Shown: piece after piece, positions 1 through 64,000 of the stretch | Numbering within the stretch: the stretch's first letter is position 1 | Layout: every line of letters starts with the position of its first letter | Assembly (NCBI GenBank): GCA_965222225.1 | Contig: CBDCTK010000002.1 | Span: forward strand, 4,512,001 to 4,576,000 | DNA from: Candidatus Poribacteria bacterium | GTDB lineage: Bacteria; Poribacteria; WGA-4E; JAJDTR01 | DNA: 64,000 nt | Direction of reading: 5' to 3' | Made by a program: the position numbers and the translations under genes | The notes under the pieces: model-generated | Told to the model about the DNA's origin: nothing | The model's input: only the letters and a program-made list of their open reading frames with translations | Databases searched by the model: none

Positions 1-637
1 GGGTTGCTTTGGTGACCGGAGGTTGGGCGATTGCAGGAAGCGTATAATCATACCATCTTTCAACGCCGAAACGGGCGAGGTTCACGTCTACAAGACCGCG
101 TTTCATCCTAGGTTAGAAAGGGACTACAAAGAAAAAGCAGTTGATGTAGCCCTTGCAACCGCATCTGCTCCATCCTACTTTCCTACACATCGGTCGGCTG
201 CGGGTACGCCTTTGCTAGACGGTGGCGTATGGACAAACAATCCGATAGATGTCGCCGTAATCAATGCGATTGCATTACTTGATTGGCCAAGGGATTCAAT
301 AAAAATCTTGAGTTTAGGCTGTACGTGTGAGCCAATAACTGTGAATCTGGGCAGGAACTTTTCGTTGGGAGGACTATACTGGGCAAAAAAGATCCTCAGC
401 GTGTTCATGCAAGCGCAATCTAATGCCGCTCTTGGAACGGCGAAGCTTCTTGCCGGGGGTGAAAATATCACTAGGATAGACCCAGTGGTGTCCCCAGGAA
501 GATTCAAATTAGGCGATGTGAAGGAAATGCCTTCGTTGAAAGGTCTTGGGAATTCTGAAGCCCGTAAAGCATTACCTGAACTCCGCAAGGTTTTTCTCGG
601 TGAACCAGCAGAACAATTTGATGCATTCTACAAATAA
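1..637 (+). CDS. Patatin-like phospholipase, CBASS effector (CapV-like), 5'-truncated by window edge
   Basis: ATASAPSYF and LLDGGVWTNNP patatin motifs; frame open from window start; directly upstream of a CD-NTase. Confidence 0.85.
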   Translation, partial: GCFGDRRLGDCRKRIIIPSFNAETGEVHVYKTAFHPRLERDYKEKAVDVALATASAPSYFPTHRSAAGTPLLDGGVWTNNPIDVAVINAIALLDWPRDSIKILSLGCTCEPITVNLGRNFSLGGLYWAKKILSVFMQAQSNAALGTAKLLAGGENITRIDPVVSPGRFKLGDVKEMPSLKGLGNSEARKALPELRKVFLGEPAEQFDAFYK

Positions 638-654
638 GGAGGATTTTTAGACTT

Positions 655-2196
655 ATGTCTATTGATTCAAAGCAACTCAGCCAACTACTAGAATCCATAG
701 CTGAAGCACTGGACATCTCTGACAGTCACTACGAACAAGCTGTAAACCGCTATGAAGCCATTGGTAAGTGGATGAATCGAGACGAATCCAGCGTTGCTCG
801 CTTCAATCCTGAAATCTACCCACAGGGCTCTATTGTGCTTGGAACAGTTACAAAACCCATCTCTGATGCCGACGAGTACGACATGGACCTTGTCAGTGAA
901 TTGAGTTTTCGAAAAATCGAGATTACTCAAGAGCATTTAAAGAACTTAATCGGAACAGAAATTAAAGGCTATGCCGGTGCTAACAACATGAATTCTCCGG
1001 CAAGAGAAGGGCGGCGTCACTGGACGCTAAGTTATGCGGAAGGTGCTCAATTCCATATGGATATCTTGCCTGCAATTCCAGACTCTGACGCGTATAAACG
1101 ACTCCTTGAGTCAAGAGGTCACCAATTATCTAGTTGGTCAGATTCTGCGATTGCAATTACGGACAACACGCTCGCCAATTACAGGTCCATTGATCCTGAC
1201 TGGCCTCGGAGTAATCCAAAGGGGTATGCAGCTTGGTTTAGAAGCCGAATGGAGACCGAGTTCAATGCAAGACGAAAGATTATAGCTGAATCCAGCCGGA
1301 CTCAAGTTGAGGACGTACCGGAATACAAGGTCAAAACGCCGCTACAGCGGGCTATCCAGGTACTGAAACGGCACCGCGATGTCATGTTCGCCAAGAATCC
1401 AGAAGACAAGCCAATCTCAATTATCATTACGACGCTTGCAGGCCTTGCCTACAACAATGAGCCAGATCTTCTAGATACGCTAAAGAATCTTGTGGCATGT
1501 ATGCCGAACCACATCCAAAACAGCAATGGAGCGATCTTGATATCCAATCCGGTGGACCCGCTTGAAAACTTTGCTGACAAATGGCAGGAACATCCTCAAC
1601 GAGAACATAACTTCTATGAGTGGCTTAGGCAGGTGCAGCAGGGCCTCGACAAGGCGTTGAAACTGAGTGACATTCCGAGCGTTTTGGAATCACTAAAACC
1701 GTGTTTGGGTGCACGGGTTATAAACGAAGCAGTACGGAATCTTCCCGAAGCGAAAAGCCGATATGTACCTCCTCTGGCCGCAAGTGCTAGTCGGAGACCG
1801 GGACTGTTTGATGTGCCGCACCGACAGGCTCCAAAGTGGCCAGTGCTGCCAAAGGGTTGGGTAGAGATTAGAGGTTGGGCATCACGTCGAGGATTCAGAC
1901 CAGAGCAATTCAAGAACGATTCAACGCCTCTGCCAAAAAGCTGTTCGTTGCGGTTTGAAGCGCGGACAAAAGTGCCGCGCCCGTATAGAGTGCATTGGCA
2001 GGTTGTAAATACTGGGGGTGAAGCGTTCGCGGCGAAGGGCCTTCGCGGCAACTTCTACAACGGTATTCTTGAGAACGGTTGCCACGCCAAAAGAGAAAGC
2101 ACACTATACAAGGGTATGCACTGGATTGAATGCTTTATTGTCAAGGACGGAGCCTGTTGGGCACGGAGCGGGGAGTTTGTTGTGAATATCCAATAG
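655..2196 (+). CDS. cGAS/DncV-like nucleotidyltransferase (CD-NTase/SMODS) with C-terminal AGS-C domain
   Basis: YPQGS..GT, EYDMD and HMDILPA catalytic motifs; C-terminal WQVVNTGGEA...ESTLYKGMHWIECFIVKDG typical of AGS-C; RBS AGGAGG. Confidence 0.9.
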   Translation: MSIDSKQLSQLLESIAEALDISDSHYEQAVNRYEAIGKWMNRDESSVARFNPEIYPQGSIVLGTVTKPISDADEYDMDLVSELSFRKIEITQEHLKNLIGTEIKGYAGANNMNSPAREGRRHWTLSYAEGAQFHMDILPAIPDSDAYKRLLESRGHQLSSWSDSAIAITDNTLANYRSIDPDWPRSNPKGYAAWFRSRMETEFNARRKIIAESSRTQVEDVPEYKVKTPLQRAIQVLKRHRDVMFAKNPEDKPISIIITTLAGLAYNNEPDLLDTLKNLVACMPNHIQNSNGAILISNPVDPLENFADKWQEHPQREHNFYEWLRQVQQGLDKALKLSDIPSVLESLKPCLGARVINEAVRNLPEAKSRYVPPLAASASRRPGLFDVPHRQAPKWPVLPKGWVEIRGWASRRGFRPEQFKNDSTPLPKSCSLRFEARTKVPRPYRVHWQVVNTGGEAFAAKGLRGNFYNGILENGCHAKRESTLYKGMHWIECFIVKDGACWARSGEFVVNIQ

Positions 2197-2253
2197 TCCA
2201 ATAACGCCTTTCGGCGATTGACGAATGCGGGAAAGAGCCTGAACGGTAATACT

Positions 2254-2281
2254 GTAGGGAACGCAGATCTGCGTTCCCTAC
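2254..2281. repeat. GTAG-type REP palindrome
   Basis: GTAGGGAACGCAGA-TCTGCGTTCCCTAC perfect palindrome between convergent genes. Confidence 0.75.
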
Positions 2282-2343
2282 GCTCCAGTGCGGGATTGAA
2301 AATTATCCGTGTTTATCTGGAGCCAAGTTCCGCTCTCCACGGG

Positions 2344-2703
2344 TCACGAGATTGAGGTTAGATCGACATCAAGGGCGGCGGCGATTGCTTTCAGTGTTTT
2401 GACGGAACCGGACTTACGTCCCGTTTCAATCTCCGCCAAATAGGCGCGTTGAATCCCGCACTTATCCGCCAGTTGCTGCTGGGTGAGGCCTCGATGGTCT
2501 CGATACACGCGGATTGGACTCTCCTCATTGAGAATCAGGCGATTGACTACCTCGCTGGGGAAAGTCTCTTCATCAACGGTTTTGGCTTCACGGAACTCTC
2601 GAACGTCTCTTAGCATCTCCGCATCTTCCATGAGCTGATTGTACTGTTCTCTCGGTACGAGGACATATTCCTGTCCCTGTTTTTCGACTGTTTCAATGTT
2701 CAT
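2344..2703 (-). CDS. XRE-family HTH antitoxin (HigA-like)
   Basis: RGLTQQQLADKCGIQRAYLAEIETG HTH_3 motif; overlaps toxin stop. Confidence 0.85.
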   Translation of the reverse strand: MNIETVEKQGQEYVLVPREQYNQLMEDAEMLRDVREFREAKTVDEETFPSEVVNRLILNEESPIRVYRDHRGLTQQQLADKCGIQRAYLAEIETGRKSGSVKTLKAIAAALDVDLTSIS

Positions 2704-2957
2704 CGGTACACACCTCCCCTAGGTCCAATTTTGATGATTTCGATGACGAGGACATCGTCATGGATTTCGCATAGCACGCGCCAATCTCCCACTCTGACCC
2801 GGTATCCTTGTTCACCCTTTAAGCGTGTTACATTGTTGTTCGGTGCATAGGGAGACGCGGCAAGTTGGTCAATCTTCCGCATAACGGTCTTCGCGAGGTT
2901 ACTTGGCATTCACCGAAGCATCTTTGTCGCGCTTGCTCGGTAACGAACCTTATACAT
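2700..2957 (-). pseudogene. RelE/ParE-family toxin with in-frame TGA at codon 16
   Basis: ATG at 2957 reads MYKVRYRASATKMLR*MPSNL...; stop at 2910-2912; YRVRVGDWRV and IGPRGGVY RelE motifs downstream in the same frame. Confidence 0.75.
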
Positions 2958-3173
2958 GCCATTCTATACTGTAGCTTAAAGCAACATAAAACTCAAGTAT
3001 TTTTTGCCGCTGAGACTACGATGGGAAGAATATCGGGATTGGTGGCAGCGTTATTTTGGTAGGCGAGGAGAGCGACGCTGTATGGATTCGTGTTTGGAGC
3101 TAAGTGGGAAACGGTGCGTCGACAAGAAGGATTTTCCAATCTTTCGCGCGCTCAGTTTCCTCCTTTTCACGCC

Positions 3174-4199
3174 TCATTCCTTTTTCCACGCATCTTCCTG
3201 CACCGCATCTGAATCGCCCTGTTCACGGATCTCCGTCCACCACCCGCGATTTTCAGCGTACCATCGCGTGGTCTCTTGGAGTCCGGATTGAAAATCGACC
3301 TGCGGTTCCCAGTCGAGTTCGCGCCGAATCTTTGACGAATCCAAGAGATAGCGGCGATCGTGACCCGGGCGGTCCGGAACATAGGTTTTCAGGGATTGCG
3401 GTTTGTCCAACGCCGCCAAGACGCCATCAGCAATCTCTTCAACGCTCTGCTCCACGCCGCTTCCGATATTGTAGGTCTCGCCGATATTTCCCTTCCGAAT
3501 AATCAGATCGATAGCCCGGCAGTGGTCCGAGACCGCGAGCCATTCCCGGCGATTCAGGCTGTTCCGATAGAGCGGAAGCGGTTTGTAGTCAAGGGCATGG
3601 GTGGTAAACAGGGGTATCACCTTCTCGGGGTGTTGATAGGCGCCGTAATTGTTCGAGCAGTTGGAGATTGTGACGGGAAAGCGGTAGGTTTCAAAATAGG
3701 CTCGGACAGCGTGGTCCGCCGCCGCTTTGGAGGCGTTATACGGTGTTCGCGGTCGATAGGGGTGGTTTTCCGTGAACTTTATCGGTGAATCCAGCGCGAG
3801 ATCGCCGTAGACCTCGCACGTGGAGATGTGGTGAAATCGCGAGATTTTGTATTTGCGGGCAAGCTCAAGCAGCATCTGTGTCCCCATGACATTTGTCTCA
3901 AAGAAAAGACGGGGGTTGAGGACAGCGCGACTGTTATGAGATTCGGCGGCGAAGTTTACAATCAGCTCCGGACGATGTTTTGCAATGAGGTCATCGACGC
4001 AGTCGTAATCCCCAATATCTCCACGCACCAAGGCGTACCGGCTCGGGTAGGTTTCGCTAATGTCGGCGAGGTTATTCAGATTGCCCGCGTAGGTTAGCAG
4101 ATCGATGTTGATAATTGAGTCGTTAGGATAGCGTTGGAGCCAGTAGCGGATGAAGTTGCATCCGATGAATCCGGCACCGCCCGTGACTAATAGTTTCAT
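3174..4199 (-). CDS. rfbB: dTDP-glucose 4,6-dehydratase
   Basis: VTGGAGFIG, FAAESH, STCEVYG, YNASKA, CSNNYG, RPGHDRRY motifs; start moved to MKLLVTGG. Confidence 0.93.
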   Translation of the reverse strand: MKLLVTGGAGFIGCNFIRYWLQRYPNDSIINIDLLTYAGNLNNLADISETYPSRYALVRGDIGDYDCVDDLIAKHRPELIVNFAAESHNSRAVLNPRLFFETNVMGTQMLLELARKYKISRFHHISTCEVYGDLALDSPIKFTENHPYRPRTPYNASKAAADHAVRAYFETYRFPVTISNCSNNYGAYQHPEKVIPLFTTHALDYKPLPLYRNSLNRREWLAVSDHCRAIDLIIRKGNIGETYNIGSGVEQSVEEIADGVLAALDKPQSLKTYVPDRPGHDRRYLLDSSKIRRELDWEPQVDFQSGLQETTRWYAENRGWWTEIREQGDSDAVQEDAWKKE

Positions 4200-4576
4200 A
4201 GGGCTTCCAGTCGTGCCGCCCCCCACTCCTTGCCTTCGAGTTCACGGAGCTCAACTTCCACTGCGCTGAGTTGGACATCAAACGCACTCAATTCCTCGGA
4301 GACGTGCGCATAGAAGTAAGCCGCCAGCATCTCGCAGGTGGGACATGCGGCTTGCTCCTCTGTCAAAGCAGTGTTCTCGTTGAGATAGGTGTCTGCTAGT
4401 TTTTCTACATACGGGTCGGTTATCTGGCGCAATTTAAGGATGTCTACAACCATGCCATCCTTTGGAACGCCCCTCACGTACAACTTCAGTGCCCAGAAAT
4501 GGTTGTGCGGTTTCTCCCGAACGGAGAGGCTGTGGCTCGCATAGAATTCAAACGGGACAATCACGGTTGTGTGCAA
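4196..4576 (-). CDS. 6-pyruvoyl-tetrahydropterin synthase / QueD-like T-fold protein
   Basis: ASH...HNH Zn ligands, GMVVD, YLNE, PTCE motifs. Confidence 0.7.
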   Translation of the reverse strand: MHTTVIVPFEFYASHSLSVREKPHNHFWALKLYVRGVPKDGMVVDILKLRQITDPYVEKLADTYLNENTALTEEQAACPTCEMLAAYFYAHVSEELSAFDVQLSAVEVELRELEGKEWGAARLEAL

Positions 4577-4736
4577 TTTTCGTTAATCCTTTCCTTCAGA
4601 ATCTGTTTGAGTAATGGGTAGAAAACCGTTTTTGGTCATTTAAATGTTATTGTTGTCGTCTGCGAAACACCTTGGCGATGAAAAGGGAAGTTGGTGATTT
4701 GATAATCGAAGATATCACGCTAGGTTGAAAAAGGCT

Positions 4737-4757
4737 GGTGCGCGATGCGCACCCTAC
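4737..4757 (-). repeat. GTAG-type REP hairpin (related copies at 5514-5534, 9367-9387, 12362-12382, 36710-36730)
   Basis: GGTGCGCGATGCGCACCCTAC = rc of GTAGGGTGCGCATCGCGCACC; several near-identical intergenic copies. Confidence 0.8.
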
Positions 4758-4759
4758 AA

Positions 4760-5332
4760 CTATCCAAAAAAGAGGATGAAGGCAATATAGAGGAGCACGG
4801 ATAGGGTGTTCACGGCAATCAATGCACCTTTGGCGGTGTTAGATTTCAGGCGTGGAAACAGGTAAACTGATACCCCGATTGTTGCCACTATCTCAACTGC
4901 CGAGACGATTCCCCCATGATACTCCGTTTCCCAGTAAGAAATAGGGCTCTTGAATTTGTAGTCCCAGAATGGGAAAAAGTGTCGATGGGCATCCTCGCGA
5001 TGAAGAAAAAAATCGGCCAGGTTGTGGAGCAGCATACTCCAACACACCACACGGACACGGTCGGATCGGAGAAGATAGCTGATACCGACGCCGAGGAGAA
5101 CAAGCGGTATTGAATTGAATGGGTCGATGAAGTTCTGCCATCGGGGAAGAAAATACCGTTCCGACCAGATTTCCGATTGAGAATGACCCAAAAACAGGGT
5201 CTCAACGCCAAAGAAGACAAAAATCGGGAGATCGGGCAATACCGCGCCGAGCAGTGCGCATCCGTGGTGATGAGGTTTATGCGCGCGCGAAAGCAACGCC
5301 ATGTTGATGAGCGCGTGGGATTGTGTATTCAT
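4760..5332 (-). CDS. Membrane protein, putative metal-dependent hydrolase (YdjM-like)
   Basis: N-terminal TQSH, GAVLPD, HNLADFFLH motifs with hydrophobic segments. Confidence 0.6.
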   Translation of the reverse strand: MNTQSHALINMALLSRAHKPHHHGCALLGAVLPDLPIFVFFGVETLFLGHSQSEIWSERYFLPRWQNFIDPFNSIPLVLLGVGISYLLRSDRVRVVCWSMLLHNLADFFLHREDAHRHFFPFWDYKFKSPISYWETEYHGGIVSAVEIVATIGVSVYLFPRLKSNTAKGALIAVNTLSVLLYIAFILFFG

Positions 5333-5436
5333 ACAGTCAGTTCGCGCAACATGTGAACCCTTCGGAGTCTTATCTCATTCTAACATACCGGTCGTCCTCC
5401 GTCAAACGCAAAGAGGGTAATCGAATCATGGATAAA

Positions 5437-5603
5437 GGGATTCTCTATGCGATTTCTATCGGGCTCATTATTCACTCGCTTGATTCTGCAGGGCATGTTG
5501 TACGAAAAAGGCTGGTGGGCAGTGCCCACCCTACAGGACTAATCGCTCAGTTAATTGTTCGCTTGAAAAATCTCTATCGCGCTCGCCATTCGGTTGCTTG
5601 ATC
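5437..5603. repeat. Cluster of ~37-nt hairpin elements around a REP
   Basis: Units at 5449-5485 and 5567-5603 plus partial halves. Confidence 0.8.
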
Positions 5604-5700
5604 ATTCTGCATTCCCGTTGACGTTCTTTAATTCGAGTGGTATGATTGGCGCCAGTGCGGGTGCACGCCATCGAATCATAATACAGGAGTTTATGCCATA

Positions 5701-6360
5701 TTGGACACTGTGCAGGCAACAGGAGTAATTCTTGCAGGCGGAGGCAGTCGGCGAATGGGACAGAACAAGGCGTTGATGTGCTTGGGGGATGAAACACTCG
5801 TTGCCCGTACCTTAAAGCGTTTACAATCCGTCACGGACGAAGCCATCCTCATTTCAAATGCGCCAAATCTGTACGCCGAATTGGGTGTGCGGGTGTACAA
5901 GGACCTTATTCCCAATGCTGGCGCGCTCGGAGGCGTCTACACAGGGCTTAGTTACGCGGGAAACAATGCTGTTCTCTGTGTTGCATGTGATATGCCACTC
6001 CTACAGCCCAAGTTAATGACCTATCTCGTCTCGGTTTTGGGAGAACATGAGGCTGTTGTGCCGTATACACGGGAGATGAAGGAGTCCAATCCGAAGTTAC
6101 AAACATTATGTGCCGTGTATTCACGGCGTTGCGCCCAAGTCATCCGCCAAATGCTTGATGAAGGAGAACTACGCCTTCATGCGCTCTGTGATCGGGTCTC
6201 AGTCCGCATGGTTCATCCAGACGCATGGCGAGAATTTGACCCGAAGGGGCTTTCATTCGAGAACGTAAACACACATGAGGACTTTGAAAGGGTGAGAGAG
6301 GCGTTAGCAGCTGAGATGATGGAGGAGGTTGATGATGTTAACGGTCGAAGAAGCGCGTAA
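5701..6360 (+). CDS. mobA: Molybdenum cofactor guanylyltransferase
   Basis: ILAGGGSRRMGQNKA, GALGG, ACDMP, NVNT motifs. Confidence 0.9.
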   Translation: MDTVQATGVILAGGGSRRMGQNKALMCLGDETLVARTLKRLQSVTDEAILISNAPNLYAELGVRVYKDLIPNAGALGGVYTGLSYAGNNAVLCVACDMPLLQPKLMTYLVSVLGEHEAVVPYTREMKESNPKLQTLCAVYSRRCAQVIRQMLDEGELRLHALCDRVSVRMVHPDAWREFDPKGLSFENVNTHEDFERVREALAAEMMEEVDDVNGRRSA

Positions 6361-7549
6361 ACGAATGCTGGACACTATCAGCGTTTTACCCCCGGAAAAG
6401 CGAGGCATTTTGGACTGCCTAGGCCATGTGCTCGCGGATGATATTTATGCCGTGGAGAACATCCCGCCGTTTGATAACTCGGCGATGGATGGTTTCGCTG
6501 TTATTGCCGAGGATGTTCAAGGCGCTTCCGAGGAGGCGTCGGTAAAGCTATCGGTCATTGAGACAATCGCCGCCGGATACGCGCCGAAGAAACGACTTGG
6601 TAGGGGGCAAGCCGCACGAATTATGACAGGTGCGATGATGCCGGCAGGAGCAGATGCGGTCGTCATGCAGGAGGTGACGCAGTTTGATGGAGCGAACGTG
6701 AAAATTTCCGAGACGGTGGAAAAGGCGGAAAACGTTCGATTCACAGGCGAAAGCGTGAAGAGTGGTGATTGCGTCATGTCTAGCGGAAAGCTTCTCCGTC
6801 CACAGGAGTGCTCAATGTTGGCATCACTGAATTGCTCGGAAGTGCTAGTGCACAGGCGTCCACGGGTAGCGGTGGTTTCTACGGGCGATGAACTAACGCC
6901 GCTCGGCAATGCATTGGAACCCGGAAAGATTCGCGACAGCAACCGCTACGGAATCTACGCGCAACTTCAAGAGGCAGGGAGTATCCCAATCGACATGGGC
7001 ATTGCTCGCGATGATGAAGCAGAAACCGAGCGCATATTCCGCGATGCACTGAGTCGCTCCGATGCTCTCATTACCAGCGGGGGGGTGTCCGTCGGTGAGC
7101 ACGACGTTGTCAAGACGGTTTTTTCCAAGCTCGGCGAGATTAATTTCTGGCGGGTGGCGATGAAACCCGGGAAGCCGCAAGCATACGGCATCGCCGATGG
7201 CAAGCCAATCTTCGGCTTACCGGGAAATCCTGTCTCTTCGCTTGTTGTGTTTGAACTCTTTGTTCGCCCAGCGCTCCTCAAGATGGCGGGGCACTCAAAC
7301 CCATTTCGCCCAACTTTTAGAGCCGTGTTGGACGAAGATATCGTTAATAGAGATAAACGAACCAATTTCATGCGATCAATCATTTCACAACGCGAAGGGA
7401 AGTATTACGCAAAAACGACCGGGCCGCAGGGGTCGGCTATTCTCTATTCACTTGTTTTGGCAAACGGTTTTATCGTTATTCCTGCGGGCGTAAACCTGAA
7501 GGCAGGAGACGAGGTGGAAGCGCAGTTTTTGGGTGATGGTGCCGGATGA
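6329..7549 (+). CDS. moeA: Molybdopterin molybdotransferase
   Basis: PPFDNSAMDGFA, IMTGA, STGDEL, SGGVSVG, KPGKP, GLPGNPVS motifs. Confidence 0.95.
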   Translation: MMMLTVEEARKRMLDTISVLPPEKRGILDCLGHVLADDIYAVENIPPFDNSAMDGFAVIAEDVQGASEEASVKLSVIETIAAGYAPKKRLGRGQAARIMTGAMMPAGADAVVMQEVTQFDGANVKISETVEKAENVRFTGESVKSGDCVMSSGKLLRPQECSMLASLNCSEVLVHRRPRVAVVSTGDELTPLGNALEPGKIRDSNRYGIYAQLQEAGSIPIDMGIARDDEAETERIFRDALSRSDALITSGGVSVGEHDVVKTVFSKLGEINFWRVAMKPGKPQAYGIADGKPIFGLPGNPVSSLVVFELFVRPALLKMAGHSNPFRPTFRAVLDEDIVNRDKRTNFMRSIISQREGKYYAKTTGPQGSAILYSLVLANGFIVIPAGVNLKAGDEVEAQFLGDGAG

Positions 7550-7660
7550 TACTCAACCCGTTTTCTTTGATTCATGCGTTACAGTTGTGGAAATATGGGA
7601 AAACGGGCAAGCGTCTAACAGTGTGTGAGCAAACCGAGATAGAATTGCAAGGTAAAAACC

Positions 7661-7993
7661 GTGATGAACCCCTCAGAAGGCAAAATGTGTCAAGAGATTG
7701 TTAGATATGTTCGAGATGTGGCGAGTCCGAGGAAAATCGTACTGTTTGGATCCCGTGCGCGCGGGGATGGCGATGAGGATTCGGACTATGATTTGCTCGT
7801 CGTGAAAGACAAGGTCAAATCACATCAAGACGAATCTCATCAGATCCGTGTGGCGCTTATGGCGCTCCCAATATTTGTGGATGTGCTTTTGAGGAGCTCC
7901 GAGGAAGACAAACAGAAACAACAACTCCAGATCGGGCTTCAAAAGTCATTGATGGAAGAGGGGGTTGTCTTATATGAACACGGCATCTCATGA
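7661..7993 (+). CDS. Minimal nucleotidyltransferase (MNT) antitoxin-like
   Basis: LFGSRARGD...SDYDLLVV motif; paired with HEPN gene. Confidence 0.85.
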   Translation: MMNPSEGKMCQEIVRYVRDVASPRKIVLFGSRARGDGDEDSDYDLLVVKDKVKSHQDESHQIRVALMALPIFVDVLLRSSEEDKQKQQLQIGLQKSLMEEGVVLYEHGIS

Positions 7994-8375
7994 ATTGGCT
8001 CGAACCTTATTGAGAAAAGCGGAAATTGATTTATTGAATGCCACCGTTCTACGAAATAGCAGTCAAAGGAATCGGGAGGGAGTTGGGCTCCATGTGCAGC
8101 AAGCTGTAGAAAAATCACTCAAGGCAATTCTGGCTTTTCATCAGATCCACTATCCGAAAACGCACGTAATTTCCGGATTAGTGCGCTTGGCAAGCGACAA
8201 TGATATTGAGCTTCCGGATACATTCCGTGAATCAGATCGCTATACGATTTATGCGATGGGTTTCAGGTATGATGAACTTGGCCCTCACGAAGAATTTGAC
8301 TTTGATGAGGCAGTGACACATGCCACGGAATGCGTAACCTTCGCGAAATCGATTGTAGAGAATGTGCCTTCGTGA
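7965..8375 (+). CDS. HEPN domain protein
   Basis: HVQQAVEKSLKA, PKTH, RY motifs; overlaps MNT gene. Confidence 0.85.
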   Translation: MSYMNTASHELARTLLRKAEIDLLNATVLRNSSQRNREGVGLHVQQAVEKSLKAILAFHQIHYPKTHVISGLVRLASDNDIELPDTFRESDRYTIYAMGFRYDELGPHEEFDFDEAVTHATECVTFAKSIVENVPS

Positions 8376-8505
8376 TTATTGGAGAGAGGCAGCCGAGGGG
8401 ACAGAGTTTGTTAGATCAATCAAAAGACACAAGGATACTTTTGATCGTTCCTTATAGTGGAGTAACATTGAATTTCTAGTTGGCGTGATTACTCCAAGAG
8501 ACCGC

Positions 8506-8544
8506 AAAAAAATGGGCAGAATACGACATTTGCGTATCCTGCCC
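8506..8544 (-). terminator. Intrinsic terminator after iscA-like gene
   Basis: GGGCAGAATACG/CGTATCCTGCCC stem preceded by an A-run on + (U-tract on -). Confidence 0.6.
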
Positions 8545-8565
8545 GACGTCCGCAATGAATCCCGA

Positions 8566-8895
8566 TTATACGCTGAAGGATTCTCCGCAACCGCATTCTG
8601 TTTTGGCGTTCGGGTTAGTAATCTTGAAGCCAGTGTCCATCAAACCGTCCTTGTAGTCCAAGGTCGAACCAGCTAGGTAAAGGGTGCTTCGCGGGTCAAC
8701 GAACACCTTGAGTCCGTGAAACTCGAAGACCTTGTCGTTACCTTTGGATTCGCCAAACTCAAGGTCGTACTGGAAACCGGAACAACCCCCGCCAACGACC
8801 TTCATCCGCAGACCAAACCCTTCCTCCGCGGAATGGCCCCCTCCTGAGATTAAACCAAGTGCCTTCTGCGCCGCGTTTTCAGTGACAGTTATCAT
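8566..8895 (-). CDS. iscA: IscA/ErpA/HesB Fe-S assembly protein
   Basis: GGGCSGFQY and NPNA..CGCGESF motifs. Confidence 0.9.
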   Translation of the reverse strand: MITVTENAAQKALGLISGGGHSAEEGFGLRMKVVGGGCSGFQYDLEFGESKGNDKVFEFHGLKVFVDPRSTLYLAGSTLDYKDGLMDTGFKITNPNAKTECGCGESFSV

Positions 8896-9283
8896 AAGCC
8901 TTCCCCTTCGTTCGTTTGTTTACCCTTGACATATAGTCGTTAATTGCAGATTTAAGAACCTTTTGTGCATCAATTGCGTAGCGTTGCTTATCTGGGGGCA
9001 AGCCGCCCAATACATCGTCGATTTGCTGATTTGTGATTTTCAATGCGTCGTGGATTGTGATGCCTGTGACGAGTTCCGTTACGACAGAACTCGCTGCGAT
9101 TGCGGTTGGACACCCAAAAGCCTTAAACCTTGCGCTGGCGATCCGGCCACGGTGAATCCTAATCCAAAGCTTTATCATCTCGCCGCTTGCGGGTGTTCCC
9201 ATAGTTCCCACACCGTCGGCGTCTTTTATCACCCCGACGTTTCGCGGATTTTTATAATGGTCGATGACTTGTGGGCTATACAT
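8879..9283 (-). CDS. IscU/NifU-N-like scaffold retaining only one Cys
   Basis: YSPQVIDHYKNPRNVG, FKAFGC..AIAASS, LGGLPPDK motifs. Confidence 0.8.
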   Translation of the reverse strand: MYSPQVIDHYKNPRNVGVIKDADGVGTMGTPASGEMIKLWIRIHRGRIASARFKAFGCPTAIAASSVVTELVTGITIHDALKITNQQIDDVLGGLPPDKQRYAIDAQKVLKSAINDYMSRVNKRTKGKAYDNCH

Positions 9284-9556
9284 CTGCCTTAACTTCCGTC
9301 GGTTAAGCGAACAACCATCCCTAATTATATGTTACCCAGTGCTCTATGTCAAATCAGAAGTTTCTTGTAGGGTGGGCACTGCCCACCATTTCCACTCGCG
9401 TCGTCGGTGTGTAGGGACATCCGTTGTGGACGCTCACGCTTGCATCGCACCTCGCGTGGTTTCTTGCTTCAGTAAACACAATCCTGCGTAGTCGCCCTAT
9501 CTTTATAGGGGCAAATCGCCGTGCTTGTCTCTACCATTAGCTACCAACCACTTTTT

Positions 9557-11044
9557 TTACACCCTCGAATCCTGGGTCTGAAGAAGGTCCAACTGACCTT
9601 CCGTTGGCTCTGCTCAGCAAAACCAAGGTTCCGTAAGACGGGGCGCCCTCTCTCGATCGTCGGGGAGTGCGTACCGCTGCGGAGGCGGGCCTCCCTGCAA
9701 ACTTGCCGCAAGTTCCCAGACACAATAGAATGTCTCGCCCGGATCCGCGCCAGCTTGGGAATCCCTCTCCACCAACACGCTAACAGCTTTGTGCAGCTCA
9801 TCCATTCGTGGATCGGGATGTGACCAGCGGTAGCTAAATGAACTCTGATCCAACGAACGGAGGTGGGGCTTCATTGCGTCTCGATTTAGTAAATATGACC
9901 CCGGCGGAATTAACAACCGAACGGCGTATTGTACCGGATCGACATGGTCAATCAGAGCGTGGCTTGACACAAATTCAAACACCTCAAGGTAATCACGCAG
10001 CGATGTCCACGGTGTGAACGCGACCCAAGTAGGGCGAAGGGCGATGTTTTCCGTGTGTACAATTTCGATTGCCTCCTCAATATCGCGTCGCGTGTGGTTT
10101 TTCTCCAAAATCTGAAGAACGCGATCGCTTAGCGATTCCACCGCAGAAACCGTGAACAAGCAACCCAATTGGCTGAACTCAGGGAACACGCCACGATGTT
10201 TGATGATATGTTCAACCTTCGTCGTAAAATCAAAAGTTAGGGATGGGAATTCAGCGTGCATTGCTCGGACGAGACGCAGTGAATGGGTCGGGCCATTCAA
10301 GAAATCCGGATCGCCGAATGTAATATGCGTTGCCCCTGCTTGAACTTGCCGACGAATATCTTCCAGTACAATCTCCTGCGGAACGACAAAGAATCGCCCA
10401 TCATAAACCGGGGGAATGGGACAGTGCGTGCAGAGGTGTTTGCATCCCCGGCTTCCTTCGACATATCCCACCAGCCGGTTCTCGCCGCGATGCGCTAGGC
10501 GCGCGTACGAATCTAGTGCTGGCAGTGAACTACGCGATGGTGGCGAGAAGGACAACCGTTTGAGAAATGGTCGGGCTGCGACGCAATTGCCAATCACCCC
10601 GGCGGGTAGATTTGCCGCATTTGCCGGCAAGGTGAACCTGTCCTTGCCGACCATCTCAATGAGGGCGAGGAGCGGTGATTCATACTCGCCAGCAATGCAA
10701 AAGTCCACGCCGTTCTTTAGCAGGTAATCTGCATTGAGACCCGCATAGAGACCGTAGAGGCATATCAGCGCTTCCGGGTTGATTTCGCGGATGCGCTTAA
10801 CGACATAAACACCCAAACGCAAGGCGGTGTGCATTGGAACGGCGATTCCGACAAAGCGGGCACGGGCGACCTTATCTACGTCTAATGGTTCGACGGAAAC
10901 GTCGATTGCGGCCGGTAAGAAGCCTGCGCCATCCAAGAAACCAAGGGGCATAGCGACCGCCATCGGTTGATGTCCCAGTTCATAACAGGAAATCAACAGT
11001 ACCGCACCAGATGAACGCATGTTTTTAGCCCGTGTGTGGTTCAT
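9557..11044 (-). CDS. B12-binding-domain radical SAM selenoprotein with CUAEP tail
   Basis: CKHLCTHC motif; PWFC-TGA-AEPTEGQLDLLQTQDSRV-TAA (UGA 9614-9616); hairpin after UGA; GAGGAGG RBS before ATG 11044. Confidence 0.85.
9583..9601 (-). promoter_or_regulatory. Putative bacterial SECIS hairpin
   Basis: GAAGGTC-AGTTG-GACCTTC stem-loop starting 12 nt after the UGA. Confidence 0.65.
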
Positions 11045-11155
11045 TGATATTGACCTCCTCTCTCTATTTTGGTGTTTAGTCGATTCTTGTTGCGGGTCTC
11101 GCGACGATTCGGCAAAGTTGGGGTAATCCCGTTCTGTAGACACACCTTCCATTTC

Positions 11156-12232
11156 CTAATCGGCAATCTCAACCTGATACCGTTCTGCAATCGTTTTGAT
11201 TTGCTCCCACGTATCCTCTTCAATGTAAATACCGTCGCGTTCGCGTCTTTCACGTTCACGAAACCCGCGTTCTCCCGGTACAAAGATTTCATTGACACCG
11301 GGTGATTTCTGCGCCGACTTGACATATTCGACGAAGCGGTCTACCTCTTCGTTGAACTCCGGTAACTCGACAAAGCTGGAAATCTTGAAGACAGTGACAA
11401 AAATACCGTTGCCGGGTCTTGTCTCGCCTTCTCGGGTACAGCCTGCGCCGCTCAACGCTCCCGAAAGAATATCCACGACGAGACTAAGTCCAAATCCTTT
11501 TTGTGCGGCAATCCCTCCGAACGGCAACAATGCACCGGGCGGATCCGCATAGAAGTCATCTACATTCGTCGTAGGCATTCCGGCGGAATCGAGAATCCAT
11601 CCTTCCGGGACAGCCTCCTTCCGATGTTGCTGCACCCTGACTTTCCCCGAGGCGACAACACTAGTGGACATGTCTAGAAGCAGGGGAGCGCGTCCCGGCA
11701 GTGGAATGGCGCAGGCAAGCGGATTGGTCGATAGCCTCGGTTCAATTCCCCCAAACGGTACGACGCAACCTCCGGCACCGTGGTCGTTCACTGTCAAAAG
11801 ACAGATCATGTCGGATTCTGCCGCGATCAGGGCAAAACCTCCCAATCTCCCGACTTCGTTTGATCTTGAGACGACAACCGAACCGAGATCGTTGAACTTA
11901 GCCTTCCGGATAGCGAGATTCACGGCGTGAGTGGCGATGACGGGACCAAATCCCCAATTGCCGTCCAATACCGCCATAGATGGGGATTCACGTTTAATCT
12001 CAATCTCCGCATCCAACTTAATCAATCCGAATTCAATTTCGGGGACGTATTTGAGTGGCAGATGGATGACGCCGTGTGAATCGTGTCCGACAAGATTGGC
12101 GTCAACCATTGCGCGTGTGACTACTGTGGCCTCAGCGTCTGATACACCAAGTGCGCGAAAGATTTTCAAACACGATTCTGTCAGTTTCTCTGCCGTCAGT
12201 ATTGGCAACGTCAATTCCTCTTCATCATCCAA
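11156..12232 (-). CDS. Ldh_2 family (malate/L-lactate/ureidoglycolate-type) oxidoreductase
   Basis: GHDSHG, DGNWGFG, STNPLA, LDMSTS, GALLPFGG..KGFGL, PGE motifs. Confidence 0.88.
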   Translation of the reverse strand: MDDEEELTLPILTAEKLTESCLKIFRALGVSDAEATVVTRAMVDANLVGHDSHGVIHLPLKYVPEIEFGLIKLDAEIEIKRESPSMAVLDGNWGFGPVIATHAVNLAIRKAKFNDLGSVVVSRSNEVGRLGGFALIAAESDMICLLTVNDHGAGGCVVPFGGIEPRLSTNPLACAIPLPGRAPLLLDMSTSVVASGKVRVQQHRKEAVPEGWILDSAGMPTTNVDDFYADPPGALLPFGGIAAQKGFGLSLVVDILSGALSGAGCTREGETRPGNGIFVTVFKISSFVELPEFNEEVDRFVEYVKSAQKSPGVNEIFVPGERGFRERERRERDGIYIEEDTWEQIKTIAERYQVEIAD

Positions 12233-12433
12233 CCACTGATATGATGTTTTATGGTCGTATTATACAACCTTTTAAGTGTTGATTTCAAACACATTAGCGC
12301 TTGGGTGCAGGGTAGTTGCGTCTGATTATGGGGATGTGGAAAGGTAGCGGGGCGGAAGAATGGTGGGCAGTGCCCACCCTACAACTTTTATGCCGAATAA
12401 TAGTTGGGCTTGTGCCGGGAGTCGGGTTTCACT

Positions 12434-12541
12434 AGGATTTCTATCGCCTTGGGATCTCTATGGGAACTCTATCGCACTCACTATCCGTTCGCTTGATCGC
12501 TCCTACAGGTGTTGGGTTTCACTGTGTTCAACCCAACCTAC
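12434..12541. repeat. Stacked 37-nt elements in REP context
   Basis: Two left halves plus one full unit (12462-12498), followed by GCTCCTAC and the REP GTTGGGTTTCACTGTGTTCAACCCAACCTAC. Confidence 0.8.
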
Positions 12542-12758
12542 GGGCTACAATCAGATGCGAATGGCATGTAAGGGTATTGAATGCGGTTGACATTAGTGCT
12601 TGAAGTTATGGCATAATTATATACAGAAGTGATTTATTATAGGTGCCACGTTTCGCCTTGCGGGAAGGAGGGTGGAAACGCAGACTCGAAGATTGCTTGA
12701 CAATTGTTCTCTACAAGCTTGGGCCATCCGGAGTGCCGTTCCACCGTTCAAAGGTCAT

Positions 12759-13856
12759 ATGCACACTACTGCGCTAGTTGCGCTATTCCGAGGTGTTGGT
12801 CAGCCGTTTGAGATTAGGAGACAACCACTAGACGTTTCGAGCAAAGACAACGTGCTGGTTCGAGTCATGCTAGCGACAATTTGCGGGTCAGATTTGCACA
12901 CTGTCTCAGGACGGAGATCGGTTTCGCTACCGTGTGCACTGGGCCATGAAGCCATCGGGGTGATTGCCGAGCCGACACATTTACAAGATGCCTACGGACG
13001 GGGCTTAAATGAGGGCGATCGAATTACCTGGAGCATTGGCGCATCGTGCGGCAGGTGCCATAACTGCGTAAAGAAAAACCTGCCTCAGAAATGTGACAGA
13101 CTGTTCAAGTACGGTCATGCCGGAGGAGGGGCCAATGTTGGGTTCAGCGGTGGGTTTGCCGAATACATCCAGCTCCGACCCGGCACTGCCATCTACCGAC
13201 TTCCGGCGGCTCTGACTGAGCGCGAAGCGGTGCCACTTAATTGTGCGCTGGCTACCGTGCTGGACGGATTGAAGGCTGTCGGCGTCAAGGCAGGGGACAA
13301 TGCGGTTGTACAAGGAGCAGGGATGTTAGGCATTTATGCCGCGTGCTACCTGCGCGAGAGTGGGTGCAGGAATGTAGTGGTTGTCGATTATCGAGAAGAT
13401 CGGTTGAAGATTGCGGCTCAGTTCGGTGCGACGCACACCGTTAATCTCACGGATACCTCGGCGAAGGATGTTGGACAGACCATCCAAGAGATTACGGATT
13501 GCAATGGCGCCGACCTCGTCCTAGAGGTGAGCGGGGCAAGCGCGGCATTGTCGAATGCGCTTGATTGGTTAGGAATCGGAGGTCGTTGCCTCACGCTCGG
13601 GTTCGTATATCCGGGCGCTGAAGTCACACTAGACGCTCAGAAAGTCGTGACGAAGTGTTTGACAATTCGCGGGCTGCACAACTATCATCCGTCTGCACTA
13701 GGTGAAGCGATTCGGTTCGTTGAGAAGAAACGCGATCGCTATCCGTTCAACGCGTTGATAGGCGCAACCTACCCGCTGGGGGAAATTGATGCAGCGTTCG
13801 AACGGGCACAACAGGGCAATTTGATTCGAGTGGCGGTAGATCCGCAAAGGGAGTGA
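12759..13856 (+). CDS. Zn-dependent alcohol dehydrogenase, phosphonate catabolism-associated type
   Basis: ICGSDLHT, LGHE, C-x2-C-x2-C-x7-C, GAGMLG, GLHNY; directly upstream of phnA; start uncertain. Confidence 0.8.
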   Translation: MHTTALVALFRGVGQPFEIRRQPLDVSSKDNVLVRVMLATICGSDLHTVSGRRSVSLPCALGHEAIGVIAEPTHLQDAYGRGLNEGDRITWSIGASCGRCHNCVKKNLPQKCDRLFKYGHAGGGANVGFSGGFAEYIQLRPGTAIYRLPAALTEREAVPLNCALATVLDGLKAVGVKAGDNAVVQGAGMLGIYAACYLRESGCRNVVVVDYREDRLKIAAQFGATHTVNLTDTSAKDVGQTIQEITDCNGADLVLEVSGASAALSNALDWLGIGGRCLTLGFVYPGAEVTLDAQKVVTKCLTIRGLHNYHPSALGEAIRFVEKKRDRYPFNALIGATYPLGEIDAAFERAQQGNLIRVAVDPQRE

Positions 13857-13866
13857 CGAAAAGTGC

Positions 13867-14979
13867 ATGAGTAGACCCAAGGTTTTAATCATCTGCATTG
13901 ATGCGGGCGGGCACGACTACCTTGCCGCCAGTGAAATCCCAAATATTCGGAGACTAGCCGATGCCGGGTTCTACAGATGCGCTAACTCGGTCATACCGTC
14001 GGTTACAAACGTCAACAACGTCAGTATCGCGACAGGGTGCTTTCCAGCGACGCACGGAATTACGACAAATTATCACGTTGACCGAGAGACCGGAAGGGGA
14101 GAGTTTATTGAGGACAACCGTTTTCTGCTAACTCCAACATTGTTTGAGCGTGCGAAGTCGACAGGATTCGCCGAAAAAACCGCACTGTTAGTGACAAAGG
14201 AAAAACTTTTACGGATGCTGGAAGATGGAGCAGACATTCGGATCGCCGCGGAAGCCCCATCTGCGGAATATGTTGAATCGGTTGGAGAGGCAGAGTCAAT
14301 TTACTCAGCCGAAATTAACTGGTGGCTGTTTCGGGCATTGCGAAGAGTACTGCGTGATGAGAATCCCGATGTCGTTTTCTGTTCAACAACCGATTGGGCG
14401 CAGCATAAGTTCGCGCCCGATGAGGAGGTTTCTCAACGTCATATGGCTGAGCTGGATCGGATCTTTGGGGAAATTGTGGGCGATGATCCGAACCGAGAGA
14501 TATACATCACCGCGGATCACGGCATGTCAGCCAAAACAAATGCTCTTGACCCGGGGCGTTGGCTCACCGAACACGGCGTGGGAGCGAGCGCGATTCCAAT
14601 TATCAAAGACCGTTATGTTGCGCATCACGGAAATCTTGGCGGGGCAGCGTATATCTTTCTTAAGGAGGACGGCGAGTGCGCGCGAGCGGTTGCGTTGTTG
14701 GAGGATGCGCCGGGAGTTGAGGAGGTATACACCGCTGCACAAGCAGCAGAGACGTTCAAACTTCACCGAGACCGGATTGGTGACATCTTCGTCCTCGCAG
14801 ATTGTGATACGGTCTTCGGCGAGCTAGAACAAACAAGGGCGGAGGTTAGCTTGAGATCCCACGGATCTCGACACGAAAGCTATGTGCCGGTCATCGGCTA
14901 CAATAGCCCGTGGCGGGCAGAGGATTTCACTTACAATGTTGACGTTGGGCGACTATTCTTGGAGAGCATTCTCCACTGA
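13867..14979 (+). CDS. phnA: Phosphonoacetate hydrolase (alkaline phosphatase superfamily)
   Basis: PSVTNVNNVSIATG, TTDWAQHKFAP, TADHGM, LRSHG motifs. Confidence 0.8.
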   Translation: MSRPKVLIICIDAGGHDYLAASEIPNIRRLADAGFYRCANSVIPSVTNVNNVSIATGCFPATHGITTNYHVDRETGRGEFIEDNRFLLTPTLFERAKSTGFAEKTALLVTKEKLLRMLEDGADIRIAAEAPSAEYVESVGEAESIYSAEINWWLFRALRRVLRDENPDVVFCSTTDWAQHKFAPDEEVSQRHMAELDRIFGEIVGDDPNREIYITADHGMSAKTNALDPGRWLTEHGVGASAIPIIKDRYVAHHGNLGGAAYIFLKEDGECARAVALLEDAPGVEEVYTAAQAAETFKLHRDRIGDIFVLADCDTVFGELEQTRAEVSLRSHGSRHESYVPVIGYNSPWRAEDFTYNVDVGRLFLESILH

Positions 14980-15030
14980 CACATGAGATTCTACGTCACG
15001 AGGGTGACCACACATTGACGGAGGGAACCA

Positions 15031-15705
15031 ATGAAAACCCGAATTTTGATTATTGCCGCGGCGATTTTGCTGACAAGCACTATCGTTTTAGGGAAACAGG
15101 AAGGGACAGCAATGTCTAACAAAGAACGGTGGAACTTAAAGTACGAAGGTACGACGTATATTTATGGGAAGGAACCGACGGCGTTCCTCAATGAAAAGCT
15201 CTCGCTGCTGAAGAAGGGCAAGGCGCTGGTTCTGGCGATGGGTGAGGGACGCAATGCGGTTTACCTCGCCGAGAACGGATTTGATGTTACCGGCGTCGAT
15301 ATCTCCGCGGTCGGGATTGAGAAGTGTGAACGGCTTGCAGAGGAACGGGGTGTCGTGGTTAATTCCGTTGTCGCGGATTTGACCGATTACGATATGGGTA
15401 GCGAGCAATACGATCTCATCACAAATTTTTACTTTTTTGACGAATCGATTTTGCCGGGGGTGATTGATTCGTTGAAACCCGGCGGCATTTTTATCTTTGA
15501 GACCTATTCGCGCGATCACCCCAAACACAGCAAGTTTGGGCCTAAGAATCCTGACTACCTTGTGAAGCCCAATGAGCTTTTGGAAATCTTCAAATCGTTG
15601 CGGATTCTTTACTACGAGGATACGGTCACTGAGCTTAACGAGGGGATGCACAAGGGAAAAGCGGCGCTCATAAGGTTAATTGCGAGGAAACCGGAGTCGG
15701 ACTAA
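15031..15705 (+). CDS. Class I SAM-dependent methyltransferase (TehB-like) with signal-peptide-like N-terminus
   Basis: LAMGEGRNAVYLA, VTGVDIS, LKPGG motifs; alternative ATG at 15112. Confidence 0.85.
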   Translation: MKTRILIIAAAILLTSTIVLGKQEGTAMSNKERWNLKYEGTTYIYGKEPTAFLNEKLSLLKKGKALVLAMGEGRNAVYLAENGFDVTGVDISAVGIEKCERLAEERGVVVNSVVADLTDYDMGSEQYDLITNFYFFDESILPGVIDSLKPGGIFIFETYSRDHPKHSKFGPKNPDYLVKPNELLEIFKSLRILYYEDTVTELNEGMHKGKAALIRLIARKPESD

Positions 15706-15825
15706 CGCAATCTGTCTGTTTTTTGGCAGGGTAACGTCAAGAGGGGGGCTGCGCGGGTCGGGCTAGAAGCCCGACCTACAAGAAGGGGTGGCAATTTGGG
15801 TTACGTAACTATGCAGTAACAACTT

Positions 15826-16361
15826 CTAATCAGGTCTGGTCGGCTGACATCACCTATATCCCGATGAAAAAAGGATTCATGTTCCTCGTAGCGATTTTGG
15901 ATTGGTACAGCCGTTTTGTCATCGCTTGGGAGTTCTCCAATGTGCTTCATGGACAGTTCTGTCTTAAGGCTCTGCACCGGGCCTCAAGTGATGCAGCACC
16001 AGAAATCTTCAATACAGACCAAGGAGTGCAGTTCACAGCCAATGCGTTCACCCAAGCCGTTGAATCCGCCGGTAGTTCGATGAGCATGGACGGAGTTGGA
16101 CGCGCCATTGACAATATTTACAACGAGCGTTTCTGGCGAAGCGTCAAGTACGAGGACGTATATCTCAAGCTGTACCAGACGCCAGATGCTCTGTTTGACG
16201 GATTAGCCAAGTACATCCGATTTTACAACCATCAACGGCCACATCAGAGCCTTGATTATGCAACCCCGGCTGAGGTTTACTTTGACCACAATACGATACC
16301 CTAACCTCAAATATCTTACTTATTTCTTGCTATTTTTGGTCTAGACAAGGGGACCACTTTA
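15826..16361 (+). mobile_element. IS3-family remnant (C-terminal integrase core plus right IR)
   Basis: NQVWSADITY, FNTDQGVQFT, DNIYNERFWRSVKYE, YNHQRPHQSL; IR-like GGTCTAGACAAGGGGACCACTTTA; no OrfA or left end. Confidence 0.85.
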
Positions 16362-16822
16362 GTCAATAGCATGGCAAGATATATTGGTTCATCACGGCTG
16401 GGATTCCACGTGATTCGCCGTTCATCTTTTACCCAAGTTGTAGCCTATTGGAGACATTGCAAACCGGGAGGATGTGAGCCAAATCGAGTCAATCACCGCC
16501 CGCAGTGGACTGCCAAATCCACTGCACCTATGGGAGTATGGCTTGGATATGTCTATCCAAGCCGAGCTGAATTTATAAATGGAGTGAAACACAACACACG
16601 AAAATGAAAATCCCAGTATTTACGACTAGATAACAACAAAGGTTCTTTGAGAACTTCTGTTTATCATCGGATGGTTGACCATTGGCTGTGCGCACGGATT
16701 GACATTCGCATCAGTCAGATCTTGGGGAGAGCGGGTGAGTGGTTTGGAAGAGTAGTTGTCATGAACAGGACAGTTACAGAAACCGAGTTTTGAAGAAAAC
16801 GCGGTTTCGCCGCACTTGCTTA

Positions 16823-17051
16823 GAGCCTGCTTGAAAAGTACAGTTTGTAGGGTGCGATCAAAGGCATGAATAATGACTGCGATAGAGATCCCCTGCGCAC
16901 CAGCCTCTAAAAGCCCCAGCGTGGGATCAAGGAAGCGAATAGCGACTGCGATAGAGATCCTACAGGTATGTAGCAGCCAACAATGAAAACATGAAATAAC
17001 TTTCTACAAATGACCAAGATTGGCTTTACCTCCGATTATTCAAACAGGCTC
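16823..17051 (-). mobile_element. MITE with GAGCCTGYTTGAA TIRs and TTA flanks, carrying a REP and two 37-nt elements
   Basis: tta|GAGCCTGCTTGAA...TTCAAACAGGCTC|tta; homologous to 58381-58618 and 63233-63433 in the opposite orientation. Confidence 0.85.
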
Positions 17052-17061
17052 TTAGAATGGG

Positions 17062-20000
17062 TTACAATTCTGCCACCATTTCCATCTCGATCCGATGTTC
17101 AGGCGCTTCCTGCTTTGTTGAGAGCAGCCGATATTTGAATCGCAGTAACAAATCTGTCACTTTCCGCACCTTGTATTCCGCGTTCGCTCGAATTTCGTGG
17201 CTTAGTCCCTCGTGGAAATGATATCGCGTGAATGGAATCCCACCAGTGCTATCCCCGAAACCGAGTCGATAATTGAAATCGATTCGGCCCTTCCGTATTA
17301 GGGAGTAAATCAGCCGGTTTTCGATTGATAATGTCCGTGTATGTGCTTCCGGTTCATCCGCCAATTTCTCAAGATCCGAGGTCGTTTCATAGCCGCCAGT
17401 AAGACTAAGCCGAAGAGCGCGGTTAAATTCGTATCGGAAGTCGATTTCACGCCTTCGCTCAAACTGCACCAAATCGGATATTCGATTGGATGTCTCCGCT
17501 TCATTCGCAAGTTGGCTAAACTGCTCTTGTTCGCGGCGCTGCTCCCATCGTCCAACGAATGATATTCGGCGTGTGGGGTTCAGCGTCAGATTGATATCCC
17601 AATCGCGGTTACTTCGCCATCGTTCTCTGTTATTGACACGCCTGTTCAGAGTTTGACTCCGGTTGTAATTCAGGTTAAGGTTCAGTGTGGTTGACGGCGA
17701 GAATTTGAGTTGATAGCGTTGCCTTTCCTGTCCAAAAAGAGTGCGATCGTTACGTAGATCGCGGAGCAGGTATAGCGATGCGGAGTCCGCTTCTTCCTGT
17801 TCTTCCCGGAGATCGAAGCGGATTTCGCCGCTGATGGCTTCCGCCAACCACTCCAACGCAGTTGTATGTTCCGGTGATTCCTCTCCCAATCTTTTACTTC
17901 CATCGCGAGGGGGGAGTTTCGAGTCGGTCGGCAGTATCCCAATTTTTGAGGTCGAAAATCGGCCAGCTCGTCTTCGCCGGGAAAAAATTTGTCGCGGACG
18001 AAAGCGTAATCTCAGTTTGGCATCAATTGCCGAAACGGGTTTGTCGTCAACATTCTGAATAATCTTTATGTAGTTCCCTTCCTCGGAATCTTCCCTATAG
18101 TGCAGGTCGTCAATTTTGACATAAAAACCTTCGCCCGGCTCAATTTCTCTTCCCGTGAACGGATTGATGTTGGAATATATCTCTCGTCGTTCCGTGGCTA
18201 ACTTCTTATCGAGTTCATAGGTAATCTCACCGTACAACGCGCGGTTAAAAGGGGTGAGTCGCACACTGATGTCGGCTAGCTGTGTTGTTACGTCGTTATT
18301 CAGTTTGTGCCGCGCCTCAAACACTCGGCGAGAGATGTTGGATGTCAGGTTTGCCCATTTGCGGGGTTGTGAAAAAAAGCCAACTGTCCATGTTCGCGCA
18401 GTCGTTTGAAGTTTCCAGTCCGAGAAAGCTAATGTTTCCCCGTCAACGGTGAGAAGGTCCTCTTTTCCGAATGATTTTTCAATGGAGTACAACGAATTAG
18501 GCGATGCCCACTTAAAGTTGACAACATCCATGCGACCTGTCGAGATATTCCGCCTTCGATTGAGGTTGGCACCGTCTGTGTAATCAAGATCCAAAGATTC
18601 CAACTGTTCGGTAGCCGCGCTCAGGTTTAATGCCCGAAGCCTATGAACGAGATTCCACTGTTGATTTTCTTTGCGAAACTGGTCAGTTCCCCTGATTTTG
18701 GATGCACTTCTACGCACATTCCATTTTAGTCGAGGGATTTTCAGGGGACTAAAATCGACAGCCCAGTTCAAGTTATCACGGATTGTTATATCGTCCCCCG
18801 GCGTGCGTGGGACAGATTCGCTGTCATTCACGCCGTCTCCCTCTGATTTTGCGCTTGCGGGTGCAGTTGCGCGGAAACGCTCCTCGGTTCGCCCTAGTCC
18901 GGAGTTAAACCCCAACCACGTGAACGGCTTGAATTGGAGGTCGAAGTCCAGCGATCGTTCGTCAGAGGATTGCCGCGGCGCTCTTCCCTCAAGCAGGTAG
19001 AGGTCATCGAATCTCTCCTGCTTGTATTGTTCTTCGTACTGAAAACGGGAGCGATTGGTACTTGATGCGCCAACCGGCACAAAGTCGGCATCAAGAGATC
19101 GAACATCAAGGTTCAACCGGATTTTCTCGTAGGACGAAAGTGCAAGGAGTTTCCACGCTCGACTGATTACCTTCGAATCCAAATCAGAAAAGGTGTTTTT
19201 GTCGAGCGCGCTGAAAGCGACTTCTCCTGTAAGGGAGGTTTGATCGCTTAGATTGAGAGCTCCGTCCAATCCCCATACGCTGTGTTTCTCCGGAGGAATT
19301 AGCGGTTTGCCATCTCCATCAGGATCCAACTCATTTCGGCGGAAATCTATCAAGTCTTGATCGCTGATAACAATGAATGCATTTTCGATGTTGTCCAAGT
19401 CCGACTCAACGGCGTATGCGGCACCAAGAGTAACACGATCTCCGGGCAGATTAAGGGACCCACTCGCACCGTAAAGATTTCGTTGATAGGCTCGATCTTC
19501 GGGGATGAATTCGAAATCAACGCGTATAACATCGTTGCTGGTGATCAGATGCTTATTTGTGAACTCGATTGTCGGGTCACCGTACTCGCGGATAACGTAA
19601 TCATTATTCTTTCCGCGCCGCATTCGCTCACCGTTGAGCCAGACGATATCGCTTCCGGCTTTGACCACGACAAATTCACCGTCGGCGTCGATTCGATACT
19701 CGCTACGCCCCTCTTCACCTCGAATCACTTTGCTTGTGGATTGCCCTTTTGGAATGCTACTCGGTATGAGGTGAAACTTTCCCCACTTGAAATCGCCTTC
19801 AACCTGCACACCTTCCAAAGCCCGCGGGAAAAAGATGAACTCCGAGTTTCCGAGAGAGCCCTCGTAATCGCCCAAGGTCGCGGTGACATTTGGGCTTGTA
19901 ATACGGATGAGTTTTTGGTCAATATCCTGAATGTCCTCGGTTGTACCGCTTGCTTGAATCGGCAGGTCTTGGTCCGACAGCGAGGCAATCACACTAACGT

Positions 20001-20586
20001 TTTCGGATACCTTGCCGTCAACGCTTATGCGTAACTCCCGGTTCTGAGATAGCGATCGATTGCTTCCAACAGAAATTCCGAATCTCTGTGATCCCGTAAC
20101 ATGCAGTTGCGATGGCGCCGTAGCCGGTCTGTCCAGGGTTCTCCTAGGCAATGATGTATCTCGGTCAGTGCCGGTACCCGCCTTTTCACGCGGTGCTTCC
20201 CGATGGAAAAGATCTCGTTGGTACTGTTTCTTGATAGCGAAGGGAAAGGTTTGGTAGGTAATCTCAAGGAGCGCGTCTTTGGCGAAATCGCGTTGGAGGG
20301 TGATTGCGCCTTCGCGGTAGTCAATCTGGTAATCAATTCCCCGCACAAGTGTCTCGCCATCAACTTTCAGCGTTTCACTGTTTCTGATAATGGGTAGGTA
20401 TTTCAGAGCAATTGGTGTCGGAAGGTCATTGAGTTGGTATTTCTCCGATTTGTGGAGCAGGGAGATGACCGGGAGTTCGAACTGACTCGCTTCATCTCCT
20501 GCCGGATCTGCCTTATCCGCGGCGTGAAGCGTAGAATTGAGTATTACGAATAGAAACAAACTCGGTATTGCCAGAAGTTTCCACAT
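17062..20586 (-). CDS. Large secreted/outer-membrane beta-rich protein
   Basis: Signal peptide; DYQIDYREGAI and DYVI...IEF repeats; amphipathic beta-strand pattern in C-terminal half. Confidence 0.65.
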   Translation of the reverse strand: MWKLLAIPSLFLFVILNSTLHAADKADPAGDEASQFELPVISLLHKSEKYQLNDLPTPIALKYLPIIRNSETLKVDGETLVRGIDYQIDYREGAITLQRDFAKDALLEITYQTFPFAIKKQYQRDLFHREAPREKAGTGTDRDTSLPRRTLDRPATAPSQLHVTGSQRFGISVGSNRSLSQNRELRISVDGKVSENVSVIASLSDQDLPIQASGTTEDIQDIDQKLIRITSPNVTATLGDYEGSLGNSEFIFFPRALEGVQVEGDFKWGKFHLIPSSIPKGQSTSKVIRGEEGRSEYRIDADGEFVVVKAGSDIVWLNGERMRRGKNNDYVIREYGDPTIEFTNKHLITSNDVIRVDFEFIPEDRAYQRNLYGASGSLNLPGDRVTLGAAYAVESDLDNIENAFIVISDQDLIDFRRNELDPDGDGKPLIPPEKHSVWGLDGALNLSDQTSLTGEVAFSALDKNTFSDLDSKVISRAWKLLALSSYEKIRLNLDVRSLDADFVPVGASSTNRSRFQYEEQYKQERFDDLYLLEGRAPRQSSDERSLDFDLQFKPFTWLGFNSGLGRTEERFRATAPASAKSEGDGVNDSESVPRTPGDDITIRDNLNWAVDFSPLKIPRLKWNVRRSASKIRGTDQFRKENQQWNLVHRLRALNLSAATEQLESLDLDYTDGANLNRRRNISTGRMDVVNFKWASPNSLYSIEKSFGKEDLLTVDGETLAFSDWKLQTTARTWTVGFFSQPRKWANLTSNISRRVFEARHKLNNDVTTQLADISVRLTPFNRALYGEITYELDKKLATERREIYSNINPFTGREIEPGEGFYVKIDDLHYREDSEEGNYIKIIQNVDDKPVSAIDAKLRLRFRPRQIFSRRRRAGRFSTSKIGILPTDSKLPPRDGSKRLGEESPEHTTALEWLAEAISGEIRFDLREEQEEADSASLYLLRDLRNDRTLFGQERQRYQLKFSPSTTLNLNLNYNRSQTLNRRVNNRERWRSNRDWDINLTLNPTRRISFVGRWEQRREQEQFSQLANEAETSNRISDLVQFERRREIDFRYEFNRALRLSLTGGYETTSDLEKLADEPEAHTRTLSIENRLIYSLIRKGRIDFNYRLGFGDSTGGIPFTRYHFHEGLSHEIRANAEYKVRKVTDLLLRFKYRLLSTKQEAPEHRIEMEMVAEL

Positions 20587-20799
20587 ATAAGCGCATCCAG
20601 ATCGGCTTGCTACGTGAATCTACAAATAATTACGGTGAAATGAATCTTCAGCAGTCTTCACGTAATATTGTCCTTATTTGTTACAGATTGTCCTCCTTTC
20701 TTCAAGGATTTCAATTTCCGTTGATGTGGTCCGTGTTTCTCAATCGAAAGTATTCCGAGACCAAAGTTATTATGCGTTGTATTTTCCAGTTGGCATTCC

Positions 20800-21471
20800 T
20801 CAAACGGGCGGAATGCACTCGGGCGAGTCATTTTTTGGTTGGTTCACCAGGCGCGAGACCGCAAAATTCTCCATCTCCTCTGCGGGATAGGACGTGAGAA
20901 GGTGATTCAGCGTAGCGGGATCACATTCGACCGGGGCCAGCCACAGGTCATACGCGTCTTGGTCCAAGATAACCGGCATTCGGTGGTGAATTGGCTCCAA
21001 CATTTCGTTTGCAGGACAGGTAATGATTGAGCACGACAGCACAGGTTCAACTTCGCCCTGCGGTCGTCAAGCTTCCCAAAGCCCGGCAAAGGCAAAAGGT
21101 TGCTCCGACGCCATCCGGATGTAAAACGGTGTCTTGGCACTTCCACCGGGCTCTTTTCGCCATTCGTAATAACCATCGACAAGGACGAGACAGCGACGAC
21201 ATTTGTAGGCGTTTCGGATCGAAGGTTTTTCGGAAAGCGTCTCTGCTCGTGCATTTATCATTCGGTTACCGATTTTCGGGTCTTTTGCCCATGGTGGAAT
21301 GAGTCCTGAACGGAAGAATTCGATTCATTCAATGCCGTTGTTCGGCACAACAGCGACAGGCTGTGTTGGGGCAATGTTGTAACGTGGCGTGAAGGCGTCG
21401 GACACCTCGAATTCGAGGAGGAATCTTATAAAGTTCATTGGGTCGGTTGCGAAGGTGAATCTGCCGCACAT
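20800..21471 (-). pseudogene. SOS response-associated peptidase (SRAP/YedK) pseudogene
   Basis: MCGRF start, PRYNIAPTQ, INARAET, DGYYEW, HHRMPVIL in one frame; TGA at 21325-21327 and 21067-21069. Confidence 0.85.
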
Positions 21472-21506
21472 AATTGTCTCCTAGTTGCAGAATGGAACCG
21501 ATTTAA

Positions 21507-21824
21507 GAGTCTGTTTGAATAAAAGATGACAAAGCCATTCTTGGACATTCGAGTTGTTATTACCTGTGGGTTCTCTATCGCGCTCCGTGTTCAGTTACTC
21601 AATCCTGCTTTGTAGCACCGAGCTGTGTGCGCGATCCCGGAACTATATTGCGCTAGGAGGTCGCAATCGGGACATCGTTCCTACAGTAGGTCGTAGTAGC
21701 GCAATTCATTAAGCGTCCGGCTCATCGTTCAATCGTTGTACGTTGCTTGCCATGTTGTTTAGTGTAGAAACGGGCATTAAACTACTCCACTACGAATCTT
21801 AGGTATTCAACTGCGTAGGTACTA
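21507..21824. repeat. Mosaic of degenerate MITE left end, 37-nt element, REPs and a second repeat family
   Basis: GAGTCTGTTTGAATAA...CAAAGCCATT; 21764-21801 matches 36452-36490; ends ACTGCGTAGGTACTA. Confidence 0.65.
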
Positions 21825-23864
21825 ACTCTCGTCGCGGAGGAGGCGCCGCATAATCTTGTTGGATGCTGTTCGAGGCAATGAATCACGAATCACCACATCG
21901 TGGATTTTGAAAAGAGGGTTGAGTTGTTCGCGGATCGCCACTCGTAGAGCAGCACTTAACGAAGCTTTATCTGGATATGCCTCTGGCAGCAAGACGGCGT
22001 GAATTATCAACTGACTTGGTCCTCCATCTTTGGGAGACACAGCCATGGCTGCGGTCTCACGAACGCCGCTCACGGTATTGAGAACCTGTTCAATCTCCGC
22101 CGAGCTGACTTTAATCCCATTTAAGTTCATCGTATCATCCACGCGACCATGAACCCGGTAGAATCCACCAGCCAAGCGTTCAACCTGGTCTCCGTGACGG
22201 CGAAGCGGCTCAGTATTAGGAATAGTCGGAGTTCCTTCAAAATAGACCTCGTGGTGGTCGCTGCCCAATAACTCTGTCGAGAGACCCATGGACGGTGGGA
22301 TGAGAAAAACTTCTCCGTTGTCAGTGTGGTTTCCCTCCGCGTCAAGAATGACAAGGTCGGAGCCCAATGCAGGCGTCGTAAACGTGGCTGGCGCAGCGGG
22401 CTGTATGAGTGTGCCTGTGATATAGCCGCCGCCGATTTCCGTTCCTCCACAATACTCGATTATTGGCCGATATTCCGCTAACGACATCAGAAATAGCATA
22501 TCCTCCCGATTGGAACATTCGCCGGTTGAACTGAAGGCTTTTATCTTGCGCCAATCAAGACCCTTCATACATTCCGTATTTTTCCACGCCCTGACCAAGC
22601 TTGGCACAACCCCAAGCATCGTGACACCGGCATCCTGTACAAACTCGCCAAACTCTCTGTCCGTTGGTAAGCCGTCATATAGAGCCATCGTTGCTTTGTT
22701 GATTAGACTTGCGTAGATTAGCCAAGGTCCCATCATCCAACCGAGATTGGTGGGCCAAGCCAATACATCTCCGGGCTTAATATCGTGATGTAAGTAAGCG
22801 TCTAGCGCACATTTGATGGGCGTTGTATGCGTCCAAGGTATGGCTTTAGGCGTTCCAGTAGTTCCGGAGGAGAACAGGATGTTCGTATGTCCATGCGGGT
22901 GACAGGCGACCGAGTTAAATTCGTCCCTATCACTTAGAAACTGTTCCCAAGTCAAATCCCGCGGTCGCAATTCGAGCGGCAATGTCGATTCTTCGCTAGC
23001 ACACAGAACGACAGCTTTCGGCGCGCCGGCAGCAATTACCTTAGAATATAGCGGCAACTGCGTGTCGCCACGAAAAATGACATCTTGAGTAAAAACTGCT
23101 TTTGTATCCGCAATTTTGAGACGGGTTTCTATCTCGTGCGGCGCAAAGCTATCGGCAACCGAAACTACCGTGCATCCCGCTTTGATGATTCCCAAATAGA
23201 TGGCAACCGATTCAGGCGTCATCGGCATGTCAACCGCGATAGAATCGCCTGCCGTGAATCTGGCGTCCACTAGTGAATTGGCGACCCGATTTGACATAGA
23301 ATCAAGTTCGTTGTAGGTTAATGTTGAGAGCGGCGTTCTTTCCGATTTTGAGACGATTGCGGGGGCATTCCCCAATGCCCTGAAGCAACTGTCCGCGATA
23401 TTCAACGCAGCTCCCGCGAGCCACTGCGGAGATTCTGCATTGCAGGACAATTCTACAACTGCCTCGAAGGGCTTGCTGAACCGAATTTCCAACCTATCTA
23501 CCATTAGTTCAAAGAAACTAGCGCGATTCTCGACCGACCATACGTGGAAATCTCCGTAAGACTCAATGCCCAATTCCCTCATCAATCCGGTAATATTTGC
23601 CCGTTGAACCTGTTCATCAGAGGGAAACCAAGCTGGGGCGGGCCCATCGTGTGATGTATTCCAGTCGGAAAAGGCGCACTCATGCAATAGCTTGTGGAGG
23701 ACAAATGGATGGGAAGGCGTCAAGACTTCATCGGTGATTCGTTTCCAGCATTGCGAGGGTGGCAGCGATTGGAGCAGGGGATTTACTTGCTTTAGTATCT
23801 TGGACGCGCCGGATTTGTCTAACCCGCATTGACTAAGTTGATTAAGATTCAGTTGAGTAGCCAT
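21822..23864 (-). CDS. AMP-binding acyl-CoA synthetase (acetate/acetoacetate-CoA ligase-like)
   Basis: FSSGTTGTPK, GWMMGP, YCGGTE, GRVDD, LPRTASNKIMRR motifs. Confidence 0.88.
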   Translation of the reverse strand: MATQLNLNQLSQCGLDKSGASKILKQVNPLLQSLPPSQCWKRITDEVLTPSHPFVLHKLLHECAFSDWNTSHDGPAPAWFPSDEQVQRANITGLMRELGIESYGDFHVWSVENRASFFELMVDRLEIRFSKPFEAVVELSCNAESPQWLAGAALNIADSCFRALGNAPAIVSKSERTPLSTLTYNELDSMSNRVANSLVDARFTAGDSIAVDMPMTPESVAIYLGIIKAGCTVVSVADSFAPHEIETRLKIADTKAVFTQDVIFRGDTQLPLYSKVIAAGAPKAVVLCASEESTLPLELRPRDLTWEQFLSDRDEFNSVACHPHGHTNILFSSGTTGTPKAIPWTHTTPIKCALDAYLHHDIKPGDVLAWPTNLGWMMGPWLIYASLINKATMALYDGLPTDREFGEFVQDAGVTMLGVVPSLVRAWKNTECMKGLDWRKIKAFSSTGECSNREDMLFLMSLAEYRPIIEYCGGTEIGGGYITGTLIQPAAPATFTTPALGSDLVILDAEGNHTDNGEVFLIPPSMGLSTELLGSDHHEVYFEGTPTIPNTEPLRRHGDQVERLAGGFYRVHGRVDDTMNLNGIKVSSAEIEQVLNTVSGVRETAAMAVSPKDGGPSQLIIHAVLLPEAYPDKASLSAALRVAIREQLNPLFKIHDVVIRDSLPRTASNKIMRRLLRDES

Positions 23865-23945
23865 GTGAAGCGCTTCTGGTCTTGTTGGTCTATCGACGTT
23901 CTAGAACGAGAAGAGATTGTACTAAATGTGGGTGTCTTCGTAAAT

Positions 23946-24722
23946 CTAACGTGCGGTCCAGCCCAGGTCAATCGCCCAATCGGCGCCGGTAATAACTCCC
24001 GCTTCCTCGGAGCAGAGGTAAACAACGAGCGAGGCAATCTCCTCCGGTCGAATAAGCCGCTTAATTGCCGCGGGCGCCAACATCACCTGTTCCAATACTT
24101 CATCGCGCGTGAGTTGATGTGTCTCTGCCTGATCGGCAATCTGTTCCTCAACCAAGGGTGTCTGCACATATCCTGGACAGATTGCATTCACGGTGATGCC
24201 GTGCGCTCCGCCTTCCAGTGCGGCAGAGCGGGTAAAACCGATTAACCCATGCTTTGCCGTAACGTAAGCGCTCTTGAAGGGGGATGCCACGCGCCCGTGA
24301 ATTGAAGAGATGTTGATAATTCGCCCCCAACCGTTGGCTTTCATCGCTTGCCAGACATGTTGGGTTAGTAGGAAAGGCGCGGTAAGCATGACGGCGATCA
24401 TTTTGTCCCAGATTTCCGGAGGAAAGGTTTCAATGGATTCAACATGTTGGAGACCGGCGTTGTTGACCAAAATGTCAACTCTACCGTGCCAATCCAAGGT
24501 TTCGGCGATTAGGCGTAGACAATCTTCGCGTTGAGACAAGTCGGCTTGGACGAATCGGGCATCTAATGCGTCAGCAGCAGCTTCACCACCCGCTTTGTCG
24601 ATGTCAGCCACAACCACTCGGTCGCCTCTTTGAGCCAGTGCTTGGGCAATTGAGCGCCCGATGCCACTCGCCGCCCCGGTGACGATCGCAACACTTTGAT
24701 CCATGTTTAGCCGTCCTGCCAT
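23946..24722 (-). CDS. D-3-hydroxybutyrate dehydrogenase (SDR)
   Basis: TGAASGIG, NNAGLQHV, SIHGRVASPFKSAYVTAKHG, CPGYVQTPLV motifs. Confidence 0.88.
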   Translation of the reverse strand: MAGRLNMDQSVAIVTGAASGIGRSIAQALAQRGDRVVVADIDKAGGEAAADALDARFVQADLSQREDCLRLIAETLDWHGRVDILVNNAGLQHVESIETFPPEIWDKMIAVMLTAPFLLTQHVWQAMKANGWGRIINISSIHGRVASPFKSAYVTAKHGLIGFTRSAALEGGAHGITVNAICPGYVQTPLVEEQIADQAETHQLTRDEVLEQVMLAPAAIKRLIRPEEIASLVVYLCSEEAGVITGADWAIDLGWTAR

Positions 24723-24813
24723 CAGTTCCTATGCCGTTTCTTAAATCTTAACCTATTATGGTGTGTTGTTCAACTGGCAAATTTTGGCAGCAACCTCGTG
24801 TCGCGGATTCTTC

Positions 24814-24902
24814 GTAGGGATCCAACGAACGAATAGATCAACCGAGCGGATAGCAATCCCATAGTGATCTCGGTGCGATTGAAATCTCTCGTTGTTCCCT
24901 AC
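24814..24902. repeat. GTAG...CTAC REP interrupted by nested 37-nt elements
   Basis: GTAGG[GATCC..GATCAACCGAGCGGATAG..GCGATTGAAATCTCTC]GTTGTTCCCTAC. Confidence 0.7.
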
Positions 24903-25014
24903 AGTACAGACAAATGAATTGACATCATTTGATTCACTTGTTAAAATTTAGTCGTTTGCGCCACGGCAGGAACTCACCTCATACGCGATTCATTGCAATC
25001 TAAAGAACGGGAAA

Positions 25015-25467
25015 ATGATGAGACTACGAACCAGAGCACGGGCATGTGCTCTCCAGATGTTATATCAAGCCGAGATGACACAGGATTCGATTGGCTATGT
25101 TCAGAAGCTTTTCTGGCAATCGGAAAATGCGCCCGAGCATGTGCGAGAATTCGCTAATCCTCTCGTCGAAGGTACGTTTGAACATCGGGCGACGATTGAT
25201 TCGGCAATACGGTCTACCGCCGACAACTGGACGCTTGAACGCATGCCGATCGTGGATCTCTGTATTCTGCGCAGCGCTACTTATGAGCTCCTTTATCTCG
25301 TTGATATACCCCCCGCTGTCTCAATTAACGAAGCGGTTGAACTTGCCAAGACTTATAGCACTGACGATTCCCCGAAATTTGTAAATGGCGTTTTGGATCG
25401 AATCAAGGAGATTGCGTCGACGATGACCGGATGGGAACACCTGCGAACCAGTGGAGGCAATAGTTGA
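25015..25467 (+). CDS. nusB: Transcription antitermination factor NusB
   Basis: [35 protein letters not shown] motifs. Confidence 0.93.
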
Positions 25468-27251
25468 CGCAATTCCGACAATTCCTGATTGGTGTTCTAA
25501 TTCTAGCAATGCCTGTTGCCGTACACGCTCACCGAGAAATCAAATTCATTCAAGAGTTCGGAGGAAAAGGGGAACAGGGAGGTCAGTTCGCCGAGAACGT
25601 GTATATCGCTTTCGATAGAGAAGGCGGAATCTATATTACGGACACCGACAATTTCAGGATCCAAAAGCTCAACCCCAAAGGGCAACTTCAGTTTGAGATC
25701 CAAACAAGCGCGGAACAGTTTTCGCTCATCAACCCTACGGATATTGCTGTCGGGAAAGATGGCACAATTTACGTGGTGGACTGGATTCTCACTCCGATTG
25801 AGGGAACAAATAATCCGAAAATCTTCAACTATGGCCCCTGTGTCCACCGATTTGATGCGGAGGGCACGTTTGTCGCCAGTTATCCGATTCAAAATCTCTC
25901 TCAGCGGATAGCGCCACTTGAGTCCGCCGTGCCGGGCATTGATGCGGAGGGGAATTATGCACTTATCATTCCTCAAGGGGACACCCAACGCTCCTTTCTA
26001 CTCACGGTTGATCGAAACGGAGCCATCTATGTTTTAGATACCGGGGTTATCCATAAACTCGACGCTAATGGTCGTACCATTGCGACCTACCCGATGTCTC
26101 AACCCAAGGTCGGACAAGTGACTAAGGCGGTAGATATGACGGTGGACGGGGATGGGAATCTCTACCTCGTTGACAAAGCCGCCCATCGTGTCCTGAAGTA
26201 TGATTCCGACGGGAACTACCTAACAGCGTTTGGTCAATACGGCGATCGGGCAGGACAGTTTGTCTCGCCATTCCTCATTTTTGCCCGAGACGACGGAGCG
26301 ATTCTGATTGCCGATAGCGCCAAATATAAACTAGACTACAAGTCGGATTTGCCAAGGAGGCAGCACGATCCGTTTCAATTTGGGCGATTACCGTACCGCG
26401 TATTTCGGACTCGGATGCGCAGAGTTCAGCGGTTCACGCCGGATGGTGAATATAAAGAGAAAACCCTAATCCGATTCGGCAGAGAAAACGAGTTGCACAC
26501 CCATCTGAAACTGAAAGCGATTGATTACAGTGGGAATTTGTACTTCCTCGACACGGAGAGCCTACAATTCAGAAAGTTTACTTCTATCGGTGGGCTTGTT
26601 CCGTCCGCATTTGATGTGGAAGCCAAATTTGGCTACACGTTCGAGATTCATGACGCGGAGATTGATAATCAGGACGATCTTGACGCCGACCTTTATAGCG
26701 GCGCCGATTTTGACGAGCGCCTCGTGCTGAACGAGGCGAACACCAAACTCAAGCTCGCCTACCTTGTGAATGAGGACCTCCGCTGCTCAATCTCCAATAC
26801 CTTGGCTTACCTGTGGATGTCGGACAAAAGTTTCTATCGTGCGCGAGAGTTTGAGGATTTTCGCGGGAGTTTCAATCAGGATGACGAATCCAAACAGACA
26901 TTTTGGGATGATCGGATTCAGGTTGACCTGATTGTGACGCGCGATCATCGTCCGTACCATTACAGGGAGGCTAAGGGGTTCCTTTACCTGAATGTCATAC
27001 GCAACGATTACATAAACGCCGCACTCAGCTTATCCAACAATAGGCGCTTTGATTTTCAAGCACGGATTTCGGACTGGGGCGGCGGCATTTATTACGATCT
27101 GAGCAGGGCGTTTCGGCTTCAGTTTGAGGTCAACCATTTCTTCGGCTATAACACCTATACATATATTGATGAGACAAAAATTTTGTACGCAACCGGGTTC
27201 GTGGAAAGTGATTATACGTTGGCACTCTTGACAGTTGATGGCAGGTTTTGA
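25464..27251 (+). CDS. Secreted NHL-repeat protein with C-terminal beta-barrel-like region
   Basis: Signal peptide; [42 protein letters not shown] repeats; terminal Phe. Confidence 0.7.
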
Positions 27252-27276
27252 TGCCTCCCATCGGAAGGAGAAATTC

Positions 27277-28023
27277 ATGAGTCAATTCGTCGCTGATTTT
27301 GAAGCCTATATACCCACCGAGTTTAACGGAAAACCGTACGGAAAGCCCGGTGTTCTGTCCACGATGGATGAGGCAGGTATTGATACTAGCGTGGTCTTCA
27401 TGGGCGGCTTGCCAAACGATCCGCGAGAGGGCAACGCGGAGCTACTGAGGGAGGTCAAAGGCGAGGCACGGATTCTTCCCGGCGCTCTCATCAATCCCAC
27501 GATGGGGCCTCTTGCAACCGACGACCTGAAGCGATGCGTCGATCGGGGGGCGCGGACAGCTAAGTTAATGGCTGCCGCTCACCGCTATCACCTTGATTCC
27601 GCCTGCGTCGATCCGATAATAGAACTCGCAGACTCACTTGGGATTCCCGCAACGATTCATTCGGGATCTCCCATGAGCGGGTGCTCACCGGAATTTATCG
27701 GGACGCTCGCCAAACGTCATCCGAATGTGGTAATCATCATGGATCACATGGGTTATCGCGAGTGGATTGGGCACGCCGTGCAGGCGGCAGTAGAGAATCC
27801 GCAGATTTATCTTGGCACCACGCTCATCGCGGCAGCGGAGCCGATTTCAGTTAAGGGTGTGGCGCACGGCGGGCAGGTCGGCGCTGATCGCATCGTATTC
27901 GGGTCAAACGCGCCGTCCGGCGTGGCTACGCACGGCGTCAACGGTATCCGAAATGTCAGGTTTACCGACGAAGAGGAGGCACTCATCCTAGGAGAGAATT
28001 TCAAGCGGATTTATGGAATCTGA
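27277..28023 (+). CDS. Amidohydrolase_2 family protein
   Basis: MDEAGID, TIHSG, IMDHMG, IVFGSNAP, ILGENFKR; GGAG RBS before ATG 27277. Confidence 0.75.
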   Translation: MSQFVADFEAYIPTEFNGKPYGKPGVLSTMDEAGIDTSVVFMGGLPNDPREGNAELLREVKGEARILPGALINPTMGPLATDDLKRCVDRGARTAKLMAAAHRYHLDSACVDPIIELADSLGIPATIHSGSPMSGCSPEFIGTLAKRHPNVVIIMDHMGYREWIGHAVQAAVENPQIYLGTTLIAAAEPISVKGVAHGGQVGADRIVFGSNAPSGVATHGVNGIRNVRFTDEEEALILGENFKRIYGI

Positions 28024-28582
28024 AAGTCGCCGTATGAAGCAGTTGCGGGGCAAACCGCTCAAGGATTACTTGAAGCAGGTCGAACATCCCGGGACGGATC
28101 TTGTCATCGTATTGCAGGATGTGGAGGATCCGGTTAATGTTGGCGCTGCATTCCGAATTGCAGATGCCTGCGATGCGCGTGAACTCGCTTTGACAGGGAC
28201 GACTCCGGTTCCGCCCCATCCTTCGATTGCTGGCATCGGACGCGGAACGCATCGGCGCGTAAACTGGCGCTATTCGAATTCGGCGTCGGAGGCGATTCAA
28301 GGTTTCAAGGAACGCGGGTATACAAGCTGTGCCATAGAGGTTGCCTCGAACTCTTTACCCTACTACGAGGTTGAATATCCGGATAAAGTTTGCCTAATAC
28401 TGGGGAACGAATATTACGGGGTCGCAAAGCGAACAATTTCCGTCTGTGATATGGCGATTTATATCCCGATGTACGGGAAGGTGATGTCGCTGAATGTGCA
28501 CGTTGCGCTTGGGATTGCGGCGTATCATATTATTCATAGTGATCGGATGCGGGGACAACGACACGAGTTCCAGACGGAATGA
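28013..28582 (+). CDS. TrmH/SpoU family RNA methyltransferase
   Basis: DPVNVGAAFR, LGNEYYG, IPMYG..SLNV SPOUT motifs. Confidence 0.88.
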   Translation: MESESRRMKQLRGKPLKDYLKQVEHPGTDLVIVLQDVEDPVNVGAAFRIADACDARELALTGTTPVPPHPSIAGIGRGTHRRVNWRYSNSASEAIQGFKERGYTSCAIEVASNSLPYYEVEYPDKVCLILGNEYYGVAKRTISVCDMAIYIPMYGKVMSLNVHVALGIAAYHIIHSDRMRGQRHEFQTE

Positions 28583-28741
28583 TCCCTCTGAACAGGTTAT
28601 TTGGACACATTTTCCGCTTGACAAAATCAAAGAGAGATAGAATCATGTAATCCGTTTGCCACCACAATAACGGATACTGGTTTGTACAACAGGCTCATAC
28701 GTATGAATTAGTATTTTGAAACCCGATAAGGAGACTGCAAG

Positions 28742-29791
28742 TTGAAAATAAGCTACTGGCATTGTCTGGCACTAATCTCAATTGTCGTATTGATAATGAG
28801 TTCCACGGCGGTCCTTGCAGATGGTGGAAAAATTAGCGGCCTTTACTTCGGCGATTATTATTACATCGCCGCGCACCACAACGAGGAACGGAAATCGCGC
28901 AACGGATTCTGGACGCGCCGCGTATACCTGACGTACGATCAGAAGTTGAATGAGACGTTCTCGTCGCGCCTGCGTTTCGAAATGAATAGTCCAGACGGTT
29001 TGAAGGCGGACGCCGCCGGCAAGAATATTCCGTATGTGAAGGATGCGTATTTGAGAGTGTCACCGAAGGGCTCGTCGCACAGTATCTATCTGGGACGGTC
29101 TACTGCACCAACCTATGCAGTGTTGGTCAAACTCTGGGGTTATCGAGCAGTTGAGAAGTCCATGCCTAACTTGCAGAAGTATGGCAGTACGCGGGACTTG
29201 GGGATTGCAGTGAAGGGCAAAGTGCCAGGAGTGGACATACTGAGTTATCACGCGATGGTTGGCAACGGCGCAAGCACTGGCACGGAGACCAACAAAGGCA
29301 AAAAGGGGTACCTGTCAACAACGCTTAGGCCCTCCGGAGGCGTTATTGTTCAGGGGTATGTGGACTATGAGGCAAGGGAACTCGACATGAATCGCATGAC
29401 CTTTATGGGAATCGTGGGATACCAAAAGGAAAAATATAGGGTTGGTGCGCTGCTCGCCCACCAGATTCGAGGTCGGGCGGAAGGGAAGGATGATGAAAGG
29501 CTTCAGGGACTGTCCGTCTTTGGAGCTGCCGCTGTAAAACCCGACAAGATTTGGGTGTTTGGGCGCGTTGACAAGATGTTGAGCGTAAACTCCGCGGGGC
29601 CAAAATTCACGTATACGCCAATGAGCGGTTCCGCAAAGTCGAATACGCTCATTGCAGGACTCGATTACCGCCCGGCGAAGAACGTACACATCATACCGAA
29701 TGTGTTCATGGTCATCTACGATTCGCCCGAGGAGGGTGAGAAGCCGGACGCCGATCTGATGACGCGCGTGACACTCTACTATAAGTTCTAG
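28742..29791 (+). CDS. Outer-membrane porin-like protein
   Basis: Signal peptide, RRVYLTY, YVKDAY, beta-strand alternation, C-terminal YYKF. Confidence 0.7.
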   Translation: MKISYWHCLALISIVVLIMSSTAVLADGGKISGLYFGDYYYIAAHHNEERKSRNGFWTRRVYLTYDQKLNETFSSRLRFEMNSPDGLKADAAGKNIPYVKDAYLRVSPKGSSHSIYLGRSTAPTYAVLVKLWGYRAVEKSMPNLQKYGSTRDLGIAVKGKVPGVDILSYHAMVGNGASTGTETNKGKKGYLSTTLRPSGGVIVQGYVDYEARELDMNRMTFMGIVGYQKEKYRVGALLAHQIRGRAEGKDDERLQGLSVFGAAAVKPDKIWVFGRVDKMLSVNSAGPKFTYTPMSGSAKSNTLIAGLDYRPAKNVHIIPNVFMVIYDSPEEGEKPDADLMTRVTLYYKF

Positions 29792-29917
29792 TGAATGACA
29801 TTTTTGTGGGTAATACCATGTCTCTAAAATTCAGGCGCCTTGATTGCAGGAGTTAAGTAAAGGAATTTGTGCGGCGTGGAGTAAGATGCCTGTCGCCGCG
29901 CAAAGTCTGCGGGGCAA

Positions 29918-29968
29918 GGGGATCTCTATCAGGATTTACTATCGCCTTCGCTATTCGCTCAGTTGATC
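29918..29968. repeat. 37-nt elements within a GCGGGGCAAG...CCCG REP-like stem
   Basis: Left half plus full unit AGGATTTACTATCGCCTTCGCTATTCGCTCAGTTGATC. Confidence 0.8.
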
Positions 29969-30049
29969 CCCGTCTATGGAGAAAGAAATTGAATAATCAA
30001 AACATCTTATGCACTATTATTCAAACGAAATGGTATACGGAGAACTAGA

Positions 30050-30928
30050 ATGAGATATGTGTTAAATGAGGTATTGAGATTCATCGTGGTTGTGACGGTT
30101 GCCGCGCTCTGTGTGTCCACTTCGTGGAGCAATGAACTGGTTTTCACTGCTATACCGGACCAGGACACCTCCCGACTGGAGCAGCGTTTTGGCAAAATAG
30201 CGGATTACTTATCGGAACAGTTGGGTATCGCAGTGAGGTATATACCGGTTAAGTCGTACAGCGCCTCTGTGCAGGCGTTCAAGAACAACGAGGTTCAACT
30301 GGCTTGGTTTGGAGGTCTTTCGGGAGTTCAGGCACGGCTTGGGGTGCCGGGATCGGTGGCTATTGCTCAGGGAGCAGAGGATCCCGATTTCATCTCCTAT
30401 TTCATCGCGAATACGAGCACGGGATTAGCGTTTTCCGAGAAGTTTCCGAAAGGCATCGCCGACAAAACCTTTACATTTGGTTCGAAAGGATCAACATCGG
30501 GACGCCTCATGCCCGAGTTTTTTATCCGACAGGCATTTGAGAAATCGCCGGACGATATCTTCAAGCGGGTAGGTTTCAGCGGCGACCATTCCAAAACGTT
30601 GGCTTTAGTGCAATCGGGCAGTTATGAAGTCGGCGCCATGAATTTTAAGGTATGGCGCAAAGAGGTCGAAGCGGGTAAGGTAGATCCAACGAAGGTACAG
30701 GTCATCTGGCGTACCCCACCGTATCCCGATTACAACTGGACAATTCGCGGGGATGTGGACAAGACGTTCGGAGACGGGTTTATCAGGAAGGTGCAGCAGG
30801 CAATTACCGACATTGATGATCCGGCTATACTTGAGGCCTTCCCGAGAGCAAGATTTATTCCTGCCGACAATTCCATGTACCAACCTATCCTAGATACCGC
30901 GATTGAGGTTGGAATTATCAGGAAGTAA
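30050..30928 (+). CDS. PhnD-fold ABC substrate-binding protein, putative selenate-type family
   Basis: FTAIPDQD, QLAWFGGLSGVQAR, FGSKGSTSGRLMP, GFSGDHSKT motifs. Confidence 0.75.
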   Translation: MRYVLNEVLRFIVVVTVAALCVSTSWSNELVFTAIPDQDTSRLEQRFGKIADYLSEQLGIAVRYIPVKSYSASVQAFKNNEVQLAWFGGLSGVQARLGVPGSVAIAQGAEDPDFISYFIANTSTGLAFSEKFPKGIADKTFTFGSKGSTSGRLMPEFFIRQAFEKSPDDIFKRVGFSGDHSKTLALVQSGSYEVGAMNFKVWRKEVEAGKVDPTKVQVIWRTPPYPDYNWTIRGDVDKTFGDGFIRKVQQAITDIDDPAILEAFPRARFIPADNSMYQPILDTAIEVGIIRK

Positions 30929-31014
30929 CCGGGCATCATTGGCGGTAGAACGACGATTGTTGAGCTCTACCTCGTTGCTTTTACAAAATACACATCGCAC
31001 CCTTCATACCGTTT

Positions 31015-31181
31015 GTTACATAACCCAAGTTGCTACTTACAAGATTTTAGACATGCACCACCGGTTTTAATTGAGAACAATTCATTAATTGCGGAGATTT
31101 CGTAGCGCAAACTGTCAGTTTGCGCATCACAAGCACAACCTAACAGATTGTGCTACAAAGGTGGCAACTTAGGTTACATAC
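31015..31181. mobile_element. MITE-like element with ~18-bp imperfect terminal inverted repeats enclosing REP hairpins
   Basis: GTTACATAACCCAAGTTGC ... GCAACTTAGGTTACATAC; lone matching end at ~15791-15809. Confidence 0.55.
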
Positions 31182-31182
31182 C

Positions 31183-31881
31183 ATGGAACCATCCACCGAA
31201 CCCGCACTTTTCACTTTGGAGGGGGAAAGTGTCGCCTACGAGAACAATGTCGCCTTGAAAAGTGTTTCCCTGCAAATCCACAGGGGGGAGAAGGTCGCTT
31301 TGATTGGGCCCAGCGGCGCCGGGAAAACTACGCTGCTTCGCACATTGTACGACAGAGTCGCGGGAAGATCGTCATTCGTGCATCAACATTACGCGCTCGT
31401 TCCGCAACTCTCTGCCTTCCACAACGTCTTCATCGGACGTCTTGACCAGCATTCCACAGTTTTCAACCTTCTGAACCTAATCAAACCCCAGGAAAGGATT
31501 CTGGATGAGATTGTCCCAATTTTGTCCAGACTCGGGATGGAGGAGAAGATTTTCGAGCGGGTAGTCGCGTTGTCGGGCGGTCAGCAGCAACGGGTAGCTG
31601 TCGCGCGCGCGATGTACCGCGGCGAGGATATCCTGCTGGCAGACGAACCCATCTCCTCGGTTGATCCGCATCAGGCGGCAACGGTAATGGAGTTGATTAT
31701 GCAGAGCGCAGAAACCATCGTGTTGTCACTACATGCCATCGACTTTGCGTTAAAGTTTGCCAAACGGATTATCGGACTACGTGACGGTGAGGTCCAGTTT
31801 GATTTGCCGGCTGAAAGCGTTTCTCAGACCATGCTTAGCAAGTTATACGAGAGCGAGTCTGTCGGGATTAATCTGTTTTAG
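31183..31881 (+). CDS. ABC ATPase (PhnC-like)
   Basis: GPSGAGKTT, LSGGQQQRVAVAR, LLADEP; start moved past the upstream repeat. Confidence 0.88.
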   Translation: MEPSTEPALFTLEGESVAYENNVALKSVSLQIHRGEKVALIGPSGAGKTTLLRTLYDRVAGRSSFVHQHYALVPQLSAFHNVFIGRLDQHSTVFNLLNLIKPQERILDEIVPILSRLGMEEKIFERVVALSGGQQQRVAVARAMYRGEDILLADEPISSVDPHQAATVMELIMQSAETIVLSLHAIDFALKFAKRIIGLRDGEVQFDLPAESVSQTMLSKLYESESVGINLF

Positions 31882-32047
31882 TGTGAGCCAAGGGCGGGCA
31901 TGGATTAACACAGATGATCGCGAGTACGATGAAGATTCTGTGAGCCGTCGGAAAACAGGCGATAGAATGAACATCCTAGCGGGCAGCGGAGGCGATGCTG
32001 ACGGTACGTTGTTGTTCTCCCAAAAGAAATCAGAAACAGAGGCTAAT

Positions 32048-32149
32048 AGGATCTCCATCGCACGGGATTTGCTATCGGGATTTGCTATCGCCTTCGCTAT
32101 CCGCTCAGTTGAACCCTCGTTGTTCACTCAGTTAATCGCTTCCTTGATT
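32048..32149. repeat. Triple-nested 37-nt elements
   Basis: L-L-full-R-R arrangement; full unit 32077-32114. Confidence 0.8.
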
Positions 32150-32251
32150 GCGGTGTACACTCGACGACTGCGGCCCAAGAAAGAAACTGAGTTTTCAAGA
32201 AAAAACTCGGTTTCGTCGTATGAAAATAGATTTTGCTTTACTGTTCGACGA

Positions 32252-33058
32252 ATGGCTGTCCGGACCATCGAAACTTGTGTTTTTATTCTTGTTTTCATGT
32301 GCACAGTGGCGGGATGCACGAATCGAGAACAGGACCGTGCGCGGTCGGAGGGAAAACCAGACGGTTCGGCGGAGTTGACTGTTTTTGCTGCCGCGAGTTT
32401 GACTGAAGCAATCACGAAAATCTCGAGATCGTTTGAATCCAAGCGAGATGTTAAGATCTATATGAATTTTGCCGGTTCGCAGACGTTGCAACTCCAAATT
32501 GAACGAGGGGCTCCGGCAGATTTGTTCATCTCCGCTAGCCCGAAACAGATGGATGCGTTGGAGGAAAAGGGCGCTATCCATGAATCTAGTCGCCGCAATG
32601 TGTTAAGAAACAGCTTGGTACTGGTTGCTCCGATTGAGGTTTCGCGTCAAATCCAAGGACCGGAGAATCTCACACAATCGTCTATCCGACGAATCGCAAT
32701 CGGTGAACCGAGTTCCGTTCCAGCGGGCATATACGGGGCGGAAGCTTTGAAGCGCTTAGGGATTTGGGCGGGAGTTCAACCGAAGCTGATTCCGGGAGCA
32801 GATGTTCGATCTGTGCTCGCGTATACGGAGTCGGGAGAGGTCGATTTCGGTATTGTTTACAGGACGGATGCGTCGGTGAGCGAGAAGGTCAGAGTTGCCT
32901 ATGAATTTCCCACATCGAGCCACAGCCCGATTGTATATCCAGCCGCAGTGATTCGGGGCGCAAAGCATGAAGACCTCGCACGCTTGTTTCTTCGATACCT
33001 TGAAACGCCGGAAGTCAAACGCGTCTTCGAGAACTACGGATTTTCTGCCGTCAAATGA
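32252..33058 (+). CDS. modA: Molybdate ABC substrate-binding lipoprotein
   Basis: VFAAASL, GAPADLFISAS, SVPAGIY, GIVYRTDA, PIVYP; lipobox VAGC; start approximate. Confidence 0.9.
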   Translation: MAVRTIETCVFILVFMCTVAGCTNREQDRARSEGKPDGSAELTVFAAASLTEAITKISRSFESKRDVKIYMNFAGSQTLQLQIERGAPADLFISASPKQMDALEEKGAIHESSRRNVLRNSLVLVAPIEVSRQIQGPENLTQSSIRRIAIGEPSSVPAGIYGAEALKRLGIWAGVQPKLIPGADVRSVLAYTESGEVDFGIVYRTDASVSEKVRVAYEFPTSSHSPIVYPAAVIRGAKHEDLARLFLRYLETPEVKRVFENYGFSAVK

Positions 33059-33726
33059 ACCTAACAGATATAGAGGTCGCGGCGCTCGTTATATCCGTCA
33101 AAACGGCCCTGTTTAGTTTGCTGTGTATTCTACCGGTGGGTGTCGGAGTCGGGTGGCTGCTTGCGAAGGTGGCGTTTCGCGGCAAGTCGCTACTCAATAC
33201 CCTTGTGATGCTGCCTTTGGTGTTGCCCCCCGTTGTGAGCGGATATCTGCTGCTCATATTGTTTAGCAGGCAGGGACCTATCGGCGCTATTCTCTATCGC
33301 CTGTTCGGACTTGAAATTGTCTTTTCATGGTTAGCCGTTGTTTTGGCGCTCTCCGTTATCTCGTTTCCCCTGATGGTTCGCAGCATTGTGATTGCTATGG
33401 AGGGGGTTAACCCTTTACTGGAGGGTGCGGCACGGACACTTGGAGCACGACGTTTCAAGGTGTTTTTTTCAGTCACGCTTCCGTTGTCCTACCGCGGAAT
33501 CATCGGGGGGGCGATTCTGGCATTTGCCCGGAGCCTAGGCGAATTCGGCGCCACCATGATGGTAGCCGGGAACATACCCGGAAAGACACAGACTTTGCCC
33601 TTAGCCATTTTCAATTATGTGCAGACGGGTCAAGAAGTCAGCGCCTATCGGCTGGTGTTTCTATCGACGGCTATCGCTTTTGGCGCGTTATGGCTTGCGG
33701 AAAGGCGTTATCTGAGGTCGGATTAA
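33055..33726 (+). CDS. modB: Molybdate ABC permease
   Basis: LPLVLPPVVSGY, FARSLGEFGAT, GNIPGKTQTLPLAI motifs. Confidence 0.92.
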   Translation: MNLTDIEVAALVISVKTALFSLLCILPVGVGVGWLLAKVAFRGKSLLNTLVMLPLVLPPVVSGYLLLILFSRQGPIGAILYRLFGLEIVFSWLAVVLALSVISFPLMVRSIVIAMEGVNPLLEGAARTLGARRFKVFFSVTLPLSYRGIIGGAILAFARSLGEFGATMMVAGNIPGKTQTLPLAIFNYVQTGQEVSAYRLVFLSTAIAFGALWLAERRYLRSD

Positions 33727-33848
33727 TCGACTAGACAGGAGATAAGAGTTTCTTGAAACGCGTTGTACGGAGGTGAAGGATACGCACGATCGTATTAGTC
33801 TTGGTTCTACAGATTGCTGTAGTCACACTATACGGTTGTAACGTGAAA

Positions 33849-34607
33849 ATGAGTAGCCAAGAGACAACGTTACCCAAGAGAATTGTGAGTGAGAAAGACG
33901 GCACCGAGACGATCCTGATTCCAGCCGGGGAGTTTGAGATGGGGAGCCCCAAGGACGATGATAAGCACTGGGAAAGACCTATCCAGACCGTCTATTTGGA
34001 TGCGTTCTATATGGACGTCCATCCTGTCACAAATGCGCAGTGTCAGAAGTGTGTTGAAGAGACGGGTTACCCGGCGCCGAAAAAAACGCCCCCGTTCAGC
34101 CATCCACAACAACCCGTTGTTTGGGTGACATGGTGGAATGCCATGGAATACGCGCGATGGGCGGGCAAGACACTTCAATCGGAGGCGCAGTGGGAGAAGG
34201 CGGCGCACGGCGGACTCAGCGGCAAACCGTACCCATGGGGCGACGAGGAGCCGACCCCGTCGCTGGCAAGCTACAATTCAATCTACCGCATCACGCTGCC
34301 GGTGCGCAGTTTTCCACCGAACGGTTATGGGTTGTACGATATGGCGGGAACGGTGTGGGAGTTGTGCATGGATGAATGGCAGGAAGATTTCTATTCGCGC
34401 AGCCCGCGCGAGAATCCGATCGCGGGCGGGGTTGTGTCACCAATCGTAGACCTTCGTTCGATTAAAAGCCTTCGTGTTACCCGCGGCGGGTCTTGGCATC
34501 ACAGAGCCGAACACGGGTTGGATGTTTTTCATCGATCCTATAGTCCGGTAGATTTCATTGAGGACTTTCAGGGATTCCGCTGTGTGAAACTGGCGGTGAC
34601 TAAATGA
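33849..34607 (+). CDS. FGE-sulfatase/SUMF1 domain protein
   Basis: IPAGEFEMGS, EAQWEKAA, PNGYGLYDMAG, RGGSW, GFRC motifs. Confidence 0.85.
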   Translation: MSSQETTLPKRIVSEKDGTETILIPAGEFEMGSPKDDDKHWERPIQTVYLDAFYMDVHPVTNAQCQKCVEETGYPAPKKTPPFSHPQQPVVWVTWWNAMEYARWAGKTLQSEAQWEKAAHGGLSGKPYPWGDEEPTPSLASYNSIYRITLPVRSFPPNGYGLYDMAGTVWELCMDEWQEDFYSRSPRENPIAGGVVSPIVDLRSIKSLRVTRGGSWHHRAEHGLDVFHRSYSPVDFIEDFQGFRCVKLAVTK

Positions 34608-34662
34608 GAGGTTTTTCCATTGAGGCTGAATCTGCGTATATTCCTATTTTCCGGGACGCCAA

Positions 34663-36153
34663 ATGCTGAAAACAAGCCTTCTCTTTGTCGCAATTGCGCT
34701 TGTTGCACTTCTCTTGGCGGACCTTGAGATATCGACGCAGAATCCGTGGATCGAACTTGGCCGCATGGCTAAGGGAGCAGTAACTCCAGATTTCCTCGCG
34801 GTCTGGGGTTTTTGGAATGCACTTCTTAACACGGTAGTCTTTGCACTTTGCGGCATTTGCCTCGCCGTAGTATTCGGCGTCGTGCTCGCATTCTTTTTTC
34901 GTTTTACTCCCGTTCGGCTGTTCTGTGCTTTTGTCCGCGCCATTCACGAGATTTTCTGGGCGTTCATTTTCCTGCCCGTGGTCGGGCTTAACTCGGTTTG
35001 CGGCGTGCTTGCTATCGCGATACCTTACGCCGGTATTTTCGCCAAGGTTTACGCGGAGATTGTCCAAGAGTCAGACCACCGCCCCCTAGAGGGGGTACCT
35101 ACTCGGTCCGGAGGCCTGAGCCGATTTGTTTACGGCATCCTTCCCGTCATTTACGCCGATGCGAAGCATTATACCGGTTACCGTTTCGAGTGTGCGTTGC
35201 GATCCAGCGCCATTCTTGGATTCATTGGCCTTCCGACGCTTGGATTTCACTTGGAGACCGCATTTCGAGAAGGACTGTACTCCGAAGCGGCAGCTTTACT
35301 TTATGCTTTCTATTTGCTAGTTGCGTCGCTGAAATACTGGGTCAAAGCCCGCTTGATACCGCTCTATGTCGCAGCGGCGTTTGTTCTTCTGTCTTGGGAG
35401 GTCACCCTGTCGTGGTCAAATATCTCGCGGTTCTTCACTTATGAAATTCTGCCTTGGCCCATGCGTCAGGAAGGGGTATCGACGGGCACCTATGGCGTAT
35501 CGTTTGCTTGGCAGCCTGAATGGCAGTGGATGCGAGACATCATCCTGGGAGAGGGTTGGAAGGGCACTTGGAACACAGTGGTATTGACCCAGATTGTATT
35601 GGTGGGCACGGGGATGTTTACGCTGTTGAGTTTTCCGTTTGCCTGCCGACATTTCACCGGCAAGGTCGCGGGTCGAATTTCGCACTATCTGCTAATTGTT
35701 CTGCGCACGACGCCGGAGTATATTCTCGCTTTCGTCTTTGTGCAACTTTGGGGGCCGTCAATGTTACCGGCTGTTTGTGCTATTCTCCTACATAACGGGG
35801 CGGTATTGGCTTTTCTGACCAGCAACAATGCCGATCTCGTTACGTTACGACTAGACGCGCCGCATAAACGGTTGGACCGTTACTTCTATGAGATTCTTCC
35901 ACGTGTATACGGACAGTTCCTCGCTTTTCTTTTCTATCGATGGGAGGTAATGATGCGCGAGTCCGCCATGCTTGGCATACTTGGCGTTTATACGCTAGGC
36001 TTTTATATCCATAGCGCGATTGAAGCCGTTCATATGGACAAAGTGATTTTACTCATATTCGTCACTGCCGCGCTCAACATGGGGATTGACAGCGTGTCTC
36101 AGTTGATGCGCCGCCGCCTTAAAATCTCTACGAAACTGGTGACATCGGCTTGA
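34663..36153 (+). CDS. PhnE/PtxC-type ABC permease (duplicated TM domains)
   Basis: RAIHEIFWA, YRFECALRSSAILG, RTTPEY, YRWEVMMRES motifs. Confidence 0.85.
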   Translation: MLKTSLLFVAIALVALLLADLEISTQNPWIELGRMAKGAVTPDFLAVWGFWNALLNTVVFALCGICLAVVFGVVLAFFFRFTPVRLFCAFVRAIHEIFWAFIFLPVVGLNSVCGVLAIAIPYAGIFAKVYAEIVQESDHRPLEGVPTRSGGLSRFVYGILPVIYADAKHYTGYRFECALRSSAILGFIGLPTLGFHLETAFREGLYSEAAALLYAFYLLVASLKYWVKARLIPLYVAAAFVLLSWEVTLSWSNISRFFTYEILPWPMRQEGVSTGTYGVSFAWQPEWQWMRDIILGEGWKGTWNTVVLTQIVLVGTGMFTLLSFPFACRHFTGKVAGRISHYLLIVLRTTPEYILAFVFVQLWGPSMLPAVCAILLHNGAVLAFLTSNNADLVTLRLDAPHKRLDRYFYEILPRVYGQFLAFLFYRWEVMMRESAMLGILGVYTLGFYIHSAIEAVHMDKVILLIFVTAALNMGIDSVSQLMRRRLKISTKLVTSA

Positions 36154-36300
36154 CCTACGGCACGGAGTTTTGGTTCGCTGCTTGAATCCGTCAAGAAGGA
36201 TAGGGTTGGAAGAGTGGAAGGTTGGAAGTTTCACTTTCACACCGCCCTTAATAGCTCATTGTTCTAGAGCGGATGGAGGGGCTGCCGTTTTTCTGTAAAC

Positions 36301-36490
36301 TAGAACTTACGCAGTAACAGGAGGTCGCGACGGTAGGCAGGGATCAAGCAAGATCAAGGGAGTGAATAATGACCGCGATAGAGATCTTCTTGCCCTGCCA
36401 CGTATAGACGAGACGTCGCGATCTGGAGATCGCTCCTACAGGGATTGAAGCGTAGAAACGGGAATTAAACTACCCTACCACGAACCTTTA
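36301..36490. repeat. Repeat mosaic with REP split by a 37-nt element (36352-36389)
   Basis: TAGAACTTACGCAGT end; GTAGGCAGG|unit|TTGCCCTGCCAC; segment shared with 21764-21801. Confidence 0.7.
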
Positions 36491-36730
36491 GAGCCTGATT
36501 GAATAATCGGTGGCAAAGCCATTTTTGGTCATTTGTGGCAAGTTTTTTCATGTTTTCATTGTTGGCTGCTACATACCTGTGGGATTACTATCGCACGGGA
36601 TTTGCTATGGAGTTCTATCGCCTTCCTTATCCTGTCAGTTGATCGGTCACTATCCGTTCCCTTGATCGTTATCCGCTCGTTTGATCGGAGTGCGCACCCT
36701 ACGAGAAATGGTGCGCGGTGCCCACCCTAC
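36491..36730 (+). mobile_element. TTA-MITE copy lacking right TIR, containing triple-nested 37-nt elements
   Basis: tta|GAGCCTGATTGAATAATCGG...; nested block 36581-36686. Confidence 0.75.
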
Positions 36731-36849
36731 AAGTGCTTGAGTTCATCCCAACCTTCGGGGCGGCTGATATGAGTGTGCCGTCTGGATTTGTTAATCCAGG
36801 CCGAGCGGATAGGAAGCGCACCAAGTAAGGAAGCACCATATTAATTCCA

Positions 36850-37980
36850 ATGAATCGAGTTGAATCGCTTTACATCCATGTGCCCTTCTGTGCCACGAAG
36901 TGCTACTACTGCGCTTTTAATACGTACGCCTTCCACAAGGAACAGGCACACCATTATCTTGAAGCGTTGCGAACCGAGATGGAACTCTACCGTCTTGATT
37001 CCGACGGATTAAAAACGGTTTTCATCGGAGGCGGAACTCCATCAATTCTGTCCGTGGAATCGTTGGAACGGTTGTTCGAGCATTTGCACGCCGTTTTTGG
37101 GATCGAGGCAGCAGCAGAAATCACCGTCGAATGTAATCCCGGGACCGTAGATCGCCAGAAACTAGAGGTAATGCGTTCTGGAGGGGTGAATCGCTTGAGT
37201 TTCGGGATACAGGCGATGGACGATGCTACACTGCGAGAGATCGGACGGATTCACACGGTGGACGAAGCAGTCCAAAGTTATGACCTCGCACGCGGAGTCG
37301 GGTTCGACAACATCAACCTCGATCTGATATTTGCGCTGCCCAACCAAACGGTTGAGGAGTGGAAAGCTTGTCTTAACGAGGTGATGGCACTCCAGCCGGA
37401 ACACGTCTCAGCGTACAATCTGATGATTGAGGAGGGAACCGTTTTCTATGAGTCAATGCGAACGGGAAAACTTCGGCGGCTTTCTGATGAGGTTGAAGCC
37501 AAAATGTATCACGTCACCATTGACACGTTAGCCGACTACGGCTATCAACACTATGAGATTTCCAGCTTTTCCAAGCCGTGTTGTGCCGCGAAACATAATC
37601 TGGTATACTGGGACAATCAGTCATATATCGGACTAGGACCAGGTGCGTGTGGGTATATCAACGGGGTGCGTTACTCCAATATCCGTGGTGTTCAGGATTA
37701 TATTGAGTCCCTTAAACAGGGCAGAAAACCGATTGCAGATTCCGAGCAATTGACCGGGCGAGATGAAAAGGCGGAAACAGTCATTCTCGGTCTTCGGAAA
37801 CGAGACGGGATTCGGGAAGAGGAATATCAAAGGCGATTCGGCGAGTCGATTAACGATGAATTCGAGGATGTTCTCGACAAATGGATTGGCATGAATCTGT
37901 TGGAGTGGGCAAACGACTATCTCCGGTTAACTAAGCGAGGGCTTTTCCTAGCCAATGAGGTCTTCGTAGATTTCCTGTAG
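36850..37980 (+). CDS. hemW: Radical SAM heme chaperone HemW
   Basis: LYIHVPFCATKCYYCAF, GGGTPS, YEISSF, HNLVYW motifs. Confidence 0.92.
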   Translation: MNRVESLYIHVPFCATKCYYCAFNTYAFHKEQAHHYLEALRTEMELYRLDSDGLKTVFIGGGTPSILSVESLERLFEHLHAVFGIEAAAEITVECNPGTVDRQKLEVMRSGGVNRLSFGIQAMDDATLREIGRIHTVDEAVQSYDLARGVGFDNINLDLIFALPNQTVEEWKACLNEVMALQPEHVSAYNLMIEEGTVFYESMRTGKLRRLSDEVEAKMYHVTIDTLADYGYQHYEISSFSKPCCAAKHNLVYWDNQSYIGLGPGACGYINGVRYSNIRGVQDYIESLKQGRKPIADSEQLTGRDEKAETVILGLRKRDGIREEEYQRRFGESINDEFEDVLDKWIGMNLLEWANDYLRLTKRGLFLANEVFVDFL

Positions 37981-37987
37981 ATGGATT

Positions 37988-38476
37988 ATGCCGCGAAGAA
38001 ATAAAGCGCTCAAGATTGGGGATACCGCACCTCCGTTTACATTGCGCGCGGTTCAGCACGCGGATGTGGATCTCGAATCGTGCACAGGCGAAAACCACGT
38101 CATATTGGTTTTCTTCAGGGGAACGTGGTGACCTAACAGCCGCCGCCAGTTGGCGAATTTGCAGGAACATATAGAGGAATACGCGGCACTCCAAGCCGCA
38201 GTCATCGGCGTTGTTGGACAATGGCCCCGGGAGGTGCGAAATTATGCCAATCGACACGACATCACTTTTCCGCTGTTAACGGACAAAGACCGCCACGTTA
38301 TCAAGAGTTACGGTGTGCACCACCGACTGGGAATTGATGCGTACAACATCGCTCGACCTGCAACCTTTGTGATTGATAAGAACCGGGTTATTCAGTTCAT
38401 GTATGTTGGATCGCATCAATTTGATCTAGCCGACCACCAGAATCTAATTGACTGTTTGAGATCCTTGTCGTCATGA
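37988..38476 (+). CDS. AhpC/TSA peroxiredoxin-like selenoprotein (UxxS)
   Basis: ATG 37988: LKIGDTAPPFTL...VILVFFRGTW-TGA(38129-38131)-PNSRRQL, in frame with RPATFVID downstream; hairpin after UGA. Confidence 0.8.
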
Positions 38477-38522
38477 GAAATCTCGGATACTGGGGTGTTC
38501 AACGACGACGCACTCTCTTTTT

Positions 38523-38552
38523 TTGATTTGTTTATAGATGCTGTGATATAAT
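38523..38552 (+). promoter_or_regulatory. Sigma70-type promoter of rib operon
   Basis: TTGATT-18nt-TATAAT with TG extension, just upstream of the riboswitch. Confidence 0.55.
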
Positions 38553-38556
38553 ATTG

Positions 38557-38706
38557 GTCAATCGGGGTGTTCTGATTTTGATTAAATCTAAGGGAATTTA
38601 GAGCATAGGTGAAATTCCCCGGTGGCGAAAACCCGTGCGTCGTAAATGTGAAACAGATTTGGCGAGATGCTCAAACTTACGGATATAATCCTGAAGGAAA
38701 GAGACA
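38557..38706 (+). ncRNA. Divergent FMN (RFN) riboswitch-like aptamer
   Basis: GGTGAAATTCCC, CGGTGG, GATTTGGCGAGAT, GGATATAATCC..GAAAGAG elements in RFN order upstream of ribD. Confidence 0.7.
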
Positions 38707-38722
38707 GTGACAGAATTATTCT

Positions 38723-38751
38723 GCCCAAAGATGGACTTTTGGGCTTTTTTT
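38723..38751 (+). terminator. Riboswitch expression-platform terminator
   Basis: GCCCAAAG-ATGGA-CTTTTGGGC followed by a T-run. Confidence 0.8.
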
Positions 38752-38824
38752 ATTTCCGAGATTTTTCAATGACTTTCCGGAATTATAACGAAGGCCGAGG
38801 GGTAGGTAGCGCATCACGAAGGAG

Positions 38825-39958
38825 TTGGCAGTGGCTGACGCATCGGGGTGGATGGCACCGGATGTGAAGTACATGCGTCGTGCTTTGGCTCTCGCCGCAC
38901 GGGCACGCGGACGAACAAGCCCCAATCCGCTCGTTGGAGCACTCATTGTGCAAGGAGGCGAGATCGTCGGCGAAGGGTATCATCAAGCGGCGGGAGGAGC
39001 CCATGCAGAGGTTCACGCCATCAATCACGCCGGGGCAGCCGCACGCGGGGGAACACTTTACGTTACGCTTGAACCGTGTGCTCACTATGGACGGACACCT
39101 CCGTGCACGGAGGCGATAATCCGATCGGGAATTGCGCAGGTTTTCGCTGCTCATGTCGATCCGAATCCGAGGGTTGGCGGCAAGGGCATTCGGGAACTTG
39201 AGGAGGCTGGCGTCCGCGTCCATGTTGGCTTGTGTGAGACGGAAGCGCTGCGCCTAAATGAGATTTTCATAAAGTACATCCGGACAAATCAACCGTTCGT
39301 CATCCTCAAGTCGGCGATGAGCCTTGACGGGAAAATCGCGACGGTTACAGGAGAGTCGCAATGGATTTCGTCCGAGGCATCAAGGCTACGCGGGCATGAG
39401 ATTCGAGACGCCGTGGATGCCATATTGGTAGGTGTTAATACCGTTATAAACGATGATCCGTCGTTGACGACGCGTCTTCCAGGACGAGATGGGAAAGATT
39501 CCGCGCGAGTTATCGTTGACTCAGAGTGCCGCACGCCGCCGAGGGCAAGGGTTTTAAATCCAGATAGCAATGGGTACGCCATTGTCGCCACTACCAGACG
39601 AGCGTCAGAGGAACGGATTGCCCGTCTGGAGGCAATGGGAGCAAAGGTCTTGCTGGTTGAGGAAGAAGAAAACCGCGTGTGTCTGTCCTCACTAGTGCAA
39701 GTCCTTGGCTGCCAGGGCATCACCAGCGTGCTAATCGAAGGAGGCGCGGAGGTCAACGCCTCGGCACTAAAAGCCGGGATTGTAGACAAAGTCATGTTCT
39801 TCATCGCTCCAAAGATAATCGGCGGTACGGATGCCCCCAGCCCCATTGGCGGCGAGGGGATTCAGCGCCTAGCGGAAGCACACGAGTTGCGTGATGTGGC
39901 TATCAAGTCGATTAATGGGGATATTCTTATTGAGGGGTATTTGGGGACGGGTTGCTAA
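38825..39958 (+). CDS. ribD: Riboflavin biosynthesis deaminase/reductase
   Basis: TSPNPLVGA, HAE, TLEPCAHYGRTPPC, SLDGKIA, EGG motifs. Confidence 0.95.
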   Translation: MAVADASGWMAPDVKYMRRALALAARARGRTSPNPLVGALIVQGGEIVGEGYHQAAGGAHAEVHAINHAGAAARGGTLYVTLEPCAHYGRTPPCTEAIIRSGIAQVFAAHVDPNPRVGGKGIRELEEAGVRVHVGLCETEALRLNEIFIKYIRTNQPFVILKSAMSLDGKIATVTGESQWISSEASRLRGHEIRDAVDAILVGVNTVINDDPSLTTRLPGRDGKDSARVIVDSECRTPPRARVLNPDSNGYAIVATTRRASEERIARLEAMGAKVLLVEEEENRVCLSSLVQVLGCQGITSVLIEGGAEVNASALKAGIVDKVMFFIAPKIIGGTDAPSPIGGEGIQRLAEAHELRDVAIKSINGDILIEGYLGTGC

Positions 39959-39985
39959 TCAGCTGATCCTCCCGAGTTGAGTCGT

Positions 39986-40630
39986 ATGTTCACGGGAATT
40001 ATTGAGGAAATCGGTGTCGTTAGTGAGGTAAAGCGAGCTTCGCAAGGCGCGGTTCTAGCCGTTGACGCCTCAGATGTTCTGACAGATAGCAACGTTGGTG
40101 ATAGTATAGCGATTGACGGGGTCTGCCTGACAATGACGCAGGCGGACAGTACGAGGTTTACAGCTGACATCTCCGCCGAGACGCTACGTCGTACAACCTT
40201 GGGCGACCGAAGTCGAGGGGATGGCGTCAATCTAGAGCGTTCGCTGCAACTCAACTCCCGATTGGGCGGTCACATTGTGTTGGGTCACGTTGACGATGTG
40301 GGTGTTATTAGTGGTTGGTGGGATGAAGGCGATTCGTCAATGATGCGTGTCTCCGCATCTCCCGATGTGATGCGATATGTTGTATTCAAGGGATCCATCT
40401 GCGTTGACGGGATTAGCCTGACAATTGCCAATCTATTTGAAACCGAATTTGAAATCGCGCTCATCCCGCATACAAAGCAGGTGACAACCATTGGAAAGAA
40501 GCGGGTGGGAGATCGCGTGAATATTGAGGTTGACCTGTTGGGGCGATATGTCGAGAGATTGCTGGCGGAGCAAGCAAAAAAGCCTACTTCGGTAGACCTT
40601 GCGTTATTGAAGTCACACGGATACGCCTAG
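39986..40630 (+). CDS. ribE: Riboflavin synthase alpha chain
   Basis: MFTGII start, GVCLT, GGHIVLGHVD, KGSICVDGISLT motifs. Confidence 0.95.
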   Translation: MFTGIIEEIGVVSEVKRASQGAVLAVDASDVLTDSNVGDSIAIDGVCLTMTQADSTRFTADISAETLRRTTLGDRSRGDGVNLERSLQLNSRLGGHIVLGHVDDVGVISGWWDEGDSSMMRVSASPDVMRYVVFKGSICVDGISLTIANLFETEFEIALIPHTKQVTTIGKKRVGDRVNIEVDLLGRYVERLLAEQAKKPTSVDLALLKSHGYA

Positions 40631-40654
40631 TAAAAGCCTGAAAAGGGACAAGCC

Positions 40655-41920
40655 ATGAAGTTCAATACGATTCCGGAAGCCATTGAGGCGGTGCGAGATG
40701 GGGAATTAATCGTGGTGGTGGACGACCCCGGTCGAGAGAACGAGGGCGATCTCATTATGGCGGCTGAAAAGGTGACGCCTGAAGCGATTAACTTCATGGC
40801 AAGGTACGGACGCGGATTAATATGTTTGCCCGCTTGCGCGAAACGCCTTTCCGACCTAAATCTTGACCCGATGGTTCCGGACAACACCGAGCATATGCGA
40901 ACCGCCTTCACCGTGAGCATTGATGCAAAGGAGGTCACTACGGGAATATCCGCTTACGAACGCGCGTGTACAATTCGCAAATTCGTTGACCCGAACTCGG
41001 TATCGGAGGACTTTTCCAGGCCCGGACATATTTTTCCGCTGCAGGCGATAGAAGGGGGCGTCCTTCGAAGGGCGGGACACACGGAGGCGACGGTGGATCT
41101 TGCGCGACTCGCAGGGTTAGCTCCGGCAGGCGTGCTGTGTGAGGTCTTGAATGAGGACGGAACAATGGCGCGTGTCCCGGAGTTGTTGAAGTTTGCCGAG
41201 AAACACAATTTGAAAATCGTCACGATTGCCGACCTCATCGCCTATCGCCGACAGACTGAAACACTTGTCAAGCGGGTCGCTGAGGCTGCATTTCCGACGG
41301 ATCGCGGTCAATTCAAGCTCTACGCCTACGAGAGTACGAATGACGAAAAGACGCACATTGCCCTCGTGAAAGGCGATTTTTCGGATGGCGTACCGGTGTT
41401 GGTGCGTGTTCATTCGCAGTGTTTAACCGGAGACGTGTTCGGTTCTCTCCGCTGCGACTGCGGCGAGCAGTTGCAGTTGGCGGAGGAGATGATTGAAAAG
41501 GAGGGACGGGGCGTGCTGCTTTACATGCGGCAGGAGGGGCGCGGCATGGGACTGCGGAACAAAATTCGCGCTTACAACTTGCAGGACAGCGAAGGCTTGG
41601 ATACCGTTGAAGCAAACGAGCGTCTCGGATTCCCGCCGGATCTGAGGGACTACGGCATCGGTGCGCAGATTTTAACAGACTTGGGAGTTCGCAAAATGCG
41701 TTTGATGACGAACAACCCGCAGAAGGTCACAGGTTTAGCGGGGCACGGTCTTGAGATTGTGGAGCAAGTTTCCTTACAGACTGTACCACACGAGTTTAAT
41801 CGGAATTACCTTGCGGTGAAACGTTCGAAACTCGGACATCTCCTGCTTCATCCGGTGCTAGAGCCGGAGGATTCGACATCCACAAATCCAACCGACAATA
41901 CAGGAAATACTCTGTCCTAG
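40655..41920 (+). CDS. ribBA: Bifunctional DHBP synthase / GTP cyclohydrolase II
   Basis: [32 protein letters not shown] motifs. Confidence 0.95.
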
Positions 41921-41946
41921 AACATTACGATCAATCTAAGAGAACA

Positions 41947-42423
41947 ATGCCAACTACCTACGAAGGGAACCTAATCGGTACCAATCTCAGAATCGGAATC
42001 GTTGTCAGCCGGTTTAACGGCTTTATAACCACCAAATTACTTGACGGCGCCTTAGATTCGCTAAAGCGGCACGGTGTGAACCTTGAGGATGTCGACGTGT
42101 TTTGGACGCCGGGATCTTTCGAGATCCCAGCTACCGCAAAGCGCCTCGCCGAAAAGGGGAGATATGATGCGATTGTGTGCCTTGGCGCGGTTATCCGGGG
42201 AGCGACACCCCATTTCGACTACGTCGCCAATGAGAGCGCGAAAGGGATTGCTCAGGTTGGCCTGAATACGGGAGTCCCTGCAATCTACGGCGTGATTACG
42301 ACGGATACCATCGAACAGGCGATCGAGCGTGCCGGGACAAAGGCAGGGAACAAGGGGGCAGAGGCGGCGGTCACCGCGATTGAGATGGCAAATCTGTATC
42401 GGCAGATTGACGAGGTAGACTGA
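41947..42423 (+). CDS. ribH: 6,7-dimethyl-8-ribityllumazine synthase
   Basis: [34 protein letters not shown] motifs. Confidence 0.95.
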
Positions 42424-42425
42424 AT

Positions 42426-43313
42426 TTGATTGAAGCAACAGTTCTGTCTGGAGATTGCACATCACTTCTTCGGCAACACACCAATATCGGACATGTGGAC
42501 CTTACGTTTCTTGATCCGCCGTTCAATCAAGACAAAGAGTATAATGCGTGGAATGACAACTTGCCTGATGAGGAGTATTGGCAATGGATGCGGGATGTGT
42601 GTAAGGAGGTCCATGCGTTAACATCCGATGGCGGCGCAATCTACTTCATGCAGCGCGAGAAAAACAGTGAGTTTGTTCTCCGCTGTCTGCGCGAGTCAGG
42701 TTGGACGTTTCAAAATCTAATAATTTGGAAAAAGAAGACCTCCGCTGTACCCGCCATAAAGCGCTATGGCAAGCACTACCAAATCATCGCGTTTGGGACG
42801 AAAGGAAAAAGCCCGAGACTATTCAACCGCCTGAGAATCGACCCGCCACTCCCTGCCGGCTACAAGTATCAACGCGACAATGGCATGTTTGTGACTGACG
42901 TGTGGGATGACATTCGAGAGATGACCTCCGGCTATTTTGCGGGCGACGAGGCCTTATACGATACACAAGCCAATCGTGCGCACAAGCAGCAGTCACCCAT
43001 CCAACTCCTGATTCGGATTATCCTTTCTTCGACAGATCCCGGGCATGTTGTTCTTGATCCGTTTGCGGGTTCGGGAACGACATTGGTCGTCGCTAGTCAA
43101 CTCAATCGAAAGTCTATTGGAATCGATCTAGATTCCCACAACGTTAAAATCATCATTGATCGGCTTTCTGAGAAAAGGAAGGCCGATGATGTTTCACGCT
43201 TTCTAAAGGACTACGCATGCACTTCGGGATTGAAAGGAATTTGGGGAGAGAGTATATCCGCATCACATGATTCGCTAGCCTCCCGACAGACGACACTCTT
43301 TGAGAAAGAATAG
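42426..43313 (+). CDS. N6A/N4C DNA methyltransferase, beta-class motif order
   Basis: DPPFN before VLDPFAGSGTT. Confidence 0.88.
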   Translation: MIEATVLSGDCTSLLRQHTNIGHVDLTFLDPPFNQDKEYNAWNDNLPDEEYWQWMRDVCKEVHALTSDGGAIYFMQREKNSEFVLRCLRESGWTFQNLIIWKKKTSAVPAIKRYGKHYQIIAFGTKGKSPRLFNRLRIDPPLPAGYKYQRDNGMFVTDVWDDIREMTSGYFAGDEALYDTQANRAHKQQSPIQLLIRIILSSTDPGHVVLDPFAGSGTTLVVASQLNRKSIGIDLDSHNVKIIIDRLSEKRKADDVSRFLKDYACTSGLKGIWGESISASHDSLASRQTTLFEKE

Positions 43314-44162
43314 ATGGCTTATTCAATCTATCATTTCTTCGCCGACCTCTGCCAAAAGAGCGACGAACTGACATGGGCAAGTCCGCTTGATTCATTCCCG
43401 TTTGATGAGCGAATGCTGTCTTGCGTTAACAAAGGCAAGTTTCCCGACTTGGCTATCAAACTCAATCATGATGACGGGCTGTTTAGTGGAGGCGAGTTGA
43501 TTGAACTCAAGGATAGCAGCAAATCCTATTCGGTAGCGTCCTTTAATTCGACCATTCCTACGGGCGAAAAGGAAATTCGAAAATTAATTATTGGTACAGC
43601 GAACGTTATTCGAACTCAGATGCAAGAGGCGGGTAACGATATACTTTCGTTGCCTATTCGGCAAGTATTCTATTTGGTTCGCGGCAAAAAGACTCCGGAT
43701 ATAAAAATCTGCTTGTCTCACGGCAAATTCTTTGAGACAATTCCCGTTTCAACACTTATTCCCGAAGCCTTTGGGCAAGCCCTTGAAGAACGGCTTGCTG
43801 AGCTTGAATTGGAGTTGTCGGAACCGATGAAACAAGCTTTGTTAGACATATTCAGCGAACAGGAGACCTTCAGTAGAACAAGAAGCATTGAGAATGCATC
43901 AGTTCGGCTACGTTTTCGAATTATGACACAAGCTGAAAGAGGTGCGAATCTTTTGAATCCAAATCAGTATCCCCAAATCGGTGACAATACGATGAACTTT
44001 GCCGTACCATGTCACGATGAGGCAGAGAAGGAATCGCATATCCATCGAATGCAAACCGCCTTTCGCCAAATGGACGCTTTGCACCTGTACTCTCAAATGG
44101 GAGTCTTTCTTCTACAACATCATTATAACGGTAACTTCCTAATCTTCCAGACAAATCTCTAA
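43314..44162 (+). CDS. Hypothetical protein, putative PD-(D/E)xK restriction endonuclease
   Basis: FPD...IELKD and FNSTIP; abuts the MTase stop codon. Confidence 0.5.
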   Translation: MAYSIYHFFADLCQKSDELTWASPLDSFPFDERMLSCVNKGKFPDLAIKLNHDDGLFSGGELIELKDSSKSYSVASFNSTIPTGEKEIRKLIIGTANVIRTQMQEAGNDILSLPIRQVFYLVRGKKTPDIKICLSHGKFFETIPVSTLIPEAFGQALEERLAELELELSEPMKQALLDIFSEQETFSRTRSIENASVRLRFRIMTQAERGANLLNPNQYPQIGDNTMNFAVPCHDEAEKESHIHRMQTAFRQMDALHLYSQMGVFLLQHHYNGNFLIFQTNL

Positions 44163-44180
44163 TCAATCTGAGAACTCCCA

Positions 44181-44786
44181 ATGATCGCAATTATCGACTA
44201 CGGCGCAGGAAACCTGACAAGTGTTGAACGCGCGGTCACCTACTTGGGCTATGATGGCAAAATCACCGCCGACGCGGATACCATTTTGTCATCGGAGAAG
44301 GTGATTTTCCCGGGCGTCGGCGCCGCACGCGCAACAATGGACAACCTCAACGTGCACGGGCTTTCGGATGTGTTGAAGTCGTGCTACAAAACCGGCAAAT
44401 CGATGCTGGGAATATGCATCGGCATCCAAATCCTGTTTGATTACAGCGAGGAGGGAGACACCGAGTGTCTCGGGATTTTGCCGGGGGTTGTTGACAAATT
44501 TGAAGCGACACCTCAATTGAAGGTACCGCAGATCGGTTGGAACAAGGTGTATCAAACCGAATCGCACCCGATTTTCGAGGGGGTTCCCAATCCCGCACAC
44601 TTCTACTTCGTCAATTCATACTATCCCATTCCAGCACAACCCACCGCCGTCATCGGCAAAACAATCTACGGCGTCGAATTCTGTAGTGTGGTGGCGCGCC
44701 AAAACCTCATCGCAACCCAGTTTCATCTGGAGAAAAGTGGTCGAGTAGGATTGAAGATGCTCGACAATTTTTTGCGGAGTAAATGA
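44181..44786 (+). CDS. hisH: Imidazole glycerol phosphate synthase subunit HisH
   Basis: IDYGAGNLTSV, PGVG, GICIG, VPQIGWN, QFHLEKSG motifs. Confidence 0.92.
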   Translation: MIAIIDYGAGNLTSVERAVTYLGYDGKITADADTILSSEKVIFPGVGAARATMDNLNVHGLSDVLKSCYKTGKSMLGICIGIQILFDYSEEGDTECLGILPGVVDKFEATPQLKVPQIGWNKVYQTESHPIFEGVPNPAHFYFVNSYYPIPAQPTAVIGKTIYGVEFCSVVARQNLIATQFHLEKSGRVGLKMLDNFLRSK

Positions 44787-46348
44787 GAACCTTTCTGCTG
44801 TCATGCGTCGTCATATTTATCAACTTCTTTATTTACCGGTCACGCATCCCTCAGTATTACGATGTCGCTTCACATCTCTACTACGTCGTGATGATTCTTG
44901 CCGCCAGATATGATGCGCGGCTTGGGCAGCGAATCCTGCTGACACTCACGACAACAGCCAACTGGTTGTTTGTCCTCCGCCATATCAATCAACAGGCGCA
45001 TTGGGTTGTCGCCTCGGCGGCAGTGGCGACGTTGTATCCCTTTATCGCCTATTTCATCGTGCGAACAATCAGACAACTTAATGCACAGCGCCTCACAACC
45101 GAGCGGCAGATTGGTCGGATAAATGCGGCGAACTCGGATCTTGAGAAGCGTATCCGCGATCAATCCACCCTGTTCGAGGTTAGCGAAGCCGCTAGCGCCG
45201 ATATTGAACTGGAGGAATTGTTTCAGCGGGTAATACGGATTCTCGCAGATCGATTGGGCATTTATCGTGGTACGCTGCGGCTGGAGAAGAATGGCGAGTT
45301 GGTAAAGTGCGCCGAAGCCATCTTAGGTCTAACTTCGGCGGAGATTAAGCGCGGTACCGACAGTCAGATTGACGAAATCCAGCAAAACGTATTATCCTCC
45401 GGAGAAGCGATTGGCGTGCCTCATTCTCGCAAACCGCTAAAACGGATGGAGCTCCCCAAAGCGTGGTCTGTTCAATCCAAAGATCGTATCGCATTCTGGT
45501 GCATCCCGCTGATTGTCGATGAAAAGGTTGTGGGAACACTTGCCATTGACAAGGGATCGGACAAGTTCGCCACGGGAGATGAGGTTCGAATTCTCACGAT
45601 AATTGCCTCCATCTTGGCTCAACGGGTTAAGATTCAGCAGATGATAGATGCCTTGGTTCAGTCGGAGAGACTGGTGACGCTGGGAAAGTTGGCTGCGACC
45701 GTTGCGCACGAGGTCAGGAATCCGTTGGGCGGAATCCGTGGCGCTAGCCAATTGCTCCAGATGACCGATGGTGACAATGAATCCAATGGCGAGATACACG
45801 AATACACAAATGTGATTATCAAGGAAGTAGATCGTCTGAACCGTGTGATTGAGCAGCTTTTGGCTTTTGGCAATCCGCATACGCTCACGTTTGAACCACA
45901 CGGCATTCAGGTATTGATTGATGACAGCCTTTCGATTTGCGAACCGGAGTTCAGTCAAAACCGTATCCGCGTAGATTTCGAACACGATGAAAGTTGCCCG
46001 CTTGTGCCGATTAACACCGACGGACTAACACAGGTTTTCCTGAACCTGTTTCGCAATGCGATTGAGTCAATGGAAAACGGCGGCGTTTTGTCTGTCCGAA
46101 CGTCGTACGATGCGGCACAGGGAGCGGTTCATGTCCGTATCCAAGACACCGGGCGCGGCATCTCTCCGCAACTAGCCTCCCAACTGTTTGATCCCTTCTA
46201 CACAACGAAGCAGAAGGGCACCGGCTTGGGACTTTCAATCAGTCAACAGATTGTCGAGGAGCACGATGGCACGATTGAAGTCGATGTAACCCAACCTCAA
46301 GGGACGGCGTTTGTTATTACACTACCGGCACAGGTTGATAAGGCGTGA
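44783..46348 (+). CDS. Membrane GAF-domain sensor histidine kinase (NtrB-like)
   Basis: TM N-terminus, AHEVRNPL H-box, NLFRNA, DTGRG, FYTTK, GTGLGL. Confidence 0.9.
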   Translation: MRTFLLSCVVIFINFFIYRSRIPQYYDVASHLYYVVMILAARYDARLGQRILLTLTTTANWLFVLRHINQQAHWVVASAAVATLYPFIAYFIVRTIRQLNAQRLTTERQIGRINAANSDLEKRIRDQSTLFEVSEAASADIELEELFQRVIRILADRLGIYRGTLRLEKNGELVKCAEAILGLTSAEIKRGTDSQIDEIQQNVLSSGEAIGVPHSRKPLKRMELPKAWSVQSKDRIAFWCIPLIVDEKVVGTLAIDKGSDKFATGDEVRILTIIASILAQRVKIQQMIDALVQSERLVTLGKLAATVAHEVRNPLGGIRGASQLLQMTDGDNESNGEIHEYTNVIIKEVDRLNRVIEQLLAFGNPHTLTFEPHGIQVLIDDSLSICEPEFSQNRIRVDFEHDESCPLVPINTDGLTQVFLNLFRNAIESMENGGVLSVRTSYDAAQGAVHVRIQDTGRGISPQLASQLFDPFYTTKQKGTGLGLSISQQIVEEHDGTIEVDVTQPQGTAFVITLPAQVDKA

Positions 46349-46383
46349 ACTCCTTACAATGCTGTTTCGGGTGGCACTGATTC

Positions 46384-47859
46384 ATGCCCATAAAAACATC
46401 TATGGAACACTCAATTCTAATCGCCGATGATGACGACAGCATCCGGTTTACATTAACTAGACTTCTTGAGAAGACGGGATATCTCGTGCACGCTGCGCGC
46501 AATGGGAGTGAGACACTTGCCTGCCTTGACGCGGAACCGATAGATGTTGTCCTTCTCGACATCAGAATGCCGGACGCTGACGGATTAGAGTTAATCGAAG
46601 ATATCCAAGAGATTAATAGTACGGCTTCGATTATTGTCATGACTGCCCACGGCACCACAGAAACAGCGATAAAGGCAGCCAAACGCCGCGCCTACAATTA
46701 TTTCACAAAACCGTTCGATAATGATGTCGTCGTGTCGATGGTGTCCCGTGCAGCGAATGCGGCACGCCAAGCGAAGGCGTCCGTGGAAGCGGATACTAAA
46801 GCAGAAAAGGGGGATGGCGAACCACAACAACACGCCGACGCGAAAGAGACGCGACTAGTGGGTGAAAGCCCGGCTATGCATGAGGTGTATCTCGTTATCG
46901 GACGCGCGGCGGTTAGCGACGAAACTGTCCTCATTATGGGAGAGAGTGGAACGGGAAAAGAACTGGTTGCCCGGGCAATTCACGAAAATAGCGGTAGAGC
47001 AGACAACGAATTTGTTGTCGTTGACTGTAGCGCGATTCCACCGACTTTAATCGAAAGCGCGCTTTTCGGGCATGTTCGGGGTGCTTATACCGGTGCGGAG
47101 GTGGCACGCCAAGGGAAGTTTGAACAGGCTAACCGAGGCACCATTTTTCTTGATGAAGTTGGAGAACTGCCAATCGAGGTGCAGATGAAGTTGCTGCGTG
47201 TTCTTCAGGAGCGGGAGGTTGAACCTGTTGGATCCAATGAAACACGTCAAGTCGATGTCCGCGTCGTTGCGGCTACGAATCGACAACTGCAGCAATCTAT
47301 CCAGGAGAGCAGCTTTCGAAGAGATTTGTATTATCGGCTTAATATCATCCCCATCTATCTGCCGCCTCTGCGTGAGCGCAAAACGGATATTCCCGACCTG
47401 ATTGACTTTTTCATTTCTCGGTTCGCGGAGGAATACGCACAGCCCAAAGCGACGATTTCGTCCGAAGCGTTCAAGCGGCTTATGGCTTATGATTGGCCCG
47501 GAAACATCCGGGAACTTGAGAATACGCTTAAGCGAGCGCTAGTGTTGTGCTCGGGCCGCGTACTCTTACCGGAGCATTTTCCACAGTTTGTCGAAGGGGA
47601 AATTCCTTGGTCAGCCTTGGAAGGATCGACGCTTGAGGGACAACTGCGCATACTTCTGAATAAGTGGGTACGTCAAAACCTTGACTCTGGCGAATCCGAG
47701 GGTGAACTTTATTCCAAAATACGCGCGATTTTCGAGAAGCCGCTGTTCGAAAGTGTTCTTAAGCAAACCGGCTGGAATCGGAGTAAAGCGGCAGACATTT
47801 TGGGAATAAACCGAAATACGCTGCATTCCAAAATGGATGAACATGGTATTAAACACTAG
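46384..47859 (+). CDS. Sigma54-dependent response regulator (NtrC family)
   Basis: REC domain, GESGTGKE, GAYTGA, FLDEVG, WPGNIREL, Fis HTH. Confidence 0.92.
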   Translation: MPIKTSMEHSILIADDDDSIRFTLTRLLEKTGYLVHAARNGSETLACLDAEPIDVVLLDIRMPDADGLELIEDIQEINSTASIIVMTAHGTTETAIKAAKRRAYNYFTKPFDNDVVVSMVSRAANAARQAKASVEADTKAEKGDGEPQQHADAKETRLVGESPAMHEVYLVIGRAAVSDETVLIMGESGTGKELVARAIHENSGRADNEFVVVDCSAIPPTLIESALFGHVRGAYTGAEVARQGKFEQANRGTIFLDEVGELPIEVQMKLLRVLQEREVEPVGSNETRQVDVRVVAATNRQLQQSIQESSFRRDLYYRLNIIPIYLPPLRERKTDIPDLIDFFISRFAEEYAQPKATISSEAFKRLMAYDWPGNIRELENTLKRALVLCSGRVLLPEHFPQFVEGEIPWSALEGSTLEGQLRILLNKWVRQNLDSGESEGELYSKIRAIFEKPLFESVLKQTGWNRSKAADILGINRNTLHSKMDEHGIKH

Positions 47860-47948
47860 ACCCCATCAGATTTTGCGCGTTACCGCTTGACATCGTTGCC
47901 GCAACTTTATATGATTTTAAGCACTATCCAAAAGAGGCTGAACACCTT

Positions 47949-48245
47949 ATGGACATCGGAAAGGTCATCGGTACAGTTGTGGCAACCCGAAAGGACGCTA
48001 GCCTGAATGGGACTCGGCTCTTGGTTGTGCAGCCCCTTGACGGGAATGGTGAGTCCACAGGGAAACCAATCGTCGCGACAGACACTCATTTCCAAGCGGG
48101 TCGTGGAGACACTATCTATATGGTTACGGGCGGAGACGCGGTTGGCGTGTTACCGGGTCGCAAGATGCCTGTCGACGCGGCTATTGTCGGGATTGTTGAT
48201 TCGATTAGCCATGCCGAGGGACTGCCCGGTAACGAGGAGACGTAA
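47949..48245 (+). CDS. EutN/CcmL microcompartment vertex protein (BMC-P)
   Basis: GKVIGTVVATRKD..L.G..LLVVQP, PVDAAIVGIVD motifs. Confidence 0.9.
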   Translation: MDIGKVIGTVVATRKDASLNGTRLLVVQPLDGNGESTGKPIVATDTHFQAGRGDTIYMVTGGDAVGVLPGRKMPVDAAIVGIVDSISHAEGLPGNEET

Positions 48246-48247
48246 GC

Positions 48248-48571
48248 GTGTACATTGCCAAGGTCGTCGGGAAAGTGGTGTCGGTCATCAAACATGCGGC
48301 GTATGAAAATCGAACGCTGTTGCTCGTGCAGCCACTGAGCCTAAAGTCTCAGCTTGTTAGAAAGCCCACTATCGCTGTCGATTATGTCGGGGCGGGGGAA
48401 GGCGATGTCGTGCTTGTTGGCGCGGGTCCAGGGACGGCTGAAGAGGTTTTCGGAATCCAAAATGCTCCGATACGCGAATTGGTGATGGGGATTATCGATC
48501 GGTTTGATGTGTCTGCCGATGTTGAAGTAAACGCAGGTGACACGATTGAGCATCGACCTATGTCCAGCTAG
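48248..48571 (+). CDS. Second EutN/CcmL vertex protein
   Basis: AKVVGKVVSVIKH, AVDYVGAGEGD, VMGIID motifs. Confidence 0.85.
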   Translation: MYIAKVVGKVVSVIKHAAYENRTLLLVQPLSLKSQLVRKPTIAVDYVGAGEGDVVLVGAGPGTAEEVFGIQNAPIRELVMGIIDRFDVSADVEVNAGDTIEHRPMSS

Positions 48572-48615
48572 AAACGCTTGCGTTCCAATTGCCAATCTAT
48601 TGAGGGTGCCAAATC

Positions 48616-49401
48616 TTGTTTATTCCATTGGGTAGTTTCTGCTCGGACGAGCAATCTGTGAAACCGCGGGTCGTTCAATGTCTAATCTTCGTTAATCTCT
48701 CTGTTTGCGTTTACCAGCTCTGTCTATATTATGACGATATTTCCTTTATGATGAGGCACGGCGCAGTGCCTAGGGATATTGTCTCCGTTATTGACGCAAT
48801 TCCATTTTTTCCGGTCATTTTTCCCAATCTTCTTCATCCAAGTCTTATTACTTCACTTTTTCTCCATGATGCCCGGGTCATGGAAGGCGGGTTGATTCAC
48901 ATCATCGGAAACATGCTGTATTTATCAGCTTTTGGTCCAAACTTGGAGGCTCGGATTGGGCATTTCAGGTTTCTTATCCTTTACTTTTTTTCGGGTGTTA
49001 CCGCAACGCTCCTGTACGTTTTGGTGCATTATGATTCCACTATTCCCCTCATTGGGGCGAGCGGGGCCGTTGCGGGCGTGATGGGAGCGCACTTTGTTGC
49101 CTGTCGAAGGTCACGCATTCGATGCTTGTGTCTAATTTTTATCCGCTCCCTGCCCGCCAGTGTGGTGCTCTTACCTTGGATAGTCATTCAAGTCGTGAAC
49201 ATTTCCCTTTCCTACCATGGATCGCCTGTGGCATGGTTAGCGCACATAGGCGGATTTGCAATGGGAATCTTCTGCATCAAGAAGCTCTTGCGTTTTCCTC
49301 TCCAAGTTCAACCTAGGAGCAATCGACGTACAGTACCCCAACAAAGATCCGATTGGACAGGTCAAACGCCGCTTTTGTCCCCTGTGAGGAGAAGAAAATG
49401 A
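48616..49401 (+). CDS. Rhomboid intramembrane serine protease
   Basis: HIIGNM, GASG, AHIGGF motifs. Confidence 0.88.
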   Translation: MFIPLGSFCSDEQSVKPRVVQCLIFVNLSVCVYQLCLYYDDISFMMRHGAVPRDIVSVIDAIPFFPVIFPNLLHPSLITSLFLHDARVMEGGLIHIIGNMLYLSAFGPNLEARIGHFRFLILYFFSGVTATLLYVLVHYDSTIPLIGASGAVAGVMGAHFVACRRSRIRCLCLIFIRSLPASVVLLPWIVIQVVNISLSYHGSPVAWLAHIGGFAMGIFCIKKLLRFPLQVQPRSNRRTVPQQRSDWTGQTPLLSPVRRRK

Positions 49402-50000
49402 AGCTGAAAAAACTTGACATGTGCTACGTATTCTTAGCTTGCATAACGTTTTCCGGTTGTGTATGGTCATCGGTGCTTTCAACAAAATGGAGCGAAAATA
49501 TTGCGCTCACGTCATTTGGGACTCAAGCAACCCATCCAGCGCTGAATGACGGAAAGCGTGACACGATAGCCACCGCTAGGTTAATGAACAAGGAGCGTGT
49601 ATTTGCAATCAAGTTCGATTCAATCAAACCGGTACGAAGGATTATCATCCACAACCACAACCTGTTTCGCTTCGATATAGACTATCGCGACACGAAAACC
49701 TCTGAACCAACCTGGAAGAACGCACATTCTGTTCGTCAACGGCGCGGCGTAGGGGACGAGCGCGCCCAACCCAAATTTGTAATCGATCGACTCAATTTCA
49801 AGACCGATACTATCCGGATTAAGGTCAGCCGGACCGTTGACGATCGGGTGATTTCAAAGCCTATCGCCGACCCCGATGACATGATTGTAGATCATATTCG
49901 GCGGACGGTCGGCGGGCGTTATATGGAATACTTCCGGGTCATTGCGCCATCAATAGCGGCTGTAAACGAGATTGAGGTTTATCATCTGGCTGCCAAGTAA
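49398..50000 (+). CDS. Hypothetical lipoprotein (discoidin-like features)
   Basis: FSGC lipobox; ALNDG and terminal EIEVY motifs. Confidence 0.5.
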   Translation: MKLKKLDMCYVFLACITFSGCVWSSVLSTKWSENIALTSFGTQATHPALNDGKRDTIATARLMNKERVFAIKFDSIKPVRRIIIHNHNLFRFDIDYRDTKTSEPTWKNAHSVRQRRGVGDERAQPKFVIDRLNFKTDTIRIKVSRTVDDRVISKPIADPDDMIVDHIRRTVGGRYMEYFRVIAPSIAAVNEIEVYHLAAK

Positions 50001-50273
50001 AAGGTTGCCGCCCACCGTTGCCCCACCGTTTTTCAGAGGATTTCTGTTGAACGATGTCCCATCCTTGAGGCACATAAGATAACCCATAGGCGAATGCGTG
50101 GTCAGAGGTTTTTTGTTGCTTTTCTGCACTCAATGGTTTATATTGAGCGCAGAATTTGCCATCGTTGAGTGTCTCATATCCCCTAGCCGTTACAACGTAT
50201 TGGCAATATGCCGTACTCTCGGATTTTGGCTGTAAACGTGATACAAGACATACTCTATTGAGAGGGCACCTGT

Positions 50274-51113
50274 GTGCCGATAAGGAGTGAAACCATCGTA
50301 ACAGATCGCGATATATTCTTCTTTGACCTGCGTGGTTATCTGTTTTTGGAAGGGGCACTCTCATCCCAAGAGGTAGCCGACATGAACGCGGTTCTGGACT
50401 CGGCGCCGCCTTTAGCCCCGGGAGAGTGGTGGGGGAACGTGCATGCGCATTCTTACCGGGACAACGACGGAGTGAACCTTCAGCAAATTTATGAAGCCGG
50501 AGAGCCGTTTGAGCGCCTGATTGACCATCCGTTGTGGATTGAGAAGGTCAAATGTTTCATTGGGGGCGAAGGCACGTTCGACTGGAACCACGGACCATTG
50601 TTCATTGATGAAAACTTTGCCAACTTGCGGGCGCCGGGCGAAGCAATCGGGATGCACTCCGGTGGACATATTGGCCTCATACGCAACCAATTTCGCGTCT
50701 TGAACGGCAAATTTCATTGCGGACAAGTCAACGTTCTCATGGCGCTATCGGATATCGGTACTGGCGATGGCGGCACACTTCTCATACCGGGTTCCCACAA
50801 ATCCAACTTCGTTCATCCTGAACTTGAAACCTATCAAATGCGGGGTGAGCGCGCTGGTGAGGATCCTGAAGGAGCAATTGAGATTCATATGAATGCCGGT
50901 GATGTGCTGCTCTTCGTTGACTCTATCTGTCATGGATCGTTGAAGCGCAGCAACCCCGGTCATCGCCGCACGGTTGTGTACCGATATGGTCCATCATGGG
51001 GTAATTTTCGGCACAACTACCAGGTTTCGGGTGAATTATTAGCACGCTTAACTCCAGCACAGCGGCAAATTGTCAGACCGCGATCCAATTGGCCTGCGGA
51101 AACGGTTCAATAA
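50274..51113 (+). CDS. Phytanoyl-CoA dioxygenase (PhyH)-like protein
   Basis: FDLRGY, LIPGSHK, AGDVLLF...HG motifs. Confidence 0.85.
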   Translation: MPIRSETIVTDRDIFFFDLRGYLFLEGALSSQEVADMNAVLDSAPPLAPGEWWGNVHAHSYRDNDGVNLQQIYEAGEPFERLIDHPLWIEKVKCFIGGEGTFDWNHGPLFIDENFANLRAPGEAIGMHSGGHIGLIRNQFRVLNGKFHCGQVNVLMALSDIGTGDGGTLLIPGSHKSNFVHPELETYQMRGERAGEDPEGAIEIHMNAGDVLLFVDSICHGSLKRSNPGHRRTVVYRYGPSWGNFRHNYQVSGELLARLTPAQRQIVRPRSNWPAETVQ

Positions 51114-51254
51114 AAATCTGCAGATTGGCCTGCGGGAAATAAGCACACGAGTGCAAGTAGCGCATAAGGGGGGCATTAAGCAATGCTCTCAGGTGGCAGG
51201 TGGCAGGTGGCAGGTGGCTTAACACATCTATTACGAATACAGTTGAGGCAGTTG

Positions 51255-52175
51255 ATGTTACCTAAATATAGCGATATACCGTTCGTTTTCAATAAGGATC
51301 TTGGGCGTCCACAGCTACCTAAAGCCGATGCCTATTGCCGCACCAATTCTGAGGGGAGACCAATTGTCGAACTGACACCCGCACAGAAATATGCGTTTGA
51401 CTTACGCGGATGGTTGCTTGTCCCGGGCGTGTTGTCGGAAGGCGAGATGGATCCGATTCGGGAGCATATCGAACGACTTCACACGGATCCTGATTCGATT
51501 CCAGAAAAAGATCGTTCTTCAATCGGGGGAGCTTGTGCTAGCTTAACAGATCATCCGGTGGTAGTGGGCTTCATGAACGAGTTTGTCTACAATCCCTTCA
51601 CCGATGGAACAAAGAGTGGTCCCATAGGAAGCGAGCACTGCTACGGCTTTCGACTAGATTCCACCAATTCACAATACCGCCCGGCGAAGGAGGAATCTCC
51701 CGAGATTCCGAACAAAGGTAAATTCGTGCCGCACAATGGAAACGGAATGATGCGCCTGCCCGGCGATCACCACACCTATCACGCATTTCCGGGCCAGGCA
51801 AAGTCAATCTTGACGCGCGCCGTGTGGGAGCTTGCCCCGGTGAAGAAGGGCAAAGGGGGTACACTCTTTGTGAGCGGAAGTCACAAAGCCGCCTTTCCCA
51901 CCCCAATAGAGGCAGTCACAGACATGAATTCGTCATTTTGGGACACCTACAGTTGCCCGGCAGGTTCAGTGCTCTTCTTTACGGAGGCGGTTACGCATAG
52001 TCCGGGGGTCTGGACTAATAAGGACAATCCTCGGGCAGCTATCTTCAATCTCTACAACATAGTCGGCAGCAAGTGGTCAAACTGGGGGCCTCACCCGGAT
52101 TTGCTGGAACAGATGCCGCCGCAACGGCAAACGCTATTTCGACCTGTCTATGTAAACAGGAATGTCATTGCATAG
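51255..52175 (+). CDS. PhyH-like protein
   Basis: FDLRGW, FVSGSHK, PAGSVLFFTEAVTH; start uncertain. Confidence 0.8.
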   Translation: MLPKYSDIPFVFNKDLGRPQLPKADAYCRTNSEGRPIVELTPAQKYAFDLRGWLLVPGVLSEGEMDPIREHIERLHTDPDSIPEKDRSSIGGACASLTDHPVVVGFMNEFVYNPFTDGTKSGPIGSEHCYGFRLDSTNSQYRPAKEESPEIPNKGKFVPHNGNGMMRLPGDHHTYHAFPGQAKSILTRAVWELAPVKKGKGGTLFVSGSHKAAFPTPIEAVTDMNSSFWDTYSCPAGSVLFFTEAVTHSPGVWTNKDNPRAAIFNLYNIVGSKWSNWGPHPDLLEQMPPQRQTLFRPVYVNRNVIA

Positions 52176-52916
52176 GTTGGCTGCACTTTGCCCATATCGC
52201 TGTCAAAATACGCGAGCCACCCACAGTATAATCCACCTCTGGGCAGCATTCTATCATCAGTACGCGGCACTCCTCCACGAAAGGATAACGGTTGCTGCCA
52301 AGGAGATTTGCAGAGTCAACCGAGTTAATCCACAGACGTTCCGTGCTCAAGGCGGACTGTATCCACATTTGATGCGAATTTGGAGTGGTTTCTTAACCCG
52401 TACCGATATGCCGGATATCGCTGTTGGAACGTGCATGACAACAATATGAAACGCAACCCTAAAACAGAATAGCCCCTATTTGTGGTGCCTTTTTTGTTCC
52501 CATTTTCTGCAATTGTGGTATAATATATGCTATTCCAATCCACAAGTGAGGTGACGAATTGTTCTATCAATTGATTCCGGGGCAGTGGGAATGAGTGACC
52601 TGCCACCGAAAAACTGGACGCAAAATCGGCATAGTCCCGTCACCGTTGACTTCCCCCTCCAAACCTTCTCCACTCTGCCCGAATTGATTCGACACACTTT
52701 CGAGGTCGAGGATATTGGTCTTACCGTTGCACCGAAAGCCCCATTTCAGCCGTCAAGCATCAGACTTAATTCACGCCGATTGCAACTCCAGCTCGGTGAA
52801 GCTGGTTCGTAACGCGTCGGTTGCCGCAGCGAGGATCTTTCAGACAAACCGTTTCAATAGTCTTCCGAAACCATGAGTCATCACGTTGAGTTTTTGATTC
52901 AGGAGGTGAGATTCAG

Positions 52917-53741
52917 ATGAAAAAAGTTGTTTCAATTTTCGGAGTGTTGTTTATTCTGGCAAAAATTTGCACCATGGCACTCGCCGATGCGGTTCCTGGC
53001 GCTTTGCTCTACCTTGACGCCCGTGACAATCCCGCGCATGATGGTGCCTGGACGAACCTCGGTACTGTTGGTGGAGAATTATCAGGCGCGGGCAAACCGC
53101 CGGTACTCGAAGAGGGCACAATCGCGATACCTGCTCTTGGTATTGATACAATCTCGAAGTTCTATACCCACGAGAAGTCCGGTCAGTGCTGGGGCGGCCA
53201 AGGTGACAACCTCAAACTGTTTCTTGAGCACTGGACCATCGAGTTTCTATTCAAAATCAATGGCGATTCTCACAAGAATTCACCTAGAAATCAGTTTGTG
53301 GGTTTTCAGCCCAAGAAGCTGCGAGGAGAAAATGCGATTCGGCTTAATTTTCAGTCGGATATCGGTGAGCTTTGGGGCCAATTCAGCAATGTGCAGGCGG
53401 CGCTCAGACCTAATACGGGGCTTGAAGAAGGCGTGTGGACCTGGATGACTCTCTTGAGCGGAGACACGATTAAGATATACCACGAAGGCAAAATCAAGAA
53501 TCTGTTGCCGGGTGCCAAAAAATTCAACAAGGAGACGCCTATAGAAGTGGTCGTAATAGGCGCGAATAGCTATGGAGAACGCGACCAGACCTTCAACGGC
53601 TCGGTTGCACTCGTTCGTTTCTATGACAGAGTATTGAGCAAAGATGAGATTAACCAAAACATCACAGCCTGGACTGAATGGCGCAGCGTTGATCCTGCCT
53701 CAAAACTCTCAACGACCTGGGGTAGCATCAAAGGAGAATGA
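52917..53741 (+). CDS. Secreted LamG-like jellyroll protein, paralog 1
   Basis: Signal peptide; FNGSVALVRFYDRVLS..EI; tail VDPASKLSTTWG. Confidence 0.8.
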   Translation: MKKVVSIFGVLFILAKICTMALADAVPGALLYLDARDNPAHDGAWTNLGTVGGELSGAGKPPVLEEGTIAIPALGIDTISKFYTHEKSGQCWGGQGDNLKLFLEHWTIEFLFKINGDSHKNSPRNQFVGFQPKKLRGENAIRLNFQSDIGELWGQFSNVQAALRPNTGLEEGVWTWMTLLSGDTIKIYHEGKIKNLLPGAKKFNKETPIEVVVIGANSYGERDQTFNGSVALVRFYDRVLSKDEINQNITAWTEWRSVDPASKLSTTWGSIKGE

Positions 53742-53895
53742 GAGTCTCTCAAAACAGTGTAGGGCAATGATCTTGCCTTTTTCTTACCCTTTGATCTGGG
53801 ACAAAAATTAAATCCTTCCGGATGGCAAATGTGTGACGAGGTAAAAACGCTTTGTTTGAGCGATGATGATCCTTTGATTCAGAGGTGAAATTCTG

Positions 53896-54717
53896 ATGAA
53901 AACAGTAGTCTCAGTTCTCTTCGTGTTGTTTGTTCTGCCAACTGTTTGCACCATAGCGCTCGCCGACGCGGTACCTGGCGCTTTGCTCTACCTTGACGCC
54001 CGTGACAATCGCGCGCATCCGACCGCTTGGACGAACCACGGCACGGCTGGTGGAGAATTGTCAGGCGCGGGTAATTCGCCGGAACTTGAAGAGGGCACAA
54101 TTGCTATACCTGCCCTTGGTATTGATACGATCTCGAGGTTCTATACCCACAGGAAGCCCGGTCAGTGCTGGGGCGGCAAAGGCGACGGCCTGAAAATATT
54201 TCTCGAAACCTGGACCATCGAGCTACTTGTCAGAATGAATTCCATTGACGATTCCCACAGAGCTGGACTTAGGAATCAGATTGCCGGCTTTCAGCCCCAG
54301 AAGTTGGAAGGAGACAATGCCATTCGGATTAGTTTTTGGTGGGAGCCAGGTGAGATTGGGGGCCAATTCGGAGGGGCGAGAGACAATCTGCTTCTGCTCG
54401 AGGAAGATGTGTGGACCTGGATAAATTTTGTTAGCGGAGCGACGATCAAGCTATACAAGGACGGTAGAGTGCGCAACCTGATGGAGGGCGCCAAATTCAA
54501 CAAGGAGACGCCTATAGAAGTGGTCGTAATAGGTGCGAATAGCTATGGTGAACGCGCTCGGAACTTCAACGGCTCGATAGCTCTCGTTCGTGTCTATGAC
54601 AGAGCATTGAGCACAGCTGAGATTAAACAGAACATCACAGCTTGGGCCGAATGGCGAAGCGTCGATCCTGCCTCAAAACTCGCGACGACCTGGGGTGGAG
54701 TGAAGACAAGATATTGA
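53896..54717 (+). CDS. Secreted LamG-like jellyroll protein, paralog 2
   Basis: Tandem duplicate including RBS region; tail VDPASKLATTWG. Confidence 0.8.
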   Translation: MKTVVSVLFVLFVLPTVCTIALADAVPGALLYLDARDNRAHPTAWTNHGTAGGELSGAGNSPELEEGTIAIPALGIDTISRFYTHRKPGQCWGGKGDGLKIFLETWTIELLVRMNSIDDSHRAGLRNQIAGFQPQKLEGDNAIRISFWWEPGEIGGQFGGARDNLLLLEEDVWTWINFVSGATIKLYKDGRVRNLMEGAKFNKETPIEVVVIGANSYGERARNFNGSIALVRVYDRALSTAEIKQNITAWAEWRSVDPASKLATTWGGVKTRY

Positions 54718-54788
54718 CTCGCTGGTTGGTAAATGGGCCACCCGTCTGGCAGCCAACAGTATATTAGGTCACTGCATCGTGCTCCTCT

Positions 54789-55964
54789 CTATCTACCCAA
54801 GCGTTTTTCTTCTTCTGTAAGCCATTCCGGGTCGGTCATCGGCATTGGTTCAGGTGCCTCTAATCCAGCCTCTCTGCGCCAGCGGATCAAAGGGTGTTCA
54901 CGGTTAGATTGGGGGAGATCTACGCGAGTACCGTATGCCGCTGACTCAAAAATACCCATAATGATTTCGATGACATGACTCCCCTCGGCACCACTGCATT
55001 CGTGCTCCCGCCCTTCATCTAGTGCCCGTACATATTCGTCCACAAACCAATAATCACCTTCATTCAAGTTGATATTGCCGGGGGTCGTTTCGACCGCTTG
55101 TGCAAAGCTGTCCGCATAGATGGGTGTTAGCACTTCCCATCCATCCCGCTCATTTGCGGGCGGAACGTGAGGATTGGGCAACCACCAAGCCCCTCGCGGA
55201 TGCCACATTAATCGCCCTTCTGTTCCATAGAGTTCAACGACGTGGGCATCTAACTCGATTTTCTTAAATTGGTGTTGGAGCAGCGTCCCCGTCACCCCAT
55301 TGGCAAACTGTAAGGTCGCGGTGACGTGGTCACCCGCTATAATGCCATTTCCGCGTGGGGCAGGCAGAACTTCCTGTGGGGTGATTGGGCGGCCACGGGT
55401 GGTCGCATGCGCCGTGACACTCTGACAATGACCACCATATTTGATGACTTGAGTCAGTACATGCGTGCCAATCTCCATCAGACCAAAGCCTCCGTAATAG
55501 CCCTTACCGCTGGCATAGATGTAGCGCAACTCGCCGATCCGACCCGCCTGATAAGCTTGATTAACAGCTTGGTTCCAAGCACTCAACCGCCATTGATGAT
55601 GCACCACGACCTGGACGCCCTTTTCAGCTGCTTTGTTCATCACCGCATCCGTCTCGATGAGATCCATTCCCATCGGTTTTTCAACTTCGATGTTAACGCC
55701 ATGTTCCAGCACCCGCAACGCTAAGGGAGCATGCAAGGCTGGTGCGGTCGGGATAGCGACAATATCTGGATCAGTCTGGCGAATCATCTCATCCAAATCC
55801 GTAAAACGAGCGCCTAGGTCAAGCTCATCTCCCAGAGTGTTCAGTCGGTCTTCGATCAAGTCGCACAATCCGACTACCTTCGTCCGCGGGTGGGCGTGAT
55901 AGACTCTAGCGGCTGATGTTCCGCGGGATCGACACCCTAAAATAGCGACGCGATACGTTTTCAT
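54789..55964 (-). CDS. Gfo/Idh/MocA family oxidoreductase
   Basis: YRVAILGC, PDIVAIPT..LH, EKP, GTH, YGTEG motifs. Confidence 0.88.
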   Translation of the reverse strand: MKTYRVAILGCRSRGTSAARVYHAHPRTKVVGLCDLIEDRLNTLGDELDLGARFTDLDEMIRQTDPDIVAIPTAPALHAPLALRVLEHGVNIEVEKPMGMDLIETDAVMNKAAEKGVQVVVHHQWRLSAWNQAVNQAYQAGRIGELRYIYASGKGYYGGFGLMEIGTHVLTQVIKYGGHCQSVTAHATTRGRPITPQEVLPAPRGNGIIAGDHVTATLQFANGVTGTLLQHQFKKIELDAHVVELYGTEGRLMWHPRGAWWLPNPHVPPANERDGWEVLTPIYADSFAQAVETTPGNINLNEGDYWFVDEYVRALDEGREHECSGAEGSHVIEIIMGIFESAAYGTRVDLPQSNREHPLIRWRREAGLEAPEPMPMTDPEWLTEEEKRLGR

Positions 55965-56140
55965 TTTTCCCCTTTGAAAGTAAACTCGCTGCTTTCTTGT
56001 TGTAATGCGCCGTCGCCAAAAATCACGGCGCAAGTCTCACCGCTGGTTGTTTTCGTAGCGGCTTCCATATAACAGACACTAAAGGCTCGTCGTGGTATTT
56101 CGGTTGTGTTAACCCCGGATGCGTGGGGAAGGTAGATGTA
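55961..56140 (-). pseudogene. C-terminal fragment of a PhyH-like dioxygenase
   Basis: LPHASGVNTTEIPRRAFSVCY resembles the PhyH H-x-S-x-x-N...RR tail; no N-terminal part recognised. Confidence 0.5.
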
Positions 56141-56470
56141 AGGATGTGTCCGGTCGTCTAGTGGTTGTCGTGTCCCCGAGCTACATTTGAAGCGGTAATG
56201 AGGAATACTGACCCAAGCAGGTTTGGCAACAATTAAAATTTGGCAGCTTTCGCTGCCTACCTTGGAAACAATAATAACGTGGGCGTTAGATTGAACAAGG
56301 CCACTAGAGATTATCCGATAGAGTCCCGAAAAGGTCAAGAAGAAATTGCTTACGTTTTTGATAAATTCTTTTTAACCCCGCACGGATCAAAACGGTATCA
56401 TACCATTTGTAGTATTAGATGAGGGTTTCCTTTTACGGGTAATGTCTGTAGTTTAAAAGGTGCACGTACG

Positions 56471-56570
56471 AATCAGTTTGCCGGCTTTTAGCCCAAGAAG
56501 TTGCAAGGACCCAATGCGATTCGACTTTTTTTGGTTAGGTCTAGGTGAGCTTGGACGTATATTCAGTGAC
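56471..56570 (+). pseudogene. Remnant of a third LamG paralog (central segment)
   Basis: AATCAGTTTGCCGGCTTTTAGCCCAAGAAG...AATGCGATTCG matches ~53289-53342 and ~54274-54327; in-frame TAG. Confidence 0.65.
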
Positions 56571-56682
56571 GGGGGAGGCACGATACTCAGAGGGTGAAAT
56601 AACGTGGAGGCGCGAGATTCGGTATCGGTGTAAAATTCGATCCTGCGAGCTCAAAAGATTGACAGAGACCGCTGCTGCAGCT

Positions 56683-58035
56683 TCAATTCAGAACTCTCAG
56701 GAATTTGAAACCGTAATTCCCGAGCTGAAGGTCAAGCTCACCATTCTCGTTCGCCGTAATCGTCTCTCCGCTGAAATAATTGGTCAGGGTCTTCGCTTGA
56801 TCGCCGAGGAAGGTTTTCACCTGCTTCGGTGCGTCACCAAAGTTGAATACGGTGACGGCCATTTCAGTCTCATCGTCGCTCGTGCGTAATGCCGCAAAGA
56901 CCGTATTCCTGCAATCAGTGGGCAGTTCCTCGATCTCACCGATTGCGAGCGCCTTCTCCCTAGCGCGCAGTGAAAATACCCGCTTGAAGAACTCGTACGG
57001 CGAATCGGGATCGCCCTCCTGACGATCAATCTCGGCCCAATCGATTTTCCCGGAGCGGGGCTCGTCAACTATGGGAGGGGGTTTGATTGGCTTTGTGGGG
57101 TAGGTCATGTCGTTCGCAGAGGCCCATATCTGGTCCGGCAGTGCCGCGTTGAACGCAACTTGAAGACGCCACGCCGGCAGTTTGTTGACCAAAGGGAAAG
57201 GCTTCTGCCTGGGGTCCCCAAATTGCTGATACGGAAACATGTCGTAGTCAATCAAGGCCTGTCTTGTTACCAATCCATGCCGGATGTAGTCCGGGTCGTG
57301 CTCCAGAATCGCTTTTGTCTCGTTGTAGAGCTGGGTTCGTCGGAAGCCCGTGCCCCCGTTGAACCCGCCGTGGCGGATAATGTCATGCTCCAGTGCCATA
57401 TTCTCGCTGGTGATGAAGCCGCCCCGATCCTTCACATAATCTGTGAGCGTTCTGACCACCTCGACGTTGAGGTTCCTCCACGAGGCAATTGAGTCAACGT
57501 CCCAGCCGGAAATTCCGTGATCCATCCAGAATCCGATGTGTTCGAGGTACGCCTCCATATAGGTGGGATTCGCGAAGTCGGGCCCAGGATGATTCCATGT
57601 CGTGGCTACCGTCCCGTCGTCCTCCCACTGAAACCATGAGATCCTAGGGTCATCCCTCCCTTCCTCATGGGCTTTCCTTGCGGCTACATAATCGGGGTGG
57701 TGCCAACCCATGTATTCCGGAACCGCCATCACCAGAAGTTTGAAATCCTTCTTTCTGGAGTCTTCTACGAGCCGATCGAAGTCCTCCATAGTTCCATAGA
57801 GAGGATCTACGTCGAACCAATCCTGTGCCACCAGTCCCGACCACTCGAAGTCATCGTCAAACCGGGTTACTTGATGGAGCAGCAGTCCGGATATGCCCAT
57901 ATCAATGAGGTAATCTAGATGCTGACGGATCCCTTCAAAGTCTCCGAATCCATCGCCGTTCGAGTCCCACGCCCGAGGGACAGTGAGGCTCAGCAGAGTT
58001 GGGTGCGTTGACCACCACCCAGACGGTTTAGCCAT
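56683..58035 (-). CDS. Alpha-amylase (GH13)-like protein
   Basis: DSNGDGFGDFEGI..LDYL, VDPLYGTMEDF, GISGWDVD, VFNF motifs. Confidence 0.8.
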   Translation of the reverse strand: MAKPSGWWSTHPTLLSLTVPRAWDSNGDGFGDFEGIRQHLDYLIDMGISGLLLHQVTRFDDDFEWSGLVAQDWFDVDPLYGTMEDFDRLVEDSRKKDFKLLVMAVPEYMGWHHPDYVAARKAHEEGRDDPRISWFQWEDDGTVATTWNHPGPDFANPTYMEAYLEHIGFWMDHGISGWDVDSIASWRNLNVEVVRTLTDYVKDRGGFITSENMALEHDIIRHGGFNGGTGFRRTQLYNETKAILEHDPDYIRHGLVTRQALIDYDMFPYQQFGDPRQKPFPLVNKLPAWRLQVAFNAALPDQIWASANDMTYPTKPIKPPPIVDEPRSGKIDWAEIDRQEGDPDSPYEFFKRVFSLRAREKALAIGEIEELPTDCRNTVFAALRTSDDETEMAVTVFNFGDAPKQVKTFLGDQAKTLTNYFSGETITANENGELDLQLGNYGFKFLRVLN

Positions 58036-58290
58036 GTTATGACTCCTTCAATTTACGCCACCCATTCTTGGCGTAAAATTCGCCAGTGGTGGCGCGGGGA
58101 TTTGTGTGCGTCCGTTGGATGGATCGATTAGCGACGGATTCCTGCAATTGCACCAAACTTGCAGCCTTCGCCGCCTGACGGCTAAGGACGCCGTCAGGCT
58201 GTAGTCCAAACCGTCTGTGGGGAGTAATACCATTTCTCTATATTTGCTGTGCATTAATAGCGTCAATCAAGCCTCTCCGAGGCGGGGCAA

Positions 58291-58352
58291 GAAGATCTCT
58301 ATCGCGGTCACTACAGGATCTTCTATCGCCTTCGCTATTCGCTCAGTTGATC
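58291..58352. repeat. 37-nt elements in REP-like stem (same context as 29918)
   Basis: GCGGGGCAA|left half + full unit|CCCGGCTA. Confidence 0.8.
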
Positions 58353-58380
58353 CCCGGCTATTCACCACCTTTGCCCTTTA

Positions 58381-58618
58381 GAGCCTGATTGAATAATCGG
58401 TAGCAAAGCCATTTTTGGTCATTTGAAGACACGATTTTTCATGTTGTTATTGTTGCCTGCTACGTACCTGTGGGATCCCTACGAGATTTCTATCGCGGTG
58501 GGATCTTCTATCGCACTCGCTATCTGCTCGCTTGATCCTATTCGGTCACTTGATCACTCGTTATCCACTCGCTTGATCGCAGTGCGCACCCTACAAACTG
58601 TACTTTTCAAACAGGCTC
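58381..58618 (+). mobile_element. Complete TTA-MITE with triple-nested 37-nt elements (58472-58578)
   Basis: tta|GAGCCTGATTGAA...TTCAAACAGGCTC|ttg. Confidence 0.85.
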
Positions 58619-58622
58619 TTGA

Positions 58623-60746
58623 TTAAATCCGTTTAATGGCACAACCGCTCCATCCCCAGCGTTTGTTGAGCCTTCTTCCGCGCGAATATATTACCTGAGT
58701 CAGACGTTCATCGGTGATCGTGACATTGTAGCGCCTTTCCACCGTTTCATGTCCCGTCGGAAGTCTCAATTTCTTGATTTTCTTCTCCCCGTTGGCAACG
58801 AGATTTATCTCCTGCGGCTCAGAGCCGCCAGTTGAGAAATAGCAGGTCACTTCATATTCCCCGTTGGGAAGAGCAACTCTGAAAACGCCATCCTCTTCAC
58901 CCCACACACTGTCACGATAGGGTTCCGGGAGGTTGGCTTTGCTGATGAACTCTTCGCGTTCCGACCTGGTTAACCACCCATATCTCCCATCGGTGTATAC
59001 AGTATCGTCATATATGGCAATGTGATTTGGTGCCGTCTGTCCATTGTGGGATTGCATGTCAAATTTTATCGTGGTTCTGCCGCCCCACAAATTTTCGTCG
59101 GGGCTTGCCGTTTTGCGGCGATAGAGTCTGTTATAGTTGTTGGAATGAATCAGTTCAAAGTCATCTTCCAACTCCTCTGTTTCATCATATTCTGTCCGCC
59201 ACAATATCATATAGTCTGCAGTGAAGGGTGTTTTCCAGCGCCTCCCTGCCAAACTCTCTGCGGAAAAGTCTCTTTCTCTGAAGCGGACGGGGAAATGATC
59301 AGTCTTCGCCTCATAGTTCTTGAGATATGCTATCCCATTATTCACAGCCAAAAAGCACTCTGTGTGCCCGAACGGTGCCACGTATTTGGGTTTCCAGCCC
59401 AGTGAGTCCGATGGGCCATTCCACTCCTCAGGGCGACTTGTGAGGATCGTATGCTTCTCAAGCATACCAGCGGATGAAGTAGCGTTTTCTATATCCTTAT
59501 TCAGAAGATAGTACGTCTGAACATTATAACCAAGATGCCATAATGATAGGGTGATGATGATCCCGGCAGTTGCATATTTTATGTGCTTATGAAGATTGAT
59601 GCTGAAAAATGGAAGAAGCACCAGAAAGATGTAGAGATGGATTCTGTCGTTTATCCAGCCGCCGCCGTATCCGGTCCAGGGAAATTTGAAATACATTACC
59701 GTCAAGATAATCGCCATTAGCAGAAACAGATCTCTTCTGCTCACAATTCTGGTCCATAGACGTTCTTTAGTATCTTCCGATTCCGACGATTTGCAGAATC
59801 TGTAGACATGCCAGACTCTGTCTATGAGCGTTAGCAGAAAAGCTATGGCAAAAATAGCCAGTAGAACGCGTCCGATGAGAATGTGTTCATCTCGGAAGGA
59901 GACCAGCGACTTCATAGAGAAGAAATATTCCTTCAACCATTCAAGACCCCTGTGTCCGCCACCCCTACGAGGCCTTTCCAAAAAGTAAGAAAACATGATG
60001 AAATACGCTGGCAGCATGGACACCAGAAAAAGAAAAGTCGGTTTGAGTTTCGCGGCACAGCTCTTCAGCCCGCTTGCCAGTTTATTTTCATTTTCCCCTG
60101 ATATTTCCCTAAATCCCCACTTCATATGCAGCGCCTCATACAGCGATAGGAACACTGCGAAGAACGTCAGCGACATCATAAGCATCGCATAGGATTGGTA
60201 GTGGGTGAGGTAAGTCGCTATTAGCAGTACATATATTACCCCGATGTTCGTGAGGGTGAGTTCATCCCTGTGTCTCCACCAGTATCCCAAGGTGAAAAAG
60301 AAAAGGGACATACTCAGGACAAAGTTGTAAAAACCCATGTGAAGAAGGTAGTTGTAGGCGAAGATAAATCCAACCAATCCAAAAAGTGTTTTTCCCTTCT
60401 GGACTCCGTTGAGGAAATAGAACAGGGATAACGGCAGCAGCCCGATGCAGATGGAGATTAGAATCTTTTCACAGATGATCGGTGGGAAGACATACATTAG
60501 TAGCGCCAGAAACGCGTGGGAGGACCAGTTGGGGAAAAGCGTCAGGTTCAGTTCGTAAACTTCCCGTAGTCTGTAGTTTTCGTGATTGTGATACTCCTTC
60601 AATATATAGGAGTTATAAATATGACTCGCCCCATCCTGTGTGGGAAAATAACTGAAGACCCAGACCGGCAGAAGATGTATTACCAGCAACGTAATAATGA
60701 TGAGTTTTCCTACAGAAGCACCACCGGCGAAGTCATGTTTCGTCAT
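58623..60746 (-). CDS. Multi-pass membrane protein (GT-C-like) with C-terminal carbohydrate-binding-like domain
   Basis: PTQDGASH after TM1, MGFYNF, many TM helices; tail KFDM...YGW...FRVALPNGEYEV. Confidence 0.55.
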   Translation of the reverse strand: MTKHDFAGGASVGKLIIITLLVIHLLPVWVFSYFPTQDGASHIYNSYILKEYHNHENYRLREVYELNLTLFPNWSSHAFLALLMYVFPPIICEKILISICIGLLPLSLFYFLNGVQKGKTLFGLVGFIFAYNYLLHMGFYNFVLSMSLFFFTLGYWWRHRDELTLTNIGVIYVLLIATYLTHYQSYAMLMMSLTFFAVFLSLYEALHMKWGFREISGENENKLASGLKSCAAKLKPTFLFLVSMLPAYFIMFSYFLERPRRGGGHRGLEWLKEYFFSMKSLVSFRDEHILIGRVLLAIFAIAFLLTLIDRVWHVYRFCKSSESEDTKERLWTRIVSRRDLFLLMAIILTVMYFKFPWTGYGGGWINDRIHLYIFLVLLPFFSINLHKHIKYATAGIIITLSLWHLGYNVQTYYLLNKDIENATSSAGMLEKHTILTSRPEEWNGPSDSLGWKPKYVAPFGHTECFLAVNNGIAYLKNYEAKTDHFPVRFRERDFSAESLAGRRWKTPFTADYMILWRTEYDETEELEDDFELIHSNNYNRLYRRKTASPDENLWGGRTTIKFDMQSHNGQTAPNHIAIYDDTVYTDGRYGWLTRSEREEFISKANLPEPYRDSVWGEEDGVFRVALPNGEYEVTCYFSTGGSEPQEINLVANGEKKIKKLRLPTGHETVERRYNVTITDERLTQVIYSRGRRLNKRWGWSGCAIKRI

Positions 60747-61375
60747 CTTGGTATTCCTTTTGAACGCAGCAAAGACAGAAGTTTTTGCGACAGTCTGTGT
60801 TAAACTCGTGCCATCGAGGTTAGAGAAAAAATTCAGTCTATAACAGTTTCGAGACAAAAAGAGATAGCAGCAGGGGCTGCTGCATTTCTGGTGGGGTAAT
60901 TGACAGGAGATATCGAGAGTTTTTTCGCAGAAGAAAGTGTTCTTAACCAACACTCACTATCATTCCCACTGTTAGAAAATATATTTCCGGAACAATTTCT
61001 AACTCCGTTTCTCAATCAGAGTCTCAATCTGGATAGCCAAAATCATAGCATGATTGCAAATACATTGAAACTGGACACGACAGAATGTAAAATGTCCAAC
61101 AAGCGTTCGCTTGATGAACGACTCCCGGAGATCTACTTCGCCCGCGACAAAATGCGGTTTACCCAGTCCAAAAATCATATACAGAAATCTAATCCCTTTT
61201 GCCCACCTTAATCCCCTGATGTCGAAGGTAGGCGTACACCGTCGATCTAGCAATCGACAGGAGCTTGTCGAGATGCTAATCGCGCTCACGTTCTTCCGGG
61301 CGGACTTTCGAAAAGATGAACGACGCGGGTCAACAACATTCTTGGTGCAATCTTGACTTTCTCGCTTGGCGGAAA

Positions 61376-62950
61376 TCATCCACCGTAGATGCTCTCCATC
61401 TGCCAGAGGTCGAGCGACACAAGCTCTGCGTCTCTGCCCTGCGCGCTAAAAGAGACGCCGGTGCTGTCCGGTCTGCCGGGGTAGACCCGCATGGCAACGC
61501 ATTGGCGACCGTTGACGAACACCTCGATTACGCTGCGGTCGATGAATACGTGCAGCTTGAGTGTCTCCTCGGGTCCCAATGCCACCGGGGCAGTCTCCGG
61601 CGCGCGGCACAGGGCATCCGGCAGGATCGATGAGCGTGAGGAGTCGATGCTTATAAGGCTGTCGCGAGAATCCGGTTGCCGCACAGGGTGCTTGAAGCCC
61701 CGTTCGCGGTAGAAAACGATACGGGTGTGCTCCTGGCGGTCCGGCGATCGCAGCACGTTGAGTTCCACCATCGGTGCTCCACAGGTGTCAATCTCCAGCT
61801 CGAGTTCGATGGCATTGCCTTCGATGCCGTCAAGCACCGTTTCGCAATTGGCAGGGATTGGTTGACGACCAACGCTCTTGCGAGTGCCCCGGAGCGAGGC
61901 GATATCGCCGGCGGGATCGATACCGAGTTCGTTATCGCCGATCAGTGTCAACCGCCGCGGCAGGCTCATGAGTTGACCCCACCCCTTTTTCGGCAGACCG
62001 GGATTCATGTTCCAAATACAGATGACGCCGCCTTTGCCGTCGGGCGTGGCGGACGGTGCATGCAGGCCTGACGGTTGTGCGGCGCCGAAGTTGAACTTGC
62101 CGTGGGCATTTGGATAAAACTTTGCACCTTCTGCGTCGTAGTCGCCGAGCAGGTACTGCGGACCGCTCATGTGGCTGAAGAAGAGCAGGATGTGCCGCTG
62201 GACGGAACCGCTACCGATCGGCCAGAAGTAGGGGCAGGCACCGTCGTCGCCATCAACTAAGCGGCTCTGGTCGTCGACAAATGGGTGCAGGTATTCCCAG
62301 TGCTCAAGGTCGTTGGAGCGTAGCACCGAGTCCATCGGATTCCAGGCGTCGCGTCCGTTGCATAGGGCGTAGTAGGTGTCGCCCTCCCGCCAAATGCAGG
62401 GATCGTGTACGCGGTATGGTAAAGCCGATCCGTCCGGCGCCAGCAGTGGCACGACAGGCCCTCCCGTCAGCTTTTTCCAGTTGAGCAACAGCGGATCGCT
62501 CGAAGTAGCTACCATCAAGCCCTGCTCGACGCCGTAGTACATGGCGATGACCCGATCTTCTTCGACCAGCGTGGTGCCGGAGAAGCAATGGCGCTCCGGA
62601 CATGGATGAATGGCGTACGGAAGGTCGCGCCAGTGAATCAGATCCGCACTCACCGCGTGTCCCCAGTGTACACGTTTGTCGCCGTCCGGCGGATTGCCCT
62701 GATAGAAGAGGTGCCAGTTTCCCTGCCAGTAGCAGAGGCCGTTGGAGTCGTTGTGATTCGCTTCGGGACTCACGAAGTGGTAGGTTGGTCGGTGAGGATC
62801 ACTGCTCAGAGCTGCCCGCGACTCGTGCATACGCGCCAGCAGCGGGTTCGCCGCCAGCTCCTTCTCCTGCGTTTCGAGCGTGTCGCCGAAGTTGTATTTC
62901 GGTGTGTCCGTAGTCGGAAAGTATTTCGGAGGCAGGTTGTTTATAGTCAT
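61376..62950 (-). CDS. Glycoside hydrolase family 32
   Basis: RPTYHF, NDSNG, HLFYQ, WGHAVSADL.HW, FSG, HDP, ACP, IDRSVIEVFVN motifs. Confidence 0.88.
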   Translation of the reverse strand: MTINNLPPKYFPTTDTPKYNFGDTLETQEKELAANPLLARMHESRAALSSDPHRPTYHFVSPEANHNDSNGLCYWQGNWHLFYQGNPPDGDKRVHWGHAVSADLIHWRDLPYAIHPCPERHCFSGTTLVEEDRVIAMYYGVEQGLMVATSSDPLLLNWKKLTGGPVVPLLAPDGSALPYRVHDPCIWREGDTYYALCNGRDAWNPMDSVLRSNDLEHWEYLHPFVDDQSRLVDGDDGACPYFWPIGSGSVQRHILLFFSHMSGPQYLLGDYDAEGAKFYPNAHGKFNFGAAQPSGLHAPSATPDGKGGVICIWNMNPGLPKKGWGQLMSLPRRLTLIGDNELGIDPAGDIASLRGTRKSVGRQPIPANCETVLDGIEGNAIELELEIDTCGAPMVELNVLRSPDRQEHTRIVFYRERGFKHPVRQPDSRDSLISIDSSRSSILPDALCRAPETAPVALGPEETLKLHVFIDRSVIEVFVNGRQCVAMRVYPGRPDSTGVSFSAQGRDAELVSLDLWQMESIYGG

Positions 62951-63232
62951 ACTGTTTTCACCATTCCTTAAACCATCATATACGGGTCCGCGGCGCCGCG
63001 CAAACCGTCGGAGCCGTTAGCCAGAGGCAGATATATCTCAACGAGTTGGTTCTTTGTTTCAGCGATGATTTCTTGATTGTCTCAGTTTTGGCAATAACGA
63101 AAATTCGGCAGTTTTTGCTGCTTGCCATGGAAATTACGAAGGCTATTTTACCCGTTTTTCGCGTCCCGTTCAATACCAATCTCCCGGTTGAAGGGATTTG
63201 CGGAGTTCAGGTCGTACGCTGCCCTGCGTTTA

Positions 63233-63433
63233 GAGCCTGTTTGAATAAGCGGGAGCAAAGCCATTTTTGATCATTTGTAGGAAGTTTTTTCATGTTTTTA
63301 TTGTTGCCAGCTACGTACTGTGGGATCCCTATCGCACTCGTTATCCACTCGCTTGAGGGGATCTCTATCGCGCTCGTAATCCACTCGCTTGATCGCAGTG
63401 CACACCCTACAAATGTACTTTTCAAACAGGCTC
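63233..63433 (+). mobile_element. Complete TTA-MITE with two tandem 37-nt elements (63322-63394)
   Basis: tta|GAGCCTGTTTGAA...TTCAAACAGGCTC|tta; right TTA is the stop codon of the adjacent - strand gene. Confidence 0.88.
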
Positions 63434-64000
63434 TTACTCATGGAAACTGAATGAGAAGATCTTTGATTCTCGCAGTTCGAACTTCAACTTAATCTCCCTG
63501 TCCTTTAGTCTATCCAACGCGAGTCCGGCTCTCCACGCTATCTTCGCGTCTGAAACGGTGGTTGTTACCAACTTCCCTTCAGCCACTCGTTTGTTGTCTT
63601 TGTCCAAGAGAGTGACCTTGACAAAGCCGGACGGCGCGACATCGGCGCTGATGCAGAGCGAATTGCCGACGATCGATACGGCTTTGGTCGTAAGTGCCCC
63701 GGTGCTGTTGCTTCCTCCGGCGATCTGTTCGTAGCCGGCAAAACCGTCGGGCCGAAACCGAGCCAGGGCAAAGTAGCCGTTGCGCCAGCCCATGAACCTA
63801 CCGTCGTTCGCACCGTAGTAAAGGAGAATCTCGTCTTCCATCACAATCGGGGTGGACGCAAAGATGCAGCCCCAGTCATAGTCGCCCATCACCGCGCCAT
63901 TCGGAATCAGCGGCTTGCCGGGCTGGATCCGATGCCATTGCTTGCTATCCGGGCTCCATGCCAATTCGCACCATTGCCTGCTCGCTTCGATGTCAAAGAG
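63434..64000 (-). CDS. Partial hypothetical protein, beta-propeller glycosidase-like C-terminus
   Basis: ELAWSPD..W, LYYGA, LARFRPDGF motifs; runs off window end. Confidence 0.55.
   Translation of the reverse strand, partial: LFDIEASRQWCELAWSPDSKQWHRIQPGKPLIPNGAVMGDYDWGCIFASTPIVMEDEILLYYGANDGRFMGWRNGYFALARFRPDGFAGYEQIAGGSNSTGALTTKAVSIVGNSLCISADVAPSGFVKVTLLDKDNKRVAEGKLVTTTVSDAKIAWRAGLALDRLKDREIKLKFELRESKIFSFSFHE

Follow-up and report, generated by a model that had tools for sequence, protein, structure and literature searches.

The stretch of DNA analysed here (the window; 64,000 nt) contains scattered copies of a 37-nt sequence, the variable bases of which change in concert. This raises the question of what kind of element the 37-mer is, on which nucleic acid strand selection acts, and how its copies may have spread.

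A 37-nt unit in the window and across the genome

Coordinates are window positions throughout, and strands are those of the TC-strand consensus (GGGATCTCTATCGC..TTGATC). On this strand, the conserved core of the element comprises 30 nt (CTATCGC-NNTCNN-TATYC-NNTCNN-TTGATC) and is preceded by a lineage-specific head, which is GGGATYT in the window's genus. Seven copies in the window showed no more than 3 mismatches to the consensus given in the initial annotation, as compared to none in 100 shuffles, and a Hamming scan (up to 8 mismatches over 29 fixed positions) yielded 15 copies. These included all 13 units that had been listed previously and, in addition, a degenerate copy with 5 mismatches (21568..21604, + strand) and a headless copy at 58542. 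Five of the previously listed starts were 1 base off, with four lying 1 base later and the start at 36608 lying 1 base earlier.

Single copies were located at 5449..5485 (+; 4 mismatches to the consensus; kept in a relative, G019), 5567..5603 (+; 5 mismatches and a degenerate hairpin), 36352..36388 (-; 2 mismatches) and 58316..58352 (+; 4 mismatches). Two truncated head modules stand ahead of the copy at 12462..12498 (+; 1 mismatch), and GCTCCTAC, which reads GTAGGAGC on the GA strand, comes after it; the copy at 32078..32114 (+; 5 mismatches) has duplicated head fragments upstream. Other copies form direct arrays. The unit at 36608..36644 (+) is the first of one such array and is followed, at 36645..36686 (+), by a headless hairpin-plus-TTGATC unit with a different covarying stem (36645-36667) and a 3' partial unit (36668-36686); directly after these stands a GTAG-REP half, which extends to about 36702. 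The array at 58501..58578 (+) opens with a full unit (58501-58537); a 3' remnant comes next, then a headless unit with its end at 58578, after which GCAGTGCGCACCCTAC follows. Two tandem units with near-identical stems (63322-63358 and 63358-63394) make up the array at 63322..63394 (+), after which comes GCAGTGCACACCCTAC.

Genome-wide, 1163 copies of the 37-mer were found, as compared to 1 copy in reversed and complemented control sequences. By a crude ORF call, 810 of 1152 copies were located outside ORFs, while only 16% of the genome was non-coding by the same call. The 37-mer thus has the attributes by which REPs are defined, i.e., a short imperfect palindrome (30-37 nt), high copy number and a mainly intergenic location. 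Neighbouring copies were in direct orientation in 795 of 1151 pairs (++ 340, -- 455, +- 178, -+ 178), and short-range pairs were mostly direct. Spacings of 23-25 nt were recorded between units, and adjoining units in arrays carry different stems.

Covariation and the strand that folds

Covariation was assessed among 1039 copies with no more than 6 mismatches. Watson-Crick pairing was observed in 69, 90, 92 and 82% of these copies for the pairs 15-31, 16-30, 19-27 and 20-26, respectively, and mutual information was 0.40-1.14 bits in partner columns as compared to 0.00-0.18 bits in 11 non-partner column pairs. The genome holds 255 different stem haplotypes and, among the 30-nt cores, 625 distinct sequences, which excludes a few founder subtypes as the source of the covariation proposed in the initial annotation. 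All four pairs were formed in 447 of the 625 distinct cores (column-shuffled mean 72.8, maximum 90), and 95 fully paired haplotypes were seen among approx. 108 allowed combinations, a number that is our own count from the observed pair types. Copies from 36 loci in other Poribacteria genomes also showed 94.2% of cells paired, as compared to 62.9% after shuffling (reached in 0 of 500 shuffles) and 20-60% with slid partners; this alignment was fitted to the hairpin model, which favours the structure. Double changes were present in all four pairs, with 141 cells changed on both sides as compared to 29.5 after shuffling.

As had also been noted initially, most exceptions to Watson-Crick pairing were A-C, which is G.T/U on the opposite strand (469 cells over the four pairs, as compared to 78 G-T and 141 other non-pairs). 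This large excess of A-C over G-T indicates that the GA strand is the folding strand; when only distinct cores are counted, the GA strand has 91.5% of cells paired and the TC strand 81.7%. The GA strand folds as an ATC/GAT lower stem, an AA/GC 2x2 bulge, two variable pairs, tandem G.A/A.G, two further variable pairs and a GRATA loop. The near-invariant, opposed GA/GA of this stem agrees with the initial description, as the two TC dinucleotides that read GA on the opposite strand are 94-98% conserved. Covariation gives no test of the lower stem or of the bulge, neither of which varies.

A hairpin of this kind could in principle be a structured RNA motif, i.e., one that binds a protein or stabilises transcripts and on which selection acts as RNA. 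Protein-binding RNA classically features tandem sheared G.A pairs, and the GA strand tolerates G.U-type wobble. When folded with RNA parameters, one of three copies was supported (-14.4 kcal/mol, z -2.3), while the other two folded no better than shuffles, which counts against an RNA motif; with DNA parameters, thermodynamic folding gave no support (z +0.3 to +1.1), which counts against a REP-class reading. Furthermore, no match to a described RNA family was found in Rfam at the gathering score over the whole window. The initial annotation did not recognise the motif as a described family; it does share the design and habits of REPs (a GTAG tag in approx. one third of clusters, mismatch bulge, alternative complementary stems).

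Nesting, turnover and replication-linked polarity

Comparison of filled and empty copies of host REPs demonstrated that the 37-mer is nested in the hairpins of five other REP families, in every case running collinear with the GTAG strand of the host. In the window, the copy at 16856..16892 (-) lies in the loop of a GTAG REP (GTAGGGTGC at 16847-16855 and CTGCGCACC at 16893-16901), within a MITE-like composite of approx. 250 bp, and the copy at 16925..16961 (-), in the same composite, is an insertion that separates the head of a CTAT..CCCCGCTGGGGC REP from its hairpin. A second MITE-like composite (ends TACCATTTC..GAAATGGTA) holds the copy at 29932..29968 (+), in the loop of GCGGGGCAAG..CCCCG. 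In 299 of 942 clusters, CTAC was found downstream of the TC strand at a distance of no more than 25 nt, as compared to 54 of 942 with GTAG upstream (background 5-7%). A GTAG tag hence stands just 5' of the GA-strand hairpin in approx. one third of clusters, where it belongs to the host REP, and is absent from approx. two thirds. Insertion junctions were mostly not clean, with 1-3 host bases replaced. Both the missing tags and these junctions count against a REP-class reading.

Between two species with 85-90% identity, 29 of 31 element-holding syntenic intergenic gaps were occupied in one genome only, and copies at orthologous sites differ between species. Between the copy at 12462 and its G019 orthologue, 4 of the 8 variable positions differ, but none of the 29 fixed ones. 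Among 121 sampled genomes, matches with no more than 1 mismatch numbered 545-1216 in all 8 genomes sampled from the window's genus and 184-202 in all 4 from a second genus, whereas one genome had 3 matches, two genomes had 1 each and the other 104 of the 121 had none; most other sampled genomes of the phylum, and most of those from the same order, had 0 or 1 match. Such turnover and lineage-restricted expansion fit the minimal non-autonomous mobile unit that had been proposed.

It could be argued that the 37-mer is a passenger only, which has no movement of its own and spreads together with larger repeats (MITE-like composites, host REPs) and through slippage, duplication and gene conversion, and that its covariation reflects hairpin-templated repair or selection against unpaired palindromes. 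The two haplotypes with the most copies (66 and 42) are indeed fixed inserts of one MITE-like composite, approx. 200 of 1152 copies lie close to the end motif of this composite, and all indels seen between the two species were composites of 80-210 bp, never bare 37-mers. However, 941 copies are located >400 nt from this end motif and retain the same strand bias, and the number of 37-mers within this composite varies from none to several, with internal positions that differ from copy to copy. The differing stems of array neighbours are unlike duplication products, and the conserved TC/TC (GA/GA) mismatches would not survive templated repair. We therefore consider a purely passive spread rather unlikely.

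The orientation of copies was strongly associated with GC skew. The TC strand sits on the G-rich strand (280 + and 145 - copies at positive skew, 117 + and 365 - copies at negative skew; odds ratio 6.0, P = 3 × 10-37), and the odds ratio was 4.6 with one copy per 5 kb and 4.35 for clusters without GTAG within 80 nt. Copies showed the same orientation whichever way the flanking genes point (37 + and 125 - vs. 33 + and 104 - in one skew class; 107 + and 59 - vs. 55 + and 26 - in the other). As orientation is independent of the direction of flanking genes, approx. half of the copies would yield transcripts of the strand that does not fold. The initial annotation had left the selected structure as single-stranded DNA or RNA; strand-specific selection on a hairpin is borne out, and orientation that follows skew and ignores genes favours single-stranded DNA over RNA as the selected form. 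Together with the nesting of copies in other DNA repeats and their quick turnover, these data render an RNA motif improbable.

The same polarity might instead mark a host-selected, replication-oriented DNA signal, i.e., a polar chromosomal motif or a protein landing site for chromosome handling that is not selfish, and the strength of the polarity as well as its agreement with local skew, which is kept through many changes of sign, would be consistent with such a role. However, the polarity is only about 70-75%, and the scarcity of matches within the order and the differences at orthologous sites count against a host signal. In addition, three families of bona fide GTAG REPs in this genome, unrelated to the 37-mer, show the same polarity (odds ratios of 0.07, 0.24 and 0.11 for the GTAG strand), which suggests that this polarity belongs to REP biology in general and makes a host signal highly improbable. 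One aspect of the polarity counts against a REP-class reading as well, since the lagging-strand template is expected to expose the TC strand, not the GA strand, as single-stranded DNA.

Y1 transposase genes and the relation to known REPs

Five matches to PF01797 were found in this genome, the best of which is an intact 157-aa gene of the IS200/IS605 type. Its protein scored 65.8 bits against NF033573 (IS200/IS605; cut-off 55) and 30.6 bits against NF047646 (REP_Tyr_transpos; cut-off 80), and its best structural relatives, which are weak, are ISDra2-type transposases (E = 5 × 10-6). Classical RAYT-like paralogues were recognised by eye; one of them has a TAG in frame, and another is truncated. 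The 157-aa gene has 37-mers in inverted orientation on both sides, as do its orthologues in the same genus, and the truncated RAYT is flanked likewise. The initial annotation had suggested looking for a co-occurring HUH/RAYT, RT or recombinase gene flanked by the motif; Y1 genes with such flanks are present, but the 37-mers there are insertions into these genes' own, different REPs. In other genera, orthologues of the 157-aa gene have CTATAnACnTGTCG-CCCCGCTGGGGC REPs on their flanks, and three RAYT paralogue types have three other GTAG REPs there. None of the Y1 genes and orthologues examined had the 37-mer as its own flanking repeat, and a search with the 157-aa gene found no homologue in two genomes of the second genus that hold 184 and 202 copies; both results count against a REP-class reading. 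A REPtron, i.e., a single-copy RAYT with inverted copies of its own REP, does not match these flanks, and an IS200/IS605-derived miniature element does not match the single hairpin per unit and the inverted rather than direct flanks of the Y1 gene.

Overall, these data suggest, with a probability that we put at roughly 60%, that the 37-mer is a REP-class, non-autonomous, single-stranded DNA hairpin repeat of sponge-symbiont Poribacteria. We infer mobilisation in trans by a Y1 HUH enzyme at putative cleavage sites, and this enzyme may be one of the genome's RAYT or IS200-like transposases. It would read the invariant irregularities (bulge, G.A pairs, loop and flanks), while the four other stem positions would need only to pair, so that copy lineages could drift through nearly all allowed complementary combinations. 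Copies would insert in a strand-specific manner, both next to one another and at the loop or foot of another REP hairpin, and some may later have been co-amplified within larger MITE-like composites.

One of the closest parallels is REP/BIME with TnpA-REP (RAYT), especially the E. coli-type group 2 REPtron, which likewise shows a short imperfect single-stranded DNA hairpin, a conserved AA/GC mismatch bulge, a 5' GTAG tag on the recognised strand, high and mostly intergenic copy number and Y1 HUH genes among the repeats. The conserved AA-GC bulge is described as required for TnpA-REP activity (PMC8266576). Unlike this system, the 37-mer has an upper stem that is free to vary, a second invariant irregularity (tandem G.A), a tag in only approx. 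one third of clusters that is supplied by the host REP, mostly direct rather than alternating arrays and no gene with the 37-mer as its own repeat, the best-flanked gene scoring as IS200/IS605 and not as REP_Tyr_transpos. GTAG/CGTC-tagged palindromic repeats (Di Nocera et al. 2013, PMC3733652) include sub-families with alternative complementary stem residues, one family with unpaired GA residues, REPs inserted in other palindromes, and singletons, dimers and clusters, all of which have counterparts in the 37-mer; as compared to these repeats, the 37-mer has 255 stem haplotypes in one genome instead of a few sub-families, a stem with only four Watson-Crick pairs and systematic nesting in at least five other REP families. 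Pseudomonas REPINs (Bertels and Rainey 2011, PMC3116915) are non-autonomous, RAYT-tied mobile DNA with common compensatory hairpin changes, and their replicative unit is an inverted REP doublet. The 37-mer does not form such inverted doublets with a long hairpin, as inverted neighbours are the minority and single or direct units dominate.

IS200/IS605 elements (IS608, ISDra2) and their miniature derivatives resemble the 37-mer in strand-specific hairpins, which are handled there by Y1 HUH enzymes, and in coupling to replication (PMC6006769). The 37-mer differs in that its unit is 23-37 nt and has no left-end/right-end pair around a gene. Its folding strand also has a polarity relative to replication opposite to that of IS608-type elements. 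ISDra2 inserts 3' of TTGAT, and every 37-mer unit ends in TTGAT(C), a possible parallel by analogy. Very small dispersed repeats (21-27 nt), the SDR of Nostoc described by Elhai et al. in 2008, reportedly insert into one another and keep their hairpin; the 37-mer, in a different phylum and with a different sequence, resembles them by that description.

A less probable variant is that the 37-mer represents two independently multiplying micro-modules, i.e., an 11-nt head (RGGATYTCTAT) and a 23-nt unit (C-hairpin-TTGAT), which are hyper-parasites of REPs and borrow the host's GTAG tag. Each module would end in a target-like T-R/Y-AT motif that recreates the landing site, insertion into other REP hairpins would be strand-specific and directed to their feet and loops, and the borrowed GTAG would allow whichever RAYT serves the host REP to handle the modules. 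If true, these would be among the smallest mobile DNA units known, and avoidance of the lagging-strand template by the GTAG (or GA) strand would be a general, undescribed feature of REPs.

The 37-mer is best read as a known kind of element, i.e., REP elements, with an unusual variable-stem design in over a thousand tiny hairpin repeats of this genome. REPs are abundant, yet how they spread is poorly understood, and this family constitutes a natural mutational scan, in which >1000 copies separate the fixed positions of the hairpin (two internal loops, loop and flanks) from those that need only to pair. One repeat family lives inside five others in a fixed strand orientation, and the REP families of this genome share a replication-linked polarity; both observations bear on the choice of substrate and strand by Y1 enzymes in vivo. 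For annotation, the family explains a large share of the clutter between genes in Poribacteria genomes and cautions against calling such hairpins small RNAs.

Conserved design and covariation of the 37-mer

Seven copies of the 37-mer were found in the window with the consensus of the initial annotation (up to 3 mismatches), as compared to none in 100 shuffles; a looser scan found 15, recovering all 13 sites initially listed, some of them beginning 1 base off, together with a degenerate copy at 21568 and, without a head, a unit that ends at 58578. Across the genome (5.70 Mb, 2 contigs, 50% GC) of this member of the Candidatus Poribacteria, which are sponge symbionts, 1163 copies were found with up to 8 mismatches at the 29 fixed positions, as compared to 1 in reversed and complemented control sequences. 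A cyanobacterial origin of the genome was considered and rejected, HIP1 being counted just 120 times and the related genomes bearing Poribacteria names. Column statistics placed the strongest conservation at positions 8 - 37 (CTATCGC-NNTCNN-TATYC-NNTCNN-TTGATC on the TC strand), with weaker conservation of the head, GGGATYT, and of approx. 9 bases downstream. Exact, fully paired hairpins number 672 (control, 0), with 520 located after CTATCGC and approx. 50 directly after TTGATC. By a crude longest-ORF call, 810 of 1152 non-overlapping copies lie outside ORFs, in a genome of which 16% is non-coding; ORFs containing a copy are mostly short, with a median of 103 aa, and are probably not genuine. 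Scans of the window yielded no Rfam matches and no tRNAs.

The variable bases had initially been proposed to covary in four pairs (columns 15-31, 16-30, 19-27 and 20-26). Among 1039 copies, 69, 90, 92 and 82% of these pairs, respectively, are Watson-Crick, and mutual information is 0.40 - 1.14 bits for partner columns as compared to 0.00 - 0.18 bits for 11 non-partner column pairs. The explanation that this covariation reflects a few founder subtypes is ruled out by the diversity of the copies: 255 different stem haplotypes were counted genome-wide, and 447 of the 625 distinct cores have all four pairs, compared to 72.8 (maximum 90) after column shuffling. Ninety-five fully paired haplotypes were seen, and the observed pair types would allow about 108 by our own count. 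A covariance model, as proposed with the initial annotation, was made from 14 window copies; with it, 102 copies were recovered from 36 loci in other Poribacteria genomes. In these copies 94.2% of cells are paired, a level that 0 of 500 shuffles reached (62.9% in shuffled data); slid partner columns pair in 20 - 60%. The covariance-model alignment is fitted to the model and hence favours the structure, and an ungapped pattern alignment, which is not fitted, agrees. Hypermutation of the variable positions was rejected: the four orthologous pairs compared differ at 6 of 32 variable, 3 of 88 fixed and 9 of 240 flanking positions, with 4 of the 6 variable-position differences falling in one copy, and fit replacement of one hairpin rather than general hypermutation.

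The fold had also been assigned specifically to the GA strand, the complement of the TC strand, on which the GA/GA dinucleotides are opposed. This assignment holds: non-Watson-Crick exceptions among the 1039 copies comprise 469 A-C as compared to 78 G-T (141 others), and 91.5% of cells on distinct cores are paired on the GA strand as compared to 81.7% on the TC strand, an asymmetry due mostly to the outermost and the loop-closing pair. One orientation is avoided at each pair, and most copies carry Y-GA-R on both arms, a context in which the tandem G.A pairs would be expected to adopt the sheared form. The invariant flanks may lengthen the hairpin through predicted ATC/GAT pairing across an AA/GC 2x2 loop, visible in the single good RNA fold; the lower-stem columns are too invariant for covariation. 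Under energy models, which treat tandem G.A poorly, three copies folded on both strands with DNA parameters did no better than shuffles, and with RNA parameters only one did.

Distribution, turnover and nesting

When the core was counted at up to 1 mismatch in 121 sampled genomes of the phylum, all 8 genomes of the window's genus had 545 - 1216 matches each and all 4 genomes of a second genus, from another family, had 184 - 202 each; one further genome had 3 matches, two had 1 each and the other 104 sampled genomes had none. In the second genus the 30-nt core is identical and the head is different (RARAA ahead of CTATCGC).

The mobile behaviour initially suggested is supported by turnover and nesting. 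In a 400 kb comparison with a relative that is 85 - 90% identical, 29 of 31 element-bearing syntenic intergenic gaps are filled in one genome only, and in one orthologous spacer from seven genomes copy number, position, orientation and stem all vary. Comparisons of filled and empty host copies place the 37-mer in the loops of GTAGGGTGCGCACTGCGCACC and GTAGGCGGGGCATCTTGCCCCGC, between the head and hairpin of CTATAnACnTGTCG-CCCCGCTGGGGC, within GTAGGAGCGA...TCGC and adjoining GTAGGTTGGGTT. Units are also nested in or behind one another, so that truncated heads remain on the upstream side and remnants of hairpins on the downstream side. The insertion junctions are mostly imprecise, with 1 - 3 host bases replaced and one clean case (ATG^CCCC), and no single target motif was found upstream of the head among the genome's copies. 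A 10-base direct repeat, GGGTTTCACT, brackets the block of 37-mers at window 12233-12671 both here and in the related genome G019, and is single in relatives without the block (six relatives compared); it may have arisen by duplication of the target, or be one half of another REP. The joints seen in public reads (short Logan contigs), one of which skips exactly 16856-16892, have sides of 21 - 25 nt and repeat-level depth and are attributed to other repeat copies; they show neither excision nor transcription.

Approx. 200 copies are carried in a MITE-like composite of approx. 250 bp (16820-17066 and about 36480-36720, 58380-58615 and 63270-63440) with inverted ends TAAGAGCCTGnTTGAA. It comprises an A/T-rich arm and two REPs that differ from each other, and the number of 37-mers ranges from none to several; the two commonest stem haplotypes are its fixed inserts. 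The end motif was counted 214 times genome-wide, and the composite itself shows no replication polarity (P = 0.16). A second composite of approx. 210 bp (about 29790-30010; ends TACCATTTC...GAAATGGTA) carries a GCGGGGCAAG..CCCCGC REP with a 37-mer in the loop, and is found in one species at a site where the other lacks it (comparison with G019). Alignable indels between species are composites of 80 - 210 bp.

Orientation relative to GC skew

The 37-mer is oriented according to local GC skew. In regions of positive skew, the TC strand is on + for 280 copies and on - for 145; in regions of negative skew, it is on + for 117 copies and on - for 365 (odds ratio 6.0, P = 3 × 10-37; odds ratio 4.6 with one copy per 5 kb). 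Inside either skew class the direction of flanking genes has no effect: under negative skew, 37+/125- copies lie between two + genes as compared to 33+/104- between two - genes, and under positive skew the numbers are 107+/59- and 55+/26-. As orientation tracks GC skew and is indifferent to flanking-gene direction, a cis function at the RNA level is unlikely. The initial annotation had left open an ssDNA or RNA structure; these data favour ssDNA, and the indifference to gene direction and the lack of Rfam matches in the window speak against RNA. The GC skew of the chromosome changes sign dozens of times, not twice, and the repeats track the local sign, which reflects either a heavily rearranged chromosome or assembly inversions.

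The same polarity was observed for three GTAG-tagged REP families that were scanned, whose GTAG strand lies on the skew-negative strand (odds ratios 0.07, 0.24 and 0.11), matching the GA strand of the 37-mer; clusters of 37-mers without GTAG within 80 nt keep this polarity (odds ratio 4.35). The lagging-strand template does not carry the folding GA strand, and the genome's classical REPs behave likewise. One possible explanation is preferential loss of, or counter-selection against, copies with the active strand exposed at the fork; another is an insertion rule unlike that of IS608, which differs from the strand placement seen here. No account of REP orientation relative to replication was found in the portions of the REP literature searched.

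Y1 enzymes and the place of the 37-mer among REPs

The genome has five matches to PF01797 (Y1_Tnp), the best being an intact 157-aa gene whose product scores 65.8 bits against IS200/IS605 (cut-off 55) and 30.6 bits against REP_Tyr_transpos (cut-off 80); its closest solved structures are, weakly, ISDra2-type transposases (E 5e-6). Inverted 37-mers lie on both sides of this gene and of its same-genus orthologues. Orthologues from other genera (72 - 85% identical) are flanked by CTATAnACnTGTCG-CCCCGCTGGGGC REPs, and the 37-mer beside the gene in this genome is an insertion after CCTGT in such a REP. Three RAYT paralogues also have their own REPs: one at L104:1372-1914 (chromosome about 3.089 Mb), with a single in-frame TAG here (GTAGGAGCGA...TCGCGAC); one at L106:1441-1662 (about 3.560 Mb), truncated to its C-terminal 73 residues (GTAGGGACGCAGATCTGCGTCCCCTAC), with 68 - 83% identical orthologues confined to the window's genus; and one present here as a weak partial match only (GTAGGTTGGGTTGAAC...GTGAAACCC). 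The 37-mers lie close by both decayed genes, at L104 and L106. The stem of the GTAGGTTGGGTTGAAC..GTGAAACCC REP also has a tandem G.A/A.G mismatch.

The expectation of an HUH or RAYT gene flanked by the motif as its own repeat was not borne out: when four Y1 proteins were each searched in 121 genomes, and PF01797 in four second-genus genomes, every Y1 type had a different REP and none had the 37-mer as its own, and the 157-aa protein had no matches in two genomes holding about 190 copies. Y1 enzymes are nonetheless plentiful, and the 37-mer sits inside the REPs that are their substrates. The related genome with the most copies (G010, 1216 matches) has two intact 157-aa-type genes 3 kb apart (G010:C1:1635189-1638703), an anecdote from eight related genomes only.

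Several classical GTAG-tagged REP families are present in the genome. Of 942 clusters, 299 have CTAC within the 25 nt that follow the TC strand downstream and 54 have GTAG upstream (background 5 - 7%), so that the tag and the GA strand are collinear. At least five further REP families occur on the chromosome (e.g., window 5517-5540, 12360-12385 and 36687-36730), and each is linked, across the phylum, with a Y1 gene type of its own. In the sections consulted of Corneloup et al. 2021 (PMC8266576), GTAG and single-stranded irregularities drive REP recognition, and a conserved AA-GC mismatch bulge of E. coli REPs is needed for TnpA-REP activity; those of Di Nocera et al. 2013 (PMC3733652) describe alternative complementary stem residues that define sub-families in most REP families, unpaired GA residues in the stem of one family and REPs contained in other palindromes.

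Overall, we favour, with a probability of roughly 0.6, the reading that the 37-mer belongs to the REP class of single-stranded-DNA hairpins and is acted on in trans by a Y1 HUH enzyme. Such an enzyme would read the fixed irregularities, the other stem positions needing only to pair, and new copies would insert where hairpins of other REPs are exposed, oriented along the host GTAG strand. The initial view that no described family matches stands in part: no Rfam family and no printed description of Poribacteria REPs were found, but REPs as a kind are already known. Within this known kind the 37-mer is an unusual variant: both of its internal loops are fixed, the set of covarying stems is close to saturation, it nests in one constant orientation within five other REP families, and it lacks a gene of its own.

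Follow-up and report, generated by a model that had tools for sequence, protein, structure and literature searches.

Small dispersed repeats (SDRs) of Nostoc were reportedly described by Elhai et al. in 2008; they are said to measure 21-27 nt, to nest and to have a conserved secondary structure. To our knowledge these cyanobacterial SDRs are the sole case comparable to the element reported here. Elements of the IS200/IS605 family recognise hairpins in single-stranded DNA, make no target duplication and insert in an orientation tied to the direction of replication; their ends carry a guide tetranucleotide on the 5' side of the hairpin foot. In classical HUH insertion no target base is lost and a fixed target word is required. 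The attC sites of integrons are conserved in structure over sequence, fold on one strand and carry conserved mismatched bases in the stem, and IS1397 makes a target duplication. IS1397 is reported to target the palindromic units of BIMEs (title cited in PMC3116915). SDR5 is stated to insert precisely between bases three and four of the HIP1 palindrome (PMC4390886), and PMC5861425 gives SDR-like repeats as found solely in Nostocaceae. A literature search returned no account of such repeats in Poribacteria, or of the nested insertion of a unit into hairpin loops.

The unit analysed here is 37 nt long and was studied in a Candidatus Poribacteria bacterium with a genome of 5.70 Mb (2 contigs, 50% GC). 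The window is a 64-kb stretch of this genome (64,000 nt; contig CBDCTK010000002.1, positions 4,512,001 to 4,576,000, forward strand), and coordinates are given within it. The consensus of the unit, on the top strand, is RGGAT-YN-C TATCGC xx TC yy TATYC zz TC ww TTGATC. A position matrix was made from 337 clean genomic units and aligned locally to the focal region at 36581-36686, for which a preliminary description had proposed two left host parts (L), a full unit (F) and two right host parts (R). The sequence and the coordinates proved to be as described, and the alignment confirmed the L-L-F-R-R parse, with all pieces on the plus strand. The 5' part of the outermost host (L1, columns 1-16) lies at 36581-36596 (21.3 bits) and that of the middle host (L2, columns 1-11) at 36597-36608 (15.6 bits); the innermost, complete unit (columns 2-37, x=CT/w=AG, y=CC/z=TG) occupies 36609-36644 (41.3 bits). 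The 3' parts follow from the matrix alignment, that of the middle host at 36645-36667 (R2, GG plus columns 17-37, that is columns 15-37) and that of the outer host at 36668-36686 (R1, columns 19-37).

When L2 and R2 were rejoined, the middle host lacked only columns 12-14 (CGC), and its x=GG pairs with w=CC. The rejoined outer host (L1 and R1) lacked only columns 17-18 (TC), and its halves pair (x=AC with w=GT), as had been noted. The earlier statement that only CGC and TC are missing thus held for CGC; the loss of TC is ambiguous, since GATC closes every unit and the TC can equally belong to the preceding piece. A loss of 0 is also possible, and was the outcome of the aligner's initial parse, in which the ambiguous TC was assigned to the outer host. 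The two other arrays for which the same order had been reported, at 58472-58578 and 32048-32148 (both on the plus strand), also parsed as L-L-F-R-R, the former with host losses of 2 and 3 columns and the latter with an outer pair that lacks 9 columns. Self-nesting insertion of the 37-nt hairpin element, with a small target loss and no duplication, is real and statistically solid.

For the genome-wide analysis 945 clusters were parsed, and abutting pieces were joined into 1620 runs. Single full units made up 436 runs, L-F-R 114, L-L-F-R-R 14 and L-L-L-F-R-R 3. Exact F-F was found in 10 runs and F-F inside any run in 20; R-F and F-L accounted for 12 and 4 runs, and the reversed order R-F-L for 0. 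True nesting by whole-unit insertion, rather than tandem slippage, is therefore the main pattern, as first proposed. The 129 balanced nests gave 145 host L/R pairs, of which 143 have a unique sequence. Net loss, defined as missing columns minus filler bases, was 2 nt in 58 pairs, 3 nt in 48, 0 nt in 12, 1 nt in 4, 4 nt in 3 and 5-14 nt in 13, and was negative (duplication-like) in 7. Exactly 2 or 3 nt were thus missing in 106/145 host pairs, with any duplicated columns in 7/145, so that both the 2-3 nt target loss and the lack of target duplication claimed from the window hold for the genome. A net loss of 0-4 nt was found in 125/145 pairs, against 54 on average, and 72 at most, when L and R were re-paired (2000 shuffles).

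Pairing of the interrupted stems was likewise assessed genome-wide. Both base pairs between split x and w halves form in 30/72 pairs, and shuffled halves did not do as well (mean 14.6, maximum 24; 0/5000 shuffles reached 30). Split y and z halves pair in 16/20 cases, a value reached by 3/5000 shuffles. The refuting outcome named in the preliminary description, outer halves that pair no better than shuffled ones, was thus not obtained. Pairing of x with w is lower in interrupted hosts than in intact units (543/856), as expected if interrupted hosts decay. The preliminary description had further called the mechanism unlike DDE transposition. The junctions agree with this view, which went too far as a statement on mechanism. 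The unit has neither terminal inverted repeats nor a target-site duplication, the features of a DDE-type MITE; the MITE that hosts the focal nest (roughly 240 bp), unlike the 37-nt unit, does carry terminal inverted repeats.

About 1,370 units are present in the genome (1372 matches of at least 14 bits, matrix columns 9-37), and one shuffled chromosome, used as a control, gave 8 matches of at least 12 bits. A strict core pattern was matched by 589 copies (263 on the plus and 326 on the minus strand), with 206 stem combinations among them. The midpoint of the unit fell inside a crude gene set, which covers 78% of the chromosome, in 43/971 full units. In a sample of 151 genomes of the phylum the strict core was present in 17, and the reversed pattern, as a control, gave 0 matches in all 151. 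The unit occurs in hundreds of copies in genus g1 (8/8 to 9/9 genomes plus the host's own), including nine further assemblies of that genus, of which several consist of a single contig, and in 125-144 copies in genus g4 (4/4 genomes). Outside these two genera 16 copies were found in one g6 genome and 1-2 in three others, and the strict core was found in 0/100 genomes of family f2. A scan of all species matched at least 80 stretches; among the matches listed, 78 were from Poribacteria and 2 were single matches elsewhere. As judged from these pattern matches, the family is confined to a few Poribacteria genera.

The unit can form a discontinuous hairpin made of ATC/GAT, 2 bp, a TC/TC mismatch, 2 bp and a 5-nt loop. 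The outer pairing is possible between ATC (columns 10-12) and GAT (columns 34-36), and an invariant TC stands opposite TC between the two 2-bp stems, which covary freely. Both x/w pairs are Watson-Crick in 543/856 full units (shuffled expectation 106) and both y/z pairs in 666/856 (shuffled expectation 153); in each case 0/5000 shuffles reached the observed value. Mismatches in the stems are asymmetric, with 370 A.C vs 59 G.T, so that wobble pairs would form on the complementary (bottom) strand. There TC/TC would read as tandem G.A/A.G, a stable non-canonical nucleic-acid motif. Folding of the bottom strand was predicted to give.(((..((..((.....))..))..)))......... as the structure of lowest energy in 201 of the distinct 37-nt units. 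The folding energy was no better than that of shuffles (mean for the bottom strand -5.21 vs -4.97, RNA parameters), and z-scores with DNA parameters were +0.4 to +1.3, values of a thermodynamically weak hairpin that count against the explanation preferred below. A fold that is conserved with no gain in energy therefore suggests recognition of the structure by a protein, and not a hairpin that is stable when free. In 1224 of 1820 pairs of units that share an identical core, the match stops 0-2 nt past column 37, and the right end of the unit is therefore sharp; on the other side identity is lost 1-3 nt left of column 9 in 1183 pairs. The first three bases of the unit are variable purines.

To find insertions outside the family, the sequences flanking single units or balanced nests served as queries (565) in a search for empty sites. 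The search gave 212 paralogous matches, which fall into at least 12 classes of target. Every empty target is located within or next to a hairpin loop, and insertion replaces 2-4 bases. Two targets are in the GTAG-tagged (REP) repeat, GGT/GC/GCAGTGCGC and GCGCAG/TGC/GCACC (replaced bases between slashes); others are ACCTGT/CGC/CCCGCTGGGGC, CAA/TC/TGTTAGATTG, AGA/TC/GCTCCTAC, GAA/GC/CCGACC and CAC/TGT/GTT. The replaced segment ends in C, as the unit does, in most target classes, and the left flanks vary (CTAT, GCAC, CAG, GGT and others). In the two REP sites the insert measures exactly 37 nt in 15 and 16 copies and is otherwise a nest (71 nt). Truncated (abortive) inserts of 4-36 nt were not found in these two sites, and the inserted pieces are therefore whole units, not fragments. 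The site ACCTGT/CGC/CCC downstream of a Y1 gene is filled in genomes G000, G001 (copy 1) and G005 and empty in G001 (copy 2), G002, G009, G004 and G012.

Within the family, insertion is restricted in position. The breakpoints, first described as differing between nests, cluster at three hot spots of the host unit, after columns 11-12, 16-17 and 21-24. The L piece ends at column 11 in 46/145 pairs, at column 12 in 19/145, at column 16 in 34/145, at column 17 in 15/145, at columns 21-24 in 23/145 and elsewhere in 8/145. The bases replaced are CGC (columns 12-14) at the first hot spot, TC or C+yy (columns 17-20) at the second and (T)YC in the loop at the third. Which class of head an inserted unit carries, immediately 5' of its hairpin foot, varies with the site of insertion (308 unique junctions, chi-square 167.5, 0/5000 permutations). 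After column 16, 9-nt heads (GGGATTTNC) were found in 60/67 junctions; after column 17, 8-nt heads with T at column 5 (mostly GGGATCTC or AGGATCTC) in 29/33; and after columns 11-12, heads with A, G or C at column 5 (GGGAACTC, GGGAGTTC, GGGAGCTC) in 88/178. The last three heads are nearly confined to nests. No simple complementarity between head and flanking target was seen by eye. The association of head with site could also stem from survivorship against slippage, or from gene conversion of founder junctions. A bolder reading, which we think unlikely, is that the unit is a minimal self-contained targeting module: its 4-5-base head would guide a single-strand enzyme acting in trans, much as the tetranucleotide of IS200/IS605 ends does, and an exchange would swap the unit for 2-3 target bases, with the different head classes homing to different sites, including sites inside other units. 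If true, this would be a new, programmable and target-replacing form of DNA mobility carried by 37 nt.

The focal nest lies in a MITE-like element, a context that is absent from the preliminary description. The left arm of the element, with the terminal repeat AGAGCCTGnTTGAA, extends from 36487 to 36580 (plus strand, by BLAST) and has 98 BLAST matches in the genome, 78 of them near full length. Complete copies of roughly 240 bp terminate in the inverted terminal repeat AGAGCCTGnTTGAA, and their interior consists of small hairpins, GCCCCnCTGGGGC and the GTAG-tagged GGTGCGCAGTGCGCACCCTAC; the latter repeat has 98 uninterrupted copies. The number and placement of 37-nt units vary between MITE copies. 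To the right of the nest, at 36687-36733 (plus strand), are REP-type, GTAG-tagged hairpin remnants of the MITE interior (..GTGCGCACCCTAC, GGTGCGCGGTGCCCACCCTAC), and the focal copy is without the usual right terminal repeat. The possibility that the minus strand of the MITE arm hides a gene was rejected, no ORF being present. A minus-strand unit (36352-36386) with a short R fragment (36342-36349) lies upstream, at 36342-36386.

The nest at 58472-58578 is inside a complete MITE copy (58380-58619), and that at 32048-32148 is outside any MITE; in the latter the second L is 13 nt long and identical to the next head, giving a 13-nt perfect tandem copy at 32063-32090. A rare tandem pair of full units (F-F) occurs in a third MITE copy at 63322-63394 (plus strand), and an L-L-F array without R partners, at 12434-12498 (plus strand), abuts a REP half (GCTCCTAC). 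Rfam models gave zero matches at gathering thresholds within the window and, at E up to 10, the sole match CRISPR-DR54 (E 8.3). No tRNA genes were found in the window.

Abutting pieces have the same orientation in 1220 cases and opposite orientations in 93. There are 21 clean inverted single nests, all at the column 12-13 hot spot, so that the single orientation first reported holds in the window and becomes a preference of roughly 6:1 in the genome (114 vs 21 inverted). Neighbouring units separated by 5-200 nt point the same way in 648 cases and opposite ways in 67. Unit orientation matches the sign of the local GC skew at 458/675 loci and shows no such match to the strands of the flanking genes (plus units, 113 between ++ vs 95 between -- genes; minus units, 161 vs 98). 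The match to GC skew suggests a link of the unit to replication or to single-stranded DNA. It may equally reflect loss of the copies in which the folding strand is on the lagging-strand template.

Nests are subject to erosion. Among 393 compound arrays 264 are unbalanced (L in excess in 165, R in excess in 99), and the breakpoints of the orphan pieces fall at the hot spots known from balanced nests. The ordered record of events that had been read from the nests is thus present in the nesting order and is worn in most compound arrays. For a comparison of strains, contigs of four runs from four studies were placed on the 6 kb at 31500-37500. Contigs of two other studies lack the 13-nt second L at 32063, and 23 extra bases with a unit head are found behind 36374 in two other runs. 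Both indels lie between direct head repeats. No new insertion between strains was seen in 31500-37500 among the four runs, both differences being of the slippage type. Slippage, dismissed at first, is not the main pattern and does act on nests. Head-to-head deletions fuse the head of a host to the core of an insert, and this accounts for the mostly different heads of units whose cores are identical.

Two other studies have contigs that start at 36645 and cover R2, R1 and the downstream gene; since the R2-R1 junction is present in them, it is independent of the host assembly. None of the placed contigs of the four runs bridges 36520-36645. In the closest species (G005) the whole MITE is absent at the focal site, where 32 nt separate the genes, and other relatives have unrelated repeats there; nest depth is therefore not comparable across species. 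The relatives are too diverged (82-90%) for orthologous comparison of intergenic DNA.

The 37-nt unit is probably a very small non-autonomous mobile DNA element. The junctions show that complete units entered hairpin or palindromic repeats, and other copies of the unit, on many separate occasions, and the nests are later altered by slippage. A structure-specific enzyme supplied in trans would recognise the folded single strand and both ends of the unit, and would place the unit in hairpin targets that replication forks expose as single strands. After insertion, slippage between repeated heads or tails would trim the nests, and the trimming would yield arrays with orphan L or R pieces and units with a host-derived head.

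As to the class of the enzyme, a single-strand nuclease-ligase of the Y1/HUH type is our best guess, and a tentative one. Two observations stand against it: target bases are lost and a fixed target word is lacking, unlike in classical HUH insertion, and the wobble-tolerant strand is mostly on the leading-strand template, the opposite of the rule for IS608. Y1_Tnp is encoded at five loci of the host genome. The intact Y1 proteins are one of 157 aa (C2:3080258-3080728) and one of 247 aa (L034:1120-1863). The best protein (157 aa) scored 65.8 bits with the NCBIfam IS200/IS605 model (cut-off 55, passed) and 30.6 bits with the NCBIfam RAYT model (cut-off 80, failed), and is nearest to the solved Deinococcus/ISDra2 transposases (E 5e-6 to 1e-5). 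An arrangement of Y1 genes flanked by inverted units (a REPtron) was considered and rejected; 3/5 loci looked so, and relatives have other hairpins or inconsistent flanks. The native flanks of the best Y1 gene (Y1a) in relatives are GCCCCnCTGGGGC hairpins, in which the unit is a secondary insert (3 loci), and the RAYT-like family had no consistent flanking pattern across 21 loci. Homologues of Y1a were found in unit-free genera (3/3 genomes of g6, 1/1 of g9), and two g4 genomes that carry the unit gave no match to the Y1a family. The unit could not be linked to any enzyme, because the flanks and the distribution of Y1 genes do not match it and the sole RVT_1 protein is of the AbiA type.

Among the rival explanations, gene conversion or template switching among dispersed units survives best. 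A few founder insertions would be spread through the conserved head and tail, and no dedicated enzyme would be needed. The three fixed hot spots, each with its characteristic loss, the dependence of head class on site, the uncoupling of head and core and the head slippage seen directly between strains are all in keeping with such exchange. It leaves unexplained the first insertions into at least 12 unrelated hairpin targets and the exact 37-nt inserts found there; the insert cores are highly diverse at one hot spot, with nearly all host/insert combinations unique (143/145), and the flanking homology would come to only 11-23 nt. We consider this explanation improbable.

Retro-insertion through RNA, in which a bottom-strand transcript would fold and be copied from a nick on the left, and the junction on the right would be closed through 1-2 nt of microhomology with a small loss of target, as in target-primed reverse transcription, suits the wobble asymmetry (G.U being allowed in a bottom-strand RNA), the C with which both replaced segment and unit end in most target classes, the spread of losses from 0 to 14 nt and the variable purines at the first three bases. 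A reverse transcriptase was rejected as the mobiliser: the genome has a sole RVT_1 match, a defence enzyme of the AbiA type encoded next to a type I restriction gene, and RVT_1 had no match in the unit-rich genomes G006, G007 and G009. As truncated inserts are also absent from non-self targets, we regard copying from RNA as very improbable.

An origin with no insertion at all, in which arrays would arise from tandem units by slippage, partial duplication and deletion, could draw on the 13-nt perfect tandem copy at 32063-32090, which is polymorphic, and on the common orphan L and R pieces. Against it, F-F is rare beside L-F-R and the reversed order does not occur; the lengths of L and R are complementary to within 2-3 nt and their stems pair; L, F and R are of different subtypes; and empty and filled sites exist in other repeats. 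Such an origin is scarcely credible. Equally hard to credit is that the unit is a host-functional element (a protein-binding or RNA-structure module with selected compound forms) or the nests a collapsed-repeat assembly artefact, for the strong conservation of structure, the strictly intergenic placement and the short-read contigs that break at the nest are outweighed by an orientation independent of flanking gene direction, the lack of an Rfam family match, the pairing lost in interrupted units, the hundreds of copies in other assemblies of the genus and, as regards the artefact raised in the preliminary description, the unique junction pairs and the R2-R1 junction in contigs of two other studies.

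The element thus preferred, a non-autonomous 37-nt unit probably moved in trans, is among the smallest mobile DNA elements seen and belongs to a little-studied class of very small mobile repeats. If 37 nt suffices for repeated, precise and hairpin-directed insertion, this sets a lower bound for mobile DNA and points to an enzyme activity that swaps a few bases in single-stranded hairpin DNA for a defined cassette. Nests and slippage variants can serve as strain markers for uncultured sponge symbionts, and nests break short-read assemblies.

Compared with integron attC sites, the unit is alike in the conservation of structure over sequence, in having one folding strand and in its conserved mismatches within the stem; it differs in that there are no cassettes and no integrase context, the 37-nt unit itself being the inserted DNA. 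With members of the IS200/IS605 family (PATEs included) it shares the lack of target duplication, and its variable head is located where the guide tetranucleotide of that family sits. It differs from them (IS608, ISDra2) in having a single hairpin (columns 10-36) and not two distinct ends, no fixed target word and a loss of 2-3 nt in most pairs, and 37 nt is far below the size of any IS200/IS605-family member known to us. REPs and REPINs are similar in being short, intergenic, imperfect hairpins in hundreds of copies, and Y1_Tnp genes are present here as well; a GTAG-tagged REP of classical design coexists in the genome and is itself a target of the unit. Unlike REPs and REPINs, the unit has no GTAG-type tag in its consensus, whereas the coexisting GGTGCGCAGTGCGCACCCTAC has one, and it nests within itself. 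In contrast to REPINs it forms no inverted doublets, as the prevailing orientation of its neighbours shows, and unlike in RAYT systems no Y1 gene is consistently flanked by its copies. IS1397 and the IS110 family are reported to be alike in their target, the loop region of small extragenic hairpins (REP); these elements differ in being of kilobase size and in encoding their own enzyme.

The nearest known phenomenon is that of the small dispersed repeats (SDR4/5/6) of Nostoc punctiforme and its relatives. The two are likened by description, not by sequence, and differ in length (37 nt for the Poribacteria unit vs, reportedly, 21-27 nt for SDRs). Both kinds of repeat are tens of bases long, non-coding, dispersed and intergenic; in both, mobility was deduced by comparing filled with empty sites, and insertion takes place in or close to the middle of a palindrome. 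The unit is under 40 nt, has about 1,370 copies and is mostly intergenic, as an SDR is in size and copy number, and its mobility is seen, as for SDRs, in the 212 paralogous empty-site matches and in the Y1a-downstream site that is filled or empty across genomes. The hosts differ, Poribacteria here vs Nostocaceae (PMC5861425), and so does the junction: insertion of SDR5 is precise according to PMC4390886, and that of the Poribacteria unit usually costs 2-3 target bases. HIP1 is rare in the Poribacteria genome (120 copies), and a cyanobacterial source, considered from the look of its repeats, was rejected. A second and richer SDR-like family, with about 1,400 copies per genome and covarying stems, could make the mechanism testable, and its three self-targets and the association of head with site offer further handles on it.

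Genome-wide, the site at which a 37-nt unit is inserted within a host unit (the unit inside which another sits) is linked to the head class of the inserted unit, the head being the variable 5' bases directly before the hairpin foot; the head class is uncoupled from the core (from column 9) of the same unit. Examples of this association are found in the window at 12451-12461 and 32064-32076. The heads GGGAACTC, GGGAGTTC and GGGAGCTC are nearly confined to the position after CTAT. Columns 1-3 are always purines, with G and A varying freely (GGG, AGG, GAG, GGA, AAG, GAA and AAA); on the bottom strand these positions belong to the unpaired 3' tail and alternate between C and T.

Host units are not the only targets. 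The 37-nt unit also inserts into a third short repeat, GACGTCGCGATCTGGAGATCGCTCCTAC, at AGA|TC|GCT, where the bases between bars are replaced on insertion. This repeat lies at window 36413-36441 and at about 68 further places in the genome; read on the opposite strand, it consists of GTAG and a hairpin.

Comparison with contigs from other studies revealed strain-level indels of 13 bases at window 32063-32076 and of 23 bases at 36374, both placed between direct repeats of unit heads; these indels could serve as strain markers. A perfect tandem repeat of CAGGTGG (period 7 nt, 4.1 copies) was recorded at window 51190-51218.

About 11 kb ahead of the window, on the minus strand of the main contig, lies the gene for an AbiA-type defence reverse transcriptase of 670 aa (G000:C2:4499560-4501572, excerpted as L206 1560-3572; PADLOC, 254.8 bits). 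It adjoins a type I restriction R-subunit-like gene, and the locus is syntenic across several species of the genus. The cumulative GC skew of this 5.6-Mb contig, computed in 24 bins, changes direction at least six times instead of dividing the contig into two simple arms, a sign that inversions or assembly joins may be numerous.

MITE-like elements of about 240 bp, with the terminal inverted repeat AGAGCCTGnTTGAA and an interior formed by a mosaic of small hairpins, are present at window 36487-36735, 58380-58619 and 63250-63436; the left arm has 98 matches across the genome. The copy at 36487 is missing the right terminal repeat, and the orthologous site in G005, the closest species compared, has no such element. 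Elsewhere on the main contig, an intact IS200/IS605-type Y1 gene of 157 aa (G000:C2:3080258-3080728, minus strand; L033 1384-1857), carried by 18 of the 31 relatives at 1-4 copies per genome, lies between GCCCCnCTGGGGC hairpins and inverted copies of ACAGGT..ACCTGT. Since these modules are identical to those filling the MITE interior, the MITE-like element may be a gene-less derivative of this IS200/IS605-type gene.
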